Source of the DNA: an uncultured virus (IMG/VR IMGVR_UViG_3300005611_000010)
Taxonomy: Duplodnaviria; Heunggongvirae; Uroviricota; Caudoviricetes
IMG/VR virus record: IMGVR_UViG_3300005611_000010
DNA: 64,000 nt
Reading direction: 5' to 3' (one strand)
The position numbers were made by a program, and so were the translations under genes. Below the pieces are notes generated by a model. The model worked only from the letters and a program-made list of their open reading frames with translations. It searched no databases and was not told where the DNA came from. This document shows positions 1 to 64,000 of this stretch, piece by piece. Position 1 is the stretch's first letter. Each line of letters begins with the position of its first letter.

Positions 1-73
1 GTAGGGACGTCTGCTCTCCCGATCTCAGGCGACGCGTGCGAGCAAGGGGGAACCCCTGAAAACCGAAAACCTG

Positions 74-81
74 CAAAAGTA
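74..81 (-). promoter_or_regulatory. Bacteroidota-type -7 promoter box (TACTTTTG) firing toward the left window edge
   Basis: Exact TAnnTTTG match in a non-coding region. Confidence 0.4.
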
Positions 82-295
82 AGGAAAACAAATGACAAAG
101 TCAACAGGAATTTTCGTGGACAGAAAAACACATAAAAAGCACACAGAAACTATTGAAAAAAAAATATGGATAAATGGCGCGCCAATAAAAAGAAAGTGGC
201 ACAGAACGCAAGTATGGGGGTCTAATAACAAACAAGAAGGGTTGGGTGAAGCCCAACAAAGGGCAAAGCCCTACAATTTTCCCCCGCGCGGTCTG

Positions 296-373
296 AAAAA
301 AAAAGGGGGGATGACTACCGCATCGTCCCCCACAATTTTGAATAAAGTAAAACTTGCAAGTACCCCCCGCAAG
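296..373 (-). ncRNA. Candidate small RNA (~80 nt)
   Basis: TATATTTG box at 380-387 (minus), then hairpin CTTGCGGGGGGTACTTGCAAG and terminator-like GGGGGACGATG...CATCCCCCC-T9; no credible ORF. Confidence 0.35.
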
Positions 374-447
374 CAGTAACAAATATAAAAACGAAGGTGT
401 GAAAACAAAAAAGTCCAATTTTTACAGAAAGTGCAAATAGGTTGCAT

Positions 448-478
448 AAAAAAAGGGGGCGCGATTAAGCAACCCCCC
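448..478 (-). terminator. Rho-independent terminator downstream of the 518-2131 gene
   Basis: Minus strand GGGGGGTTGC-TTAATC-GCGCCCCC followed by T7. Confidence 0.7.
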
Positions 479-517
479 ATCATATGAAAAACAATCACTC
501 AACCACAGAGTGTCTTT

Positions 518-2131
518 TTATGGCATCGCTTGTTCGTACCATCCAAAGAATTCAGAACCATCGTATAGAATGAATATGATGTCGCTGAATCCTACTGCTG
601 AAGTAATTGTAGGTGGTGTATTACTCTTCCAATTGATTGTAGTACCCCAAGTAACCGTATAACCCCCTGTACCACCTTGCGTAATTTTTAATTGGAAAAT
701 AGAAGGTCTTGCATTAGTTAGACTGATGGTCGTATTCTGTGTGAGCGTAATCAATTGGATATTACCTTGACCTAAATTAATGCTTTGAGTTGCACCTGCC
801 GTTGTGGCTTTAGGTGTACGCTGTGAAGCAGTTCCACCCTTACTTAACGTCAATATATCTTCAAAGCCCGTATTAGCATCGTCATAGGCTCTGAACTTAA
901 ATTCAGGCTCATCCACGTTAGCAGGCTGTCTTACGTTCAAAATAACCAAAGATTCGTTTTCCTTGGATAAGGTGAAGTAATTAGTATCACCACTATCATA
1001 TAAATCAATGAACGCGCTGTCTGTTCTTACATCTACGGTTGATTTAATTTGAATGCCGTTAGTTGCAAGGAACAAAGGTGACGCATTGTTGTCTTGGTCT
1101 TCTACTTCACGAAGAGTCGTGTCCATATTTACACCCCCGTCAATTTGAAGAGTTCCTGAACTTACTGATGCAGTACCCGACGTTCCTGCGCTACCTGAAG
1201 TACCACTTGAGCCGCTTGTACCGCTACTTCCTGACGTTCCTGCTGTACCCGCACTACCCGAAGTACCACTTGAGCCGTTTTCACCACTTGTGCCTGAAGA
1301 GCCATTCTCTCCTGACGTTCCTGAACTACCATCTGCACCCGCAGTCCCTGACGAACCACTCGTTCCACTTGAACCCGTGCTACCTGATGTTCCTGTAGAC
1401 CCTGAAGAACCCGAAGTGCCGCTTGAGCCGTTTTCACCGCTTGTACCCGAACTTCCGTTTTCTCCTGACGTTCCTGAACTTCCATCTGCACCCGCAGTAC
1501 CCGAAGAACCACTTGTTCCACTTGAACCCGTGCTACCCGATGTACCCGTAGACCCTGAAGAACCCGAAGTGCCGCTTGAGCCGTTTTCACCGCTTGTGCC
1601 TGAACTTCCGTTCTCTCCTGACGTTCCACTTGACCCATTTGCTCCTGATGTCCCTGATGAGCCATCTGTGCCTGACGTGCCCGATGTACCCGCAGTACCA
1701 TTACCCGAACTTCCTGAACTACCCGCAGTTCCGCTTGAACCTGAATCACCACTTGTACCGCTCGACCCATTCTGACCGCTTGTGCCTGAAGAACCGTTGG
1801 CTCCTGATGTTCCTGAACTACCGTCTGCTCCTGAAGTCCCCGACGAACCCGTAGCACCTGCCGCACCTGAAGTACCGCTTGAGCCTGAAGCCCCTGTCGC
1901 TCCCGAAGTTCCTGAAGAACCTGATGCTCCCGTTTCTCCTGATGTTCCTGAAGTGCCGTTTGTGCCGCCACCGCCACCGCCACCTGTTCCTACATAAGAA
2001 GAAACAGACGCTGTGTTACCGTCCGTGTCGATTAATGTCAATATGTTGTTGGTATTGACGAATATCTTTAAATCATTTGACCCATCCGATGAGTATGGAA
2101 TGTCGTTGGGTGAAGATGTTTTTAGTGCCAT
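518..2131 (-). CDS. Virion fibre/spike protein with Gly-X-Ser (GTS/GSS) repeat
   Basis: 537 aa; long G-x-S triplet tract; N- and C-terminal domains resemble those of 33782-34651. Confidence 0.75.
   Translation of the reverse strand: MALKTSSPNDIPYSSDGSNDLKIFVNTNNILTLIDTDGNTASVSSYVGTGGGGGGGTNGTSGTSGETGASGSSGTSGATGASGSSGTSGAAGATGSSGTSGADGSSGTSGANGSSGTSGQNGSSGTSGDSGSSGTAGSSGSSGNGTAGTSGTSGTDGSSGTSGANGSSGTSGENGSSGTSGENGSSGTSGSSGSTGTSGSTGSSGTSGSSGTAGADGSSGTSGENGSSGTSGENGSSGTSGSSGSTGTSGSTGSSGTSGSSGTAGADGSSGTSGENGSSGTSGENGSSGTSGSAGTAGTSGSSGTSGSSGTSGSAGTSGTASVSSGTLQIDGGVNMDTTLREVEDQDNNASPLFLATNGIQIKSTVDVRTDSAFIDLYDSGDTNYFTLSKENESLVILNVRQPANVDEPEFKFRAYDDANTGFEDILTLSKGGTASQRTPKATTAGATQSINLGQGNIQLITLTQNTTISLTNARPSIFQLKITQGGTGGYTVTWGTTINWKSNTPPTITSAVGFSDIIFILYDGSEFFGWYEQAMP
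1170..1960 (-). repeat. Gly-X-Ser coding repeat including a near-duplicated block
   Basis: SSGTSGENGSSGTSGENGSSGTSGSSGSTGTSGSTG... block occurs twice. Confidence 0.9.
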
Positions 2132-2145
2132 TATTGTTATTGTTT

Positions 2146-2856
2146 TTAATGTCCGAGTGCTTTACGTTGTTTCTTTAATGCTTCCTGAACAAGTTCAGTT
2201 GGTACACTTGCTTTGTCTTTAGCATAATATGATTGATTGTATTTTTTACTACCAATGTTGTATGGGATTCCTACCGATGACCATATGCGAGCAATATCAA
2301 GAGCCGCGGCTTTAAGGTTTGCTGATGTATCTGAAACTTTACCGTTCAGGTAGTTTCTCAATGCCGACCTTTCATCAATCAGCGAATCAGCCATTGCGCT
2401 TTGCGTTTTTTCATCATAGACTGCTCTATCTGAAAGTCCTAAACGCTTTTGAACCCCAACAAGGGTAGATGGAATTATTTGGAATCGTCCTGTAGCCCAT
2501 AATTGTCCCGTAGAACTACTTCTTGACCTGCTTTGGTAATCTTTTACTTCAGCCAAAGTCATTTGAGTAAGGGGTTTGTTTGAAAAGGGCAATGTGTCTT
2601 GAACTTTCACCGCACTTTTTAAATTAGGTGCATATCGGTTGTAGTCGTTGTAGGTGAAAGATTCACCTCGTAAAACCGTATCCCACAACAAAGGATACTT
2701 GCTGTATTTCCACCTTGAAGACCCCCCTGACGTAATTCTACGTCGGATACCGAATACAGGAACCCCTGCAAGGTTTAGACCCAATATAACGCCAAAAAAG
2801 CCGAACCCTAAAAGGATGGCTTTCTTTGCTCCTGCGTCCAACTTAATTTTCTTCAT
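2146..2856 (-). CDS. Membrane-anchored lysozyme-like muramidase / lytic transglycosylase
   Basis: N-terminal TM helix; motifs RGES, ATGRFQIIPSTL, DEKTQ, IARIWSSV typical of lambda-lysozyme-like enzymes. Confidence 0.7.
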   Translation of the reverse strand: MKKIKLDAGAKKAILLGFGFFGVILGLNLAGVPVFGIRRRITSGGSSRWKYSKYPLLWDTVLRGESFTYNDYNRYAPNLKSAVKVQDTLPFSNKPLTQMTLAEVKDYQSRSRSSSTGQLWATGRFQIIPSTLVGVQKRLGLSDRAVYDEKTQSAMADSLIDERSALRNYLNGKVSDTSANLKAAALDIARIWSSVGIPYNIGSKKYNQSYYAKDKASVPTELVQEALKKQRKALGH

Positions 2857-3524
2857 ATACTTTTAAATATTCTGCTTCCTACCCAATCAGCCAAATTGGT
2901 CATATCGGGTTTGATTTTTAGGTGTATTCCATCCTGTGTACTGTTTGCTCCCACGTCTTCATATACAGGTAGGACTACCGCCCCTTTCACGTTGTCTTTG
3001 ATACCGTAAGCCATTGTTCTATAATTCGCCCTGTTCTTGGGGTTTTTATAAGCCGCAGGTAGTTTACTGTAGTATGGGTTTTCAGGAACTATCGTTTTGT
3101 CCCGATTAAACCCTGACAGTACATAAATATCTTTAACGCCCTTTGCCTTGGCGATGTCAATCATTTGCTGAATGTTGTTCCAAGTCGTTGTAGGGGGAAC
3201 CATAGAGTCACCATCATTACCACTACCACCCCAAATTATAAAAATGTCGGGTACAGGTCTGTTTGCCTCGAAGTAAGGCTTAACCTTGTTCGCCAATAAA
3301 TAACTTGTGTACTTACCACCTTGAGAAATGTTGGTCAAATTAAAACCGTACTTGGCTCTCATTTGGTCTTGCCATCCACCTGAATATGCGCTTTGAGAAT
3401 CACCAACCAACAATACTGACTTGCCCTTCGGATTTATTCTTTTGCGACGTGTCGCGAAATAGATGCCGATACCTGTGGCTACCCCCAATCCTAACGCTGT
3501 CCATATTTTCTCTTGGTTTCTCAT
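2853..3524 (-). CDS. Membrane-anchored SGNH/GDSL hydrolase
   Basis: TM helix then LLVGDSQS, SQGG, GGSGND and DGIHL catalytic blocks. Confidence 0.85.
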   Translation of the reverse strand: MRNQEKIWTALGLGVATGIGIYFATRRKRINPKGKSVLLVGDSQSAYSGGWQDQMRAKYGFNLTNISQGGKYTSYLLANKVKPYFEANRPVPDIFIIWGGSGNDGDSMVPPTTTWNNIQQMIDIAKAKGVKDIYVLSGFNRDKTIVPENPYYSKLPAAYKNPKNRANYRTMAYGIKDNVKGAVVLPVYEDVGANSTQDGIHLKIKPDMTNLADWVGSRIFKSI

Positions 3525-4153
3525 TAGAATATTTTGGAGCCAATAAATTTAGCAAATCGTGTTTGTGCCTGACCGTTTAGATGCAGACCGTCGCCTGAAT
3601 CTTTATTCGTTCCTTCTTCCCAAATCGGAACAATGGTTGCTTGAGTAACTTGGGTTTTTAGTGCTTCTTTAAACGCATCCATTCTTTCAGGAAAACCACC
3701 TTGAGCATACTTACTGCCCGCTGTCACGCGAGCCGTTCTATATCCTGCAATTACAAATATGTTTTTTGCTTTTAGTCCTTTCTCAATGCCAAGATTGACC
3801 ATCCGCTGAATATTGTTGAATACAGTAGTTGCGTTTGCTTTTCCGTAAATATCATTAGCACCCCCATAAATAAATAACATATCAGGAGCGGGGTTTTTAT
3901 CAAGGTAATTTTTCAGCGTGTTGTACATCCATCCTGTTGTTTTTCCAACTTGAGAAAGATTGATGACTTTAAATCCGTATGTTTTTGCAAGCGTGTCCTG
4001 CCAACCGTTTCCGTATAAAGCAGTATGGGAGTCCCCGATGAATAAAGCACTATAGCCTTTAGGGTTTACACGTCTTTTTGCGAAAGCAAAAACCACACCC
4101 GTTAACACGGCTGAAACTGTAATTATAAACAATTTTTGATGTGACTTCTGCAT
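3524..4153 (-). CDS. Membrane-anchored SGNH/GDSL hydrolase (tandem paralog)
   Basis: FIGDSHT, SQVG, YGGAND, DGLHL; start moved to ATG 4153, just after the promoter box. Confidence 0.85.
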   Translation of the reverse strand: MQKSHQKLFIITVSAVLTGVVFAFAKRRVNPKGYSALFIGDSHTALYGNGWQDTLAKTYGFKVINLSQVGKTTGWMYNTLKNYLDKNPAPDMLFIYGGANDIYGKANATTVFNNIQRMVNLGIEKGLKAKNIFVIAGYRTARVTAGSKYAQGGFPERMDAFKEALKTQVTQATIVPIWEEGTNKDSGDGLHLNGQAQTRFAKFIGSKIF

Positions 4154-4157
4154 TATA

Positions 4158-4165
4158 CAAATATA
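4158..4165 (-). promoter_or_regulatory. -7 promoter box (TATATTTG) for the leftward SGNH/muramidase/fibre operon
   Basis: TAnnTTTG immediately upstream of ATG 4153. Confidence 0.55.
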
Positions 4166-4204
4166 CAACGTATAATACAAAATTTTTAATTGTGCAAGTA
4201 GTAG

Positions 4205-4277
4205 GCAAAAGGGGGCGGTGTTTTTTGCGATTACACCACCTTTAAGAATGAATCACCCCCTATTACACAATGGATAA
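4205..4277 (-). ncRNA. Candidate small RNA (~70 nt)
   Basis: TATCTTTG box at 4283-4290 (minus), then hairpin GGTGGTGT...ACACCGCC-CCCTTTT; no ORF. Confidence 0.3.
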
Positions 4278-4404
4278 CTCAACAAAGATAAACCCGTTTT
4301 TTGATTAAATATGCACGTCGATATGCTTCTTCTGTAATTCCTTGGTATTAATGGGTTTGCGCTATGTTGTTGAAAATTATTTTAATTAATTTCAGGAAGA
4401 ATTT

Positions 4405-4412
4405 TAAATTTG
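4405..4412 (+). promoter_or_regulatory. -7 promoter box (TAAATTTG)
   Basis: TAnnTTTG 12 nt before ATG 4425. Confidence 0.55.
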
Positions 4413-4424
4413 TTGTTCTGCACA

Positions 4425-5414
4425 ATGGCTAACAAAAAAAGAAAAGTAACACAAGCAACACGAAACAAACTTCGTCGCGCATCCAAACTTTATCAAAAGG
4501 TTCGGAAAAATACACAGAAAGAATTAGAGCGTAGGGGTCAACCCATTAAAGGAAAAGAACTGACTGCATTTGTCCGTGACAAAGTTTACGGTGAATTCAA
4601 AGGTCTTTCCCCTAACGAAGTACGCATAGCCGATATTAATGATGCTGTAGAGCGCGCAGTAACGGGTACAGGTATTCTTCAGACAGGAGAATTCTTTAAC
4701 CCACTTGCTATACCCGAAACGCTTATATCGGGAATCTTTTGGTTTGACATTGATAATTTTATCGAAGTTGACCTAACCGCAGAAACAGGTGGTAAGAATT
4801 TGCGTTTGGAAGTGAATGCAGGTGAATACGGTAGTACAGGTATTATTGAACTTTCTGAATACACCTACGAAGGTAGTGGCTTGGCTGAAATCATTGAACA
4901 GGTGCGCGAATTCGTAGAAGACGATTCAGAGCCATATTGGGAAGGGGAAGCCCGTGTACGTCCAAGACTAAAAGACGATGGCAACCCTGACAGTTATTTT
5001 CTTCAGTTTACATTATATGTAGGGGGCACACAGGTTCCACCTTCAGCAACTTTTGAAGAACCTGCACCCATAGGAAAAATCGAAGAAACGATTGAAGAGC
5101 GTAGAAAGAAACGTCGTGAAATCGTAAAGCGTCGTAAGGAACTTGCCAAGCAAAAGCGTGAAAAGGCTAAAAAGAAAGAAGCCAAAATGCGCAAACGTCC
5201 GACCAAAAAAGAACCCGCTAAAGCAGAAGCACCTGAAAGGGCAAAGAATGTTCAGGAAGCCCTCGATAGACAAGAGCGGTTATTAAAAGATTCTAAAGAC
5301 TTATTTGATGCAGGGATTCTGACAAAGAAAGAATTCATTGCAGAACGAAAGGCAATTATTGAACAAACCAATAAAGCAATTGAAAAATTCAAGCGTGGTG
5401 GTGAAATCAATTAA
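4425..5414 (+). CDS. Hypothetical protein with basic termini and acidic core; ends in FKRGGEIN
   Basis: Long ORF, start moved to ATG 4425; K/R-rich termini. Confidence 0.75.
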   Translation: MANKKRKVTQATRNKLRRASKLYQKVRKNTQKELERRGQPIKGKELTAFVRDKVYGEFKGLSPNEVRIADINDAVERAVTGTGILQTGEFFNPLAIPETLISGIFWFDIDNFIEVDLTAETGGKNLRLEVNAGEYGSTGIIELSEYTYEGSGLAEIIEQVREFVEDDSEPYWEGEARVRPRLKDDGNPDSYFLQFTLYVGGTQVPPSATFEEPAPIGKIEETIEERRKKRREIVKRRKELAKQKREKAKKKEAKMRKRPTKKEPAKAEAPERAKNVQEALDRQERLLKDSKDLFDAGILTKKEFIAERKAIIEQTNKAIEKFKRGGEIN

Positions 5415-5419
5415 TTATT

Positions 5420-5450
5420 TTTGAAAATATTGTTTTAAGTATTATTTTTG
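5420..5450 (+). promoter_or_regulatory. Bacteroidota sigma-70 promoter (TTTG-N19-TATTTTTG)
   Basis: Both -33 and -7 elements present upstream of ATG 5458. Confidence 0.6.
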
Positions 5451-5457
5451 ACCCACA

Positions 5458-6204
5458 ATGGCTAACAAAAGTGAACGATTTTCAATCGTAGAAAGCAGAT
5501 TTGTCCCTACAGCAAATCCAACGGTAATCCGAAACCGTTTGATGAAAGGTGGTAAGGACTTTATTTATCGGGAAACAAAATATATGACGACCATCGTATA
5601 TGACGGTGTAGAAACCATTTATCGAAGCCGCGACAAAGATTCCTTTCCCGCCAACAAACTTTACATATTTAAAAACGTGCGGAGCGAAGCGCAAAAGTTT
5701 TTGCGTGAGAATCCCGATTGGGAATTGCAAACCACCAAGTATCCTGTAAACCACACGAATTTTGATTATGATGATTCGTATGGAACTATTACGGGTACAG
5801 ACATTCAGAGTGCTTATTGGATTATCGCCTACAAAATGGGAATAATCAGCGAAAAGACTTACAACACAGCGCAGGGTAGCGATTGGAAAGTAATCAGGCT
5901 TGCCGCCCTTGCTGTATTAGGTAGAACAGTAGCATACCACGAATACAAAAACGGTTTAAAGCAGAAGAGTCCGATTTTGATTGAGCCTGAAGACGAACGC
6001 ATTAGAAACCTTTACAGGGCTGTTCGTTACAAGTGCTATGAAATGATGACAGAAATAGCAGGGTTGTTGGGTAATGACTATGAAGCCTACCGTACTGACT
6101 GCATATATTATCGCGACACCCCTGAAAATAGAAAAAAGGTTTATGACTACTTGGAAGAGCGCGAATTCCCCTACAAACAACTCATTTACGACGAAAACGA
6201 ATAA
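5458..6204 (+). CDS. Minimal family-B DNA polymerase palm-like protein
   Basis: GTDIQSAYW resembles motif A (DxxSxY); YRTDCIYY resembles motif C; only 248 aa, no exonuclease motifs seen. Confidence 0.6.
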   Translation: MANKSERFSIVESRFVPTANPTVIRNRLMKGGKDFIYRETKYMTTIVYDGVETIYRSRDKDSFPANKLYIFKNVRSEAQKFLRENPDWELQTTKYPVNHTNFDYDDSYGTITGTDIQSAYWIIAYKMGIISEKTYNTAQGSDWKVIRLAALAVLGRTVAYHEYKNGLKQKSPILIEPEDERIRNLYRAVRYKCYEMMTEIAGLLGNDYEAYRTDCIYYRDTPENRKKVYDYLEEREFPYKQLIYDENE

Positions 6205-6206
6205 AT

Positions 6207-6620
6207 ATGAAATTAGAACTATACTATGTGCGCCCAAGCAACCTGCTTGACACCGACACGATGACGGACTATTATATAAATAACGGTGTGAACGTCGCGC
6301 GCAACAACCGCTCCGTCTATGAAGGTTCTGAAGGGTTTCAGGAAATAGAATTGGAAAAACACCTGTTTGCTTTTCACACCTTTAATGAATCAGGAAAGGA
6401 ATTTGCTACCTTAACCCCGTACCGTCTTAATCCATCCCCTTGCTCAAAAAGAACCTACAAGTTTGGATGCTTTAATACCAATACCCGAAAGGTTTACTTT
6501 TTCTTCAAAGGTAAAAATTTGGGTAAGAGTCGCGAACAGGCTATTGAAGTTTACAACGAACTGAAGCCCTATTGTGATGCTCAAGGTGAAGGTTTGGTAG
6601 CCTTCGCAATGAAGGGATAA
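6207..6620 (+). CDS. Hypothetical protein
   Basis: 137-aa ORF packed directly after the polymerase-like gene. Confidence 0.65.
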   Translation: MKLELYYVRPSNLLDTDTMTDYYINNGVNVARNNRSVYEGSEGFQEIELEKHLFAFHTFNESGKEFATLTPYRLNPSPCSKRTYKFGCFNTNTRKVYFFFKGKNLGKSREQAIEVYNELKPYCDAQGEGLVAFAMKG

Positions 6621-6638
6621 TTCTTTTTGAAAAATTAT

Positions 6639-6668
6639 TTTGTAAAATAATATTTTGGTGTATATTTG
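6639..6668 (+). promoter_or_regulatory. Bacteroidota sigma-70 promoter (TTTG-N18-TATATTTG)
   Basis: Both elements in the intergenic gap before ATG 6693. Confidence 0.65.
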
Positions 6669-6692
6669 TATTGTCATTTAACACTTAAAACT

Positions 6693-7022
6693 ATGGATAA
6701 CAAAAATTTTAACAGGGTGCGGGTCGAAGTTCTTGCACAAGTTTTAGAAAACTACGGCTACCACGAAGGTGGTAATGCTTGGAAGCCAAAGGGCGCACAA
6801 ATGTTTATCATTTATGCAGACGATGTGCAGTATTATGATAAAGAAGATTTGGTTGAAGCAATCAAGGTTTGTCTTGAAAAAGAATCCAATGACTATACTC
6901 GCTTCGAGTATGTGAATCACGAATTGATGTTTCACGAGCCTATCGAAATTCCTAACGAACAATTTGATGCGTGCTTTGATGCGCATATGTCTAACCTAAT
7001 CAATAACAATAGCAATGGGTAA
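6693..7022 (+). CDS. Hypothetical phage protein
   Basis: ATG 6693 after promoter; YGYHEGGNAWKPKGAQ. Confidence 0.7.
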   Translation: MDNKNFNRVRVEVLAQVLENYGYHEGGNAWKPKGAQMFIIYADDVQYYDKEDLVEAIKVCLEKESNDYTRFEYVNHELMFHEPIEIPNEQFDACFDAHMSNLINNNSNG

Positions 7023-7395
7023 CGCTACTAAAATGAAGAAAGCCATCAAGATTGATGTTGCGCTTCAGCAGGTTTACGAAGTCGAAATCGCAGATGGACT
7101 TCAGGCAATTTATGACGCAATCGGTAACGGTTGTTCACTTATGGAACGCGCGGGCTGTATGCCCAACAAAAATCCAAAATCACTTGGGGATGACCTCTAT
7201 GTGGACGAAGAAGGGTTTATTCGCGGTGAGCAGTACATTGTTGGGGGTTTTCAGTTGAATATGCCCAACTGCAATCCAAGCGTTCTTGCCAACAATGGTT
7301 TAATTCTTGGTGCAAACGCAGACGGTGAGTCTACTGACCACAACTGCGATATTGACCAAATTCGTGCTAACGTAAAATGGTTCGTAAAGAAATGA
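7015..7395 (+). CDS. DUF3846-like protein
   Basis: LQAIYDAIG...DDLYVDEEG pattern. Confidence 0.55.
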   Translation: MGNATKMKKAIKIDVALQQVYEVEIADGLQAIYDAIGNGCSLMERAGCMPNKNPKSLGDDLYVDEEGFIRGEQYIVGGFQLNMPNCNPSVLANNGLILGANADGESTDHNCDIDQIRANVKWFVKK

Positions 7396-7727
7396 GCAGA
7401 TTTAAGGTAAACGGTAAAAGAGGGGATGTCGCACACAACGTGCGCATCCTTCTTGAACAAGACGAAGCCCTACGCGACGATAAATTGAAGACCGTAGTTT
7501 CGTATTGGTATTATGTTGACTTTCCCAAGTTGGGCAAAAAAGTCGAAGATGTAAATGCCTTGGAATTTATGAAAATGTACCGTGCGGGTGTATTGGAAAA
7601 CCAAGCCTCTATTGACCGTCAATGGCAAAAGGTACAGGAAGATAATCCAAGCCTGCGCGGTAAGACTTGGGAAAAACGTCAACAACACTCACGCACAGTT
7701 AAAAAAGATTTAGGATATAAGTCTTGA
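7392..7727 (+). CDS. Hypothetical phage protein
   Basis: ATGA overlap with previous stop; SIDRQWQKVQEDNPSLRG. Confidence 0.7.
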   Translation: MSRFKVNGKRGDVAHNVRILLEQDEALRDDKLKTVVSYWYYVDFPKLGKKVEDVNALEFMKMYRAGVLENQASIDRQWQKVQEDNPSLRGKTWEKRQQHSRTVKKDLGYKS

Positions 7728-7999
7728 AGCGGTATAAGTATTACTTCTTTGGATTGGAAGAACCAATATCAATCGAAGCGCATAGTAAACACTCTGCGCG
7801 TCGTGTATTAGAAGATGTGGTAAACCAAGCCGACTATAAGGAGCGGGGCTATGCAATGCTTGCCTTGCGGAAGGAAACTTCTGAAACGCTTGTTGAAGGG
7901 GTATCTACCAAGGACAGTAATCGCCACGGTAAATTAGTTTGGACAGATAAAGGATGGACAAAGTATGAAACTTACAAAAGAACAAATAGAAGCGAATGA
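7724..7999 (+). CDS. Hypothetical protein
   Basis: 91-aa ORF in operon, TTG start overlapping the previous stop. Confidence 0.55.
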   Translation: MKRYKYYFFGLEEPISIEAHSKHSARRVLEDVVNQADYKERGYAMLALRKETSETLVEGVSTKDSNRHGKLVWTDKGWTKYETYKRTNRSE

Positions 8000-8198
8000 G
8001 CAATTTTTTTTGAAAATGCTCAAGTTATTAAATGATGGTGGAATCTATGTATTCCCTGAAGCAAATGCGGTCTTTAAAAAGCACTATGGTGTGTTTTACG
8101 CAATGAACCCACCAAACCTTGACTCTATAAAAGACTTGGTGAGCGAAGATTTTAAAAAGCAATACTTTCGGGTATTGGTAGACCCACAACAAAATTGA
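7965..8198 (+). CDS. Hypothetical protein
   Basis: 77-aa ORF in operon. Confidence 0.6.
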   Translation: MKLTKEQIEANEQFFLKMLKLLNDGGIYVFPEANAVFKKHYGVFYAMNPPNLDSIKDLVSEDFKKQYFRVLVDPQQN

Positions 8199-8203
8199 AC
8201 AAT

Positions 8204-8821
8204 ATGAAATTAAACCACAACATACCACATTTTAAAGCCTTTGTAAAACGGTCTTACTTTACGCAAGATGAATCAGATAAAGAATTTGATGCTGTATATG
8301 TTTTTGCAATTCAAAGTGTAGCAGGAAAGATACTAACCTTTCACATTATGACCGACTATGGAATGCTACGTTCCCGTGTTCCAATATCTGAAATTTATAC
8401 GTTTCCTCCCGAAAATGATATTCCGTTTCATTTTAAACAACTTTGGGATTGTTTTTCAGAGAATGTATCAGTAATTGAATATGATTTTCTTGCAGAACAT
8501 CGTTGTGAAGTAGTTTTAAAAGATGGAAGTAAAGTTTGGGCTTCCTACATATTTACTGTCGATTGGTACAGCAATCCTTATAGTGACGAGCCGTCTGATT
8601 ATAAAGCAGGTCACATTTTGCAAAGCGATGACGGCTATTTGATGTGTATGCCTAATAATAGAATTTATTGGAAAGACAGCAATTGGATAACAAAAGCATT
8701 TCCTATGAATCCCAAAAAAATAAAAGTTGACCAAGAACTTTTAACTTGTGAAAACCAAAGTGACCGATGGGTAAGTGAAGATGGTGATAATTATTATTAT
8801 GATATGTCTAAAGAGCAGTAA
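8204..8821 (+). CDS. Conserved phage hypothetical protein
   Basis: LWDCFS, YIFTVDW and PNNRIYW motifs recalled from aquatic phage proteins; function unknown. Confidence 0.7.
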   Translation: MKLNHNIPHFKAFVKRSYFTQDESDKEFDAVYVFAIQSVAGKILTFHIMTDYGMLRSRVPISEIYTFPPENDIPFHFKQLWDCFSENVSVIEYDFLAEHRCEVVLKDGSKVWASYIFTVDWYSNPYSDEPSDYKAGHILQSDDGYLMCMPNNRIYWKDSNWITKAFPMNPKKIKVDQELLTCENQSDRWVSEDGDNYYYDMSKEQ

Positions 8822-8824
8822 ATT

Positions 8825-9607
8825 ATGAAAATCAGTCAATCATTAATGAAATCCTTTGCTCAATACAAACAGGGCGAAGAATGTGGATTGGTAGTCAAGG
8901 CAAAATATGTAGACGGCAAGCAATCCCCCCCATCCGATGCGATGCGTTTGGGACAATACTTTGAATACGAAGCCACAGGTGCTTTACCTGCTTATGGCGA
9001 TGGAACACCCCCTGAACCCGAATTGGTGTATAAGGGTAAGCCTAACGAAAAACTTGCAACAGCCTATCAGCGCGCATATGATTCTGCGCAATACTTTAAG
9101 GCGATGGCAAAAGCCCTGAATATCGAAATCATAGAAGTCGGTAAACGCTTGGAAAATGAAACGATGTCAGGAACCACAGACCTATGGGTTAAGTGGAATG
9201 ACCGTACCTGTATTATTGACTTGAAGTATTCAGGATTGGTAGACAACAAATGGGATGACCTTGGATGGCACGAAGACTTCCTTGAACAAAAGGACAAACT
9301 TTTGGCGCAGGCGGTTCACTACAAGCACCTTGCTGAAGAAGAAATAGGCGAAGACGTGCCTTTTTACTTTTTCGTGTTTTCGTCCACAGACCCAAGTGAT
9401 GTGCGCATTTTTGAAATCATTGTTGACTCAAGCAAAACCGAACAACACTTAATTGCGGTCAATAATACCAAAGTGCTTTTTGAGCGCGAAATGAAAAACG
9501 ATTCTTGGAGCCCTTTGCCCAACTTGAAACGATGCAACAAATGTTTCTTAAACGAAACCTGTGAGTACAGAGCCCTTTTACCCGAAGTAAAACAAATTTA
9601 TTACTAA
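8825..9607 (+). CDS. PD-(D/E)XK exonuclease, Cas4/RecB-like, probable Fe-S cluster
   Basis: ISQS..., GTTDL, IIDLKYS, QAVHY; one N-terminal Cys plus C-terminal CxxCxxxxxC. Confidence 0.8.
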   Translation: MKISQSLMKSFAQYKQGEECGLVVKAKYVDGKQSPPSDAMRLGQYFEYEATGALPAYGDGTPPEPELVYKGKPNEKLATAYQRAYDSAQYFKAMAKALNIEIIEVGKRLENETMSGTTDLWVKWNDRTCIIDLKYSGLVDNKWDDLGWHEDFLEQKDKLLAQAVHYKHLAEEEIGEDVPFYFFVFSSTDPSDVRIFEIIVDSSKTEQHLIAVNNTKVLFEREMKNDSWSPLPNLKRCNKCFLNETCEYRALLPEVKQIYY

Positions 9608-10818
9608 TGCCATATTCATACCCTTTTTACAAAGAAGACGTTTGCGACCACATTGTTCGTGAACTCCGTGCAATATCAAACCCAAACATTTTAGATGTTG
9701 GTGCAGGAGCAGGAGCATACGCTGACCTGTTGCCATACAAGATGGATGCTGTTGAAATCTATGAGCCGTACATTGAGCGATTCAATCTTCGTTCAAAGTA
9801 TAGAAACATCATTATTGATGACATAATGAACGTTGACCTTACCCCATACGACTATATTATAATGGGCGACGTTTTGGAACATATCCCCGTTAACGATGCT
9901 CAAGCCTTGATTACCAAAATGGAAATCGAAGGCAAAAAGTGTATGGTGGCAATTCCGTACCTGTACGAGCAAGGGGAGTGGGAAGGAAATATTTACGAAA
10001 CTCATCACCAACCCGACTTGACACCGCAGATAATGGAACGCAGATACCCAACTTTGCGTCACTTGCGTGGCAATGCCGAGTATGCTTATTACGTCAACTA
10101 CGATTGGTTCGTGAAACCAAACATTATAGTTAGCGCAGGTCGTCGCCTTGAATATTTGAAGGACACCATTGCTTCGCTCGCATACCACAATAATTTAGAA
10201 CATTTTGGTCAGGTGTATATTTTAGATGACAGGTCTACGGATGCAGACAGGATGGAGTCTTTAAGATTCGCCCGATTGTATTTTCAAGACAGGGTACACT
10301 TAATAACCTTTGACAATCACGGTCACTTTGAATTTGTGGAAAAATTCAATATGATAAAAAATTTAATGGGCGATTCTGATTTTGTATTTTTGTTAGAAGA
10401 CGATTGGCGCAGTTTAAAGCCACTCGATATTGCAAAACACATTGCTTATTTATATCAGAATCCAAAGGTTGACCAAATTATGTTTTCACAGCGATTCGAT
10501 ATTCAATGGGATGAAACTCAAGCAAAAACAAATATCAATGACGAGTATTGGAGCAACCCCTTTCCAAATGTGTACAAACACTTATATGAAATTAGAAATG
10601 GCTTATATATGTGGCAGGAAGTAAGGGTCAATAACTATGGCAATAACCCGTCCATTTATCGTCGTCGTGTTTTTGAAAACAAATATTTTATTAAAGACCA
10701 CGGATGGGAAATGGACTTTGCAGACCGTTACGCGGGCAGAACTCAAATCTTTACCAAAGAAAATCACTTTCAACATATTGGAATTAACTCACTTGTAGAC
10801 ATTATCCCCAAACCTTAA
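9607..10818 (+). CDS. Class I SAM methyltransferase fused to a GT-A (GT2-like) glycosyltransferase
   Basis: ILDVGAGAG and GDVLEHI; then YILDDRS, FLLEDDW, NNPSIYR, HIG. Confidence 0.8.
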   Translation: MPYSYPFYKEDVCDHIVRELRAISNPNILDVGAGAGAYADLLPYKMDAVEIYEPYIERFNLRSKYRNIIIDDIMNVDLTPYDYIIMGDVLEHIPVNDAQALITKMEIEGKKCMVAIPYLYEQGEWEGNIYETHHQPDLTPQIMERRYPTLRHLRGNAEYAYYVNYDWFVKPNIIVSAGRRLEYLKDTIASLAYHNNLEHFGQVYILDDRSTDADRMESLRFARLYFQDRVHLITFDNHGHFEFVEKFNMIKNLMGDSDFVFLLEDDWRSLKPLDIAKHIAYLYQNPKVDQIMFSQRFDIQWDETQAKTNINDEYWSNPFPNVYKHLYEIRNGLYMWQEVRVNNYGNNPSIYRRRVFENKYFIKDHGWEMDFADRYAGRTQIFTKENHFQHIGINSLVDIIPKP

Positions 10819-11042
10819 TGGCAGAAGAAAAAGAAATTGACCTCTTTGGCGGTCATTACGAAGAAGACACGATTGTCAAAATGATTTTAGAAGAAAACTC
10901 ACGCTCCGAAGCGGTAATCAAGATGAATGCAGAAATAAACAGGTTCAACCAACATATGAATATATTTGGGTATAGTCCTGATGACCTACGTCGAATGAAA
11001 CGAATGCGGAGCGTCCTAAAGAACATCGACACCTATGAATAA
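10818..11042 (+). CDS. Hypothetical protein
   Basis: TAATG-coupled 74-aa ORF. Confidence 0.6.
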   Translation: MAEEKEIDLFGGHYEEDTIVKMILEENSRSEAVIKMNAEINRFNQHMNIFGYSPDDLRRMKRMRSVLKNIDTYE

Positions 11043-11301
11043 ACACCAAGTGTTTCAATACAGCAAAGAACTCAATCCTGCTTTAAAACAGCAATTTATT
11101 AAAGGCTATGACCAAGCCGTAATAGGAATGACCCTTGACCTTCAGCGTGTAGTGTATTCCTTGACGAAAATGGTCGGTAGATTTACCCACGGAGAATTTG
11201 ACAATGAAGATAAGTTGTCTGATTTTTTTAACGACGAACTCCCTAAAATTCAAGAAAAATATAAAGACGCACTAATCATTCACGACTATATATATGGATA
11301 A
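11035..11301 (+). CDS. Hypothetical phage protein
   Basis: GYDQAVIG...RVVYSLTKM pattern common in phages. Confidence 0.65.
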   Translation: MNKHQVFQYSKELNPALKQQFIKGYDQAVIGMTLDLQRVVYSLTKMVGRFTHGEFDNEDKLSDFFNDELPKIQEKYKDALIIHDYIYG

Positions 11302-12082
11302 CGCTTTAATCACGAAGTTTGAAACACAACTTCAGCACTTTGAAAAAAAGGTGCTTACCAACCTATTGGTGCATCACAATATGCACCCTGCACAGTTCAA
11401 GCAGATTGTCTTGACCGAAATTAAAAAAAGCCCGCAGATGTTGGAAGCCTTTCGGCTAAACCCTGCAAGCCTGTTTGGCGCAATAATCCATTGTGCTGAA
11501 TTAGGACTTTCGCCTTCTCAACAACTTGGGGAATTTTTCTTTATTCCGTATAGGGGGCACATTCGCCCTATTTTGGGTTATAAAGGACTCGTTACGCTGT
11601 TATTGCGAAACAATGGACTGAAAACTATTATGTGTGAAAGCGTACACGAAGCAGATGACTTTGAGTACGAACTTGGACTTGACCCGATTCTTAAACACGT
11701 TCCTAAAGACGAAATAAGGACTTCCTTTACGCTTACTCACATTTACTGTGTAGTTAAGACTCGCGATGACGAAAAGCCGTTTAAAGTGCTGTCAAAGGCT
11801 GAATTGGAAAAGATTGTGTCGAACCTTACCAACGCAAACGACTTGTATTGGAATGATAAAAAAGATTCGCAGTTTTGGATGCTGAAAAAGATTGTATTAA
11901 AGCAATTGGCAAAGTTGCTTCCGAAAGATAATTTGGGACTTCGTGCTTTGGCTATCGACGACCAAATGGAAGGCGGGGCAGTAATTTCACTCGATGACAA
12001 TGAGCAAGTGGTAGTGTTAGATGACAAAAAGCCACAAGTGAAGTCCAAGGGGCTTTACGATTCGCTTGCTATTGAAGAGTAA
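11294..12082 (+). CDS. recT: RecT-family single-strand annealing recombinase
   Basis: SLFGAIIHCAELGLSP, FFIPY, LGYKGLVTL, VHEADDFEYELG, MLKKIVLKQLAKLLPK. Confidence 0.9.
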   Translation: MDNALITKFETQLQHFEKKVLTNLLVHHNMHPAQFKQIVLTEIKKSPQMLEAFRLNPASLFGAIIHCAELGLSPSQQLGEFFFIPYRGHIRPILGYKGLVTLLLRNNGLKTIMCESVHEADDFEYELGLDPILKHVPKDEIRTSFTLTHIYCVVKTRDDEKPFKVLSKAELEKIVSNLTNANDLYWNDKKDSQFWMLKKIVLKQLAKLLPKDNLGLRALAIDDQMEGGAVISLDDNEQVVVLDDKKPQVKSKGLYDSLAIEE

Positions 12083-12087
12083 TTGAT

Positions 12088-12207
12088 TAAATTTGTATTC
12101 TATTGTTGTGCCAATTAAAAGTATGGCGCAAATGATGGATTTAAGTTTACCAACGAAGTGACTGTTCCTTCAGACCTCAAAGCCGCTCCATTAGGGGCGG
12201 TTTTTTT
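12088..12207 (+). ncRNA. Candidate small RNA or 12-codon peptide transcript
   Basis: TAAATTTG at 12088-12095, hairpin TGTGCCA...TGGCGCA, then terminator. Confidence 0.3.
12179..12207. terminator. Probably bidirectional terminator between the convergent blocks
   Basis: AAAGCCGCTCC-ATTA-GGGGCGG-T7. Confidence 0.8.
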
Positions 12208-12589
12208 ATAGGATGACTAAATCACCAAATTCCGTAACATCATTGTAAGTGACGATTGCCTCCAAGGCTGTATTCGGGTAGGCTACGTTAAATATTCCAA
12301 GGGCTAAATTGTTTAGTTCAACAATAAAACGCTCATAACTTCCATAGGTTTGACCTGAAGCAATTAACCAAACTGCGGAACCAACATTTCGATACTGTAG
12401 TGTAAATCCTGTAGAAGCCGCCCAATTTGCAGGTGGGTTAGCACCTTGGGGTAAAGCGACATCAAAAAGATATTCTGTTACTGCGTTTACATTGTTCCTA
12501 TTAGTATCAGAAAGCCCACCCAATATCGAAATACGATTGGTATAGACTGTGTTGTTCTTAATGTTTAATATGATTGTTCTTGCGGGCAT
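12206..12589 (-). CDS. Putative minor structural protein
   Basis: Beta-rich 127 aa; N-terminus TIILNIKNNT..ISILGG weakly resembles YIIQVANT..FDVLGS of 43726-44421. Confidence 0.55.
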   Translation of the reverse strand: MPARTIILNIKNNTVYTNRISILGGLSDTNRNNVNAVTEYLFDVALPQGANPPANWAASTGFTLQYRNVGSAVWLIASGQTYGSYERFIVELNNLALGIFNVAYPNTALEAIVTYNDVTEFGDLVIL

Positions 12590-13038
12590 TAAAAGTCTAT
12601 TTCGTAATCCTCAAAAAATTCTAAATCTCCAAAGTTACTTTCGCCTTTGGTTAACAAATCAGTTGGGCTCATTTCTTGGATGTCAATCCTAAAATCAAGC
12701 GATACGTTTGGCAAAAGCGTGGGCTCAAAAGTATTGTCACCATCAAAATTGTAATCAAAATTTGTTGTGGGTGTACTTAATGCCGATGTAAACTGATAAG
12801 GGTCAACAGTAGTAGCCAAATATTTGACGTGCTTATCACCGAACTTGTTATACTTTTTTAAATATAAGGGTTGAAGAAGTTGGTCGATGTTTGTAGCATA
12901 TTGATAAATATTCTTCATTTTGTAGGAAAAACTTCCAATAGACGCATTTAGCGTCGCATAATCCAAGTCCCCCGTGCTTGTTACTTCAACAGCAGGAGCC
13001 GCAAGGGTTTGTACTATGGGTGGAAATGTTGCCGCCAT
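12589..13038 (-). CDS. Paralog of the putative major capsid protein
   Basis: Shares colinear Y..L, QLL, G, TVDPYQ and Y.[IF]DG with 43726-44421. Confidence 0.65.
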   Translation of the reverse strand: MAATFPPIVQTLAAPAVEVTSTGDLDYATLNASIGSFSYKMKNIYQYATNIDQLLQPLYLKKYNKFGDKHVKYLATTVDPYQFTSALSTPTTNFDYNFDGDNTFEPTLLPNVSLDFRIDIQEMSPTDLLTKGESNFGDLEFFEDYEIDF

Positions 13039-13359
13039 TTATCGTGCTATTAAGACATCTTTGCCATCCAAAGTTCGTGCTACGAAACTACCGCTTTTGG
13101 TTCTGAATACTTTCATACCATATTCGTCAGCAAAGATTGAATTCAATTTACTTAATTCAGACGGTTTTTCACCCGCCTCTGTTGCATTTATGTAAGCATC
13201 GAGAATTGTCCGAGCATCGCCTTTACGCTTTACTTCGTCCTTTGAAGCCTTTTCGGGCTTGCCCAATCCATTTTTCTTGGGTTTCACCAATAGATAAATC
13301 ACCACCGTTATTCCAATGATGGCGATTGCATTTTTCCATTCCCGACTTACATTCATCAT
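13039..13359 (-). CDS. Small membrane protein (N-terminal TM)
   Basis: AIAIIGITVVIYLLVKPKK. Confidence 0.7.
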   Translation of the reverse strand: MMNVSREWKNAIAIIGITVVIYLLVKPKKNGLGKPEKASKDEVKRKGDARTILDAYINATEAGEKPSELSKLNSIFADEYGMKVFRTKSGSFVARTLDGKDVLIAR

Positions 13360-13760
13360 TTACGTTTCCGTAATAATACTACCGTTAAAACAATACCCGC
13401 TATGCCCACAAGGGAGCCAACGACTATCAAAGTTATTTCCCTGTTTTTTGCTTGATTTTGCGCGTTCTGTAGAATGCGTAGTTTTTCTGCTTTTGTGTTT
13501 GCTTTGCCTAACTCTTCAGCAAGTCTTTGTTGCTGTGCGCCTGACAACTTTGCAAGGTCTTTCTGAAGTTGTACCTGTTGATTTGTTGAATAAACACCTA
13601 CGGTAATATCCCCCGCCAACTTAATGGCTTGACCAATCAAGTCTGCGTTGCTTGCGGCACTACCTGCGCCTTTAGCCACATCAGCCGCCCCATCGATATG
13701 CAAAAAGTTTTCGTGCGCTGTTGCTTGATTTTTGGCGAAATACGATTTTATGTCGCTCAT
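13356..13760 (-). CDS. C-terminally anchored membrane protein with capsid-like N-terminal leader
   Basis: MSDIKSYFAKNQATAHENFLHIDG leader; C-terminal TM followed by RKRK. Confidence 0.75.
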   Translation of the reverse strand: MSDIKSYFAKNQATAHENFLHIDGAADVAKGAGSAASNADLIGQAIKLAGDITVGVYSTNQQVQLQKDLAKLSGAQQQRLAEELGKANTKAEKLRILQNAQNQAKNREITLIVVGSLVGIAGIVLTVVLLRKRK

Positions 13761-14149
13761 TTTTTCTTGTTTTTAGTTAAAATATAAATAAGTATAACCG
13801 CTACCAAAACCCCACCGATTCCAATAGCAATTCCTACATTTTCCTTTCTTTTGTCCAATTGGTCGCGCAATTCTACTTCTTGAAGTATCAAGGCAACTTG
13901 TGCTTGTTTGTTTTGAGCCTTTTGCGCTTTTTCAAGAAGTAATGCTCTTTCTTCTTCGTTTAATTTCCCAATCTTCCGCTCTAAATCTGCTTTGCGTTTT
14001 GCGTCAACGGCTTTATCGCCTGTTTCATACAAAGCCATACCAACCAAAACAACCGTAACGGGGTCAATCGCAAGAATGACATTGTCCCCTGCCCATCCAT
14101 AGAATAAAGCGTGACAAATGAAATCCCAAATTGCGATTATTACGTCCAT
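13757..14149 (-). CDS. C-terminally anchored membrane protein, paralog of 13356-13760
   Basis: KIGKLNEEERALLLEKAQKAQNK vs DLAKLSGAQQQRLAEELGKANTK; TM followed by KNKKK. Confidence 0.7.
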   Translation of the reverse strand: MDVIIAIWDFICHALFYGWAGDNVILAIDPVTVVLVGMALYETGDKAVDAKRKADLERKIGKLNEEERALLLEKAQKAQNKQAQVALILQEVELRDQLDKRKENVGIAIGIGGVLVAVILIYILTKNKKK

Positions 14150-14385
14150 TAGTTTTTTGAAAGTTGTGTTTTGGTGTCGGATTTGAATTCAATAAAAGCA
14201 TCTTTCATAAGACGCAATTCTGTTTCGATACGGGTACTGCTTAATTTTAAATCTTCGATGTCTTGGGTTTGTTTTTTGTTATCAAAATAAAACTGCGAGC
14301 AGAAAAAGGTACAAATGCCGAGTAATATTCGGTATGCCCATTTCTCGAAGAGCGCGTTCTGTTGTTCTTTTATAGTTTGTGTCAT
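14149..14385 (-). CDS. Small TM plus coiled-coil protein
   Basis: Start moved to ATG 14385; WAYRILLGICTFFCSQFYF followed by coiled coil. Confidence 0.6.
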   Translation of the reverse strand: MTQTIKEQQNALFEKWAYRILLGICTFFCSQFYFDNKKQTQDIEDLKLSSTRIETELRLMKDAFIEFKSDTKTQLSKN

Positions 14386-14386
14386 T

Positions 14387-14854
14387 TTACTTATAACCGT
14401 TTGATAAGCAGAAATTGCGGTATTTTCCGATGACTTCCTGTAAGACAGATTCAACGGATTGATTTGTCGTGTCGATTGCTTCAGGGTCACTTGGTTCTTC
14501 ATAATCCGCATATTCCTTTTTATTGCTAATTCTTTTTTCTTCGTCGTGCGTCAAATACACCCAAAGGATTCCTTTCTTTTCATTGAACAATACCCTTTGG
14601 TCTTCATAAGCAAAAGAAACGCTTACCAACACTACGTCATTTAGCGATTCTTCATATCGGGCAATTTCCATCGACTTGGCAATCAGGGCTCGTTCAGTTT
14701 CTTGACTGAAACCTTTCATACCATACACAAAACGCAACTTATCGCTGTCAAGGTAATGACAACGAACAGGAAGGTTTTGCTTTATCCATCCATAGAACTC
14801 ACGACATATAGTAGTTTTTCCTGAATTCCTTTTTCCATAAAAAACCACTATCAT
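14387..14854 (-). CDS. P-loop kinase, adenylylsulfate-kinase-like
   Basis: VVFYGKRNSGKTT, YLDSDKLR, GFSQE..R. Confidence 0.65.
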   Translation of the reverse strand: MIVVFYGKRNSGKTTICREFYGWIKQNLPVRCHYLDSDKLRFVYGMKGFSQETERALIAKSMEIARYEESLNDVVLVSVSFAYEDQRVLFNEKKGILWVYLTHDEEKRISNKKEYADYEEPSDPEAIDTTNQSVESVLQEVIGKYRNFCLSNGYK

Positions 14855-15108
14855 AAATCATTTCGTTTAACGAATTCTCCCGTGTCTGTGTCAATATCGC
14901 CTACACCATACTTTGTTTTGATGTCTTCAAAATATTGTTTATGCTCACCGTCAAACTCTTCCAAACCTTTAAAAATATTATCTTTTACTTTTTGGAGTCT
15001 AACAATTTCTTGTTCAATTCTACCGACTTCGCGAAGGCTTGAATTGTGTTTGTCGCTTATTTGTTTAGCGGTTCTCCATTCAGCATCAGTTAAATATATT
15101 TTGTCCAT
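14851..15108 (-). CDS. Small coiled-coil phage protein
   Basis: KYGVGDIDTDTGEF C-terminus; preceded by a promoter. Confidence 0.7.
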   Translation of the reverse strand: MDKIYLTDAEWRTAKQISDKHNSSLREVGRIEQEIVRLQKVKDNIFKGLEEFDGEHKQYFEDIKTKYGVGDIDTDTGEFVKRNDL

Positions 15109-15128
15109 ATCACATATTTTAATTTATT

Positions 15129-15159
15129 CAAAAATAATATTTTAATAGGGGTATTCAAA
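15129..15159 (-). promoter_or_regulatory. Bacteroidota promoter (TTTG-N19-TATTTTTG)
   Basis: Both elements upstream of ATG 15108. Confidence 0.55.
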
Positions 15160-15204
15160 GAATCTATATTTTACGAAATAACTTAATGGTAAATTAGTAG
15201 TCAA

Positions 15205-15873
15205 TTAAGTAAACGTAATACTTATATCACAGCCGCTACCGTCAGTATTTACAGTACCATAAGTTCCAAAATCCACAACCAATTGTCCACCAAATGAAGG
15301 TGAAGTTCCGTTAAATACATTTGTCCCATTTATTGTTACATCTGTAGTTCCACCACCTCCTTGTGGGTCAGAATCAATCGTAATCACATAATACAACACA
15401 GCGATTAAAGGTGTTGTACTTGCCGATTCAAAATTAATTGCTCCACTTGATTGTGCAGGAGCCCCTGTATTACCAAAAGCATATTGATAAGTCTGTGTGC
15501 TGTCGTATAATTCGACTGTTATGGTAAAATCATTGGCTGATGGTGGGGTAGGGAATACGGGTGTGTTTAGAGTATTGTTAAAATTTAACTTGGCTTGATA
15601 GGTACTGCCGTCATAAAAATAGTCCTTATTACCAAAATCATTAATAGCCTGTGGCGTGTTTTGCGCACTCAATCCAAAAATTCTATCGTCACCTGTAGTA
15701 TTGCCGTACCTACCCCAACCGTTGAAGGAGTAGGTACTGCTTCCATTTGAACCCTCGAAATAGGAAATGCGCGACAAATCTCCAAAAGAAATGTTATCAC
15801 CGCCACTTGGTGAAGGGTTGCCCGCTTCAGTCCAAATGTCGCTAATGCCGATGTCTGAACTTGGTGTAGTCAT
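15205..15873 (-). CDS. Fibre-associated structural protein
   Basis: MTTPSSDIGISDI...ISFGDL start typical of genes following S74 fibres; beta-rich. Confidence 0.6.
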   Translation of the reverse strand: MTTPSSDIGISDIWTEAGNPSPSGGDNISFGDLSRISYFEGSNGSSTYSFNGWGRYGNTTGDDRIFGLSAQNTPQAINDFGNKDYFYDGSTYQAKLNFNNTLNTPVFPTPPSANDFTITVELYDSTQTYQYAFGNTGAPAQSSGAINFESASTTPLIAVLYYVITIDSDPQGGGGTTDVTINGTNVFNGTSPSFGGQLVVDFGTYGTVNTDGSGCDISITFT

Positions 15874-15874
15874 A

Positions 15875-18800
15875 TTATTTTAGTTTATCAACTTTTTCAT
15901 TCAACTCTCGAATTGCTTCGATTAGTAACGCAACCAACTTTTCGTATTTCACGCCTTTAAATCCTGAATCACGCGTAGTAACGATTTCGGGTAGTATTGC
16001 TTCAATTTCTTGAGCAATAACACCCACGTCGTGACCTTCAAACCCGTGGTGGATTTTGTGTTCAGGTTTCCAATCGAATTCATATCCACCAATTGAAAGA
16101 ACCTTATCAAGTGCGTTTCCGATACGAACTACATTTTCCTTGTAACGCGCGTCTGAAGAACTGAATGCTACTACATCATTTGCCGCGTCGATACGACCTG
16201 TCGTACCCGAAGGTGTAATGTTTCCGACTGCAAGAGAAGTAGCAACCTTGACTTTCGATGTACTTACAGTAACCGTAGTGCCATCGTCGGTAATGTTTGA
16301 ATCTCCTAAAGAACTTCCACCACCCGTGAACTTCACTACTGTATTGTTTGTACCGCTGATTGATACAGACGTACCCGCGCTACCCGCAGTACCTGAAGTA
16401 CCTGCGCTACCTGCCGCACCTGACGCTCCACTTGAACCACTTGAGCCCGCTGTTTCAAAGAACACCAAGAATTCATCGTTGTTGTTCCAAGTTCCTGCTT
16501 GAGCAATCACGTTACCTTGGTATTCCGCGTAGCCTGACCTTGGTATACCGTTCGCATCCAATTGATAGTAAGCGTAAGTGCTTGGGTCTGTTTTCTTAAC
16601 AAACTTCACCCAAGTAAACACAAGAGCCACATCAAGAATCTGTCCAAGATTAACAGCGGGGCTATGCGCTACATCATCAATTACAAAGACTGATGGTGAA
16701 GAACCTATTGCCGCATTGAATCTGAAGAAACCTGCTGTTGGGTCAGTCATCGATGTGCTCGTACTGTATTTCCAAATAGCAAGGTGTCCTTCGTAACCTG
16801 AAGTACCTGCTGTTCCTGAAGTACCTGCCGCACCTGCCGCACCATTAGCACCGCTTGTTCCTGAAGAACCTGCCGCACCTGTTTGTCCACTTGAACCGCT
16901 TGTTCCTGAAGAACCTGCCGCACCTGCCGCACCTGTTTGTCCGCTTGAACCACTTGAGCCGCTTGAACCACTTGAGCCGCTTGAGCCATTTGCACCATTA
17001 GCACCGCTTGTTCCTGAAGAACCTGCCGCACCTGTTTGTCCACTTGAACCACTTGAGCCCGCGCTTCCGCTTGAGCCTGATGACCCGCGCGTACCTGAAG
17101 TACCTGCGCTTCCGCTTGAGCCTGATGACCCTGAAGAACCTGCCGCACCTGTAGCACCATTAGCACCACTTGTTCCTGAAGAACCCGAAGAGCCTGTGCT
17201 TCCTGAAGAACCTGAAGAACCTCTTGTACCTGAAGTACCTGCGCTTCCGCTTGAGCCTGATGACCCTGAAGAACCTGCCGCACCTGTAGCACCGTTTACA
17301 CCGCTCGTACCTGAAGACCCTGAAGAACCTGTGCTTCCGCTTGAGCCCGAAGAACCATTAGCACCGTTAGCACCACTTGTTCCTGACGTACCTGCGCTTC
17401 CGCTTGAGCCCGCAGAGCCACTTGAGCCGCTTGAGCCATTTGCACCATTAGCACCGCTTGTTCCTGAAGAACCGCTTGAGCCTGTGCTTCCGCTTGAGCC
17501 CGATGACCCGCGCGTACCTGACGTACCTGCGCTTCCGCTTGAGCCCGCAGAGCCACTTGAGCCACTTGAACCGTTTGCACCTGAAGTTCCTGAAGAACCT
17601 GAAGTTGCTGAACTTCCACTTGAGCCCGCGCTTCCTGAAGAACCACTTGAGCCACTTGAGCCGTTTGCACCCGAAGTTCCTGAAGAACCCGAAGAGCCTG
17701 TGCTTCCTGAAGAACCTGAAGAACCTCTTGTTCCTGAAGTACCTGCGCTACCGCTTGAGCCGCTTGAGCCTGAAGAACCACTTGAGCCATTTGCTCCTGA
17801 AGTTCCTGAAGTTCCTGCGCTTCCACTTGAACCTGAAGAACCTGAAGAACCGCTTGAGCCATTTGCTCCGCTTGTGCCTGAAGTACCTGCACTACCGCTT
17901 GAGCCTGCGCTTCCTGAAGAACCTGCCGAGCCTGAAGTACCTGAAGACCCGCTTGAGCCTGTGCTTCCGCTTGAGCCTGATGACCCGCGCGTACCTGATG
18001 TACCCGCAGAACCACTTGACCCTGCACTTCCGCTTGAACCGCTTGAGCCATTTGCACCACTTGTTCCTGAAGAACCCGATGTAGCAGATGACCCGCTTGA
18101 GCCTGCGCTTCCTGAAGAACCGCTTGAACCGCTTGAGCCGTTCGCTCCTGAAGTTCCTGAAGAGCCTGATGTAGCAGATGAACCACTTGAGCCCGCGCTT
18201 CCTGAAGACCCTGAAGAACCGCTTGAGCCGTTTGCTCCGCTTGTTCCTGATGTACCTGCTGAACCCGAAGAACCTGCACTTCCTGAAGAACCTGCACTAC
18301 CTGAAGTTGCGCTTGACCCTGAAGAACCGCTTGTTCCTGTGCTTCCGCTTGAGCCCGTGCTTCCGCTTGAGCCTGATGACCCGCGCGTACCTGAAGTACC
18401 TGCGCTACCGCTTGAGCCTGCGCTTCCGCTTGAGCCGCTTGACCCGTTTGCACCACTCGTGCCTGAAGTACCTGCACTTCCACTTGAGCCTGCGCTTCCA
18501 CTTGAACCTGCACTACCTGAAGTAGCACTTGAACCCGAAGACCCGCTTGTACCTGTAGAACCTGAAGAACCTGTACTTCCTGAAGAACCTGAAGAACCTC
18601 TTGTTCCTGAAGTTCCTGCACTTCCGCTTGAGCCACTTGAACCCGAAGAACCACTTGAGCCATTTGCTCCTGAAGTTCCTGATGTTCCTGCCGAGCCTGA
18701 AGAGCCTGCACTACCTGACGAACCTGCGCTACCTGATGTTGCGCTTGAACCTGAAGAACCTGAAGTACCTGTGCTTCCGCTTGAGCCCGTGCTTCCGCTT

Positions 18801-21800
18801 GAGCCTGATGACCCGCGCGTACCTGACGTACCCGCGCTACCTGACGTGCCTGCGCTACCGCTTGAACCTGCGCTTCCACTTGTCGCTGAAGAGCCTGAAG
18901 AACCACTCGTTCCCGTGGAGCCCGAAGAACCCGTACTTCCGCTTGAGCCTGCGCTTCCACTTGTACCTGAAGTACCTGCGCTTCCGCTTGAACCCGAACT
19001 ACCGCTTGAACCTGAAGAACCATTTGCTCCTGAAGTGCCTGAAGAACCCGATGTAGCAGATGAGCCACTTGAGCCCGCGCTTCCTGAAGAACCACTTGAT
19101 GCCGATGTTCCTGAAGTTCCCGCAGAGCCTGAAGAGCCTGCACTACCTGAAGTTCCTGAAGAGCCATCTGCACCTGCTGTGCCTGATGTTCCCGCAGAAC
19201 CCGAAGAACCTGCACTTCCTGAAGAACCTGCGCTACCGCTTGTAGCAGAAGAACCTGAAGACCCTGAAGTTCCTGTAGAGCCACTTGAGCCGCTTGTTCC
19301 TGTGCTTCCTGAAGACCCTGAAGTTCCTGTGCTTCCTGATGTACCCGCAGAGCCTGAAGAGCCTGCGCTACCGCTTGTAGCACTTGAACCACTTGAGCCG
19401 CTTGTTGCTGAAGAACCTGATGAGCCTGATGTTCCTGTAGAACCACTTGTTCCTGCACTTCCACTTGAGCCTGCACTTCCACTTGTACCACTTGAACCGT
19501 CTGCACCTGCTGTGCCTGATGTACCTGCCGTACCCGCAGAACCACTTGTTCCCGCAGAGCCACTTGACCCTGCTGAACCCGATGTTGCAGAACTACCTGA
19601 AGAGCCTGAAGTTGCTGAAGAGCCTGAAGAGCCACTTGTTCCTGTAGAACCCGAAGTTCCTGCGCTTCCGCTTGAGCCTGCGCTTCCTGATGTTCCTGAA
19701 GAACCGTCAGCACCTGCTGTTCCCGAAGTTCCCGCGCTACCTGAAGTTCCTGCTGAACCGCTTGAACCTGCGCTACCGCTTGTAGCAGAAGAGCCACTTG
19801 AACCTGACGTAGCAGAAGAGCCACTCGAACCTGACGTTCCCGTAGAACCGCTTGAGCCTGATGTACCCGTAGAACCGCTTGTACCTGCACTTCCACTTGA
19901 GCCTGCTGAACCACTTGTCCCTGAAGAACCGTCTGCTCCCGCTGTGCCCGAAGTTCCTGCTGAACCGCTCGTTCCTGCGCTACCTGAAGAACCCGCAGAG
20001 CCTGAAGTAGCCGAACTGCCTGAAGAGCCACTTGTACCTGTACTTCCACTTGAACCTGAAGTTCCCGTAGAGCCTGAAGTACCTGCACTACCTGAAGAAC
20101 CTGCGCTTCCTGATGTTCCTGAAGAACCGTCTTCGCCTGCCGTACCTGAAGTACCTGCTGAACCTGAAGAACCTGCGCTTCCGCTTGAACCCGCGCTTCC
20201 TGAAGTTGCAGAAGAACCACTTGAACCACTTGTACCCGTACTTCCGCTTGAGCCTGATGTGCCCGTAGAGCCTGAAGTACCTGCTGAACCTGAAGAACCT
20301 GCGCTTCCTGATGTTCCTGAAGAACCATCTATACCTGCTGTACCTGAAGTACCTGCTGAACCACTCGTTCCCGCACTACCACTTGAACCTGCACTTCCAC
20401 TCGTTGCAGAAGAACCTGAACTGCCTGATGTGCCCGTAGAACCGCTTGACCCTGACGTTCCTGTAGAACCTGATGTGCCTGCTGAACCACTTGAGCCCGC
20501 ACTACCTGAAGTTGCAGAAGAACCTGAACTACCTGATGTGCCCGTGCTTCCACTTGAGCCCGCGCTTCCTGAAGTACCACTCGATGCCGATGTACCTGAA
20601 GTACCCGCAGAGCCTGAAGAGCCTGCGCTACCCGAAGTACCTGAAGAGCCATCTGCTCCTGCTGTGCCCGAAGTTCCCGCACTACCTGAAGTACCTGCTG
20701 ACCCGCTTGAGCCTGCACTACCACTTGTTGCTGATGAGCCACTTGAACCCGAAGTCGCTGAAGAGCCACTTGAGCCCGATGTTCCCGTCGAACCACTTGA
20801 GCCTGATGTACCCGTAGAGCCGCTTGTTCCTGCACTTCCACTTGAGCCCGATGAACCACTTGTTCCTGATGAACCGTCTGCTCCCGCTGTGCCCGAAGTG
20901 CCCGCTGAACCGCTTGTTCCTGCACTTCCTGAAGAGCCTGATGAGCCTGAAGTTGCAGAACTGCCTGAAGAACCACTTGTACCCGTGCTTCCACTTGAAC
21001 CTGAAGTTCCTGTAGAGCCCGATGTGCCTGCGCTACCTGAAGAGCCTGCGCTTCCTGATGTTCCTGAAGAACCGTCTGCGCCTGCTGTTCCTGATGTACC
21101 TGCACTACCTGATGTACCTGCGCTTCCGCTCGAACCCGCGCTTCCTGATGTAGCAGAAGAGCCACTTGAACCGCTTGTACCTGTGCTTCCACTTGAACCT
21201 GAAGTTCCTGTTGAGCCTGAAGTTCCTGCGCTTCCTGAAGAGCCTGCGCTACCGCTTGTTCCTGAAGAGCCGTCAGCACCCGCTGTACCTGATGTACCTG
21301 CCGAACCGCTTGTTCCTGCACTACCTGAAGAGCCTGCGCTTCCGCTTGTAGCAGAAGAACCGCTTGAACCTGATGTAGCAGAAGAGCCACTTGAACCACT
21401 TGTACCCGTAGAACCTGAAGTTCCTGTGCTTCCTGAAGAGCCTGCGCTTCCTGATGTTCCTGATGAACCATCCGCACCTGCTGTTCCTGATGTACCCGCA
21501 CTTCCTGATGTACCTGCTGACCCGCTTGAGCCTGCGCTTCCACTTGTTGCAGAAGAACCTGAAGAGCCCGAAGTTCCTGTTGAACCACTTGAACCCGATG
21601 TCCCCGTAGAGCCGCTTGAGCCTGAAGTTCCTGTAGAGCCTGAAGTTCCTGCGCTTCCGCTTGAACCTGCGCTACCGCTTGTTCCTGAAGAGCCGTCAGC
21701 ACCTGCTGTACCCGAAGTACCTGCTGAACCACTCGTTCCTGCACTTCCCGCACTTCCTGAAGAACCTGAAGAACCTGAAGAACCTGAAGTAGCACTTGAG

Positions 21801-24800
21801 CCTGAAGAACCCGATGTTCCCGTAGAACCACTTGAGCCTGAAGTACCCGTTGAACCACTTGTACCCGCAGAGCCTGAAGAACCTGAACTACCTGATGTAC
21901 CGCTTGAGCCGTCCGCTCCTGATGTTCCTGATGTACCCGCACTTCCGCTCGTACCCGCAGAACCTGAAGAGCCGCTTGAACCCGAAGTAGCAGAACTACC
22001 CGAAGAACCTGAAGTACCTGTGCTTCCACTTGACCCTGAAGTTCCTGTTGAACCTGAAGTTCCTGCGCTTCCGCTTGAACCTGCTGACCCGCTTGTTCCT
22101 GAAGAACCGTCTATACCCGCTGTACCTGAAGTACCCGCTGAACCGCTCGTTCCTGCACTACCGCTTGAACCTGCGCTTCCGCTTGTTGCAGAAGACCCTG
22201 AAGAGCCTGAAGTTCCTGTTGAACCACTTGAGCCCGACGTTCCTGTCGAGCCGCTTGTTCCTGCCGACCCTGAAGAGCCTGCTGAACCACTTGTGCCACT
22301 TGAACCATCTATACCTGCCGTTCCTGATGTGCCTGCCGAACCACTTGTTCCTGCGCTTCCTGAAGAACCCGCAGAACCTGAAGTAGCAGAAGAGCCACTC
22401 GAACCACTTGTGCCTGTAGAGCCTGAAGAACCGCTTGTAGCAGAAGACCCCGAAGAGCCACTTGTTCCTGTTGAGCCACTTGTTCCTGCACTACCACTTG
22501 AACCTGCCGAACCGCTCGTTCCTGAAGAACCATCCGCACCTGAAGTACCTGCTGTTCCTGCACTACCTGAAGTTGCAGAAGAGCCGCTTGAGCCGCTTGT
22601 ACCTGTAGAGCCTGAAGAACCCGAAGTTGCTGAAGAACCACTTGAGCCCGACGTACCTGTCGAGCCACTTGTTCCTGCGCTTCCCGAAGAACCTGAAGAA
22701 CCTGAAGTTCCACTTGTTCCGTCTTCACCACTTGTTCCTGCTGTTCCCGCAGAGCCACTTGAACCTGCCGAGCCTGATGTGCCGCTTGAGCCATCCGCTC
22801 CACTTGTTCCACTTGAGCCCGATGTTCCTGCACTACCGCTTGAACCTGCTGAACCTGAAGTTGCAGAAGAGCCGCTTGAGCCGCTCGTTCCTGTGCTTCC
22901 TGATGAACCTGATGTTCCTGTGCTTCCTGAAGTTCCCGCAGAACCACTTGAACCTGCACTTCCTGAAGTCCCACTTGAGCCATCCGCTCCACTTGAGCCC
23001 GAAGTTCCCGTTGAACCTGAAGAGCCTGATGTTGCGCTTGAACCCGAACTACCTGAAGTTGCAGAAGAGCCGCTTGAGCCGCTTGTTCCTGTGCTTCCAC
23101 TTGAACCCGAAGTTCCTGTTGAACCCGAAGAACCGCTTGTTGCTGATGTTCCTGCCGTGCCCGCAGAACCACTCGTACCTGCTGACCCCGAAGAACCTGA
23201 TGTACCTGATGAGCCATCTACACCCGCAGTTCCTGAAGAACCGCTTGTTGCAGAAGACCCTGAACTGCCTGATGTACCCGATGAGCCGTCCGCTCCACTC
23301 GTTCCTGAAGTACCTGCACTACCTGCACTACCACTTGAACCTGAAGAACCTGCCGACCCTGATGTAGCCGATGAGCCTGAAGAGCCGCTTGTGCCCGTAG
23401 ACCCTGATGTTCCTGTTGAACCTGAAGTACCCGCGCTTCCGCTTGAACCGCTTGAACCTGAAGTTCCTGAAGAACCATCTATACCTGATGAACCTGCTGT
23501 TCCTGCTGAACCTGAAGTAGCAGAAGAACCTGAAGACCCTGAAGTGCCTGATGAACCGTCTGCTCCTGAAGAGCCGCTTGTACCCGTAGAACCACTTGAG
23601 CCACTTGTAGCAGAAGAACCTGAAGAACCTGATGTACCCGAAGAGCCATCTGCACCACTTGTGCCTGCTGTTCCCGCTGAACCTGCTGTTCCTGCTGAAC
23701 CTGAAGTAGCAGAAGAACCTGAAGACCCACTCGTTCCCGTAGAACCACTTGAGCCCGACGTTCCCGTCGAGCCGCTTGTACCTGCGCTTCCTGAAGAACC
23801 CGAAGAACCCGATGTTCCGCTTGTTCCATCCTCACCACTTGTTCCTGCTGTACCTGCACTTCCTGATGAACCTGCGCTACCGCTTGTACCTGAACTACCA
23901 TCTGCTCCACTTGAGCCCGATGTTCCTGTGCTTCCTGATGAACCTGAAGTTGCTGAAGTTCCTGCTGTTCCTGAAGTACCGTCTACACCTGAACTACCTG
24001 AAGTAGCAGAAGAGCCTGAAGACCCTGAAGTTCCCGTACTACCTGAAGAGCCTGAAGTTCCTGACGAACCATCCGCGCCTGAAGTACCACTTGATGCCGA
24101 TGTTCCTGAAGTACCCGCAGAACCTGATGAACCACTTGTACCTGAAGTACCATCTACACCTGCCGTGCCTGATGTTCCTGCTGAACCTGAAGTTGCAGAA
24201 GACCCGCTTGAGCCTGATGTTCCCGAAGAGCCATCCGCTCCTGATGTACCTGCTGTTCCTGCACTACCTGAAGTAGCAGAAGAGCCCGAAGACCCGCTTG
24301 TTCCTGTAGAACCACTTGAACCCGACGTTCCTGTCGAGCCGCTTGTTCCGCTTGAGCCTGATTCCCCTGCTGTTCCTGAAGAACCCGAAGAACCCGAAGA
24401 GCCACTTGTTCCACTTGAACCATCTGCTCCACTTGTTCCTGATGTTCCCGCACTACCTGAAGTTGCTGAAGAACCACTTGAACCCGATGTACCCGAAGAG
24501 CCATCCGCTCCCGATGTTCCTGCTGTTCCCGCAGAACCACTTGAACCCGAAGTAGCCGAAGTTCCTGCTGTACCCGAAGTACCGTCTACACCCGAACTAC
24601 CTGAAGTAGCAGAAGAGCCACTTGAGCCGCTCGTTCCTGTAGACCCTGATGAGCCCGAAGTTCCTGATGAGCCATCTGCTCCGCTTGTACCACTTGATGC
24701 CGATGTTCCTGCTGTTCCCGCAGAGCCACTTGAGCCTGATGAACCCGAAGTTCCTGATGAACCATCTGCTCCCGAAGTACCACTTGAACCTGCGCTACCA

Positions 24801-27800
24801 CTTGTTCCCGAAGAACCTGATTCTCCTGATGTTCCTGATGTTCCATCTGCACCCGATGTGCCTGATGAGCCTGCGCTTCCTGAAGTAGCAGAAGAGCCCG
24901 AAGACCCGCTTGTTCCTGTAGAACCACTTGAACCCGACGTTCCTGTCGAGCCACTTGTTCCGCTTGAACCTGATTCTCCTGAAGAGCCTGATGAGCCACT
25001 TGAGCCGCTTGTACCACTTGAACCGTCTGCTCCACTTGTACCGCTTGAGCCCGCGCTTCCGCTTGTTCCGCTTGAACCTGATTCTCCTGATGAACCTGAA
25101 GTACCTGAACTACCGTCTGCGCCACTTGTACCTGACGTAGCCGCTGTACCTGATGTACCTGCGCTACCCGATGTCGCACTCGAACCTGACGACCCCGAAG
25201 TAGCAGAAGAGCCCGAACTGCCTGACGTACCCGTAGAACCTGAAGACCCCGATGTCCCCGTACTTCCACTTGTTCCGTCCGCACCTGATGTGCCGCTCGA
25301 ACCCGACGATGCGCTCGTTCCTGATGTTGCAGAAGACCCCGATGTCCCTGCGCTACCACTTGAGCCACTTGTTCCTGTACTTCCTGAAGACCCACTTGTA
25401 CCCGTGCTCCCCGATGAGCCTGAAGTACCTGTGCTTCCTGAAGAACCTGATGTCGCAGACGAACCCGAAGTTCCTGATGTTCCGTCTTCACCTGCGCTAC
25501 CTGATGTGCCACTTGTTCCTGCACTACCTGAAGAACCTGAAGTCCCCGATGACCCTGATTCTCCTGATGAGCCTGAAGTAGCAGAAGAGCCGCTTGAGCC
25601 GCTCGTTCCTGTTGAACCGCTTGAACCTGAAGTTCCTGAAGAACCTGATTCTCCTGATGTTCCTGATGTGGCTGACGTTCCCGATGTTCCGTCTGCACCA
25701 CTTGTTCCTGATGAGCCTGAAGTTCCACTTGAACCCGACTCACCCGATGTGCCTGAAGAACCTGCTGAACCTGAAGTTCCTGTAGAACCACTTGAGCCCG
25801 ACGTACCTGTCGAGCCGCTTGTTCCGCTTGTTCCATCTATACCTGAAGTTCCTGATGTGCCTGCGCTTCCTGAAGTTCCACTTGAGCCTGATTCTCCTGA
25901 TGTGCCCGATGTTCCTGTGGAGCCTGAAGTTCCACTTGTTCCATCCACTCCTGAAGAACCCGAAGAGCCCGACGTTCCTGTCGAGCCGCTTGTTCCACTT
26001 GTGCCGTCTACGCCTGAAGTTCCTGATGTGCCTGCGCTTCCCGATGAACCTGATGAGCCGTCTGCTCCTGATGTGCCACTTGAGCCTGATTCACCTGAAG
26101 TTCCTGATGAACCATCAATTCCTGATGTACCCGATGAGCCGTCTGCTCCTGATGTGCCACTTGAGCCTGATTCTCCTGATGTGCCTGAAGAACCGTCTTG
26201 TCCGCTCGTACCACTTGAACCCGATTCTCCTGATGTTCCTGATGTACCATCTGCACCTGATGTTCCTGAAGAACCATCTACACCCGAAGTTCCACTTGAG
26301 CCTGCGCTTCCTGATGTTCCTGAAGAACCGTCAGCACCTGCTGTGCCTGATGAGCCGTTCGCTCCTGACGTGCCGCTTGACCCCGAAGAGCCTGAAGTTG
26401 CAGAAGAGCCCGAAGTGCCGCTTGTTCCATCTTCACCTGCGCTTCCGCTTGTTCCTGATGTTCCCGCACTTCCACTTGAGCCCGATGTACCCGAAGAACC
26501 GTCTGCGCCTGACGTTCCTGATGAACCTGATTCTCCTGACGTTCCTGATGAACCCGACTCGCCCGAAGTACCTGAAGAGCCATCCGCTCCGCTTGTTCCC
26601 GAAGAACCTGATTCACCCGATGTTCCACTTGACCCATCCGCACCTGACGTGCCTGAAGTACCATCTGCTCCTGAAGTTCCTGAAGAACCATCTGCTCCGC
26701 TCGTACCACTTGAACCTGATTCTCCTGATGTTCCTGAAGTACCATCTGCGCCATCTGCACCTGAAGTACCCGAAGAACCATCCGCTCCGCTTGTTCCCGA
26801 AGAACCTGATTCACCTGATGTTCCTGATTCGCCTGAAGTACCTGAAGAGCCATCCGCACCTGAAGTGCCTGAACTTCCGTCTGCTCCTGACGTGCCGCTT
26901 GAACCCGAAGACCCTGAAGTAGCAGAAGAGCCCGAAGTGCCGCTTGTGCCATCTTCACCTGCGCTTCCGCTTGTGCCTGATGTTCCTGCGCTACCGCTTG
27001 TGCCGCTTGTTCCTTGCCCTCCTGAAGTACCTGAAGTTCCTGCTGAACCTGAAGTTGCAGAAGAACCTGAAGTTCCTGAAGAGCCTGTTAAACCCGAAGA
27101 GCCCGACGTTCCCGTCGAGCCGCTTGTGCCATCTGCTCCTGAAGTTCCTGATGAGCCGTCTGCTCCACTTGTACCTGATGAGCCTGTTTCTCCTGATGTC
27201 CCTGAAGTTCCATCCGCTCCCGAAGTTCCACTTGAGCCTGAATCGCCTGATGTTCCTGAAGAGCCATCCGCTCCACTTGTTCCTGAAGAGCCATCCGCTC
27301 CACTTGTTCCTGAAGAGCCCGAATCCCCCGACGTTCCGCTTGAGCCATCTGCTCCGCTTGTACCCGATGAGCCGTCTGCTCCGCTTGTTCCTGATGAGCC
27401 CGTTTCTCCTGAAGTTCCACTTGATGCCGATGTTCCTGATGAACCGTCCGCTCCCGAAGTGCCTGAACTTCCGTCTGCTCCCGAAGTTCCACTTGAACCG
27501 TCTGCTCCGCTTGTACCTGATGACCCTGCTTGTCCCGATGTTCCCGACGAACCATCTGCACCACTTGTTCCTGAACTTCCTTCTGCTCCCGAAGTCCCCG
27601 ATGACCCCGTTTGACCTGAAGTACCTGAAGTTCCTGCGCTTCCGCTTGAAGCAGAAGTTCCCGCTGTACCTGAAGTGCCCGTAGAGCCCGAAGTCCCCGA
27701 TGACCCCGCCACTCCTGAAGTACCACTTGTACCCGTCGGTGCTGTCCTGTAGTAAAATTCTCCCGTAGCCGTGTCTACGACTACAAAATCGTTTAAAGAT

Positions 27801-28048
27801 AAATCTTGGGTAATGTTGGGAACGTCAAGAGTACCTGTGACTTTTAGGTTTGTCGTTTCAACGGTATATCCCGTTAAATCATCATTTATAGTCAATAAGG
27901 TTCCTGAAGTTCCTGTAAACGTCAAAGATTGGGTAGACGATTGTACTTCGAGCACAATGTCTGTACTGCCATTGATAAAATCAATTTTCGGTAGTTCCGC
28001 AGGATTTGTCGAATTCCTGTACGGAGTGATTAGTATGTTTTTAGCCAT
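15875..28048 (-). CDS. Giant (4057 aa) Gly-X-Ser fibre with C-terminal intramolecular chaperone (peptidase S74)
   Basis: About 3650 aa with Gly at nearly every third position; C-terminus SSDARYKEN...GVIAQEIE..LPEIV...VKYEKLVALLIEAIREL. Confidence 0.9.
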   Translation of the reverse strand: MAKNILITPYRNSTNPAELPKIDFINGSTDIVLEVQSSTQSLTFTGTSGTLLTINDDLTGYTVETTNLKVTGTLDVPNITQDLSLNDFVVVDTATGEFYYRTAPTGTSGTSGVAGSSGTSGSTGTSGTAGTSASSGSAGTSGTSGQTGSSGTSGAEGSSGTSGADGSSGTSGQAGSSGTSGADGSSGTSGADGSSGTSGADGSSGTSASSGTSGETGSSGTSGADGSSGTSGADGSSGTSGDSGSSGTSGADGSSGTSGADGSSGTSGDSGSSGTSGADGTSGTSGETGSSGTSGADGSSGTSGADGTSGSTGTSGSSGLTGSSGTSGSSATSGSAGTSGTSGGQGTSGTSGSAGTSGTSGSAGEDGTSGTSGSSATSGSSGSSGTSGADGSSGTSGADGSSGTSGESGTSGESGSSGTSGADGSSGTSGADGADGTSGTSGESGSSGTSGADGSSGTSGADGTSGTSGADGSSGTSGESGSSGTSGADGSSGTSGESGSSGTSGESGSSGTSGADGSSGTSGSSGSAGTSGTSGSAGEDGTSGTSGSSATSGSSGSSGTSGANGSSGTAGADGSSGTSGSAGSSGTSGVDGSSGTSGADGTSGTSGESGSSGTSGQDGSSGTSGESGSSGTSGADGSSGTSGIDGSSGTSGESGSSGTSGADGSSGSSGSAGTSGTSGVDGTSGTSGSTGTSGSSGSSGVDGTSGTSGSTGTSGTSGESGSSGTSGSAGTSGTSGIDGTSGTSGSTGTSGSSGSTGTSGSAGSSGTSGESGSSGTSGSSGTSGADGTSGTSATSGTSGESGSSGTSGSSGSTGTSGSSGSSATSGSSGESGSSGTSGSSGSAGTSGTSGSAGEDGTSGTSGSSATSGSSGSTGTSGSSGSTGTSGSSGSTGTSGSSGSAGTSGSSATSGTSASSGSSGTSGADGTSGSTGTSGSSGSTGTSGSSGSSATSGSSGSSATSGSAGTSGTAATSGTSGADGSSGTSGSSGESGSSGTSGSAGSSGTSGADGSSGTSGSSGSSGSSGESGSSGTSGSTGTSGSSGSTGTSGSSGSSATSGSAGSSGTSGADGTSGTSGESGSSGTSGSAGSSGTSGADGSSGTSGSSGSSGSAGTAGTSASSGTSGADGSSGTSGSSGSTGTSGSSGSSATSGSSGVDGTSGTAGTSATSGSSGSAGTAGTSGADGSSGTSGSSGSSATSGSAGTSGTSGADGSSGTSGSSGSSGSSGTAGESGSSGTSGSTGTSGSSGSTGTSGSSGSSATSGSAGTAGTSGADGSSGTSGSSGSSATSGSAGTSGTAGVDGTSGTSGSSGSAGTSGTSASSGTSGADGSSGTSGSSGSTGTSGSSGSSATSGSSGVDGTSGTAGTSATSGSSGSTGTSGSSGADGSSGTSGSAGSSGSAGTAGTSGEDGTSGTSGSSGSSGSAGTSGSTGTSGSSGSTGTSGSSGSSATSGSAGTAGSAGTAGTSGADGSSGTSGSSGSSATSGSSGSTGTSGSSGADGSSGTSGSSGSSATSGSAGTAGSSGIDGSSGTSGSSGSSGSAGTSGSTGTSGSTGTSGSSGSSATSGSAGSSGSSGSAGSAGTSGTSGADGSSGTSGSSGSSATSGSSGTAGVDGSSGTSGSSGSAGTSGSAGTAGTSATSGSSGSTGTSGSSGSTGTSGSSGSSATSGSSGSSATSGSSGSTGTSGSSGADGSSGTSGSAGSSGSAGTSGSTGTSGSSGSTGTSGSSGSSATSGSAGSSGSAGTSGSSGTSGADGSSGTSGSAGSSGSAGTAGTSGEDGTSGTSGSSGSSGSAGTSGSTGTSGSSGSSATSGSSGSTGTSGSSGSSATSGSAGTAGTSGADGSSGTSGSAGSSGSAGTSGSTGTSGSSGSSATSGSSGSTGTSGSSGSSATSGSAGSSGSAGTSGSAGTSGTAGIDGSSGTSGSAGSSGSAGTSGSTGTSGSSGSTGTSGSSGSSATSGSAGSSGSAGTSGSAGTSGTAGIDGSSGTSGSAGSSGSAGTSGSTGTSGSSGSTGTSGSSGSSATSGSSGSSGSAGTSGSAGTSGTSGADGSSGTSGSSGSSGSAGTSGSTGTSGSSGSTGTSGSSGSSATSGSSGSSGSSGSAGSAGTSGSAGTSGTAGADGSSGTSGSAGSSGSAGTSGSTGTSGSSGSTGTSGSSGSTGTSGSSGSSATSGSAGSSGSAGTSGSAGTSGTAGADGSSGTSGSAGSSGSTGTSGSTGTSGSSGSSATSGSSGSSATSGSAGSSGSAGTSGSAGTSGTAGADGSSGTSGSAGSSGSAGTSGSTGTSGSSGSTGTSGSSGSSATSGSAGSSGSAGTSGSAGTSGTAGADGSSGTSGSAGSSGSAGTSGSTGTSGSSGSTGTSGSSGSSATSGSSGSSGSAGTSGSAGTSGTAGADGSSGTSGSSGSSGSAGTSGSTGTSGSSGSTGTSGSSGSSATSGSSGSSATSGSAGSSGSAGTSGSAGTSGTAGADGSSGTSGSAGSSGSAGTSGTSASSGTSGSAGSSGSTGTSGSSGSSATSGSAGSSGSAGTSGSTGTSGSSGSTGTSGSSGSSATSGSAGSSGSAGTSGSAGTSGTAGIDGSSGTSGSAGSSGSAGTSGSTGTSGSSGSTGTSGSSGSSATSGSAGSSGSAGSSGSAGTSGTAGEDGSSGTSGSAGSSGSAGTSGSTGTSGSSGSTGTSGSSGSSATSGSAGSSGSAGTSGSAGTSGTAGADGSSGTSGSAGSSGSAGTSGSTGTSGSSGSTGTSGSSGSSATSGSSGSSATSGSAGSSGSAGTSGSAGTSGTAGADGSSGTSGSAGSSGSAGTSGSTGTSGSSGSSATSGSSGSSATSGSAGSSGSAGTSGSAGTAGTSGTAGADGSSGTSGSAGSSGSAGTSGSTGTSGSSGSSATSGSSGSSATSGSAGSSGSAGTSGSTGTSGSSGSTGTSGSSGSTGTSGSSGSSATSGSAGSSGSAGSSGSAGTSGTAGADGSSGTSGSAGSSGSAGTSGTSASSGSSGSAGSSGSSATSGSSGTSGANGSSGSSGSSGSSGSAGTSGTSGSAGSSGSTGSSGSTGTSGSSGSSATSGSAGSSGSAGTSGSAGTSGTRGSSGSSGSTGSSGSTGTSGSSGSSATSGSAGSSGSAGSSGSAGTSGTSGANGSSGSSGSSGSSGSAGTSGTRGSSGSSGSTGSSGSTGTSGSSGSSATSGSAGSSGSAGSSGSAGTSGTSGANGSSGSSGSAGSSGSAGTSGTRGSSGSSGSTGSSGSTGTSGSSGSSATSGSAGSSGSAGSSGSAGTSGTSGANGSSGSSGSSGSAGSSGSSATSGSSGTSGANGSSGSSGSSGSAGSSGSSATSGSSGTSGANGSSGSSGSAGSSGSAGTSGTRGSSGSSGSTGSSGSSGTSGSAGSSGSAGSSGSAGTSGTSGANGSSGSSGSSGSSGSAGTSGTSGANGSSGSSGSSGSSGSAGTSGTRGSSGSSGSTGSSGSSGTSGANGSSGSSGSSGSAGSSGSSATSGSSGTSGANGSSGSSGSAGSSGSAGTSGTRGSSGSSGSTGSSGSSGTSGANGANGSSGSSGSAGSSGSAGTSGTSGANGANGSSGSSGSTGSSGSSGTSGVNGATGAAGSSGSSGSSGSAGTSGTRGSSGSSGSTGSSGSSGTSGANGATGAAGSSGSSGSSGSAGTSGTRGSSGSSGSAGSSGSSGQTGAAGSSGTSGANGANGSSGSSGSSGSSGSSGQTGAAGAAGSSGTSGSSGQTGAAGSSGTSGANGAAGAAGTSGTAGTSGYEGHLAIWKYSTSTSMTDPTAGFFRFNAAIGSSPSVFVIDDVAHSPAVNLGQILDVALVFTWVKFVKKTDPSTYAYYQLDANGIPRSGYAEYQGNVIAQAGTWNNNDEFLVFFETAGSSGSSGASGAAGSAGTSGTAGSAGTSVSISGTNNTVVKFTGGGSSLGDSNITDDGTTVTVSTSKVKVATSLAVGNITPSGTTGRIDAANDVVAFSSSDARYKENVVRIGNALDKVLSIGGYEFDWKPEHKIHHGFEGHDVGVIAQEIEAILPEIVTTRDSGFKGVKYEKLVALLIEAIRELNEKVDKLK
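16796..27733 (-). repeat. About 10.9-kb degenerate 9-bp-period coding repeat (GTS/GSS/GSA/GAD)
   Basis: Directly visible; synonymous positions highly varied. Confidence 0.95.
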
Positions 28049-28066
28049 CGGGTGCTATTCTTCATT

Positions 28067-30190
28067 TTACAATAATGTCCTAATACCGTCAATTACCATT
28101 TCGGGAGTAATCGACTTACTGCACTCAAATTGTTGAGCCGTTTTTTCATATTTAGGACACCATTGCCAATTACCTGCATCGAGCCTGTAATCGTTAAAGC
28201 ACCCATTACAAACATTTCGGTTAAAGATGCGAACGCAATCTTGAAATTCGCTTTCAGGTCTTGAGAATCCACTTATGAGTACCACAGGGGTTTCGCAAGC
28301 CCAAGCCAACCAAGATAATCCACTTCCTAATCCAATAAACAAAGATGCACATTTTATTTGAGAAATCCTTTCTTCTATAGGGTAATTTCCCGATAAATCA
28401 ATGACATTTTTTAGTGCGTCGGAAGGTAATTTGGAATTGTGCCATTCGTCGGTCATAGGTTCTTTTGAAATATTCCATACTTCATAACCCTGTAACTGTA
28501 AGAATTCCACTACTTTAGCCCACCCTTCAGGGTTGTGCCAATACTTCGCCCAAGCCGTCGCGTGTGGTGCTATAACAACTACTTTTTTACCATCATTTTC
28601 CTTGGCAGAAATGTTTTTAATTTTAGGTCTTATTTCGGTGTCAGGAAGCCCTAAAATATCGCAAATAGTTGCCTGTAAAGAATACTTTCTAAAGTCCCTA
28701 CTGTGGTGACCAAAATGGGGAATCTGCCCATCGTTTTCATAAAACCAACCCACTCTGTACATTGCATAGATATTATAAACCACTTGTCCCGCAGGGATAA
28801 ATTCTATGTCAGGATAAACGTCTTTAAACAAGTCATTCCAATGCGTACTGCAAGTGACTTCACATTCGTGTAGTTTTCTAAATTCTTCTACATAAGGAAT
28901 CCAAGCAAGTGTGTCACCAAGGCTTGAACTTTCAAAGGCAATGTAAACCCGCTTACCTTTTGCATCATAAGGGTGTAAATATTCTCGACCTTCTTCATCC
29001 GTGATTTTCCAAACCCATTCTCTATGATAGCGTTTTGCAGATTTTGCAAACATACCACAACCTAACTCTGTTGCAAATACTACCTCTCCCGTGTTGTGGT
29101 CGTAAACTTCACATTTATACTTTCGATTACTTTTACCTACAACATCTACTTGCGCTCCGTCTATGTATTTCACCATAAACTTATCTGAATCGTCTTGACG
29201 AACCGCTTGGTGATAAATTCTTCTGCCAACATTTGCCATACTATCCCTGTCCAAAGATTTAAAATACCAAGGCAAAAGATTATTTTCAACAATATTTTTC
29301 CAATTGTATTTTTCAGCAACTTCGTCAGCCTTTATACTGTATGTTTTTATTTGTGGTATAAGAAAATTAATTGCTTCAATTACCGATTGCGTATCCCGCT
29401 CACATTTAATCAAAGGAACGTCTTCACCCATAGGTGTACCGATAACAGGAATACCGCAAGAAAGTGCCTCTAAAGGGGTTAAAGGTGGATGTCCTGCTTC
29501 TACATATGTTGCGTGAACCATTATATCTGCTACGTTGTAAGCGTTTTTTAATTCTTCTTCTGTAGCATCGTAAACATAATTCAAGTTAGAATAACGCAAT
29601 TCGGGATTCTCTTCAAAGAATCTTTCCTGTGTTTCCCTTGGGGCAACCAAAGTAATTTCTAATCCAAGTTTTTCAGCCGCTTCAATCGCATATCGAAATC
29701 CTTTTCTGTCAAAAACTTTATCTGTTCCTGCTAAACCATTATTTCCGACAATAATAATTCGCGGACGATATTTATTTTCGCGAATACGATATTGAAAATA
29801 ATTTCTGTTAACACCGTGTGGTAAATAAAAAGGAACCCGCTCAAAAGTATCAATACTGCTTTTAGCGTGTACAAAAGCAACTTCTGCTTTTTGCATCGCC
29901 TCTAAATTCAACCTGTAATTTGCAGACTCTGTACCCCAAACCATCGAATGATGGTCGTGATGACTGTAAAAATAAGGTATTCCTTTTTCAGCCAAATGAA
30001 GTGCTTGGTCGAACATATGACAATGGACTATGTCAAAGTTAGACGGGTCTAACTCTGAAAGATTGACTATACTAACTTCGTGCCCAAGAAATTCAAGTTC
30101 TTGTTTATAATCCCAAATTATTTTTTCGATGGCTCCCCAACCGTTAGGTGGTATGCGTATAACCGAAGGCTGAATATGCGCTATTCTCAT
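28067..30190 (-). CDS. GT4 glycosyltransferase fused to a TibC/Aah-like (autotransporter) O-heptosyltransferase domain
   Basis: IPPNGWGAIEKII...EALSCGIPVIGT (GT4); KRVYIAFESSSLGDTLAWIPYVEEFRK, FIGLGSGLSWLAW, CNGC...WCP...FECSKSI. Confidence 0.85.
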   Translation of the reverse strand: MRIAHIQPSVIRIPPNGWGAIEKIIWDYKQELEFLGHEVSIVNLSELDPSNFDIVHCHMFDQALHLAEKGIPYFYSHHDHHSMVWGTESANYRLNLEAMQKAEVAFVHAKSSIDTFERVPFYLPHGVNRNYFQYRIRENKYRPRIIIVGNNGLAGTDKVFDRKGFRYAIEAAEKLGLEITLVAPRETQERFFEENPELRYSNLNYVYDATEEELKNAYNVADIMVHATYVEAGHPPLTPLEALSCGIPVIGTPMGEDVPLIKCERDTQSVIEAINFLIPQIKTYSIKADEVAEKYNWKNIVENNLLPWYFKSLDRDSMANVGRRIYHQAVRQDDSDKFMVKYIDGAQVDVVGKSNRKYKCEVYDHNTGEVVFATELGCGMFAKSAKRYHREWVWKITDEEGREYLHPYDAKGKRVYIAFESSSLGDTLAWIPYVEEFRKLHECEVTCSTHWNDLFKDVYPDIEFIPAGQVVYNIYAMYRVGWFYENDGQIPHFGHHSRDFRKYSLQATICDILGLPDTEIRPKIKNISAKENDGKKVVVIAPHATAWAKYWHNPEGWAKVVEFLQLQGYEVWNISKEPMTDEWHNSKLPSDALKNVIDLSGNYPIEERISQIKCASLFIGLGSGLSWLAWACETPVVLISGFSRPESEFQDCVRIFNRNVCNGCFNDYRLDAGNWQWCPKYEKTAQQFECSKSITPEMVIDGIRTLL

Positions 30191-33018
30191 TTGTTCAAGT
30201 ATTGCTTGACTTTTTTATCGATTAAAGAAAATCCATTTAACTGTCTTGCAATCTGTGATTTACTTACAAACTGCTTATGTTCAGGATGGTTTCTAAAATG
30301 ATTCATAAAAAATAAATCTGCTACGTCCCAAGGCTCATTACGAAAAGCCTCACGCATCCAAACCATATACCATTGTGGTATGATTATACAATGTGCAAAA
30401 GGAACGTGCTTGCTGAAATAACCCCAATCGATACCGTGAATTTGTCCACTTCTTTCTGAAAGCAATTCCCCCGTTTCCAAATGATAAACTCCACCAAAAG
30501 AAGCGTAGGCTAATTGGTTATTTATATCGTCTATTGCCCTGTAAAAATCTACTAAACAATCCGCAAACAACTTATAATCATCCACATAAGCGTCACCCTC
30601 AAAGAATATATTTAAGTCAAACCCTATGTTACTGTGGTGTTCAGTTTCGTGCAAAAACGCTTTTCTAAAAGCATCATAGCAACCATAGTGTGCAGGGGTT
30701 AATGCTGTTTGTCCGTGTTCGTTAATCCCGTTTGGAAATGCGCGCATTGACACGGCATTTGGTCTTGCACAATTTTCCCGTGGGGGAATATCGCTGTAAG
30801 GCTCATTTTCAAATTCAGTTAAATGTACAAAGTTGATTCGGCTATCCTGCATTAAGTATTCAGAAAGACCTCTGATGTTTTCAAGACTCTGCTTTTCTAC
30901 ATCTGTATTCAGCGTAGTTCGCAAATGACTGATGTGAATATTGATTTCATCTTGTGGGTCTTCTTCTACTATTTGTACAATAGGTAGTTCTTCATCGTCA
31001 TTCCGCTTCCAAGCATAAAACGTACAAAGGTCATATCTTGCCCATTCATCGCGATTTTCAACCACGGCATTGTCCTCCGTGTGTCTGCGCAACTGAATTT
31101 CATATCCTAAACTCTGAAGCCTGTCGGTAATTTCATAAATTCTTCCATCGCGGTTCCAATGTATTTCTACCATAAATGCTTTGATGTGGCAAATCTGAAA
31201 GTCGGTCATCGACCTGAATACATCATACTCTGCTCCTTCAATATCAATTTTGAAAAAGTCTACTTGGTCGATATTCATTTTACGAAGCAAGGTGCTGTAA
31301 TCCCAAGCATTCACTTCATAATATTGACCATCGTCAAAATTGTGTACACCATCAATAAGTGAAGACGTTGTTGACGTTTCATTTTTATAAGCCAACTTCA
31401 TACCTACTTCGTTTTTTGAAAACAGGGCTTTGTCTACTACAACTACTCGCTCATCGCTATTGAAACGCTTATTAAGGAACTTTACGCTCCTTGGGTCACA
31501 CTCTATAGCATAAACCTTTTCTGCTCCATTACGAAGCAAGTATTCGGTGTATAAACCGTCGTTTGCTCCGATGTCTAAACATACCCCGTGAATATTCATT
31601 GCCAAAGGATTATAAAAGTCCTCGACAAACATTTCGGTGTAGTTAATCCAAGTCAAGTTCCAAGGGTCTGTTTCAAACAGAACACGTTCAAAATGTGGTG
31701 CGTGCTCATTGTACCAAACGACGTGTTTCTCAATTAATGTGGTACGGTCTGTTTCGTATATGCTAATTTCATATCCCCTAAAATATCCTGAACGGTTGTA
31801 ATGATTCAATGCGTGTGCAGGTACAGGGATTGTCCACAGACTTGAATAATTCTCAAACTTTGAATTAAACGCGTAAATCGCGTGTTTACTGTCAACATCT
31901 GCTACTGAAACACTTACTTCTTTATAAGGTGCATCTTCGTAGTACAAGAAAATCTTGTTTTCGTCTTTGTGAAAATCGGCTCTAAACATTTTATTTATAT
32001 TTTTTTGGCTGTAAAAATTGGACTTTTTTTGTTTTTCTTCTTTTACAGGGGTTTCATATCCCAAGATTTTTTTTATGTCCTGCAAGTTTTGTTCAAGGTT
32101 ATCAAGGTCTAAATACTGAATATTTTCAAACCCATCGTACTGATTCAGATAAACGGGTAGGTTATACATCAGTATCGGCATTCCGTGCCCTGTGGCTTCA
32201 CGAAGCACTAACGGACTTGTTTCCATATCACCGTGCAATCCACGGGATGTAAACAAGAATAAGTCCATACAAGAATAAAAGTTGTGAACGTCACTACGCT
32301 CTCCCCACACTTTACAGTTAGCAGGAAGGTCTTTCATAATAGGTTCCCAATAGTGGGCAAAGTTTCCCGCTTGGTTTCCTACAAAGTGAAATTGAATGTT
32401 TGGATGGCTTTCCTGAAGTTGTTTGGCATATTCGACTATTTCTCCTTGGTTCTTTCGACTTGTCCAAAGTCCTACGTTTAAAACGTGTTCTTTTTCAGGG
32501 TCTAATCCAAGGTTCCTTAATCCTACCTCCCTGTCCACTTCGTCATATATTTCAATGTCACTTTGGAGCAGGGTGATAGGAATACCGTAAGACTGAAATT
32601 TATCGATTTGCCATTGGCTTATTAAGGCAAGGTGGTCTGCAAAAAACCTTTTCTGACTTGGGTTGAAACTTGAATCGTGCGATGTTTCAATGATAACATA
32701 ATTCCTTTCTTTACGATAAATTTTTTCCGCAATAGAATCTTCCATAAAATATTCAGGAAATTCTTGAAAGTGAATTACATCAGGATTCAATCGAGCAATA
32801 AGGTCGATTAATTCTTCTTTGTTATGATTAATGGAAAAAAACCTATCCCCCATTAATTCGATTACTTTGTTCCTTTGAACTACATAATCGGGGGCGATAA
32901 AAGAATACTCAACGACATATGCGTCAGTATATTCTTTGGTCTTACGAACAAGGTCGTATGCGAATTGTGGGCATCCCCCTGTGCTTAAATGGGGTACAAG
33001 GTGTAAAACTCGTTTCAT
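30187..33018 (-). CDS. Multidomain GT4 glycosyltransferase / FkbM methyltransferase / GT-A-like protein
   Basis: HLSTGGCPQ, NVGLWTSRKNQ, ETSPLVLREA; CLDIGANDG, KIDIEGAE; HYGCY, FFEGDA; start moved to ATG 33018 (TAATG coupling). Confidence 0.85.
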   Translation of the reverse strand: MKRVLHLVPHLSTGGCPQFAYDLVRKTKEYTDAYVVEYSFIAPDYVVQRNKVIELMGDRFFSINHNKEELIDLIARLNPDVIHFQEFPEYFMEDSIAEKIYRKERNYVIIETSHDSSFNPSQKRFFADHLALISQWQIDKFQSYGIPITLLQSDIEIYDEVDREVGLRNLGLDPEKEHVLNVGLWTSRKNQGEIVEYAKQLQESHPNIQFHFVGNQAGNFAHYWEPIMKDLPANCKVWGERSDVHNFYSCMDLFLFTSRGLHGDMETSPLVLREATGHGMPILMYNLPVYLNQYDGFENIQYLDLDNLEQNLQDIKKILGYETPVKEEKQKKSNFYSQKNINKMFRADFHKDENKIFLYYEDAPYKEVSVSVADVDSKHAIYAFNSKFENYSSLWTIPVPAHALNHYNRSGYFRGYEISIYETDRTTLIEKHVVWYNEHAPHFERVLFETDPWNLTWINYTEMFVEDFYNPLAMNIHGVCLDIGANDGLYTEYLLRNGAEKVYAIECDPRSVKFLNKRFNSDERVVVVDKALFSKNEVGMKLAYKNETSTTSSLIDGVHNFDDGQYYEVNAWDYSTLLRKMNIDQVDFFKIDIEGAEYDVFRSMTDFQICHIKAFMVEIHWNRDGRIYEITDRLQSLGYEIQLRRHTEDNAVVENRDEWARYDLCTFYAWKRNDDEELPIVQIVEEDPQDEINIHISHLRTTLNTDVEKQSLENIRGLSEYLMQDSRINFVHLTEFENEPYSDIPPRENCARPNAVSMRAFPNGINEHGQTALTPAHYGCYDAFRKAFLHETEHHSNIGFDLNIFFEGDAYVDDYKLFADCLVDFYRAIDDINNQLAYASFGGVYHLETGELLSERSGQIHGIDWGYFSKHVPFAHCIIIPQWYMVWMREAFRNEPWDVADLFFMNHFRNHPEHKQFVSKSQIARQLNGFSLIDKKVKQYLNK

Positions 33019-33782
33019 TAATAGTATTGCTTTTCCTGTGGTGTTATTTCCACCTTCAGTTTTCCAATATCCCGTCGTTCCGCGTGAATAAGGAAATAGC
33101 AATCAATACTGTGTAAGTCACCTTCGTTTTTGGCTACCCTAATATGTTCCAAGTTCACATCTTCTACGAAATACTGAAAATTGCCTTTAGCACTTGTTAA
33201 ATGCACCGTAATGCTTCCCAAGTGAACCAAAAACTTCCAATAGGTCGGTAAATAAATAATATTTGTCCCTTGAAGGCGACCCCGCACATAAATTGCGTGT
33301 TCCCCACCTTCCAAGTTTCCGTGTTGTAAATCCCATCCCTGTTTAGCAGGGTCGGGGTGTGGAATCAAAAATGACTTTGCTTCCGCTGTCAATGTTCCTG
33401 CAATGTCTACATCGCCAAGAAAAAAAGTATTGTCGGCAAAGGTCTTGACTCCTGCAATCTTTTGAGCCCCTGTAGAAACCACACCTCTCGCACTTGTTCC
33501 CGCATCGGGTAAATTAAACGTATGTGTGTTTCCTGAAGACTGAATAGCAAAATTGCTACCTGAAGTACCCGTCACCAATAATTGATTAGGGTTGGTCAAA
33601 GAATTTATTGTTTGGATACCGCTTGTACCACCGCTTCCTGTGTAGTTGGTAACAGGCTCCACTATTCCGTCAACATCTTTGACCTTTAACGCGCCATCTG
33701 TTTGGTCAACGAAAACCACCAATGGGTTCCCTTCTACGGTTTTAATATTCCGTGCCAAACTTTGTGTTACCTTGGTTGCCAT
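33018..33782 (-). CDS. Short fibre/spike protein
   Basis: Shared N-terminal domain; HTFNLPDA, QKIAGVKTF; C-terminal KSFLIPHP...LEGGEHAIYVRG domain typical of phage fibres. Confidence 0.7.
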   Translation of the reverse strand: MATKVTQSLARNIKTVEGNPLVVFVDQTDGALKVKDVDGIVEPVTNYTGSGGTSGIQTINSLTNPNQLLVTGTSGSNFAIQSSGNTHTFNLPDAGTSARGVVSTGAQKIAGVKTFADNTFFLGDVDIAGTLTAEAKSFLIPHPDPAKQGWDLQHGNLEGGEHAIYVRGRLQGTNIIYLPTYWKFLVHLGSITVHLTSAKGNFQYFVEDVNLEHIRVAKNEGDLHSIDCYFLIHAERRDIGKLKVEITPQEKQYY

Positions 33783-34651
33783 CAATAATCCTTTTTAAAG
33801 TCTATTAAATAATATGCTGTCCCGTCGCACATTAGTTGCAACACGTCTTTTGCATATTGTCGTTCCGATGGCTGATACTCTAAACCCTTGGCTTGCTTCA
33901 ATTCGTAAGGGAATGTTATGCTGTATCCACCTACTCCTTGCTCAATTACAAGGTAAAAAATACCCACAGGAAACCCAACAAATTTAAAAGTTGTGTTTAC
34001 TTTCAAAGATAATGAAACTATCTGATTTTCGGTAAAGTCAATAATAGTCTTTGATTTAGCATCAATATGGTAGTGTGTATATCCTTTTCCGCTTGTTCCT
34101 GACGTAGCATCACGACCCGATGTTCCTGAAGTACCATCTGTCCCTTTTTCTCCTTGGAATCCGTTTATTCCCGATGTTCCCGAAGTACCATTGATACCAC
34201 TTGTACCCATCGTTCCATTGTTTCCACTTGTACCACAAGTTGCTGATGTTCCCGATGTGCCTGAAAAACCTGCTGTACCCGCTGTACCGTGTGAACCACT
34301 TCGACCACTTGTTCCCGAACTTCCACTCGATGCCGATGTGCCCGATGTACCCGAAGACCCACTTGAACCATCCTTACCTACACCATTTACGCCCGATGTT
34401 CCTGCGCTTCCTGAAGTCCCATTTTCTCCTGATGTTCCCGATGTTCCGTTAGTTGTACCCGAAGTTCCCGAAGAGCCATTTTGAAATCCCCCTAAAGGTA
34501 CTTCAATGTTCATTTTTATATAGTCATTCAGGGGTTGGGTTGTGCCGTTTTGGTCTTTGAGATAAACTTTATTGTCTTCGCCTACATAAATGGCTAATCC
34601 GTTACCCTCAAGGGTACGAACCATCCAATGCGAAATTTTGGCTACTGACAT
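33782..34651 (-). CDS. Short Gly-X-Ser fibre protein, paralog of 518-2131
   Basis: GTS repeat at about 34085-34480; shared N- and C-terminal domains. Confidence 0.75.
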   Translation of the reverse strand: MSVAKISHWMVRTLEGNGLAIYVGEDNKVYLKDQNGTTQPLNDYIKMNIEVPLGGFQNGSSGTSGTTNGTSGTSGENGTSGSAGTSGVNGVGKDGSSGSSGTSGTSASSGSSGTSGRSGSHGTAGTAGFSGTSGTSATCGTSGNNGTMGTSGINGTSGTSGINGFQGEKGTDGTSGTSGRDATSGTSGKGYTHYHIDAKSKTIIDFTENQIVSLSLKVNTTFKFVGFPVGIFYLVIEQGVGGYSITFPYELKQAKGLEYQPSERQYAKDVLQLMCDGTAYYLIDFKKDY

Positions 34652-35028
34652 TACTGCATTAATTCATCAATAGGACACATTTTAACAGACTGTGAGCCAT
34701 TATACATAGCCACAGCAATATTGTCCTTGTACTTAAACAAAAACGCGCTAAAGTCTGCAAATTCAACGTCAAGGGTTCGTGCCCACTTGGTCATCGATTG
34801 ATGCAAAACGGGCACTACAATTGTTTCCGTAAGATTAATGATTTTGTTACCCATCGCTTCATTGTAGGTAGTTTCTCTTTTTAGATTCCATCCTACACAT
34901 ACCTGATATTTCAGGGGTTCTCCCTCTTCAGGGTTTAAAATAAGTCTTACCTGAATATCTTTTTCTTCTGCTTCAAACTCTGTAGCAAAAAGGGCAATAC
35001 CCTTAAAAAAATCTTTTTTAATATTCAT
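34651..35028 (-). CDS. Hypothetical protein
   Basis: 125 aa; TACTTTTG promoter box at 35049-35056. Confidence 0.65.
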   Translation of the reverse strand: MNIKKDFFKGIALFATEFEAEEKDIQVRLILNPEEGEPLKYQVCVGWNLKRETTYNEAMGNKIINLTETIVVPVLHQSMTKWARTLDVEFADFSAFLFKYKDNIAVAMYNGSQSVKMCPIDELMQ

Positions 35029-35067
35029 ATTTAATACACATCTACTTTCAAAAGTAATAAATATACC

Positions 35068-35571
35068 TTACATATCGAGATACATTTGGTATAAAGTTTT
35101 ACCTGTAGATGAGTACATAATAGGAACTTTAGTCCACCCCAAGAAAGTTTTCACTTGAACGGTTCCAACAAAATCAAGGGGAAGGTCATCTTTAGCAATT
35201 ATTGCAGAAGCAAGTTCACGAATGGCTTGTGACGCTTTTTTATCTTTTAGATTTGCGTCCACAACATACGTTACTTGGAAAGGACTAATTCCCTTTCCTG
35301 CAATCGTTTGCTCTTCATTTTTTACGATTGAACCAATTTTTACACCTTGCGTTAATACTTCAAGATTTAGGTCTTTAATTGTGACTTTTAAATTGCTTTT
35401 ATTAATAAATTCAATTGTCTGCGTTACGGTTAATGGCTTCCATTTATCGATTTTAAACGTACCGATATTAAAGTCCCATTGACCCGCCAAGTAAATATTC
35501 TTGTAAAGTATTCGACCTAAAACAGCGAGAGCAACTACTGCACCACCGATGTATAAATTGCGCTTATTCAT
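35068..35571 (-). CDS. Membrane-anchored LEA_2/WHy-like protein
   Basis: N-terminal TM; FINKSNLKVTIKDLNLEVLTQGVKIG pattern. Confidence 0.6.
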   Translation of the reverse strand: MNKRNLYIGGAVVALAVLGRILYKNIYLAGQWDFNIGTFKIDKWKPLTVTQTIEFINKSNLKVTIKDLNLEVLTQGVKIGSIVKNEEQTIAGKGISPFQVTYVVDANLKDKKASQAIRELASAIIAKDDLPLDFVGTVQVKTFLGWTKVPIMYSSTGKTLYQMYLDM

Positions 35572-35837
35572 TATTTATTATAAATAAGTCTTTGAGCAAC
35601 GTAAATTCCTGAAACCAATAAAAAGAAATAAATAAAAGAATTGGGCACACCTTTTACTACATAAGGTTTATTGTCCAATCGTTTTGCTCTTTGCTGTGCT
35701 TCAGTAACTTGTAAATTAAATTCAGGACTAAAAGTGGATTTAAATTTTTGTCCGAAATTAAGGGCTTTAGTCTGTGCGCCTTCAAAGGTTTCTCTATCTA
35801 TGCCCGTGTCTTGAAAGAAGTCTTCAAAGTTTTCCAT
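35571..35837 (-). CDS. Small C-terminally anchored membrane protein
   Basis: C-terminal hydrophobic helix. Confidence 0.65.
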   Translation of the reverse strand: MENFEDFFQDTGIDRETFEGAQTKALNFGQKFKSTFSPEFNLQVTEAQQRAKRLDNKPYVVKGVPNSFIYFFLLVSGIYVAQRLIYNK

Positions 35838-36766
35838 TATCTTCTACGAATTAAAACAACCAATAAAATAGCCGCTACAGCAATTCCACCATACAACAAC
35901 AAGTTTGGCTTTGCAGGTTCGGGTAATTGACCACGAGCCGCGGCTTCTTCGCCTTGAATTTGGTCTATTTGAGCCTGAATCGCTTTACGCTGTTCTTCGT
36001 TTGCCGCTTCACCTAATTGGTTTACCAATTGGTCTACTTTAGATTTACGGGCTTCAGAATCCTTTACAAATTGAATCTTTGCATTCAATGCGGTCTTCTG
36101 TGCTTCGGTAGTTGCAAACCCCAAGGCTTCCTGAAGTTTATTAATATCTTCTGTAGCCAAAGCATCATTTACTTTTCTTTGCTTATCCAAACGACTTTCT
36201 GCTTCGCTTACATACGCATCGCGTAGAACTTTAAAAGCCGCGTGACGCATCAATGATTCACGAATAGCACCAATTTTAGCAAACGCTCCGTCGTCAAGTT
36301 TTGAATCGCGCGCTTTAGTATTGATTTGAGCATCTACACGCTCACGGGCTTTAGCCGCGGTTGTATTCCAATCGTCTTCAATATCTATAGCCTCTTGACG
36401 CAGTTTTTTGGCTTTGCCTAATTCATCAGCCGATTTAGATTCAGCCGTTTTAGAAAGTTCGCGAATAGCATCTTCGTTTATATCGGCATCTAAAACACGA
36501 CTGTCCCAATACACACCTGAATTACGGTCTGATTTAAGACGTTGCGCTAACGAAATGATGTCGGCTTCTTTTCCTTGAAGATAAGTGTTGAATGTACCGT
36601 TGCCTGTACGAGTAGCGTCTGAAGGAACTGCAAAGGCTCCGTCAAATCCTAAAAAGTCATTATTTCCGCTTTTCTTATTCAATCCTAATTGATAATCCAA
36701 TGGCGGTGCGGGCATAGAAGGTGGCAACACACCTAAACCCAATTGCTTGCTAACTGTCTTTTGCAT
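35837..36766 (-). CDS. Coiled-coil protein with C-terminal TM anchor
   Basis: NDFLGFDG motif; LLYGGIAVAAILLVVLIRRR. Confidence 0.75.
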   Translation of the reverse strand: MQKTVSKQLGLGVLPPSMPAPPLDYQLGLNKKSGNNDFLGFDGAFAVPSDATRTGNGTFNTYLQGKEADIISLAQRLKSDRNSGVYWDSRVLDADINEDAIRELSKTAESKSADELGKAKKLRQEAIDIEDDWNTTAAKARERVDAQINTKARDSKLDDGAFAKIGAIRESLMRHAAFKVLRDAYVSEAESRLDKQRKVNDALATEDINKLQEALGFATTEAQKTALNAKIQFVKDSEARKSKVDQLVNQLGEAANEEQRKAIQAQIDQIQGEEAAARGQLPEPAKPNLLLYGGIAVAAILLVVLIRRR

Positions 36767-36770
36767 TTTA

Positions 36771-37457
36771 TTATTTTTTTATAGCCCTATACAAAACAAC
36801 TCCCAAACCAAGAGCGGCTACAGCAATACCTCCATATAAAATATAATTGGATGTTTTGCTTCCTGCGCCTGCTTCTTCAAGTTGTGCTAAAAATTGTGCA
36901 TCGTCCTGAACGTCACATTGTGCGTTCTTCATTAATTTGACTACTTCATCTTTTGCCGTACCTAAACCCCTATTATAGCCCTCCATAACACGCGCCTCTC
37001 TTTTAGAAGTAAGTGCCTTTCGATTGTTGTCAACTATTTCATTCTTGATTGCTGTTAATGTAGCATCAAGAACTTTACAGTCTTTAAGTTGAGCCTCTGA
37101 AAGTTTGTCAAGATATTTACGAATACCGTGTCCTTCACGGTCTTGTTTACGCAAATCGTTAAACTTATCGCCACCGTATGCGTTCAAATACTGTGGACTG
37201 TAAATGGTTTCACTATTTCCCACTCCCTCACCTGCTACATTATTAAAGTCATCATTTAGACTAATTCCTTCGCCTTGGTCGACGAACTGTGCATATTGTG
37301 GGTCATTTTTAAAACCGTATAATTCCTTTGGAGCAAATTTATATTCTCCGCGATGCTTCCAAGCGTTCTGTCCTGTTCCAACAAAGTTTTTAAAACCTCC
37401 GTTGCCGTCCATTCCAAAACTCAAATCGCCATTTGTGAAAAAACTATCTATGTCCAT
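36771..37457 (-). CDS. Protein with C-terminal TM anchor
   Basis: ILYGGIAVAALGLGVVLYRAIKK, nearly identical to the neighbour's anchor; start moved to ATG 37457. Confidence 0.75.
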   Translation of the reverse strand: MDIDSFFTNGDLSFGMDGNGGFKNFVGTGQNAWKHRGEYKFAPKELYGFKNDPQYAQFVDQGEGISLNDDFNNVAGEGVGNSETIYSPQYLNAYGGDKFNDLRKQDREGHGIRKYLDKLSEAQLKDCKVLDATLTAIKNEIVDNNRKALTSKREARVMEGYNRGLGTAKDEVVKLMKNAQCDVQDDAQFLAQLEEAGAGSKTSNYILYGGIAVAALGLGVVLYRAIKK

Positions 37458-37461
37458 TTTT

Positions 37462-38028
37462 TTACCAATTAAATAATCCACCCGTTTTAGGGGTAGTAGG
37501 TTTATTCCAAGGCAATTCAGATGCGGGTGTTACCCCTGTATAAGTTACGCCAACTCCTGTTCCTGCCGTTTTTTTATAATTTGATATTGCGCCCTCCATA
37601 TAATTTTTCAAACCTTGAACACCTTTTGCGGTGGGGCTTTGAATTACAGGGTCGACCATTGTTGTTTGAACTGCAAAAGGAGCGGCTGTGACTGCACCGT
37701 AGGTATCTTTACCGAACCATCCGTCTACAGTAATTGCACTACCTTGCTTCTTCAATTTAACCAACTCATTGTGAAGTTGTTGAATTCTTTCTACATCTGA
37801 TTTTACCGAAGCATCGTTTTTTGCCAATGCAAATATTTTAGCGTATTTAGACTGTGCCGTATTTGTGGTGGTTCCCGTAGTGGCAACCTCCTCAATTACT
37901 TTTAGTGCTTCGTCTTCGTTCTTTTTCGCTTTGATTGCGTTGCTGATGTTCTGAACGATTTTAACGACGATGTAACTTCCTATTACAACGCCACCAAAAA
38001 TTAAACCGTATTGTACGTTCTTTTTCAT
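37462..38028 (-). CDS. Membrane protein with peptidoglycan-binding-like domain
   Basis: N-terminal TM; VERIQQLHN...ITVDGWFGKDTYGAV. Confidence 0.6.
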   Translation of the reverse strand: MKKNVQYGLIFGGVVIGSYIVVKIVQNISNAIKAKKNEDEALKVIEEVATTGTTTNTAQSKYAKIFALAKNDASVKSDVERIQQLHNELVKLKKQGSAITVDGWFGKDTYGAVTAAPFAVQTTMVDPVIQSPTAKGVQGLKNYMEGAISNYKKTAGTGVGVTYTGVTPASELPWNKPTTPKTGGLFNW

Positions 38029-38030
38029 TT

Positions 38031-38558
38031 TTATGCTTTTAATGTATCCTCCCTAAACCAAGCCCAATTATTTCCTGAAGTCATCACAGTTTGTTTAGTC
38101 AAGAAATTTCTTGTGTCATTATATCTGTTCCACGCTTTAGGGTCAAGTGTTACCTTGAACCAAGTGTACACTTTACCATTGCGGTCTTTCATATCCCCTC
38201 TATCGGGAGCGGTAGTTGTAACCACACCCAAGTATTCGCCTGCCGCATCACCTTCCCAAACTATATTATCTATGAATCCATTGTTTACATAATTTTGGCT
38301 TCGTCCTTTTATGTTTGGAAGTTTAGCGTACACCTTCATTCCTTTGGCTACTGCTTTATCTTTTGCCGCAGTAGCGACTTTAGGTGGAACTTTCCTCTGC
38401 TCTTCGCTTATTTCATCTCCTGTAGTATCGTCATCGCCTCCATTTTCATCCCCTGTTGTGTCGTCCTTTTTCTCTTTTAGCAACAAAGACGCACCCAATA
38501 CCGCTCCTAATCCAAGAAGTGCATACAGGGTTATTTTTAAGGCTTTATCGGTCTTCAT
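38031..38558 (-). CDS. Membrane-anchored protein, possible SH3-like domain
   Basis: N-terminal TM, acidic linker, beta domain ending WAWFREDTL. Confidence 0.6.
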   Translation of the reverse strand: MKTDKALKITLYALLGLGAVLGASLLLKEKKDDTTGDENGGDDDTTGDEISEEQRKVPPKVATAAKDKAVAKGMKVYAKLPNIKGRSQNYVNNGFIDNIVWEGDAAGEYLGVVTTTAPDRGDMKDRNGKVYTWFKVTLDPKAWNRYNDTRNFLTKQTVMTSGNNWAWFREDTLKA

Positions 38559-38704
38559 TTTTTTGCGTTTTCAATCTTTTTAATCAATGCTTGTAGTTCA
38601 GGGTCACTTGTATCTGCATCATTGTTTTTAATCACTTTATAAGCCAAATACAGGACACCTAATCCTGCTACAACAATACCTCCAACTAAAAGTCCTTTTT
38701 TCAT
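38555..38704 (-). CDS. 49-aa membrane protein (absent from ORF track)
   Basis: MKKGLLVGGIVVAGLGVLYLAYKVIKNND...ENAKK; ATGA overlaps on both sides. Confidence 0.8.
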   Translation of the reverse strand: MKKGLLVGGIVVAGLGVLYLAYKVIKNNDADTSDPELQALIKKIENAKK

Positions 38705-39123
38705 TGCTTGCTTATTTTGTAGATTTTAAACCCTGCATAGATAACAACACCACCTACAGCAACCCATCCAAGCCACTTTAGGTTTGTACCCACACTTCCA
38801 AAGAAATCAGAAACACCACCAAGAAGTTCAACCCCACTTCCCGTTACATCAAGAACAGGGGAAAATACTCCTGCGCTTGCGTAAGTGTCTAAACCTTCTT
38901 TGCGTGCATATTCCCGAAAACTTGTATTGAATGTACGGCAATCCCAATGCGAAGCACCTGTTGTTCCCTGCGCATACGCATAGTCCCAAATGTACTTTGC
39001 CTTTTCTTTTCCGAACTTGGCTTTCAATAATTTATGCCATTGCATCCAATCGTTGCAATCCCAAGAATCATCAATTCCCCATTCGTCGTAGTCAGGTGCG
39101 GTATTCCAAGTAGTTACTGCCAT
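38701..39123 (-). CDS. Trp-rich protein with C-terminal TM anchor
   Basis: WDCNDWMQWH; WLGWVAVGGVVIYAGFKIYK. Confidence 0.7.
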   Translation of the reverse strand: MAVTTWNTAPDYDEWGIDDSWDCNDWMQWHKLLKAKFGKEKAKYIWDYAYAQGTTGASHWDCRTFNTSFREYARKEGLDTYASAGVFSPVLDVTGSGVELLGGVSDFFGSVGTNLKWLGWVAVGGVVIYAGFKIYKISKQ

Positions 39124-39908
39124 TATTCTATTACAATGTCCATTTTTTCAAAATCGTTTATGAACTTGTTTATCATATCATAACGATTCTTGTTTAACGT
39201 GTTGGGAGCATTTTTAAAGGTTTCCAAGAAAGCCTGATACGCCTCAATCCTTGGATACCCTAATCCCAAATAAATTAACAATCCATTCAAGTCTGCTTCC
39301 ATTTCATCGTCCATCTTTTCATTAAGATAAAAATGGCTGAATTCGTGAAGTAGTATAGCCATACGCATCGGTACGGTGAACTGTGTAAACTGTTCTTTAC
39401 TAACCTGAATGATACCTGTACGTCGTCCAATACGCGCAGGTGTAGTCAAAACTTTACCTTGCGCATCGCGTATGGTTTGTTTTAACTGTATGAAGTATTG
39501 ACCGTCGTCGCTTTTGTAAACTTCTTCCGCTTCAAGGTCTTGTACATTGAAGGAAAACTTTTGAGCAAAACGAACAAAACTTCTGATTTTAGCGTTCCCG
39601 ATGTCACTTACATCGAATCTACGCTCTAATCCTTTTTTATAAACTTTTACGATTTCAAATGAATCGTCATTTTTCTTTGCTATACCTCCTTTATCCGCAA
39701 CAACTTCCACAACGGCTATGTCAGGAGAAAGTGGCATACGAACAAAAAGCGTTTCATTACCTGTAATGGTTTTATACCTTTCGGTAAACTTGCGTTTTTC
39801 GTTCTTTGCGTCATAAACAGTCAAATGCAACTTCGTAGCAAACTCCGTGCGAAGTTCAATGCAAAGCGTCAAGGGCGCATAATTGGTTGCTATCTTCCGT
39901 TCTTTCAT
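39123..39908 (-). CDS. Zinc metallopeptidase (HEXXH), candidate maturation protease
   Basis: AILLHEFSHFYLN...EMEADLNG. Confidence 0.75.
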   Translation of the reverse strand: MKERKIATNYAPLTLCIELRTEFATKLHLTVYDAKNEKRKFTERYKTITGNETLFVRMPLSPDIAVVEVVADKGGIAKKNDDSFEIVKVYKKGLERRFDVSDIGNAKIRSFVRFAQKFSFNVQDLEAEEVYKSDDGQYFIQLKQTIRDAQGKVLTTPARIGRRTGIIQVSKEQFTQFTVPMRMAILLHEFSHFYLNEKMDDEMEADLNGLLIYLGLGYPRIEAYQAFLETFKNAPNTLNKNRYDMINKFINDFEKMDIVIE

Positions 39909-40114
39909 TGACTTTGTTTTACTTCATCGGGTGTCGTGGCAACTTTTACGTTACCATTTTTAATTGCATTAACCGCTCTATCGACTGCGTTTGTGTCATT
40001 ACCGTTTGCCTCTAATGGCTTTTTAGGGAGCCACCAATCACGAAACTTGATAAGCAGGAAGATTGCTCCACCTGCTATCAAGATTTTCTTTATTTGGCTA
40101 TCGGGTAATTTCAC
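39905..40114 (-). CDS. Small membrane protein
   Basis: ILIAGGAIFLLIKF. Confidence 0.65.
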   Translation of the reverse strand: MKLPDSQIKKILIAGGAIFLLIKFRDWWLPKKPLEANGNDTNAVDRAVNAIKNGNVKVATTPDEVKQSQ

Positions 40115-40380
40115 TTTTTGTAATTCTTATATACCAAGTATCCTAACAAGACTATCAATCCAACTCGAAGGACTTTTGAAGTCATTTGTGCTTTGTCTAC
40201 ATCAGCCTTTTTAATTTCCGTTGTTTCGGCAGGGGCTTCTTCAGTACCATCGGCATTGTAAAATTCTTCCATCGCTTCTACGTTTGGAATAAACTTGCCT
40301 TTGGCTTTTTCACGTTCGAGCCAATCCTTGAATGCAAGGGTAGAGCCTGATTGTTTGTATAGTTTGTTAGCGGATAACAT
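40111..40380 (-). CDS. Small C-terminally anchored membrane protein
   Basis: EFYNADG motif; VGLIVLLGYLVYKNYKK. Confidence 0.7.
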   Translation of the reverse strand: MLSANKLYKQSGSTLAFKDWLEREKAKGKFIPNVEAMEEFYNADGTEEAPAETTEIKKADVDKAQMTSKVLRVGLIVLLGYLVYKNYKK

Positions 40381-40381
40381 A

Positions 40382-40978
40382 TTAATTGAATTCGTATTTA
40401 GGTTTGGAATCTACAAAACCAAGGAATTTAGGGTCAACAGCCGATTTAACTCCTGCTCCACCTCCATAAACACCACCGCCTCCGTAAACTACCCCACCTG
40501 TGGGATTACCTACGGGTACGGGTGAGCCTGAAGGTATGAAAACTCCTGCTCCTGACCCTGCACTAACGGGAGTACCGCTTGAAGGTCTTGTTGGTCGTGT
40601 AGGGCTTGTTGGGGTTCTTGAACCTGCTCCAACGGAAACACCACCTGTTGTACCACCTGATACAACACCACCGCCTGATGGAATACCTGTTCCTACGGGG
40701 TCTTTAACATCACCTCTTGTTGGCGTGGTTGAAGTTTCTCCTTTGACTACGTTCGCTCCTGTGCCGCTTGTGGATGTACCGCTACCTTCATCTTTGGATT
40801 CTGTGCCTTCGGGTACTTCTACACCTGTTGGAAAGAAGCCACCGCCTCCACCACCAACTCCACCGCCACCGCCTGCGCCACCGCCTGCTTCCTCGGTTGG
40901 GATTGATTTTTTCTTTTTGAAAAACAAGAAATACAGCGCAACGGCTACACCTCCTGCGATTAGGTAGTTCTTATTCAT
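40382..40978 (-). CDS. Membrane-anchored Gly/Pro/Thr-rich protein
   Basis: YLIAGGVAVALYFLFFKKKK followed by low-complexity region. Confidence 0.7.
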   Translation of the reverse strand: MNKNYLIAGGVAVALYFLFFKKKKSIPTEEAGGGAGGGGGVGGGGGGFFPTGVEVPEGTESKDEGSGTSTSGTGANVVKGETSTTPTRGDVKDPVGTGIPSGGGVVSGGTTGGVSVGAGSRTPTSPTRPTRPSSGTPVSAGSGAGVFIPSGSPVPVGNPTGGVVYGGGGVYGGGAGVKSAVDPKFLGFVDSKPKYEFN

Positions 40979-40981
40979 AAT

Positions 40982-41068
40982 CTATTTCTCTGCGGGTTTT
41001 CGGAAGACGAAGTATAACACTCCTGCTACCACTCCCAAAGTTAATATTGTTTTAGTAATTGGTTTCAT
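40982..41068 (-). CDS. 28-aa membrane peptide (absent from ORF track)
   Basis: MKPITKTILTLGVVAGVLYFVFRKPAEK fills the gap between neighbours exactly. Confidence 0.7.
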   Translation of the reverse strand: MKPITKTILTLGVVAGVLYFVFRKPAEK

Positions 41069-41070
41069 TT

Positions 41071-41292
41071 TTACTTCAATTTAAGTCCTTTTAATCCGTC
41101 TGCATTTTTATACAAATGGTCGTCATACACCATATCGTCCTCTGTCCAATTTTCAAATCCACCGTTAGCACCTGTTCCTACAGGCTTTTTAACTTTGGCT
41201 GTGCTTAAAACTTTGTCCGTTTTGGTTAAATAAATTGCTAAAGCGACTGCTCCAAGCAGGATAGCGGCTTCAATATATTCTTTTTTTATCAT
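41071..41292 (-). CDS. Small membrane protein
   Basis: N-terminal TM; YKNADG motif. Confidence 0.7.
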   Translation of the reverse strand: MIKKEYIEAAILLGAVALAIYLTKTDKVLSTAKVKKPVGTGANGGFENWTEDDMVYDDHLYKNADGLKGLKLK

Positions 41293-41293
41293 C

Positions 41294-41599
41294 TTATTTT
41301 TTAGTTAAAATGTTGAAAACTATGTAACCTGCAAGAAGTAATCCACCTGCAAAAAGTACACCTCCGAACTTTTGGTCATCGGTGATTTTTTCCTCTGCTT
41401 TAATTTCGGTTTTGGAATTAGGGGGTGGCAAAACACCTCCACCTCTTTGTACATTTACTGCATCATCGGGCGGTGGTGGGACATCTTCTTGTACGATAAT
41501 ACCACCTTCAGCGTTTAAAAAAACCAAACGCTTTGGTCTTGCTCGAACTATGTCAGGCTTTTGATAATTTTTTTGCACTATTGCTGAATCTATAGTCAT
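41294..41599 (-). CDS. Small C-terminally anchored membrane protein
   Basis: VFLNAEGG; C-terminal TM followed by KK. Confidence 0.7.
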   Translation of the reverse strand: MTIDSAIVQKNYQKPDIVRARPKRLVFLNAEGGIIVQEDVPPPPDDAVNVQRGGGVLPPPNSKTEIKAEEKITDDQKFGGVLFAGGLLLAGYIVFNILTKK

Positions 41600-41600
41600 A

Positions 41601-41981
41601 TTATTTTTTCAATAAAAAGTATCCTACTAAAACGATTCCTCCAATCAAAACCCAATTAGGCTTATTGGTGCTTCCTGAAGCCTTTTCAGGAGCGGTTTGA
41701 GGAGCGGTTTCATCTTTATTAATAAGTTCTACATCTTTTCCGACTACAAGTGTGATTCGTCTTCCACCTGCGCCTGCGGGTATTACCTGAACAGTCTTTG
41801 GGTTTACCGTGCCAATAGGAACCCATACTTTGACAATTGTTCCCGCCTTGACTGATTCCTCACCACGAACATTTATATCCTTTAATAATTTTACTTGGAT
41901 GTTTGTTAATTGTGGCTCGACAGCGGGTTTGGCTATTGCCGCTTGACCTTCCCTTATTTTTTGAAATTCTTCTAATGTCAT
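41601..41981 (-). CDS. C-terminally anchored membrane protein
   Basis: Start moved to ATG 41981; NWVLIGGIVLVGYFLLKK. Confidence 0.7.
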   Translation of the reverse strand: MTLEEFQKIREGQAAIAKPAVEPQLTNIQVKLLKDINVRGEESVKAGTIVKVWVPIGTVNPKTVQVIPAGAGGRRITLVVGKDVELINKDETAPQTAPEKASGSTNKPNWVLIGGIVLVGYFLLKK

Positions 41982-41982
41982 T

Positions 41983-42210
41983 TTAATCGTTGCTAAATAC
42001 GAAATAATTAACTGCTCCACCTCCGATTGCTCCAAGGGTTGCAGTTACCCAAACATTTTTTTTCGACCACCAACCGTAAAGTAATCCTACGACTGCTCCT
42101 GCGGCACTACCCTTTACAAGACGCTTGCTTTTATCCACGAAGGTGTCGTGAGTGGATTGTCCATTCAGTTCCTTTACGTTGTCCAAAGCATCTTGAAATT
42201 CGTTTGCCAT
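41983..42210 (-). CDS. Small two-TM glycine-zipper protein
   Basis: GSAAGAVVGLLYG...LGAIGGGAV. Confidence 0.7.
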   Translation of the reverse strand: MANEFQDALDNVKELNGQSTHDTFVDKSKRLVKGSAAGAVVGLLYGWWSKKNVWVTATLGAIGGGAVNYFVFSND

Positions 42211-42420
42211 TTAAGCCTCCATTTCTTTTTCTACTGCTGATACATTTTTTCGGTTGGCGATTACGCCACTTGCCCAACCACCGACTACAGCCCCAAGGAA
42301 ACCAATGCCGACAATACGACCAACGTCTGATTTACCAAACGCGTAGAAACCATAAGTGGCGGCTACTAAACCCCCAATTATTGCTCCATTTCTGAACGAT
42401 ATTCCGACTTTCTTTTCCAT
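42211..42420 (-). CDS. Small two-TM glycine-zipper protein
   Basis: Start moved to ATG 42420; GAIIGGLVAA...GFLGAVVGG. Confidence 0.7.
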   Translation of the reverse strand: MEKKVGISFRNGAIIGGLVAATYGFYAFGKSDVGRIVGIGFLGAVVGGWASGVIANRKNVSAVEKEMEA

Positions 42421-42605
42421 TATTTTGCTGTAAAGTTGTAATAAGCCATACCTGCCAAACCACCTACCATTCCACCAAGCAAGTAATAACCTGCTCCCTT
42501 CCAAAATCCTGATTTGACTTGAAAAGCGTAAACGATTCCAACGATACCTCCTACTTGGCTTATTGCAATTGCTCTTCCAAGTCTTTGTTTATCAGTAGTT
42601 TCCAT
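42420..42605 (-). CDS. Small two-TM glycine-zipper protein
   Basis: VGGIVGIVYAF..KSGFWKGAGYYLLGGMVGG. Confidence 0.75.
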   Translation of the reverse strand: METTDKQRLGRAIAISQVGGIVGIVYAFQVKSGFWKGAGYYLLGGMVGGLAGMAYYNFTAK

Positions 42606-42606
42606 A

Positions 42607-43272
42607 TTACTTCTTTTTAGTTGCGAAATAAACGATTGCGCCTAATGCTCCTAAAACACCTACTACAATAAGAACTATTGTTCCTGTTCCCATTCCACCT
42701 GAAGCGGGGGGTGGGGTGTTTGGGTTGTTTGGAATATCAGCACGACCTTGGTTGATATTATTGGTAGTATCCGCGGTGGTTCCCTCACGACTTGCCCATA
42801 CATTCAAACCTGTGTTTATAACACGTTTAACTGTATCGGGGTCAAGATAGTCTGACCAACTAACACCGTTTTTATTTTTGTCGTCTTTGCTTTTTGCAGG
42901 GTCGTCTGTACTTCCTGCTTGAGCACCTGCACTTGCGCCAATAAAAATGTCGTCAAGACTTGTTCCCTTACCTTGGGACACAAATCCATTGTACACCTTA
43001 TTCAAAGATGTTCCATTGCCTTGCTGAACGAAATTCAGGAAACCAAGGAAGTTATTGTTATTGCTGATTGATTCTTGAGCCAAAGCGGCAAAGTCCCTAC
43101 GGAAAGTTTTGCTTGTTTTCAATAAAGCGGCAAAGGCTTTATCTATGTCCGCTTTGCTTGCATTAGCAGGAAGTACGACACCGTACTTGCGGATAAGCGT
43201 TTTAGTACCTTCGGGGTTGTTGTCGATGGTATATGCACTTACAGCATATATGTCTTTCTGATTTATATTCAT
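42607..43272 (-). CDS. Virion membrane protein with C-terminal anchor
   Basis: NNPEGTKTLIRKYG resembles NNPVGAKRTIESFG of the neighbour; internal FVxQGxGTSL duplication; TM followed by KKK. Confidence 0.75.
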   Translation of the reverse strand: MNINQKDIYAVSAYTIDNNPEGTKTLIRKYGVVLPANASKADIDKAFAALLKTSKTFRRDFAALAQESISNNNNFLGFLNFVQQGNGTSLNKVYNGFVSQGKGTSLDDIFIGASAGAQAGSTDDPAKSKDDKNKNGVSWSDYLDPDTVKRVINTGLNVWASREGTTADTTNNINQGRADIPNNPNTPPPASGGMGTGTIVLIVVGVLGALGAIVYFATKKK

Positions 43273-43649
43273 TATTTTTTCAAAATTAATCCTGCTACTA
43301 CAAGAAGCGAAACAGCCACAATTAATGTATTGGTTTGATGAGCCAATTTCGCTGTGCTGTCATTTTGCTGTTGGTTGTTACTTAAAACTGCACTCTGAAG
43401 GATTCCGTCTGCTCCAAGGAAGTTTTCTTTGTCCTTGCATCCACAATCGTTACCATAGACTTCAAGAATTAAATCTTTGTCGGGGTGCAAATCGACTACG
43501 GCTTTTAAGGCGGGCTCTCCCTCCTGTGCTACCAACATACGAAGATTATCGCCCATTGATTTTGGATTGACCACTTTGTAGCCAAAAGATTCAATTGTCC
43601 GTTTTGCACCTACGGGATTGTTGCGTGCGATGTATTCGTAGATTGTCAT
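43272..43649 (-). CDS. Virion membrane protein with C-terminal anchor
   Basis: LHPDKDLIL, CGC, ENFLGADG; TM followed by KK. Confidence 0.75.
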   Translation of the reverse strand: MTIYEYIARNNPVGAKRTIESFGYKVVNPKSMGDNLRMLVAQEGEPALKAVVDLHPDKDLILEVYGNDCGCKDKENFLGADGILQSAVLSNNQQQNDSTAKLAHQTNTLIVAVSLLVVAGLILKK

Positions 43650-43668
43650 TTATTTTTTTTTGTTAAAG

Positions 43669-43700
43669 AAAAAAGGGGCGGAGCATAGTTGCCCGCCCCT
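43669..43700 (-). terminator. Rho-independent terminator after the putative capsid gene
   Basis: AGGGGCGG...CCGCCCCT followed by a T-tract on the minus strand. Confidence 0.85.
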
Positions 43701-43725
43701 CTATTTTTGCATCGTTAAATGCCGA

Positions 43726-44421
43726 TTAACCTTGAATTTTCACGGTTTGAGCGCGTACAATTCCTGGGCTTGAGAAGTCCTTGGAAACTGCGCGTCCACT
43801 CAATCCACGAGCCAAGTTGATGTTATCAGCAGGATACATATACAACTTCACAGTAGTGGAAGCCAAAATCTGATTGATAATGATTTTGGTGTAACCATCG
43901 ATGCGATAGCCGTAACGCATTGCCAACACAGTAGTCTGTTGCTGATAAGGGTCAACGGTTGGTACTAAAGGCTTTTGTGCCAAGTTACCGTTAGCGTCTT
44001 TAGTTTGAACACTTAAAGTTTCAAGCAACTGCGTAGAAGAAGCAGACTGAATGTAAGTCAAACCAACGCTGAAAGGGTTGTTCATAAACTGATACAACAT
44101 CTGTTGGTAAGTTACGTTAGGAACTGCACTTGATACAGTTACGTTACCAACGGTCAAAGTACCGTTTGCAAAACCTGCGTTGTTGATGAATTCATAAGAA
44201 CCCAACACGTCAAAGTTTGCTACAGCACCACCTGTGTTCGCAACCTGAATGATATAAGGCTGTGAAGTTGGAGCCGCGGCAGGCATCTGTGCGCCATTAG
44301 CACCCATAAAGTCTTCACCTGCGGTGAAAGACAAATCGTCGTCGAAGAAACCATCGGCTCCTACGAATCCTTCGTGCGCATTATTCTGTGCGTCAGAAAG
44401 ATATTTGCGGATATTACTCAT
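43726..44421 (-). CDS. Putative major capsid protein (single jelly-roll candidate)
   Basis: Soluble beta-rich 231 aa; downstream of packaging ATPase; own promoter/terminator unit; paralog at 12589; fold not verified. Confidence 0.6.
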   Translation of the reverse strand: MSNIRKYLSDAQNNAHEGFVGADGFFDDDLSFTAGEDFMGANGAQMPAAAPTSQPYIIQVANTGGAVANFDVLGSYEFINNAGFANGTLTVGNVTVSSAVPNVTYQQMLYQFMNNPFSVGLTYIQSASSTQLLETLSVQTKDANGNLAQKPLVPTVDPYQQQTTVLAMRYGYRIDGYTKIIINQILASTTVKLYMYPADNINLARGLSGRAVSKDFSSPGIVRAQTVKIQG

Positions 44422-44452
44422 AATTGTAATTTTTTTAAATTTTTAACTTTTT

Positions 44453-44572
44453 TTAACTGCCCATTGTTGCACGTCGTTTGTCAATCTGCTTTTGAACTTC
44501 ATTAGCGATTAACACACCGATTACAATCGTTAGCACTCTGCCTCCGATTTCTTTAAGATTACCTAAATTCAT
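44453..44572 (-). CDS. 39-aa membrane peptide co-transcribed with the putative capsid gene (absent from ORF track)
   Basis: MNLGNLKEIGGRVLTIVIGVLIANEVQKQIDKRRATMGS. Confidence 0.75.
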   Translation of the reverse strand: MNLGNLKEIGGRVLTIVIGVLIANEVQKQIDKRRATMGS

Positions 44573-44620
44573 AATGTTCTTTTTGTTTTACACAACAAGT
44601 TCAGACCCGCTATGTATTTT

Positions 44621-44628
44621 CAAATTTA
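44621..44628 (-). promoter_or_regulatory. -7 promoter box (TAAATTTG) for the capsid unit
   Basis: TAnnTTTG in the intergenic gap after the ATPase terminator. Confidence 0.55.
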
Positions 44629-44699
44629 CTTTATGCTTTTTGCGTTTCTTAAATTCAATATTTTTACCAATATAATTTCAATGGTACTTTAGGTGTCAA

Positions 44700-44732
44700 C
44701 AAAAAAGAAAAGCCCCGTTTTCACAGGGCTTA
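44700..44732 (-). terminator. Rho-independent terminator after the ATPase gene
   Basis: AAGCCCTGTGAAAACGGGGCTT followed by TTCTTTTTT. Confidence 0.8.
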
Positions 44733-44770
44733 TAGATTTTAATTAAGTAGTAATTTGATTGTACCTTAAA

Positions 44771-45589
44771 TTATTTTTTAAGATACATTTTTCGTATGCG
44801 TTCTTTCTCCTGTTTAATAGCACTATCTGCTGTATGCTTTTTTCTATTTCCCCCACCGCTTCGTATGCGAAGTAAAGGTGTAATAACGCGATTATAATTT
44901 TCCTCAATGAAAGTCGTTACCGCTTCGTCAAAAAGTTTATCATCTACGCTTCCCATAAGACACATATTTTCGCAATCCACATACTGATAAAACCGCTCAT
45001 CCCCATTGTAATAACGAGCATTCACCATTAATTCCGCAATTCTCAATAACTCATACTTGTCCTCGAATTTCTTTTGGTGCTTGGATACGTTTTCGGTGAT
45101 TTTATGAAAACGAAGCCAATTTATATTTTGCCAAACCTTTGTACCTACACGACCAATACCCTGATAGTGTAAAATAATATCCAAATCCCTATGTCGGTTT
45201 GTGGCAATTGCACCCATTAAATCTTGGGGCATATGGTCAGACGTAAATCGGTTAATATCTTCAATCAGCAGAAGACCACCTGAAAAAACTTCAAGAATAT
45301 AGTTCAATGTAGCCGCAAGGTCATCCAAGGTCATCTTCCTACCGTCAGGATGAAATGGTCTTACCCTTCGTGCCTCTACAAGTGGATGGACGCTAAAGCG
45401 CATTACGTCTTTCAACGCAATACCTTTATATTCAACAAATTCATCGTTCACGTCCATTATTAAGACCTTACGCGGCATTATACCCGACGCATAGTTCCCT
45501 GAAACATACTGTTTGATTAGGCGGTTAGTGATATAGGTTTTACCTACACCCTTCTTCCCTACTGCAACTCCTAATAATGGTTCACGCAT
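44771..45589 (-). CDS. A32/FtsK-HerA-family genome packaging ATPase
   Basis: Walker A GKKGVGKT at the N-terminus, Walker B LLLIED, Arg-finger block NRHRDLDIILHYQ; 272 aa with no nuclease domain. Confidence 0.8.
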   Translation of the reverse strand: MREPLLGVAVGKKGVGKTYITNRLIKQYVSGNYASGIMPRKVLIMDVNDEFVEYKGIALKDVMRFSVHPLVEARRVRPFHPDGRKMTLDDLAATLNYILEVFSGGLLLIEDINRFTSDHMPQDLMGAIATNRHRDLDIILHYQGIGRVGTKVWQNINWLRFHKITENVSKHQKKFEDKYELLRIAELMVNARYYNGDERFYQYVDCENMCLMGSVDDKLFDEAVTTFIEENYNRVITPLLRIRSGGGNRKKHTADSAIKQEKERIRKMYLKK

Positions 45590-45591
45590 AA

Positions 45592-46575
45592 TTATTTTGA
45601 TTTACGGGGACGACCTCTACGCTTACCTGTTCCTTCGTTAGCCACTTGTTCCATATGTGACAACAAAGAACTGTCACCGAATTCGGGTTGTGCCATTGGC
45701 TTTCTACCACGTTTTACATCGGTGTTTGCGTCTTTAACTTCTACTGCTTCCTGAATTACTTCTTCCACTATAGCCTCTTCTTCAGGTTCAACGTATTCAC
45801 GCTCCTTTTTATCCTTCACAGCACTTCTGTTAATTGGCGGTTCACTATCAAAATCTTCAACCTTTTTTTCTACACGACTTGCTTGTGGTGTAGGTGCAGG
45901 ACGATTATTCATAGATACTTCGCGTAAGGAATCAATAAGCATTCTGTTTTGCTTTGCAAGGCTCATACCTATAGAACCTTTGGTAACAATGTCAATACCA
46001 AAATAATATAAAAGCAATTGCTCATCGGTCATCCCGATGTTACGCTTCATAAATACGCGTAGCATTACAGGACGAACCTTGTCCTTAAATTCGTCGTCTA
46101 CGCTGAATACCTCACCAAGTTCTGCGTTGTACGCTTCTATGTATTGAAGAACGGGGATATTACGTCCATCTACGGGTAAAGTTAAATTGGGGTCGATTTC
46201 CCCTTGACGCATCAAGTTCTGAACGACTTCTACCTTAATCTGTACCCATTTGCTTCCGAATCTATTGAACTGCGTGTATCCGTCTAAAACAGCCTCTACC
46301 AACGCTTTTGATGCTTGCTTTTGGTCTTTGCTCTCAAGGTTGTTTACAAAAGGGTTTGCACTTTCAGGTTCAGGCGCACTTGTTTCTGCGCTCTGCTGTG
46401 AAAATTGCGCTTCAAGGTCTTCAAAAGACGGTGGATTAAAAGTTGGTTCTTCGATTGGGGCTGAATCTACTACCCCTTGCACATTAGGCTTTGTGTACTC
46501 CCTTTGTTTGACGTTTTCCTGCAACGGGGAAAAGTCATCAATAATTTCGGGTTGTGGTTGCAAGTTATCTTCCAT
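45592..46575 (-). CDS. Hypothetical protein with C-terminal AT-hook-like motif
   Basis: Ends in KRRGRPRKSK; immediately upstream of the ATPase. Confidence 0.7.
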   Translation of the reverse strand: MEDNLQPQPEIIDDFSPLQENVKQREYTKPNVQGVVDSAPIEEPTFNPPSFEDLEAQFSQQSAETSAPEPESANPFVNNLESKDQKQASKALVEAVLDGYTQFNRFGSKWVQIKVEVVQNLMRQGEIDPNLTLPVDGRNIPVLQYIEAYNAELGEVFSVDDEFKDKVRPVMLRVFMKRNIGMTDEQLLLYYFGIDIVTKGSIGMSLAKQNRMLIDSLREVSMNNRPAPTPQASRVEKKVEDFDSEPPINRSAVKDKKEREYVEPEEEAIVEEVIQEAVEVKDANTDVKRGRKPMAQPEFGDSSLLSHMEQVANEGTGKRRGRPRKSK

Positions 46576-46577
46576 AA

Positions 46578-47015
46578 TTATTCGGTTTTAGCATTTTTAA
46601 TATATTCTACGCACAAGGTTAGTTTTTCCATAATCTTTTTATCGAAAGCATTTTCTAAATTGAAATTGTCCACTAATCGTTTTGACTTAACTATTGTGGA
46701 TAAACTTTTGTGGGTGTAATTCATTAAATCGGGCAAAGTGTAATTTAATTGATTAAAAGAAATATATACCCATAATGCAAAAGCATATTTTCGGGGATAT
46801 TTTCTTGACGTACCAAATAAAACGTCAGGAGTAATTGAAAAAGCCTGACAGACCGCGTCTGTAGCGACTTTCAGGTCACTATTCCAAATATTTTCTTGTC
46901 CCTTGCGCAATAAATGTATGGTGCGCATATATCCGATTTCATTTAATGTATCGGATAAAGCCGAAAATAATTTTTCAATCGGCTTATTTTCAATTTTGCG
47001 AACTCTCATTGTCAT
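46578..47015 (-). CDS. DnaA domain-IV-like helix-turn-helix protein
   Basis: VCQAFSITPDVLFGTSRK...YTLPDL...KSLSTIV. Confidence 0.55.
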   Translation of the reverse strand: MTMRVRKIENKPIEKLFSALSDTLNEIGYMRTIHLLRKGQENIWNSDLKVATDAVCQAFSITPDVLFGTSRKYPRKYAFALWVYISFNQLNYTLPDLMNYTHKSLSTIVKSKRLVDNFNLENAFDKKIMEKLTLCVEYIKNAKTE

Positions 47016-47388
47016 CCGTTATTATAATTATTCTGCCTTCTTCACCCCATATTTTTTTGGCAACAATTGTATGTACAACTTCATCACCACCTTCAGGTAA
47101 CAGACTGTCCAATAAGAACTTGAGTATGTTATCCAAATCAGGTTTTTGTCGATGGGGCTGTCCAAGCATCGCCTGTTTTTTCTTCTTGCTCCAAGAAGGC
47201 GTGACAGGTAAAACAAATGTAACATTAATTATTTCAGGCAATATAAATTTTTGTTCACACGCATAGAATTGAATGCCTTGTTTTGCAAGACGATATTTCG
47301 TAACTGCTTTACGCGGGGGATTTAACCACTTGTCCCTTTGGGTCATTCGTGGTTTGCCTATTGGTGTTAGAAGAAATTCATATTCCAT
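46990..47388 (-). CDS. rusA: RusA-like Holliday junction resolvase
   Basis: PIGKPRMTQRDKW, PSWSKKKK, HRQKPDLDNILKFLLDSL; start moved to ATG 47388. Confidence 0.85.
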   Translation of the reverse strand: MEYEFLLTPIGKPRMTQRDKWLNPPRKAVTKYRLAKQGIQFYACEQKFILPEIINVTFVLPVTPSWSKKKKQAMLGQPHRQKPDLDNILKFLLDSLLPEGGDEVVHTIVAKKIWGEEGRIIIITDDNESSQN

Positions 47389-48025
47389 ATTTACTTGCAA
47401 ATTCTTTACAGTTAACCATTTTCTTCGCGCAGAAACGACCAAAGTCATTATCTGAACTAAAGTGTAATCCAAGGAATAAACGGCTAATAGCAAAGTCTTC
47501 TGCAAGTTCAGTTAGGAACTTGTAGTGGTCAGGGTGCATAGACCCTATGTATTCGCTTAATACATAGGCTTGCATCGTGTGACCTGATGGATACGACGGT
47601 GACATCGCTGAAACGCTCGCGTATGGAAACAAACGAGCCTTGTAAAATCTTGCTAATTGAAACGGTCTTGGTCTTTGATACCTAAACTTCAATTTCGCAA
47701 TCACATATTTTGCATCTTCAATAACCTTGTCGATGTCTTCATCCATATTATGACCTATTGTATTCCTACAATATTCCTTAAACACATTTATTCCATCTGA
47801 ATCGTAACGTAGGTAACGACTCATAATTTCTGCATCCTGTTGTTCAGGAGCATTTTGAAAAGAAATTAATTCACGCATTTCATCCCGTGTCGCATCGGAA
47901 TCATTTTCAGGAAACGCGTATTTCTGAAGTTCTTCTGTTAAGAAGTCAAATTCACCTTTTTCAAGGTATGGTAAAAAATTGTCCGTCGGGTTTCCGTATT
48001 GTAATTCGTTAACCCAAGGTTTCAT
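47378..48025 (-). CDS. PAP2 / vanadium-haloperoxidase-family phosphatase
   Basis: KFRYQRPRP, PSYPSGH, SRLFLGLHFSSD. Confidence 0.85.
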   Translation of the reverse strand: MKPWVNELQYGNPTDNFLPYLEKGEFDFLTEELQKYAFPENDSDATRDEMRELISFQNAPEQQDAEIMSRYLRYDSDGINVFKEYCRNTIGHNMDEDIDKVIEDAKYVIAKLKFRYQRPRPFQLARFYKARLFPYASVSAMSPSYPSGHTMQAYVLSEYIGSMHPDHYKFLTELAEDFAISRLFLGLHFSSDNDFGRFCAKKMVNCKEFASKYGI

Positions 48026-48395
48026 ACTTTTCGCCCATTTGGCGTTTTAAGTTCATTTTCAATTCCTTAATGTCCTTACGAACGGTTTCGTCATCTGAAT
48101 CCATTTTGGTCATTGACTTACGGTGAACTGCAATCTGCATAATCAAAGACACAAGTGTCAATGAAATTAAGCCAATAGCAATCCATTGTCCCCATTCGTT
48201 TTTATCTTCGCTTGCGCTACCTCCTGTTTCTCCACCCTCTGCCATATTGGATACATTAGTAGCCATATGGGGTGCTGTATAAGGAGCGTTCTGCACAGCG
48301 GTCTGTGCTACACCGCCTTGAGCCATTTGTGGCGCAGGGGCGGGAGCAGGAGTTCCTGCGGGTGCTGTTCCTTCCATTTGAGTCATTTCATTCAT
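48009..48395 (-). CDS. Membrane protein with MAQGG/MAEGG motifs
   Basis: TM WIAIGLISLTLVSLIM followed by coiled coil. Confidence 0.7.
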   Translation of the reverse strand: MNEMTQMEGTAPAGTPAPAPAPQMAQGGVAQTAVQNAPYTAPHMATNVSNMAEGGETGGSASEDKNEWGQWIAIGLISLTLVSLIMQIAVHRKSMTKMDSDDETVRKDIKELKMNLKRQMGEKYETLG

Positions 48396-48889
48396 TATGC
48401 GACAAATTGTAATGTGTTACCTCTACGCAACACTTTTCTTGTTGTACCTGCTTTGGGGGTTTCAGGCTTCCCTGCGAATTCTTCTTTCGGTTCAAGTTCT
48501 TGAATTACTTCATCCTTGACATCGTCCAAATCCTTACGCATCATTTTATAAACCATCCCTGCTACTGCACCGCCTCCGACAAGTGCCAAGCCGAACATTG
48601 CTTTTTGGTTTGTATCACCTTTTCTGAAATACATAGCCGCAAGAATACCAATCCACCAAATCGATTTAGACAGGTGAAGCGATTGATAACTACCACGGTA
48701 GTATTGTTGTGGGGTAATTTTACCGTCTTCCCACTTTTTACGCAGGACTTTTTCACGGTAATAAAAAACTGCCTCGGCAGGGGTAGGAATAATATCAGAC
48801 AATATAATTCCTACTGCCCCTGCGTAGAGAACACCATCAGAATGCCGCCCTTGAGAAGCATTAATTATTTCCTCAAAGACTTTCTTCAT
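48395..48889 (-). CDS. Multi-TM membrane protein
   Basis: Three hydrophobic segments. Confidence 0.7.
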   Translation of the reverse strand: MKKVFEEIINASQGRHSDGVLYAGAVGIILSDIIPTPAEAVFYYREKVLRKKWEDGKITPQQYYRGSYQSLHLSKSIWWIGILAAMYFRKGDTNQKAMFGLALVGGGAVAGMVYKMMRKDLDDVKDEVIQELEPKEEFAGKPETPKAGTTRKVLRRGNTLQFVA

Positions 48890-48999
48890 TAATCGGTTGC
48901 TTTATCCCAACCTTTTCCTGCGAAGTACGCTACTGCGTAAATAGTTGCCAAGGACAATGCAAGTCCTACAGCCATAGTTACGATGTTTGATTTTGCCAT
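48889..48999 (-). CDS. 36-aa membrane peptide (absent from ORF track)
   Basis: MAKSNIVTMAVGLALSLATIYAVAYFAGKGWDKATD; TAATG-coupled. Confidence 0.75.
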   Translation of the reverse strand: MAKSNIVTMAVGLALSLATIYAVAYFAGKGWDKATD

Positions 49000-49010
49000 A
49001 GTTGTATTTA

Positions 49011-49241
49011 TTAAGTGTTAGATGTTTTAGTGAATTTTTCCACTACCGTTCCGAAGATGGTAGAAATTGTTAACCACTCTACAGATGTAATTAATTCTAC
49101 AGACGGTTGAAATTCTTTAGGGTTTACTGCATTGATTGTCATTGCCGTAGTAAGGGAAATAAATCCAAGAGTGCCTAACACACGCTTGTGAGAAATCTTT
49201 CCATTTTCCCCTGAAAACAAATCTGCAAGAAATTTTTTCAT
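49011..49241 (-). CDS. Holin-like two-TM protein
   Basis: ISHKRVLGTLGF...; adjacent to the amidase; start moved to ATG 49241. Confidence 0.55.
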   Translation of the reverse strand: MKKFLADLFSGENGKISHKRVLGTLGFISLTTAMTINAVNPKEFQPSVELITSVEWLTISTIFGTVVEKFTKTSNT

Positions 49242-49258
49242 AGTGGTTTTCAACAAAT

Positions 49259-49936
49259 TTACGAAATTTTTTTCAATGCCGATATAAGTGCTTCTGACGG
49301 GTACACATCGCTTTTGTCTGTTCTGACGGCTCCGTGTCCGTAAAGCCCGTTTTTACCCGATAACGCATCCTTGGATATTTCCCAAAAATGTTCAGGTTTG
49401 TAAGTGATGTCAATACCATATCGCTCTTTCCAATACGGGAGTAAAGCGCAAACCGAATCAATCTGTGCGTTTGAATACTTTTGAAAATGAAGAATGTTTC
49501 TCCAAGGGGTTTCGAGTGTATCTACTTGGTCTTTAGGAACCTCTGCTCCTGCCCAAGAAATAAACTTTCCATCCCTGTACGATAGTGAACCCCAAGAACA
49601 TATTTCCACCCCTATCGAAATCTTATTTAAGTTCTGATATTTCAACCCGTTGCGCTTAAAGTGCGATTCCCGTAGTCCAAGGTGGTATCCCCAATACTTG
49701 CTTGAGAAACCTTGAATTATTTCGCCATCCTTTCCACCATCGTTTGCGCTTGAAATAGCAATACAGGTGGCTATTCGTCCCTGACGGTCTGTGTCCCAAA
49801 ATTTAAACACACGTTCACCGTTACCACGCCCTGCGTTGTGGTGTAGATATATTTGAGTCTTTTCAGATTCTTCTTTGAACCATTCGTTTGACCCAAAATC
49901 AACTGTTCTAATGTTTGAAGGAAGTTTAGCCATCAT
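49259..49936 (-). CDS. N-acetylmuramoyl-L-alanine amidase (Amidase_2) endolysin
   Basis: IYLHHNAG, YHLG, SIGVEIC, GHGAVRTDKSD. Confidence 0.85.
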   Translation of the reverse strand: MMAKLPSNIRTVDFGSNEWFKEESEKTQIYLHHNAGRGNGERVFKFWDTDRQGRIATCIAISSANDGGKDGEIIQGFSSKYWGYHLGLRESHFKRNGLKYQNLNKISIGVEICSWGSLSYRDGKFISWAGAEVPKDQVDTLETPWRNILHFQKYSNAQIDSVCALLPYWKERYGIDITYKPEHFWEISKDALSGKNGLYGHGAVRTDKSDVYPSEALISALKKIS

Positions 49937-50297
49937 AAACGCTTGAATGGTGATTCAATATTTTATATTCTCCGTTTATTGGAATCAATGTGTATGTAAA
50001 TCTTGCCCGTGTAGTTTCACCATCTATAGTGAATTCATAAACCCCACTTGATGTCATTACCACTTCCCCTTGTTGACACACTTGTTCTAAAATTTTGCAA
50101 GACATTCGTCTAACCGATAAGAAATCTACAAAGTATTTAAAAATTTCATCTTTGCCTATCTCAAAGGGCTTACTAAAAGTACCCACTAAAACTGCATTCT
50201 GACAATAAAAACTTGTCATAATTTGTGGGTTTCGCAATGATATTGCATTAGCCCAAGTTTCAATAATCCTTGGTGTTTGTGTTACTGTTCTTACCAT
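49926..50297 (-). CDS. NTF2/SnoaL-like (DUF4440) protein
   Basis: YCQNAVLVGT, SGVYEF, RARFTY, ILNHHSS. Confidence 0.8.
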   Translation of the reverse strand: MVRTVTQTPRIIETWANAISLRNPQIMTSFYCQNAVLVGTFSKPFEIGKDEIFKYFVDFLSVRRMSCKILEQVCQQGEVVMTSSGVYEFTIDGETTRARFTYTLIPINGEYKILNHHSSVYDG

Positions 50298-50584
50298 AAT
50301 AATTTATCTGCGTAATAACCTGCACTTCCACGGACGTGCCTGTCTTTTTCGTGCCTTTGCTTGTATGCTTTTCTTCGCGTAACGGCTGTCCCTTTTGGAA
50401 CTTTACCCTCTCGCTCCAAACGCATAAACGTCGGGTAATCGTTATATCCTATCGCGCCAACGCTTGCGACCTTTTCGCCTTTTTTGAACACATCGATTTT
50501 CTTACCGCTTACTTTTGACGGCTTTACTTCCACACCTAATTTTTTGGCTTGGGCGTAAGTGTATCGTGTAATTCTATAAGCCAT
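50291..50584 (-). CDS. Small basic viral protein (DUF5754-like)
   Basis: KKIDVFK..VASVGAIGYNDYPT, RRKAYKQRH, GYYADKLLW. Confidence 0.6.
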   Translation of the reverse strand: MAYRITRYTYAQAKKLGVEVKPSKVSGKKIDVFKKGEKVASVGAIGYNDYPTFMRLEREGKVPKGTAVTRRKAYKQRHEKDRHVRGSAGYYADKLLW

Positions 50585-50805
50585 TACTGTCGTCTTAAAT
50601 AATTCAAAACTTGAGCATTAATGTATGAAAACACCGCTACGGTTCCGATTATACGGAGCCAATCTTTTTTATCGGGTAAGTGAAAGTCTAATCCTTCACC
50701 TTCCTTTTTACCACCCTTTCCATAGTTGTAATGAAACATTGCTTCCAATGTAAAAATTGAAAAGGTTGTCAAGAATACAAGTTCTCCGTTTTTAATCTTC
50801 GCCAT
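50584..50805 (-). CDS. Small membrane protein
   Basis: EAMFHYNYGK; two hydrophobic segments. Confidence 0.65.
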   Translation of the reverse strand: MAKIKNGELVFLTTFSIFTLEAMFHYNYGKGGKKEGEGLDFHLPDKKDWLRIIGTVAVFSYINAQVLNYLRRQ

Positions 50806-50998
50806 TCTGATTTTTTAAATAGTTAATGCCATTATAGAAAAAAGTTCCTACACCTATAGCAATCAATGAATATTTGATGAAGGGGCTAAAGTTTCCCTTA
50901 ACCCCTGCATACAAAATAACAGGGGCAACAAAAACGACATCCAAAATCCTTACAGGTTGTGGGTCGAATACAAAATAGTGTTGCCTTATCTTTTCCAT
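50792..50998 (-). CDS. Small two-TM protein
   Basis: QPVRILDVVFVAP...TFFYNGINY. Confidence 0.7.
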   Translation of the reverse strand: MEKIRQHYFVFDPQPVRILDVVFVAPVILYAGVKGNFSPFIKYSLIAIGVGTFFYNGINYLKNQNGED

Positions 50999-51450
50999 TA
51001 CTTTTTATTCATCATATTCACAGCCCCTGCTGTTAGCACCAATACTGCGGCTCCCAAAATGAATGTACCGAAACCGATACCTTTTTTCTTTTCAGGCTCG
51101 CTCGCGGGTGCGGGCGCGGGTGCGGGTGCAGGCGCGGGGGCGGGTGCAGGCGCGGGAGCAGGCTCCTTTGCCTTTGGTGTTGGTTCAGGAGTAGGCTCTT
51201 GCTTTTCTTCCTCATCCTTCAACAAGTCATCAATCACTTCAGCAATTGAATCATTGAATTCTTGAACGGACGCTTTCAAGTCTGCAACAGACTGCTTGTC
51301 TTCGTCTGTGCTTTCATCGGTTAATTCCGATTCGGCTGTTTCCCATTCAGCATAGTGCTTAATTGAGTTGTTGATTGCGTCTTGAATCTTTTTAGGCAAG
51401 GATGCCAATTCAACATTTTTTTCCTCAAGGATTTGTTCTATTTTTTTCAT
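50998..51450 (-). CDS. C-terminally anchored protein with (PA)n linker
   Basis: Acidic helical domain, PAPAPA tract, TM followed by KK. Confidence 0.75.
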   Translation of the reverse strand: MKKIEQILEEKNVELASLPKKIQDAINNSIKHYAEWETAESELTDESTDEDKQSVADLKASVQEFNDSIAEVIDDLLKDEEEKQEPTPEPTPKAKEPAPAPAPAPAPAPAPAPAPASEPEKKKGIGFGTFILGAAVLVLTAGAVNMMNKK

Positions 51451-51466
51451 ATTTATAAATATTTAT

Positions 51467-52582
51467 TTACGAAGGTAATTTATTTAATCGTTTTTTGTCT
51501 GCATAGAGTGAGTATTCCAAGTCTTCAGGATTTTTGGTTAAAATGTCAAAATCCCGTTGCGCCTTTTCATCACCACGGTCTGCTCGGTCTGCAAGTTTGG
51601 AAAGTTCTAATAATCTTTTAGAATCCAAATTTTGATACTTGTATGGATTGTGCGAAGATTCGTTCAATTGTTTTTGACGCTTGGTCTTCAACTGAACCTC
51701 TACAGGCACATTATTGCTTTCAATGATGTAATGCACAGCCATATAACCGTCTTTGGGCTTTTCATAATAGTCCTTGCGTTCCATTACCTTACCCAATTTT
51801 CCCGCATCCAATTTGTCACGCGTAGATTTAATTTCATCAAGGTTGTTAACCACTATGCTTGTACCCACCAAGTCAGTCAATCCCTCTACGTCACCTTCTT
51901 GTGCAGGCTTCATATTGTACATCTTTTTATTAACCAATTTGTTAAGAATTGAATATGGCGTTTTTGTTCGAGCATAAATTGTAGAACCTGAAGGTGCGAT
52001 TTCCGTAAGGTTAGAAACAGTTTGCTTCATTTTCCCTTTCATTTCGGTTTTCGTTTTCAGAATTTTGTCAAACACTTCCTTCAATTTAACCTGCTCCACC
52101 GTGTCCTTAATCTTTGGATTGTTTGGGGCTTTGTCGTCAATATCAGGTACTCCATCTTTGTCGCTGTCACCGTAAATGGCTTTGTATGACTTCTTGTTGT
52201 ATTTGTCTTCAAGAACCTTAACTTTTATTTCTCCACCATCTTTAAAGTATCTACCTTCATAGATTCCTTCTACAACCTCCATCGCATTGCGCTGACGAAA
52301 ACCTGAATCTTTTTCTAAAGGCAAACCCATCCCGTACACGCGCACGCGAACGTCCTGTAGTTCTTTTAATGAAACACTTCCTGTGTCAACACCCATTCCA
52401 AGGTCAACGATAGCCCAAATGTAATCAGGGTCATCGGGGTCTTGATTCACCAAGAACCAATAACCACGACCATAAGGGTTAAATACCTTAACAACTGCGT
52501 CCTGTTTTGATAAATCGCTTCCGAACTTGTACTGACTTTGCAGTTTCTTTTGTTCCGCTTTAGTTAATTTAAGAGTTCTCAT
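51467..52582 (-). CDS. DUF2958-like domain fused to a RelA/SpoT-type (small alarmone synthetase) domain
   Basis: KVFNPYGRGYW...GSVSLKEL; ARTKTPYSILNKL, DLVGTSIV, KDYYEKPKDGYMAVHY, VEVQLKT, SHNPYK. Confidence 0.8.
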   Translation of the reverse strand: MRTLKLTKAEQKKLQSQYKFGSDLSKQDAVVKVFNPYGRGYWFLVNQDPDDPDYIWAIVDLGMGVDTGSVSLKELQDVRVRVYGMGLPLEKDSGFRQRNAMEVVEGIYEGRYFKDGGEIKVKVLEDKYNKKSYKAIYGDSDKDGVPDIDDKAPNNPKIKDTVEQVKLKEVFDKILKTKTEMKGKMKQTVSNLTEIAPSGSTIYARTKTPYSILNKLVNKKMYNMKPAQEGDVEGLTDLVGTSIVVNNLDEIKSTRDKLDAGKLGKVMERKDYYEKPKDGYMAVHYIIESNNVPVEVQLKTKRQKQLNESSHNPYKYQNLDSKRLLELSKLADRADRGDEKAQRDFDILTKNPEDLEYSLYADKKRLNKLPS

Positions 52583-55530
52583 TTTTTATTCATTGCTCCT
52601 GCGCGTTTTACTGCGCTTGCCCAACTTTCTCCTTCTTTACGGATTTTGCTTGCCACGGTGAACACGCTGTTTTCCTTACGCTTTGAAATGTTTGGATTTT
52701 CAACGACTTCAGCCCAAATAGTTTTCCAATTGTGCTTCTTTGCAACAGCAAAGGTGCTGTTACCGTCTTTGATTCTGTATTTGCCATTACGAGATTTGTA
52801 AATCGTAATTGGTTTACGCTTTTCCATCTTACCGTCGTAGGCTAAACGCATATAACGCTCGGCATTGGCAATACCCTTTTCACGCGCTCGAATGGGAATC
52901 AATTTATTCATTTCCACCTCGATTGTTCCTGCGGGCTTGGTAAAATACTTCTTCAGGTTGTGTGGCAATTTAATCTTACCCAATTCACCACCTTCAGCCA
53001 TTTTGTCCATCGTGTGAACAGAACTGTAAGGACGCTTACCTACGGCTTTGTTTTCGCCTTTAGATTCGTTTCTACGGTCTTTCAAGGTTGCTTCCATTTT
53101 GGCTTCTTTGCCATCACGATTACCCATAGATTCGTCCAAACGGTCATTGAATCCTTGGTCAAGTTTGCCACCTTTTGCGTACTTTACATAAACTTTAGAA
53201 CTATGTTGCTTTTCCCAATTTTTGACATCTTTTAAAGATGAAGCAAGAAAAACCGCCTCGTTGGTATTGTAGTCATATTGAGAAACACTTACATCGTTTG
53301 CGATTTGCATAAGTCGGTTATAATCAGACTTACTTCTACTTCCACGGCTATATTCCAATTGCTCCTCGGATAAGTTGTTGCGTCCTAATTCGTCATATAA
53401 ATCATAAGGTATTTTACCCTTTAATCTATAATATCCACTACTCGTTTTTTCTGCATCAAACGGCACTTTGCCTACATTTCCACCTTTAGCCAATTTCTCA
53501 ACTTCGCTAATCCTAAAAACATCGTGTTTATATTTACCATTGTCATCTTTGCGGACAAAAAGCATATCCCCTTTTTTATTTAGCACCTCGCCTTCTTCAT
53601 CTTTAAAAACAGTTGACCTAACCCTATCTCCTTTTTTGATTTCACCACCTTTCGCCATTTTACCTTTTTTGGCAAGTTGCAAACGATAAACCTTTGCGGC
53701 TACCTTATCCCCAACTTCTTTGGCTTCTTCCTTGTCATATGTTTTTCCGTATTCACCTTGATACTTTGAAGGAACCTTTTTGCCTTCATAACGTGCCGCT
53801 ACTTTTTTAGAAAGTGCATCAAATCCTTTTACTTGACCACCTTTAGCCATTTGTTCTAATTGGTAATTGTTTTTAACAAAATCAATGGCTCCTTTTTTAT
53901 TACCACTAAATACCTTTTCACCTTTAACATTCCTAAAAGTAAAAGTGCCGTTTTCATATTCTCCCGATATTACACCTAATTTAGTGTCGGTTATAGCCAT
54001 ATAGCCTTGGGATTGAAGTAGGTTAATATCTAAAGTGGCATATCTTTTTAACCTTGAATCAATACTACCACCTTTAGCGTAATAATCACTTGAATATGAT
54101 TTCAATACATCTGTAACAATTTCTTTATTATCTAAATCGTACATAACCTGTACTGTGTTTCCATCTAAATCGACAATAGAAAAGTCGCTGTCAGGGGCAA
54201 CATTTGACAAATCGCTTTTAAAATCTGCTTTATCTTTAGCATTATTGAATTTAGCAATTACCATTTCTTGCTCTATTTCTCCACCGTGAGCCATACGTTG
54301 TCTTTTATGGGTTTTCTCGACATAGTCTTCCATTTCTTGAACCGTTTTATGACCCAAGTAATTCCCCATTTGTTGTTTCAAAACTTTGTATTTCGCCTTA
54401 TCAAGTTTATCACCTTCCTTTTGTTTGTGCCAAGCATCTACAAACTTTTCAAAGTCATCCTGTGGTACAGGTACTTTTGAATCAAAACGCTTAAATGTGT
54501 TTTTGTATTCATAGTCTTCGCCTTTAGCGGTGTAGCCACCTTTAGCCATCATTGATTTTTCATCAATCACGTCGGCAGTTTCTTCAGCACTCAATCCTTT
54601 TGTCCAAGATTGTTGCAAGTAAAAAGGCTGTGCTTCTACAATACCTGAAGCGTCACCATAATCAATGTCAAGTTTGTCTGCAAGTATTTGTGTTACTTCA
54701 GTTTCCCACTCAACATAATCACGACCCACGTTTCCACCATCAGCCATATATCCACCTTTGGATTTGTTGTTTATGGATTTATAAAGCCATTTACCGTCTT
54801 TGTCGGTAACGATTATCGATTCCCCGATTCCTTTAAAATTGCCTTTCATCATAGCGTATGTTACTGCGCTATCTGAATCTTTGTATTTCTTTTCTTGAAT
54901 CAGTTTTTTCTTGCCGTCAATAATCCTGTAGGTACTTACTGTGAATTCTCCATCATTATCATTTTTGTGGGTATATCCACCCATCGCAAGATATGGATAG
55001 CCGCCCTTGTAGTCAGGTGACTTCCTGTCAGAACGGTTTTCACGATTTTCATAATATACGCGACCTCCCTTGGAAGTGCCGTGTTGGTTTTTCCAACCTT
55101 TCTTTGAAACCCTACGTCCCGCAGGCAATGCTCTACGACCTGCATCACGCTCCTTGTCGGTTTTACCCAAACCTTTCAACAACGGGTCATTCTGCAATGC
55201 CGTTGTTAGTGCGTTTACTTTTGTCGTCGTAGCCTTCACAGCCGTTTTTGTTGGCTTGGGCTTTGGTTCGGGTTTGGGTTTAGGTTCAGGCTTTGGTTTA
55301 GGAGCCGCCTTTTTGGGTTCAGGCTTCGGTTCAGGTTTTTTATCCTCTGAACGCAAAGCACTTGGCTTTTCTTTCTTTAGTTTATTATGTACAGCGGACA
55401 CATAAGCGTCTGCTTTATCGTTTTGAACGCTAAAGTCTTTGGTCGCCCTTTTAATTTTTTCAAGCGTGTCGCGCGTCTTTTCAGGAAGCATCGACACCTT
55501 AATGTCTTCGTATTTTTCCTTGGTATTCAT
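52579..55530 (-). CDS. Modular polyvalent protein punctuated by [MYL]AxGG motifs; C-terminal ParB/Srx-like domain
   Basis: Ten AxGG motifs counted; KPITIYKSRNGKYRIKDGNSTF. Confidence 0.75.
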   Translation of the reverse strand: MNTKEKYEDIKVSMLPEKTRDTLEKIKRATKDFSVQNDKADAYVSAVHNKLKKEKPSALRSEDKKPEPKPEPKKAAPKPKPEPKPKPEPKPKPTKTAVKATTTKVNALTTALQNDPLLKGLGKTDKERDAGRRALPAGRRVSKKGWKNQHGTSKGGRVYYENRENRSDRKSPDYKGGYPYLAMGGYTHKNDNDGEFTVSTYRIIDGKKKLIQEKKYKDSDSAVTYAMMKGNFKGIGESIIVTDKDGKWLYKSINNKSKGGYMADGGNVGRDYVEWETEVTQILADKLDIDYGDASGIVEAQPFYLQQSWTKGLSAEETADVIDEKSMMAKGGYTAKGEDYEYKNTFKRFDSKVPVPQDDFEKFVDAWHKQKEGDKLDKAKYKVLKQQMGNYLGHKTVQEMEDYVEKTHKRQRMAHGGEIEQEMVIAKFNNAKDKADFKSDLSNVAPDSDFSIVDLDGNTVQVMYDLDNKEIVTDVLKSYSSDYYAKGGSIDSRLKRYATLDINLLQSQGYMAITDTKLGVISGEYENGTFTFRNVKGEKVFSGNKKGAIDFVKNNYQLEQMAKGGQVKGFDALSKKVAARYEGKKVPSKYQGEYGKTYDKEEAKEVGDKVAAKVYRLQLAKKGKMAKGGEIKKGDRVRSTVFKDEEGEVLNKKGDMLFVRKDDNGKYKHDVFRISEVEKLAKGGNVGKVPFDAEKTSSGYYRLKGKIPYDLYDELGRNNLSEEQLEYSRGSRSKSDYNRLMQIANDVSVSQYDYNTNEAVFLASSLKDVKNWEKQHSSKVYVKYAKGGKLDQGFNDRLDESMGNRDGKEAKMEATLKDRRNESKGENKAVGKRPYSSVHTMDKMAEGGELGKIKLPHNLKKYFTKPAGTIEVEMNKLIPIRAREKGIANAERYMRLAYDGKMEKRKPITIYKSRNGKYRIKDGNSTFAVAKKHNWKTIWAEVVENPNISKRKENSVFTVASKIRKEGESWASAVKRAGAMNKK

Positions 55531-55542
55531 TTTTTATAACTT

Positions 55543-58500
55543 CTATACTGTTTCGTCCGTATCAATATCCAACATTATGTCAATGTCATCGGTATCGATT
55601 TCATCCCAATTAATTTCTTCTTCTACGTTTACGGTTTTGTCGACGGTTTCTACAACCACTTCAGGTTCGTCTTCTTCTTCAACAACCTGAACCAACGAAC
55701 CACCACCATACAATTTGAGCAACAAATCTTCAGCCGTTACTTTTCCTTCAAGCAAGTTTTTAACGTCCGTGTTTTGTTTCATAACATTTAAAACATTGCT
55801 TAACCTGTCTAAAACTACTTTTGGATTATAGGACACATATGTTTGATTTGTTCCAAAAGTTGTGTAATAACCTTCTTTGCCTCTAAATTCTTCAGGTAAA
55901 CTTTTGTATAAATCTTCTGTGAATTTCCGCACATCCAAACTATCGTCAGGATTTTCGTAGAATAAGGATGGTGTTTTTACAGACAGGTTAAATTGACGCA
56001 CAAAATCATTACTGCTGTTTTTCCTTGGTTTGGTAGAATATTCTTTGATATAATTTATGGCTTGAACATAAAAATCTTTTTGATAGTCTAAAAAGGAACT
56101 CATCTGAACTACAAAATCATCATCAAGTTCTACAAATAATGCTTGTATTAACCATTCTCTAAATCGAATATCCGTAGAAACATCTTCGTAGGTTGTTCCC
56201 AAATTCGTGTTTTCAATCAATTGATAGTATCCGAAAATTGGCAACAATTGGTCGATTAATTGCCATTTGTTAAAAAATCCTTTAAGTCGAGAAATGTTTT
56301 CAATCAATTGCAGATATATCGTTTTAATGTTAAATGCAAATTCATCATTTAAATTATCATCTTCAAAATTTGAGAATGACAGAATAAAATCATAATACCC
56401 ATAAAAAGAAGTTCCACTTACGTCGGTGCGATTAGAATATGAATAACTTAATTTTTCAAAAACATAATTTTTGTATGTGTATTTTGGAAATGTCAAATCT
56501 TTAGCGGAAGAAAAATTACTAACGAAAGCCACTCCATTTACATCTATAGAAAACTGTAATTTTTGAATATCATTTTCATCAATTAAAGCATTCAACTCGA
56601 TTTCAAAATTTTGTAACGCATTTTTTAATTGAATAAACTCATCAACAGTTAATAAATAATAATTATTATCGTTTATTGTAGGTCTATTTGGCGAAATAGA
56701 CTTAAAGATGTTATCGTATTGATTTTGTAAATCAATTAATGGCTTATGAATTATTGCAAATTCATTATCTTTTATCAATTCTTGAATGTTATATAAATAA
56801 CTATTCGTATCTATCCTTTGAAAATTGCCATTTACATCTTTGTATTCAACATTTATATTAAAATATTCTACTTCACATAAAACATAAAATATTGCATCAC
56901 TTGATGCTTTGATTTTTTTCTTCTTTGGTAAATTCCTTACATAGGTATTGACTGATTTATCAATTAACTCTATAAGTTTTGTGTATAAGGCAGGATTTTT
57001 ATCCTGAATTATTGCCAAATTTTGGTAATCAAAATATTCTAATATTTGCTTTTCAATTTCATCGTTGCTTGTTGTTGAAACAGAACCCGAAATCAAATTA
57101 TACAATTTCCAAGAATATTCCCAAGTATTAGGTCGAATCAGCGAATCAACTACATTTTCATTACCTGCACGCATTCTACTTTGGGGAAATATTACATCAG
57201 GCTTTCTTTCTTCAGTTTCTTTAGCAAATGTATATGGTATAAACATATACGGGTCTTCTACATCAATTACTTCTCGATTGTTAGCGTCAATATCATTTAG
57301 AGTAATAACATTTAACTTCTTTATTTGAGCCCTTGTTTTAATAGGAAACTGTGGACTTCCGATTGGTTTGTTTGCAATAGCATTTTCTCGGTCTTTTTTA
57401 GTCCCTGCTAATGGAAATTTTGCTATAGTCAAAAATTGGTCGTTTGAAGAATTTTCAAAAAACTTGTTTCCACCTTGGTAAACTTCGGGATGAAAAACCC
57501 ACAAGGCAACTTTAGTATTATAGGTTTTCTCCCTGAATATAACGAAGTTGTTTTTTATCAAACCATCAGTTTCGCTGTAAACAGGTATAACTATTTTACC
57601 TAAAACAATATTATATCCCTGTTTAGACGACATACCTGTTCCTATGGGAAACTCTGAATCTGTTTTTAGTTTCCAATCAGGATAAACTGCTTCGTTTTCG
57701 GATAATGTATAAACATTGGTTGGCTGATTAATTATAGTGTTGTTAAATATTTCCTGTACAAATGCAATGGCGTTTCTTTCCCAACGATAAGCATCGGGAT
57801 AATCGCGCGTCGGAATAGAAAAATAAAGTGCATCAGAGAATTTTTTACCTGATTGGAAAAATTTGTATTGAACCCCTATTTTTAAATCTGTTGGAACTTT
57901 ATTGTATTGATTAATACTGTTTGACTTTAAAGTATTCGTAAGGGGCGCATTCATTGCTTTTGGTATAAAGTCTTTTTCTGCGGCACTTTCTTCTTGTATG
58001 ACAGGTTCAATTTTTGTAAATATTTGCACAGCCCTTTGCGGGGGTGCAACTTCAAAAACAACAAGGTTTTTATTGCTTTCGAGCGGTACTTTTACGTTTT
58101 TTGGTACAAGCAACATTAACGGTTGTCCATCAAAATTGTCTTCAATATCCATAATTAAACCGTCGATATTTAACAAGTAAGGCTTGCTGAATATCATCGT
58201 TCCAAGGCTAACATCTGCATTTCCACAATACATATACGTTTCCTCTCCGTACATAACCATACTCCCCACTTGTGCAATTGAAGTTGTAGGTAATTCACCG
58301 TTTTGTGCTTGATTTAGTGATTTGACATCGGTTTTATCGTCAAGTTGAAATACTGCCGACTGCCAATTATCCGATAGTTTCCCTTTAAGGTCTATGGGTC
58401 TTTTAATCGCAAGTATTTTATCCTGTAAAACACGGGTAACGATAAAAAAATCACCATTTGATACGAAAACATCTTTCGCTTTAAATCTATATGAAATCAT
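55543..58500 (-). CDS. Large hypothetical protein (985 aa), AT-rich, acidic tail
   Basis: Long uninterrupted ORF; no motif recognised. Confidence 0.75.
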   Translation of the reverse strand: MISYRFKAKDVFVSNGDFFIVTRVLQDKILAIKRPIDLKGKLSDNWQSAVFQLDDKTDVKSLNQAQNGELPTTSIAQVGSMVMYGEETYMYCGNADVSLGTMIFSKPYLLNIDGLIMDIEDNFDGQPLMLLVPKNVKVPLESNKNLVVFEVAPPQRAVQIFTKIEPVIQEESAAEKDFIPKAMNAPLTNTLKSNSINQYNKVPTDLKIGVQYKFFQSGKKFSDALYFSIPTRDYPDAYRWERNAIAFVQEIFNNTIINQPTNVYTLSENEAVYPDWKLKTDSEFPIGTGMSSKQGYNIVLGKIVIPVYSETDGLIKNNFVIFREKTYNTKVALWVFHPEVYQGGNKFFENSSNDQFLTIAKFPLAGTKKDRENAIANKPIGSPQFPIKTRAQIKKLNVITLNDIDANNREVIDVEDPYMFIPYTFAKETEERKPDVIFPQSRMRAGNENVVDSLIRPNTWEYSWKLYNLISGSVSTTSNDEIEKQILEYFDYQNLAIIQDKNPALYTKLIELIDKSVNTYVRNLPKKKKIKASSDAIFYVLCEVEYFNINVEYKDVNGNFQRIDTNSYLYNIQELIKDNEFAIIHKPLIDLQNQYDNIFKSISPNRPTINDNNYYLLTVDEFIQLKNALQNFEIELNALIDENDIQKLQFSIDVNGVAFVSNFSSAKDLTFPKYTYKNYVFEKLSYSYSNRTDVSGTSFYGYYDFILSFSNFEDDNLNDEFAFNIKTIYLQLIENISRLKGFFNKWQLIDQLLPIFGYYQLIENTNLGTTYEDVSTDIRFREWLIQALFVELDDDFVVQMSSFLDYQKDFYVQAINYIKEYSTKPRKNSSNDFVRQFNLSVKTPSLFYENPDDSLDVRKFTEDLYKSLPEEFRGKEGYYTTFGTNQTYVSYNPKVVLDRLSNVLNVMKQNTDVKNLLEGKVTAEDLLLKLYGGGSLVQVVEEEDEPEVVVETVDKTVNVEEEINWDEIDTDDIDIMLDIDTDETV

Positions 58501-58802
58501 TAGTTAAATATCACACCTCCTAATGCGTAATTAGCATTTTCTAAACTTGAAACGAACTCAAGACGTGCAGTTTTATCGGGGATAACCTCTTGCAACAATT
58601 GGGTTTTTCCGTTCGATACCAATACCCAATCGTCAACCGTTTCAAATACACCTGACTTTTTGGTTGTATATTGTTTATGCACGACTTTTTCCCGCTGTTG
58701 GGGAACTGAATATACATCAAACTTATGCAGTTTAAAATTTGGATTATCCTGCATATTCTGAAGCATTTTTAGCATATTGTCAATTTTGTCTTCGTTCGTC
58801 AT
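58500..58802 (-). CDS. Hypothetical protein ending in YALGGVIFN
   Basis: 100-aa coupled ORF. Confidence 0.65.
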   Translation of the reverse strand: MTNEDKIDNMLKMLQNMQDNPNFKLHKFDVYSVPQQREKVVHKQYTTKKSGVFETVDDWVLVSNGKTQLLQEVIPDKTARLEFVSSLENANYALGGVIFN

Positions 58803-60358
58803 TTTCTCAAAATTTCGTTTAGGGTTTCAAGTATTTCTTCCCTTTGTTCGTCCATATCCTTTGCTATTTTTGGGTCAGTAACAAATTCGGGTTTATCAAC
58901 CATACTTGAGTCAACTGTTACAAGGTTGTCCAAAACCGTTTGCAATAAATATTTACGTATATATTCTTTTTTATCAGGATTATTCTTTTGCCGTTCCTGT
59001 TCCCTTTGATAAATTGTTCCAAGCGTTTTTCTTGGATTCTTGGAAAACATCAGCGACACATAATCCCCAATACGGTAAATTTCATTTGTTATTTTTTCAA
59101 TACTGTTCGGGTCGCTGATTTTGTCTGCTCCTGAAATATTACCCACACCTCCCAATATCATTAACCTTGGGTCATTTACTTTAGAAGTTTTAACTGCGTT
59201 CTGACTTGTATTTAAAGCCCAATTTTTCGCCATATTGAAAGCAGGAATAAGCGCATCATATTCTGTTGCTCCTGTACCCGTTCTGCCATAAAGCGTAGAG
59301 CCATAACCCGTAATATCAATACCATCAATTTTTTGTGCTAATGCAGGAACAAGGTTCCAAAGATTCACCCTGAAAAATCTTTTGTCTGAAGTAAAAGCGG
59401 CTATTTGGTTTATATCCAAATTTTCTCCGTAGTCTTTAATAACAAATGAGTAGTCTACAATGTATCTGCTTACCGTATATGCTCTTTTTGCATAAATGCG
59501 TGTTTTAATCCCTGCTTCATTCAAAAATTGGCTTATAATGAGTAACGGCAAGTTTTTAACCAACATTGATTCAGTAGTCATATCTGCTAATCCACCTACG
59601 ACCATAAACAAATCAACAAATGGTTGTAATCCACCACCCATTTTTTCGCGGTACATATAAACTTTTTTTGTAGTAGTTGTGAATCGTAGTCTTGACTTTT
59701 TGCCTGTTTCGGCATCCACTTTACCACAGCCTATGTAGGGTTGATTGTTCTGATAAGGCAGAAACATTTTTGCCTTGCTGTCATATTTAACAACTATGTC
59801 AGGACAATTCTTTTCAACCAAATAAGTACCTTCTTGCTGTATTCTTACGGGACTTTCATTTCCGTCTTCATCATAAAAGAAAAAATTAGTCAAGCCATTG
59901 AAAGAAGTTGACCGAACCTTTTCGGGTTCTATTACTTTTTTGACAGCCGTTCCATAATACTCAATTGGTCGAAATAGACCTTTTGAAGCCATACCAAAAT
60001 TAAAAACCCCCTGTGGTATTGATGTAAATTTCAGTCTTGACTTTTCCAAGTTTCCACCGAAATCAATCTTCTGTGTAATGTCCGCAAAGCCATTAATTGC
60101 CCTTTGCAGTAAATCAGGGTCGCTAAATTTAGTTACAGCGTCATAGGAATATTGCTCTTCAATTGTTTTAGAACTCTGTGGATTATAACCGTAAAAATCA
60201 GGAGTGCTTCGTATATCATTTTTTGATGTACCTTTACCATAAGCATCAAATCCTGTTTGGGCAATATAATCTTCTGCCTCCCTCATAAACTTGGAAGGAG
60301 AAGACCAAATTCCGACTTTTAGTCTGTCTGCTATGTCCCTATATTGAAATATTGACAT
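58799..60358 (-). CDS. Probable partner of the MoxR ATPase (degenerate vWA-like?)
   Basis: Directly downstream of the AAA gene; beta-alpha segment VDLFMVVGG...LNEAGIKTRIYA; no canonical MIDAS seen. Confidence 0.45.
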   Translation of the reverse strand: MSIFQYRDIADRLKVGIWSSPSKFMREAEDYIAQTGFDAYGKGTSKNDIRSTPDFYGYNPQSSKTIEEQYSYDAVTKFSDPDLLQRAINGFADITQKIDFGGNLEKSRLKFTSIPQGVFNFGMASKGLFRPIEYYGTAVKKVIEPEKVRSTSFNGLTNFFFYDEDGNESPVRIQQEGTYLVEKNCPDIVVKYDSKAKMFLPYQNNQPYIGCGKVDAETGKKSRLRFTTTTKKVYMYREKMGGGLQPFVDLFMVVGGLADMTTESMLVKNLPLLIISQFLNEAGIKTRIYAKRAYTVSRYIVDYSFVIKDYGENLDINQIAAFTSDKRFFRVNLWNLVPALAQKIDGIDITGYGSTLYGRTGTGATEYDALIPAFNMAKNWALNTSQNAVKTSKVNDPRLMILGGVGNISGADKISDPNSIEKITNEIYRIGDYVSLMFSKNPRKTLGTIYQREQERQKNNPDKKEYIRKYLLQTVLDNLVTVDSSMVDKPEFVTDPKIAKDMDEQREEILETLNEILRK

Positions 60359-61731
60359 TAAAGTTCGCTCTTACGTTGATTTTCGTAATTTTCAATAATT
60401 TGATTTGCTACCAAATCTTCCTCATCTGTTGGGGGAGCATCAGCGGGTTCAGCAAGTTTTCTATTGACAATCTTGTAGAATTCATTTACATCGACTGCTT
60501 GACTAATAACACTTTGTTGTGTTTCAGTAAATAGCGACATAAAGGATTCTGTAGCAATTTGTAAAGTCTTTGGACGTGGTATTGGATTTGCCTCTACCAT
60601 ATTAATACGTTCAGCGATGTATGTATCCCTGAATGAAATCATAAGTCGGGTCGATACAAATGCTCTTCCTGTAAATTCGTTTTTCGCAATTACATCACGC
60701 AATTGAGCCAAGAAATTGAAAATGAAAGTAAAGTCCATAGTGGTATTCAAACGCTTGACCAAAATGTTCTTCATAATCGTATTTAACTCAAAACGATAAT
60801 CTATATAAATTTGATAGCAACTGCCCGCAAAACGGTCTTGAAGCGACAAGTCTTGCTTAAAGTTTGCTTCGTAATCTTTATCCGCCTCGTTCAACAAACT
60901 ATTACCTGTACCGATAATGAAAATATTCTTCATTTCAATCTGCTCACCACGACCATTAAGAATAATTGGCTTCATTAACCGCTCTTCTCCTGTGGCACAA
61001 TCACGCACTACTTCGGAATTATCTTTAACTTTAGAAAGAGCATCATTCAATATACCTGCTGTGTTTGGGTCAAGTTTAGGCAACTCATCCAAAAGCAAAA
61101 GGGCTCCGCTGTAAGGTTTACACGTTCTTGGATTAATACCCAAGTCAATATTACCCCAAGCCTCTGTAAGTCTACCTTCTTGATAACCTTCGATGGTTTG
61201 ACCACCTACAATGTCCAAAGGCGATGTAAATTGATTACAGTTCAAAGTAATAAGTTTGTAGTTCAGGGCTCTTGCAATTATTCCTGCCATAAAAGTTTTA
61301 CCCGTACCCGCTCCACCATACAAATAAGCATTGTTTCCTGCTTCTACATCGGAAAGCAAAACATCAAATAATCGACGTTGCTCTCCACCCTTAAAGGTCA
61401 TTGAAACACCCTCAAAGTTTACCACCTGTACCGATGAGGTTTTGCTAATTTGCTCCTTAACACCTTCAGAAAGTTGGTCGACTCCGACCTTGAACTTTTT
61501 TAAGCGTTGGGTTATAAGTTTGTTGGCTTCGGTTTCATCAAAGCCACCTGCGCCCGTAGCCCCTGCGGAAGTACGGATTAGGTCGTTAATTTCGTTAACA
61601 ACATCAGCAAAGTCTTTATCAACAGATATTTTTTCACGCTCCCTGATTTTATCAAGTTCTTGCTTTGCTATGTCAGCAATTACAGGGTCGCTACTTGATG
61701 CTAATGTTTGCAATTCTTCTAAAGTTGCCAT
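60358..61731 (-). CDS. MoxR/CbbQ/CobS-like AAA+ ATPase
   Basis: YLYGGAGTGKT, LLLLDELPK, IIGTGN, QDLSLQDRF, VSTRLM. Confidence 0.85.
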   Translation of the reverse strand: MATLEELQTLASSSDPVIADIAKQELDKIREREKISVDKDFADVVNEINDLIRTSAGATGAGGFDETEANKLITQRLKKFKVGVDQLSEGVKEQISKTSSVQVVNFEGVSMTFKGGEQRRLFDVLLSDVEAGNNAYLYGGAGTGKTFMAGIIARALNYKLITLNCNQFTSPLDIVGGQTIEGYQEGRLTEAWGNIDLGINPRTCKPYSGALLLLDELPKLDPNTAGILNDALSKVKDNSEVVRDCATGEERLMKPIILNGRGEQIEMKNIFIIGTGNSLLNEADKDYEANFKQDLSLQDRFAGSCYQIYIDYRFELNTIMKNILVKRLNTTMDFTFIFNFLAQLRDVIAKNEFTGRAFVSTRLMISFRDTYIAERINMVEANPIPRPKTLQIATESFMSLFTETQQSVISQAVDVNEFYKIVNRKLAEPADAPPTDEEDLVANQIIENYENQRKSEL

Positions 61732-61736
61732 TTATA

Positions 61737-63389
61737 TTAATTTTTAAAAATGCTTGTTTGTTTTGTAAAATAATTATATACCTCCAAAGTCAATAAATAT
61801 TCATTGACTACTATTGCTAAATCTTCAAAGGTTTTTGAAGCGTCGTTCAAATTTTTAATCTTGTTAAAATACTTTTCTACAGAACTTAATTCCCCAAGAC
61901 CTGAAAAGTTAAAATACTCTGCGACTTCAGCCTCAAATAGTCGTTTTTGCGATTTTATGAAATTATCAGAATCCTTAAAACCAATTATGGCTTTTTTATT
62001 TGTTGTGTCAATCATACTAACCGAATCAACCAAATCTTTTAAATCAGAATACCCATCTACATCTATTTTCCGAAGTGTTACATTCAAATTTTCATAACTT
62101 TCAACACCAAGGCGTATAATAAGGTCTTGCTTGGACATATATAATTTCATAAATCTATTTTTTGCCCTTGCATAAGCATATTCAGCCGCACAATTTTTCC
62201 AAGCATTCACTTTGATTGCAACAATCCTTTTACTTTCATTCATTACCCCTTTGGCTGTTTGGGATGAACCCATAAGTTTCCTATTCTCTACTTGTGACTG
62301 TATTTCATATAGAAAGGGCAGTATATTTTCTTCGTATCTTTTGTTTAAATAGTACGGAAGTTGAAATTGGCTTTCACACGGTTGGTCTTCAAGCATTTCT
62401 TTGGTGCGCTCTGCTTCTTTTTGTAGGTTTTCGTAAGTTTCTTTTTCTTCGGGTTCGGTAGCGTCTTCTGCGGCTTCTTTGGCACGCTCGGCTATTTCAT
62501 CAAGTTCGTCTTTACGCTTTTCGTTTGGTGACTTTTTAGGCTCTTTTTTGCCCTCTTCTTCACCTTCGCCTTCGCCTTCGCCTTCACTTTCGCCTTCGCC
62601 TTCGCCTTCGCCTTCGCCTTCACCTTCACCTTCGCCTTCACCTTCGCCTTCACCTTCACCTTCACCTTCGCCTTCACCTTCACCTTCACCTTCGCCTTCA
62701 CCTTCACCTTCACCTTCGCCTTCGCCTTCACCTTCGCCTTCACCTTCACCTTCGCCTTCGCCTTCGCCTTCGCCTTCACCTTCACCTTCGCCTTTTCCTT
62801 TACCTTTTCCTTTGCCTTTGCCTTTTCCTTCGCCCTCGCCTTCACCGTCGCCTTCACCTGCTTCGCCTTCTCCTTGGTCTTGACCTGTTCCTTTGCCGTC
62901 GCCTTGGTCTTTTCCACCCATACTTCGACCTTCGGAATCCATTTCTTTTTGGCTATTGTAAATGTCGTCGTTTTCGTCTTTGATTACATTTGGATTTATG
63001 CGACCATCAAACTCTTCATCTGTCGGTTTTGCGTTTGTTAAATCCAAGTCCCCTGTATCAATATCTTTCAAGTCATTTAAAATATCTGACAAGTCTTGAT
63101 TTTCGTTTTGCTGAATTTTATCAAGTATTTTTTGAACAGATTCATCTACGTCTTTATCACTCTCTTCGACATCGCCCTCTTCATCTTGAACTAATATAAG
63201 GTCTTCAGCCCTTTTAGATGCAATGTATTTGGGGTAAGCAGTTCTTGCCTCTGCAATTTGTTCAGGTGACAAGTCCAACGTCATTAACAATGCGTCGAAA
63301 GCCCTTTGGGTAGGAACGACGTTTTTAAACATCTCCCGATTGTATCCCAATTGGTCTGCTATATTGTCAATTATTTCGTTTGCGGTCAT
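61737..63389 (-). CDS. Acidic protein with long (GE)n tract
   Basis: 550 aa; GE/GK dipeptide repeat. Confidence 0.8.
62560..62860 (-). repeat. Hexanucleotide repeat (GGYGAA)n encoding Gly-Glu
   Basis: CCTTCG/CCTTCA tandem array on the plus strand. Confidence 0.95.
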
Positions 63390-64000
63390 ATTAAAATCCC
63401 TCCTTCTTCAAATCTGAAGTCATCCATAAATGAATTAAACGCTGTTTGATTTGGAAACTTTATTTGATTACTTCTAAAAATTGCAAATGCTTTAGTTGTA
63501 TGTTGTTTCCCGTTTATAATGTGGCTTGGATTGTTTTCCTCATACATAAATCCATCGAACACTCCTTGGTCACGAATGTATTTCACCCAAGGATTGAACT
63601 GTCGAATCAACTGCCACGCACGAATCTTAATTCCAAAGGGCTCGTTCTTTTTCAACATTGCCTTAAATTTGCTTGGTAAGAAAGCGCGTAGGTTTGTTTG
63701 CGGGTACAATGCAATTACATAACGTATTGCTGTTCCCAAATCAATTTCTCTATATCCTAATGGCATTAAGTCAATAGGGTTTCTGCAATTGACATAAGCG
63801 CGAAGTATTACTGCATCTTTTTCATCTGCGGCAAATGCATTTTCTGCAAACCATTTAGCATATTCAAAATTTTGTGCCCAATAAAAAACAGAAACCTGTT
63901 CTATGGGTCTATAAGTTGTTTGATATTGTCGTCCACCGTGAAAATAAATTTCAGGGAACCCATTTTCATCAACCGCCTTTGAAACATTTACATAGTTTTT
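63386..64000 (-). CDS. ADP-ribosyltransferase-like domain of a polyvalent protein (partial; 5' end outside window)
   Basis: Frame is open to the edge: SKAVDENGFPEIYFHG...FYWAQNFEYAKWF...AYVNCRNPIDL...GVFDGFM...AIFRSNQIKF. Confidence 0.75.
   Translation of the reverse strand, partial: KNYVNVSKAVDENGFPEIYFHGGRQYQTTYRPIEQVSVFYWAQNFEYAKWFAENAFAADEKDAVILRAYVNCRNPIDLMPLGYREIDLGTAIRYVIALYPQTNLRAFLPSKFKAMLKKNEPFGIKIRAWQLIRQFNPWVKYIRDQGVFDGFMYEENNPSHIINGKQHTTKAFAIFRSNQIKFPNQTAFNSFMDDFRFEEGGILI

Follow-up and report, generated by a model that had tools for sequence, protein, structure and literature searches.

A hexapeptide shared by a capsid candidate and membrane proteins of an uncultured virus as a probable recognition site of a putative viral zinc protease

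Why would a capsid candidate and a series of otherwise unrelated membrane proteins carry the same six-residue peptide? The question arises from a 64,000-nucleotide stretch of DNA (the window; IMG/VR record IMGVR_UViG_3300005611_000010) of an uncultured virus, in which a first-pass annotation had paired the N-termini of the products of genes 43726 and 13356 (genes are named by their first coordinate; Table 1), spelled the recurring peptide F-x-[GN]-[AF]-[DE]-G, and read it as a cleavage site or docking peptide marking virion components. Our analysis supports a shared signal and, on account of a linked protease gene, the pattern of fused and split genes, and a weakly supportive complex prediction, leans toward cleavage: the hexapeptide is probably what a zinc protease encoded by the virus itself, the product of gene 39123, recognizes and cuts.

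The virus is apparently a tailless virus of bacteria, and its many small transmembrane (TM) proteins are suggestive of a particle with an internal membrane. No portal or major-head/HK97 capsid family was found among the 68 references scanned in PHROGs for the 64-kb window, and the one weak PHROGs terminase match fell on the ATPase (E 0.014). In its jelly-roll capsid candidate, upstream P-loop ATPase, and many small membrane proteins the group resembles PRD1, STIV, FLiP, phiCjT23, and the Halopanivirales, from which it differs in that contigs here reach 70–100 kb. The Halopanivirales have two single jelly-roll major capsid proteins; their two adjacent full-length capsid genes are absent here, where we found one full-length gene plus one distant, shortened paralogue. 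The few labeled members of the otherwise unnamed ESM Atlas clusters are mostly tagged Uroviricota, which speaks against a tailless virus, but these tags are automatic labels. Pfam and PHROGs searches at E 0.05 gave no name to the capsid candidate or the protease, and PDB sequence searches returned chance-level matches only. Foldseek found no PDB match at E ≤0.001 for either model and, in the viral library, nine rows at E ≤0.001, each with a TM-score <0.3.

Gene 43726 probably encodes the major capsid protein. Its model comprises an N-terminal helix (residues 2–16), an acidic, low-confidence arm (17–53), a single jelly roll (∼50–200), and a C-terminal arm, with pLDDT mostly 83–93 over residues 61–150 of the beta-sandwich; the best fold match reached Z 6.5, at a level where viral jelly rolls (5.5–6.5) are interspersed with non-viral ones. 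The ATPase gene adjoins the capsid gene in nearly all loci, and its matches to STIV B204 (E 0.048 and 0.44) ranked below Walker-A-only matches to ClpB. Residues A22, D23, G24, and F25 of the capsid leader are invariant in 104/104 aligned rows, and the leader motif is conserved down to ∼30% identity. Sites are repeated along the leaders (116 in 5,802 residues, vs. 15 in 19,532 core residues), and the arms are acidic, with a net negative charge in 84 of 101. Ten representatives of the capsid paralogue held no wide-pattern site. The gene at 12206–12589 was considered as the paralogue's missing first strands and rejected as not significant (E 0.13).

The pairing of the two N-termini held up well. 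They align without any shift in register, 11 of the 24 positions being identical, and their BLOSUM62 score of 52 is the highest among 2,775 N-terminal pairs from 75 called genes (runner-up 33; all-pair mean −8.9, sd 8.8). Across the 18,782 windows compared, too, no non-self match scored higher than the leader pair, and the helix alone (leader residues 2–17) likewise ranked first (36 vs. 25). As had been noted, the similarity goes no further: BLAST past residue 24 gave E = 30, and in a profile–profile comparison the aligned part was the leader's 25 columns only (E 9e-6). Gene 13356 is no stray, lying two genes from the capsid-protein paralogue and forming with it part of a second conserved structural cluster. 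Nine relatives, which match the body of 13356, have no helical domain, and are encoded beside the capsid paralogue, were available for comparison; five begin directly at the body, and because the capsid-type leader is missing from all nine, the leader of 13356 is apparently a recent graft. A search of viral contigs for a leader-keeping 13356 orthologue found none.

Table 1. Coordinates of the features discussed, with strand and basis of assignment.
Feature	Coordinates	Strand	Basis or remark
Tail-anchored membrane protein, 134 aa: capsid-like leader (13689–13760, site FLHIDG), variable Ala/Gly linker, amphipathic helix, coiled segment, C-terminal TM	13356..13760	-	leader and profile comparisons
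Tandem paralogue of 13356, other leader with FYGWAG (14087–14104)	13757..14149	-	E 1.5e-6
Capsid-protein paralogue matching residues ∼93–208, without leader or motif	12589..13038	-	E 2.6e-7
Tail-anchored coiled protein with FLGFDG (36638–36655)	35837..36766	-	pattern match in 6/9 close relatives at this gene position; closest has MLSFDG
Tail-anchored protein, three sites within first 95 residues: FKNFVG (37377–37394), FNNVAG (37230–37247), YLNAYG (37173–37190)	36771..37457	-	loose match in 5/12 matches
Putative zinc protease, 261 aa	39123..39908	-	alignment and model
Small conserved domain, FYNADG (40246–40263), C-terminal TM	40111..40380	-	10/34 family members
N-anchored Gly/Pro/Thr-rich protein, loose site FLGFVD (40409–40426) near C-terminus	40382..40978	-	pattern match kept in 1/4 matches
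N-anchored 73-aa protein: TM, linker, acidic stretch resembling capsid arm, YKNADG (41095–41112), final 7 residues	41071..41292	-	
Tail-anchored protein with FLNAEG (41504–41521)	41294..41599	-	2/6 family members
∼70-aa helical domain, linker, C-terminal TM	42607..43272	-	site degenerate (FLGFLNFVQQG), unlike many relatives with a clear site
Conserved N-terminal domain, variable linker with FLGADG (43404–43421), C-terminal TM	43272..43649	-	33/36 family members
Major capsid candidate, 231 aa	43726..44421	-	structure model and homologue clusters
Capsid leader, residues 1–24: helix and site 1 FVGADG (44350–44367)	44350..44421	-	alignment
Capsid site 2 FMGANG, residues 38–43, just ahead of jelly roll	44293..44310	-	
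P-loop ATPase directly upstream of capsid candidate	44771..45589	-	weak STIV B204 packaging NTPase likeness

All ten peptides quoted at first pass were found in their open reading frames, every one on the minus strand. The pattern given for them is enriched in the window (5 vs. 0.10 in 300 per-protein shuffles, none of which reached 5), but it fits only five of its own ten cited sites and misses FLHIDG in 13356; a variant, [FY].[NG]A[DEN]G, gave 6 vs. 0.22, again with none of 300 shuffles reaching 6. The better spelling is [FYW]-x-[NGS]-[AFV]-[DNST]-G. Both patterns were derived from the window in which they were counted, so independent evidence has to come from relatives; there, membrane-anchored proteins proved ∼30-fold denser in the motif than the soluble ones of the same loci. 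One short consensus occurs in several unrelated proteins, namely the capsid candidate and membrane proteins of 16 families. Not every virion component bears the motif; among 1,043 dereplicated membrane-anchored proteins, 83 have the wide pattern and 143 the general pattern, and its conservation is uneven: 33/36 in the 43272 family, where it forms a conserved island inside the variable linker between domain and anchor, vs. 10/34 (40111), 3/8 (41071), and 2/6 (41294).

Turns of the Asn/Asp-Ala-Asp-Gly type are common in Gly/Asn-rich linkers, so that the recurrence could be compositional, with no shared partner needed. The motif flanks do hold a slightly larger share of G, S, N, D, T, Q, and P than sequence elsewhere (0.485 vs. 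0.437), and loose patterns are somewhat above shuffle in soluble proteins (40 vs. 27). Under shuffles that keep composition, however, the strict pattern occurred 31 times vs. 1.0 in anchored proteins and once vs. 1.0 in soluble ones, the position is conserved within variable linkers, and a de novo scan with four fixed letters returned the motif as the top non-low-complexity pattern (15 families vs. 1.8); with three fixed letters the scan missed it. A compositional artefact is thus largely refuted, and we give it very little credence.

Could the signal be read by some other enzyme, either a host protease or a modifier such as a glycosyltransferase? N-x-S/T is the N-glycosylation sequon, and of the sites outside the capsid 79% have N at position 3 and 50% have S or T at position 5; the window also encodes glycosyltransferase-like proteins at 28067, where there are family matches, and at 30187. 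Against this, Gly or Ser frequently stands in for Asn, which breaks the sequon, the aromatic residue and Gly are kept better than N or S/T, and position 5 of capsid site 1 is an Asp in every close row. We regard such an enzyme as an improbable reader of the motif.

The first-pass annotation named no enzyme; a conserved gene for a putative zinc protease of the form HExxH...E lies in the same structural block. The model of 39123 combines a beta-sandwich (residues 1–93) with an M48-like zincin domain, whose zinc-site residues H188, E189, H192, and E202 are, with A205, invariant in 111/111 protease rows, D206 being present in ≥90%. M48 peptidases hold the downstream zinc-ligand Glu within E-x-x-A-D, and the protein has the HExxH and third-ligand Glu that define these gluzincins. 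The top fold matches of the helical domain (∼109–257) are M48 as well, BepA (Z 8.3, rmsd 4.3, 121 aligned), Q74D82 (Z 6.8), and ZMPSTE24 (Z 6.2), although Z values of 6.2–8.3 are near a level common among helical folds. It differs from M48 (BepA, ZMPSTE24/Ste24, Q74D82) in its lack of TM segments, its extra N-terminal beta-sandwich, its place in a viral structural block, and its score: matches to Pfam PF01435 (M48) stay below the curated cut-off, with none for 39123 itself and 22 of 111 family members at E up to 0.5 (best 0.001), and SprT-like, M56, and phage metallopeptidase models each match 16–21 of the 111. Of the loci anchored on the capsid or ATPase gene that extend ≥8.2 kb downstream, counted without dereplication, 43/43 carry the gene, as do the distant loci L079 and L087. 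We sought relatives that lack it and found none, every sufficiently long locus carrying the protease; in that hunt two distant capsid queries gave no loci and others three and two, and scanning with the ATPase yielded 80 of 93 loci, largely from the same clades. The protease has no motif of its own (0/36). We infer that it would be an active zinc-dependent enzyme with the motif as its substrate.

One membrane-protein gene was compared across 28 loci: the motif is present in 7/7 forms fused to a helical domain and in 0/13 split forms, whose domain is encoded by a gene of its own. On a quick tree that placed 25 of the 28, the split forms occupy four distinct positions. The result amounts to about four independent contrasts, obtained with a pattern that was widened after the fused forms had been seen; under a stricter pattern, 37 of 71 proteins bearing the helical domain have the motif. 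Complex prediction for the protease, zinc, and capsid residues 1–52 gave weak support, scoring 0.58 against 0.00 for the best of three controls, with runs sharing at least 54% of contacts and partner pLDDT of at least 46. Of 157 solved complexes, 116 attained the mark applied to this score, as did 2 of 215 mismatches; with scores at 0.60 or under, only 18 of those complexes attained it, along with both mismatches; no contacts were given, the tool handles enzyme–substrate pairs poorly, and the zinc ligand lies outside the calibration.

Alternatively, the motif might do nothing but dock, plugging into a pocket in the capsid protein's inner surface (or in small helical domains) and tethering shell to membrane, with nothing cut and the protease serving another job. 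In favor of docking are proteins with an anchor, a linker, and the motif but no other domain (the 41071 family and families 73 and 74). A cut in the 41071 family would free almost nothing because just 6–8 residues follow the motif. Some of these proteins carry a lengthy copy of acidic capsid-arm sequence (25 sites of this acidic variant vs. 2.0 shuffled, across six families), the tandem motif repeats at locus L038 fit multivalent binding, and N-anchored and C-anchored proteins bear the motif alike (13 and 57 sites). We also count against cleavage that several families gain and lose the motif freely (10/34, 2/6), that a fibre-like protein of L065 begins with FLGADG, and that in 4/8 bodies without any helical domain the motif is retained among the ten N-terminal residues. 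Docking alone, however, leaves the linked protease without a substrate, sits poorly with the loss of the motif from 13/13 split genes, which should cost a tether, and finds no echo in the capsid monomer model, where the arm (pLDDT <50 at residues 16–23 and 27–53) stays off its own jelly roll. We consider it an unlikely, if serious, alternative and tilt toward cleavage, perhaps following binding.

If cleavage is correct, the capsid protein and membrane-anchored precursors would assemble on a patch of host membrane, with the arms and small N-terminal domains facing the space between shell and membrane, by analogy with PRD1-type architecture, and acting, possibly through binding, as a temporary scaffold or address. 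The protease would then cut the motif, removing the acidic capsid arm piecewise (at two or more sites) and freeing domains of ∼35–70 residues from their anchors. Proteases of this kind prefer a hydrophobic residue following the cut, and for that reason we suggest, with low confidence, the bond between motif positions 3 and 4. In this lineage 13356 may have taken a copy of the capsid's first 24 codons, helix and site together, and a cut there would bring back the short N-terminus of its relatives.

Prohead proteases of T4 and SPN3US cut after Glu, and the motif here has no conserved Glu. In those tailed, HK97-type phages one protease (gp21 of T4, gp245 of SPN3US) acts at a short consensus in N-terminal propeptides with several cut sites, two of these propeptides being just 20 and 24 residues long; T4 propeptides also direct proteins to the prohead (PMC10052503). 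The repeated sites in the acidic capsid arm resemble these multiply cut propeptides, while the protease here, unlike gp245, has no site of its own with which to process itself (PMC10052503, in part). Adenovirus AVP recognizes (M/I/L)XGX-G or (M/I/L)XGG-X in several unrelated virion precursors, among them pVI, which releases a C-terminal piece and also binds the hexon cavity (PMC3386624, in part). Its consensus likewise sets small residues after a hydrophobic one; AVP, however, is a cysteine protease in a virus with no membrane, and hexon is absent from the listed substrates, whereas here the motif opens with an aromatic residue and is found chiefly on proteins anchored in the membrane. In vaccinia, the N-terminus of A17 engages the jelly-roll lattice of D13 before being cut at an AG/X site common to core proteins, and a second, zinc-motif protease, G1, also acts in maturation (PMC4213562, in part). 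I7 is a cysteine protease and G1 an HXXEH enzyme without a known core substrate, as against an HExxH, M48-like zincin candidate here, where the motif sits on the shell candidate itself, a single jelly roll, and the virus is apparently prokaryotic. The conserved linked enzyme appears to be a zincin rather than an adenain- or I7-like cysteine maturation protease, of which Pfam revealed no family among the 25 proteins scanned from part of the genome.

Consensus-site maturation is already well known from tailed phages, adenoviruses, and poxviruses; in adenovirus, the C-terminal piece released from pVI is reportedly 11 residues long. In the open-access literature, supplementary tables aside, we found neither a report of it for tailless membrane-containing prokaryotic viruses nor the motif itself, and the accessible parts of the literature on PRD1, STIV, FLiP, phiCjT23, and the Halopanivirales turned up no maturation protease. 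We tentatively suggest, as a picture that could well prove wrong, that a very large, undescribed group of tailless, membrane-lined bacterial viruses matures in the fashion of pox- and adenoviruses with an M48-derived zinc protease; that a portable cassette of 24 codons (a short helix with its cut site) directs proteins to the shell as it forms, can be copied onto further proteins, and is then removed; and that cutting frees small helical scaffold domains from the membrane, some lineages splitting the gene instead. If so, the strategy would extend to tailless membrane viruses with a different class of enzyme. Should the motif instead serve to dock on the capsid, it would reveal how a virus fastens its jelly-roll shell to the membrane. 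The family is large: its capsid clusters number 1,113, reduced to 589 representatives at 50% identity, and its protease clusters 1,701. It has no sequence match among 50,697 records of deposited phages. A soluble 261-residue protease and a six-residue substrate would offer a test that needs no cultured virus.

The idea that cutting frees basic peptides after acidic ones was not supported, the mean charge over 12 residues in C-anchored proteins being +0.2 before the motif and −0.2 after it; in N-anchored proteins it is −1.4 before and −0.4 after. A genome scan bearing on the host returned three contigs of 4–7 kb in two unrelated MAGs, probably mis-binned, and locus L053 carries two near-identical copies of the capsid gene.

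The hexapeptide motif [FYW]-x-[NGS]-[AFV]-[DNST]-G is real and conserved. The first-pass annotation had described it as F-x-[GN]-[AF]-[DE]-G recurring across structural proteins, a pattern that fits five of the ten sites it cited and misses the other five; the motif is enriched over shuffled sequence, with six sites of the strict pattern [FY].[NG]A[DEN]G in the window vs. 0.22 in shuffles. Among the membrane protein families cited, conservation in relatives is uneven, at 33 of 36 for the 43272 family, 10/34 for 40111, 3/8 for 41071, and 2/6 for 41294. In close homologs of the capsid candidate (n = 104), A22-D23-G24-F25 is invariant and 103 rows carry the wide pattern. Across 107 mostly distant capsid rows, 54 leaders match [FYW].[NGS]A.G and 80 fit a looser form; site counts were 116 in 5,802 leader residues vs. 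15 in 19,532 core residues. The motif is also found on the capsid and next membrane genes of two distant loci, L084 and L086.

Beyond the capsid, transmembrane (TM) proteins from 36 dereplicated loci contained 71 wide-pattern sites in 16 families (4.5 in shuffles), and non-TM proteins of the same loci contained 15 (4.7 in shuffles), several of which are missed TM calls. When 716 TM proteins were scanned de novo, aromatic-x-N-A-x-G ranked second overall (15 families vs. 1.8), and first once low-complexity patterns were set aside. When real anchored and soluble proteins of the same loci were compared after dereplication at 60%, the strict pattern occurred at 31 sites in 136,102 anchored residues vs. 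one in 133,284 soluble residues (Fisher p = 1.6e-8, with residues not independent); only 83 of 1,043 anchored proteins carried the wide pattern.

The first-pass annotation also noted a leader common to the capsid candidate and gene 13356, with no likeness beyond it, and this was borne out: 11 of the 24 N-terminal residues are identical in register, the pair scored highest (52, runner-up 33) among 2,775 N-terminal pairs, and similarity past the leader is negligible (E = 30). The leader is retained in all 18 database homologs of 13356, where a variable-length Ala/Gly linker comes after it, and the leader site reads FLHANG in six of 19 rows, FLHISG in four, FLHSNG in three, and similarly in the others. 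Gene 13356 belongs to a second structural cluster, together with its tandem paralogue 13757 and the shortened capsid paralogue 12589, and nine relatives show this cluster, each including a gene that matches the body of 13356 and has no helical domain. The simplest reading of the 13356 leader is that the capsid gene's start was copied in this lineage, because none of these nine genes has a capsid-type leader: five begin directly with the body, another three show nothing more than a Gly/Ser/Ala/Thr-rich stretch, and the ninth carries the motif by itself. Since the capsid leader is far more widespread, we infer that copying ran from the capsid gene to 13356. For 13757, the relatives in L021 and L023 start at M-IDPVT, and a 290-aa gene at the capsid-paralogue position of L027 may join the equivalents of 12589-13038 and 12206-12589.

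Features of the window discussed here
Feature	Position	Remarks
Putative zinc protease	39123-39908	
Capsid candidate	43726-44421	
P-loop ATPase	44771-45589	upstream of capsid candidate
Gene 13757	13757-14149	tandem paralogue of 13356, adjoining; own leader with FYGWAG ahead of IDPVT
Shortened capsid paralogue (12589)	12589-13038	two genes from 13356; jelly roll without first strands
Gene next to capsid paralogue	12206-12589	starts with stretch resembling the missing first strands; match not significant (E 0.13)
4,057-aa protein	15875-28048	Gly/Ser/Thr/Ala repeats, fiber-like ends
3,472-aa ORF	17196-27614	strand opposite to 4,057-aa protein; probably a by-product of the repeats
MoxR/AAA_5-like ATPase	60358 (within 58799-63389)	
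DUF7192-like gene	58799	adjoins MoxR/AAA_5-like ATPase
Long Gly-Glu repeat protein	61737	adjoins MoxR/AAA_5-like ATPase
Glycosyltransferase- and methyltransferase-like genes, PAP2 phosphatase, RecT-like gene	28067-33102; 47378-48025; 11294-12082	

The motif's reader is likely the putative zinc protease, which has 1,701 homolog clusters; its residues H188, E189, H192, and E202 are invariant. Its Pfam matches all fall below cut-off; the predicted structure (pLDDT 91) combines a beta-sandwich with a helical domain, for which M48 peptidases are the closest structural matches. The protease gene lies 1.6–5.9 kb past the capsid gene. All 43 capsid- or ATPase-anchored loci with sufficient downstream DNA encode it, and no protease-less relative was found; the motif is absent from the protease itself in 36 of 36 copies. 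A predicted complex of the protease, zinc, and capsid residues 1–52 scored 0.58 (best of three controls, 0.00), which weakly supports the pairing. In calibration, 18 of 157 solved complexes passed at or below 0.60, as did both of the two mismatches, out of 215, that passed at all. Agreement between runs was at least 54% and partner pLDDT at least 46, with no contacts given.

We propose that virion proteins are cut, and that maturation at this consensus site is probably the work of the zinc protease. The ~70-residue helical domain of the 42607 membrane protein family bears on this proposal: 71 proteins have it fused to the membrane body, of which 37 match the pattern within 70 residues, and 13 loci encode it as a separate gene. 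At one gene position compared across 28 loci, using a pattern widened after inspection, the motif follows the helical domain in seven of seven fused forms, is missing from the body in all 13 split forms, and persists in four of eight forms that have lost the domain. This is the pattern predicted for a cut site, because gene splitting makes the cut unnecessary; few independent events lie behind it. In a quick tree of 25 of the 28 loci, split forms occupy four separate positions among the fused ones. Docking alone, with the motif bound and nothing cut, is favored by the 41071 family, in which an anchor and a linker lead to an acidic stretch resembling the capsid arm, with 6–8 residues past the motif, as well as by the acidic-variant arrays on other N-anchored proteins (25 sites vs. 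2.0) and the persistence of the motif at bare N-termini. We regard docking alone as rather unlikely and lean toward a cut, with or without prior binding. The two could be combined, with binding first and cleavage after, in the manner of vaccinia A17, which interacts with the D13 lattice before being cleaved (PMC4213562). In L038 (6427-7194), four tandem 16-residue motif copies with an acidic spacer directly follow the helical domain.

A single short consensus shared by many virion precursors is likewise described for adenovirus AVP (PMC3386624), vaccinia I7 (PMC4213562), and SPN3US gp245 (PMC10052503). The present system is not a member of these because its enzyme class and motif differ. The available portions of PMC5894146, PMC13552765, and PMC3185693 make no mention of a maturation protease for PRD1-type phages, and the open-access literature searched yielded no published description of this virus group or motif. 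As far as our search extends, the motif is unexplained in print, and it would point to a form of virion maturation at a consensus site that differs from those described.

The window is a portion of a large virus-like genome whose minus strand carries a block of genes for small membrane proteins. The capsid candidate has 1,113 homolog clusters (589 representatives at 50% identity) and no match in Pfam, PHROG, or deposited phages. Its model predicts an N-terminal helix, a low-confidence arm up to residue 53, and a beta-sandwich at ~50–200; best structural matches mix non-viral with viral jelly rolls (grapevine fanleaf virus, Z 6.5; EhV-201, 5.9; FLiP, 5.7; phiCjT23, 5.5), every Z being below 8. 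The P-loop ATPase weakly matches STIV B204 (E 0.048). Scanning 68 PHROGs references gave no match to portal or major-head families, one weak terminase match for the ATPase, and tail-fiber matches confined to the Gly/Ser/Thr-repeat proteins. From the weak capsid-fold and B204 matches and the lack of portal or major-head families in that scan, the virus is quite probably tailless and membrane-containing, with a single jelly-roll capsid.

Several relatives vary in their capsid genes. L053 (5667-7093) has two full copies in tandem, both with the leader, and L014 (6784-7437) has a second capsid-like gene upstream of the ATPase, its N-terminus unrelated and without the motif. A distant 333-aa homolog in L087 (2679-3680; 30% to its query) has an arm of ~70 residues of near-tandem DDDGY repeats and then a basic stretch, in a locus that keeps the order ATPase-capsid-protease. 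Short contigs of this group (L081, L082, L083) sit inside MAGs labeled Bathyarchaeia and Planktophila, probably through mis-binning rather than as evidence of host. A Gly/Ser/Thr-repeat fiber-like protein in L065 (12712-13461) starts with FLGADGF, like capsid site 1, and its two relatives start with FLGTDYF and FLGGDSF. In relatives, the PAP2 phosphatase is a conserved gene lying upstream of the ATPase.
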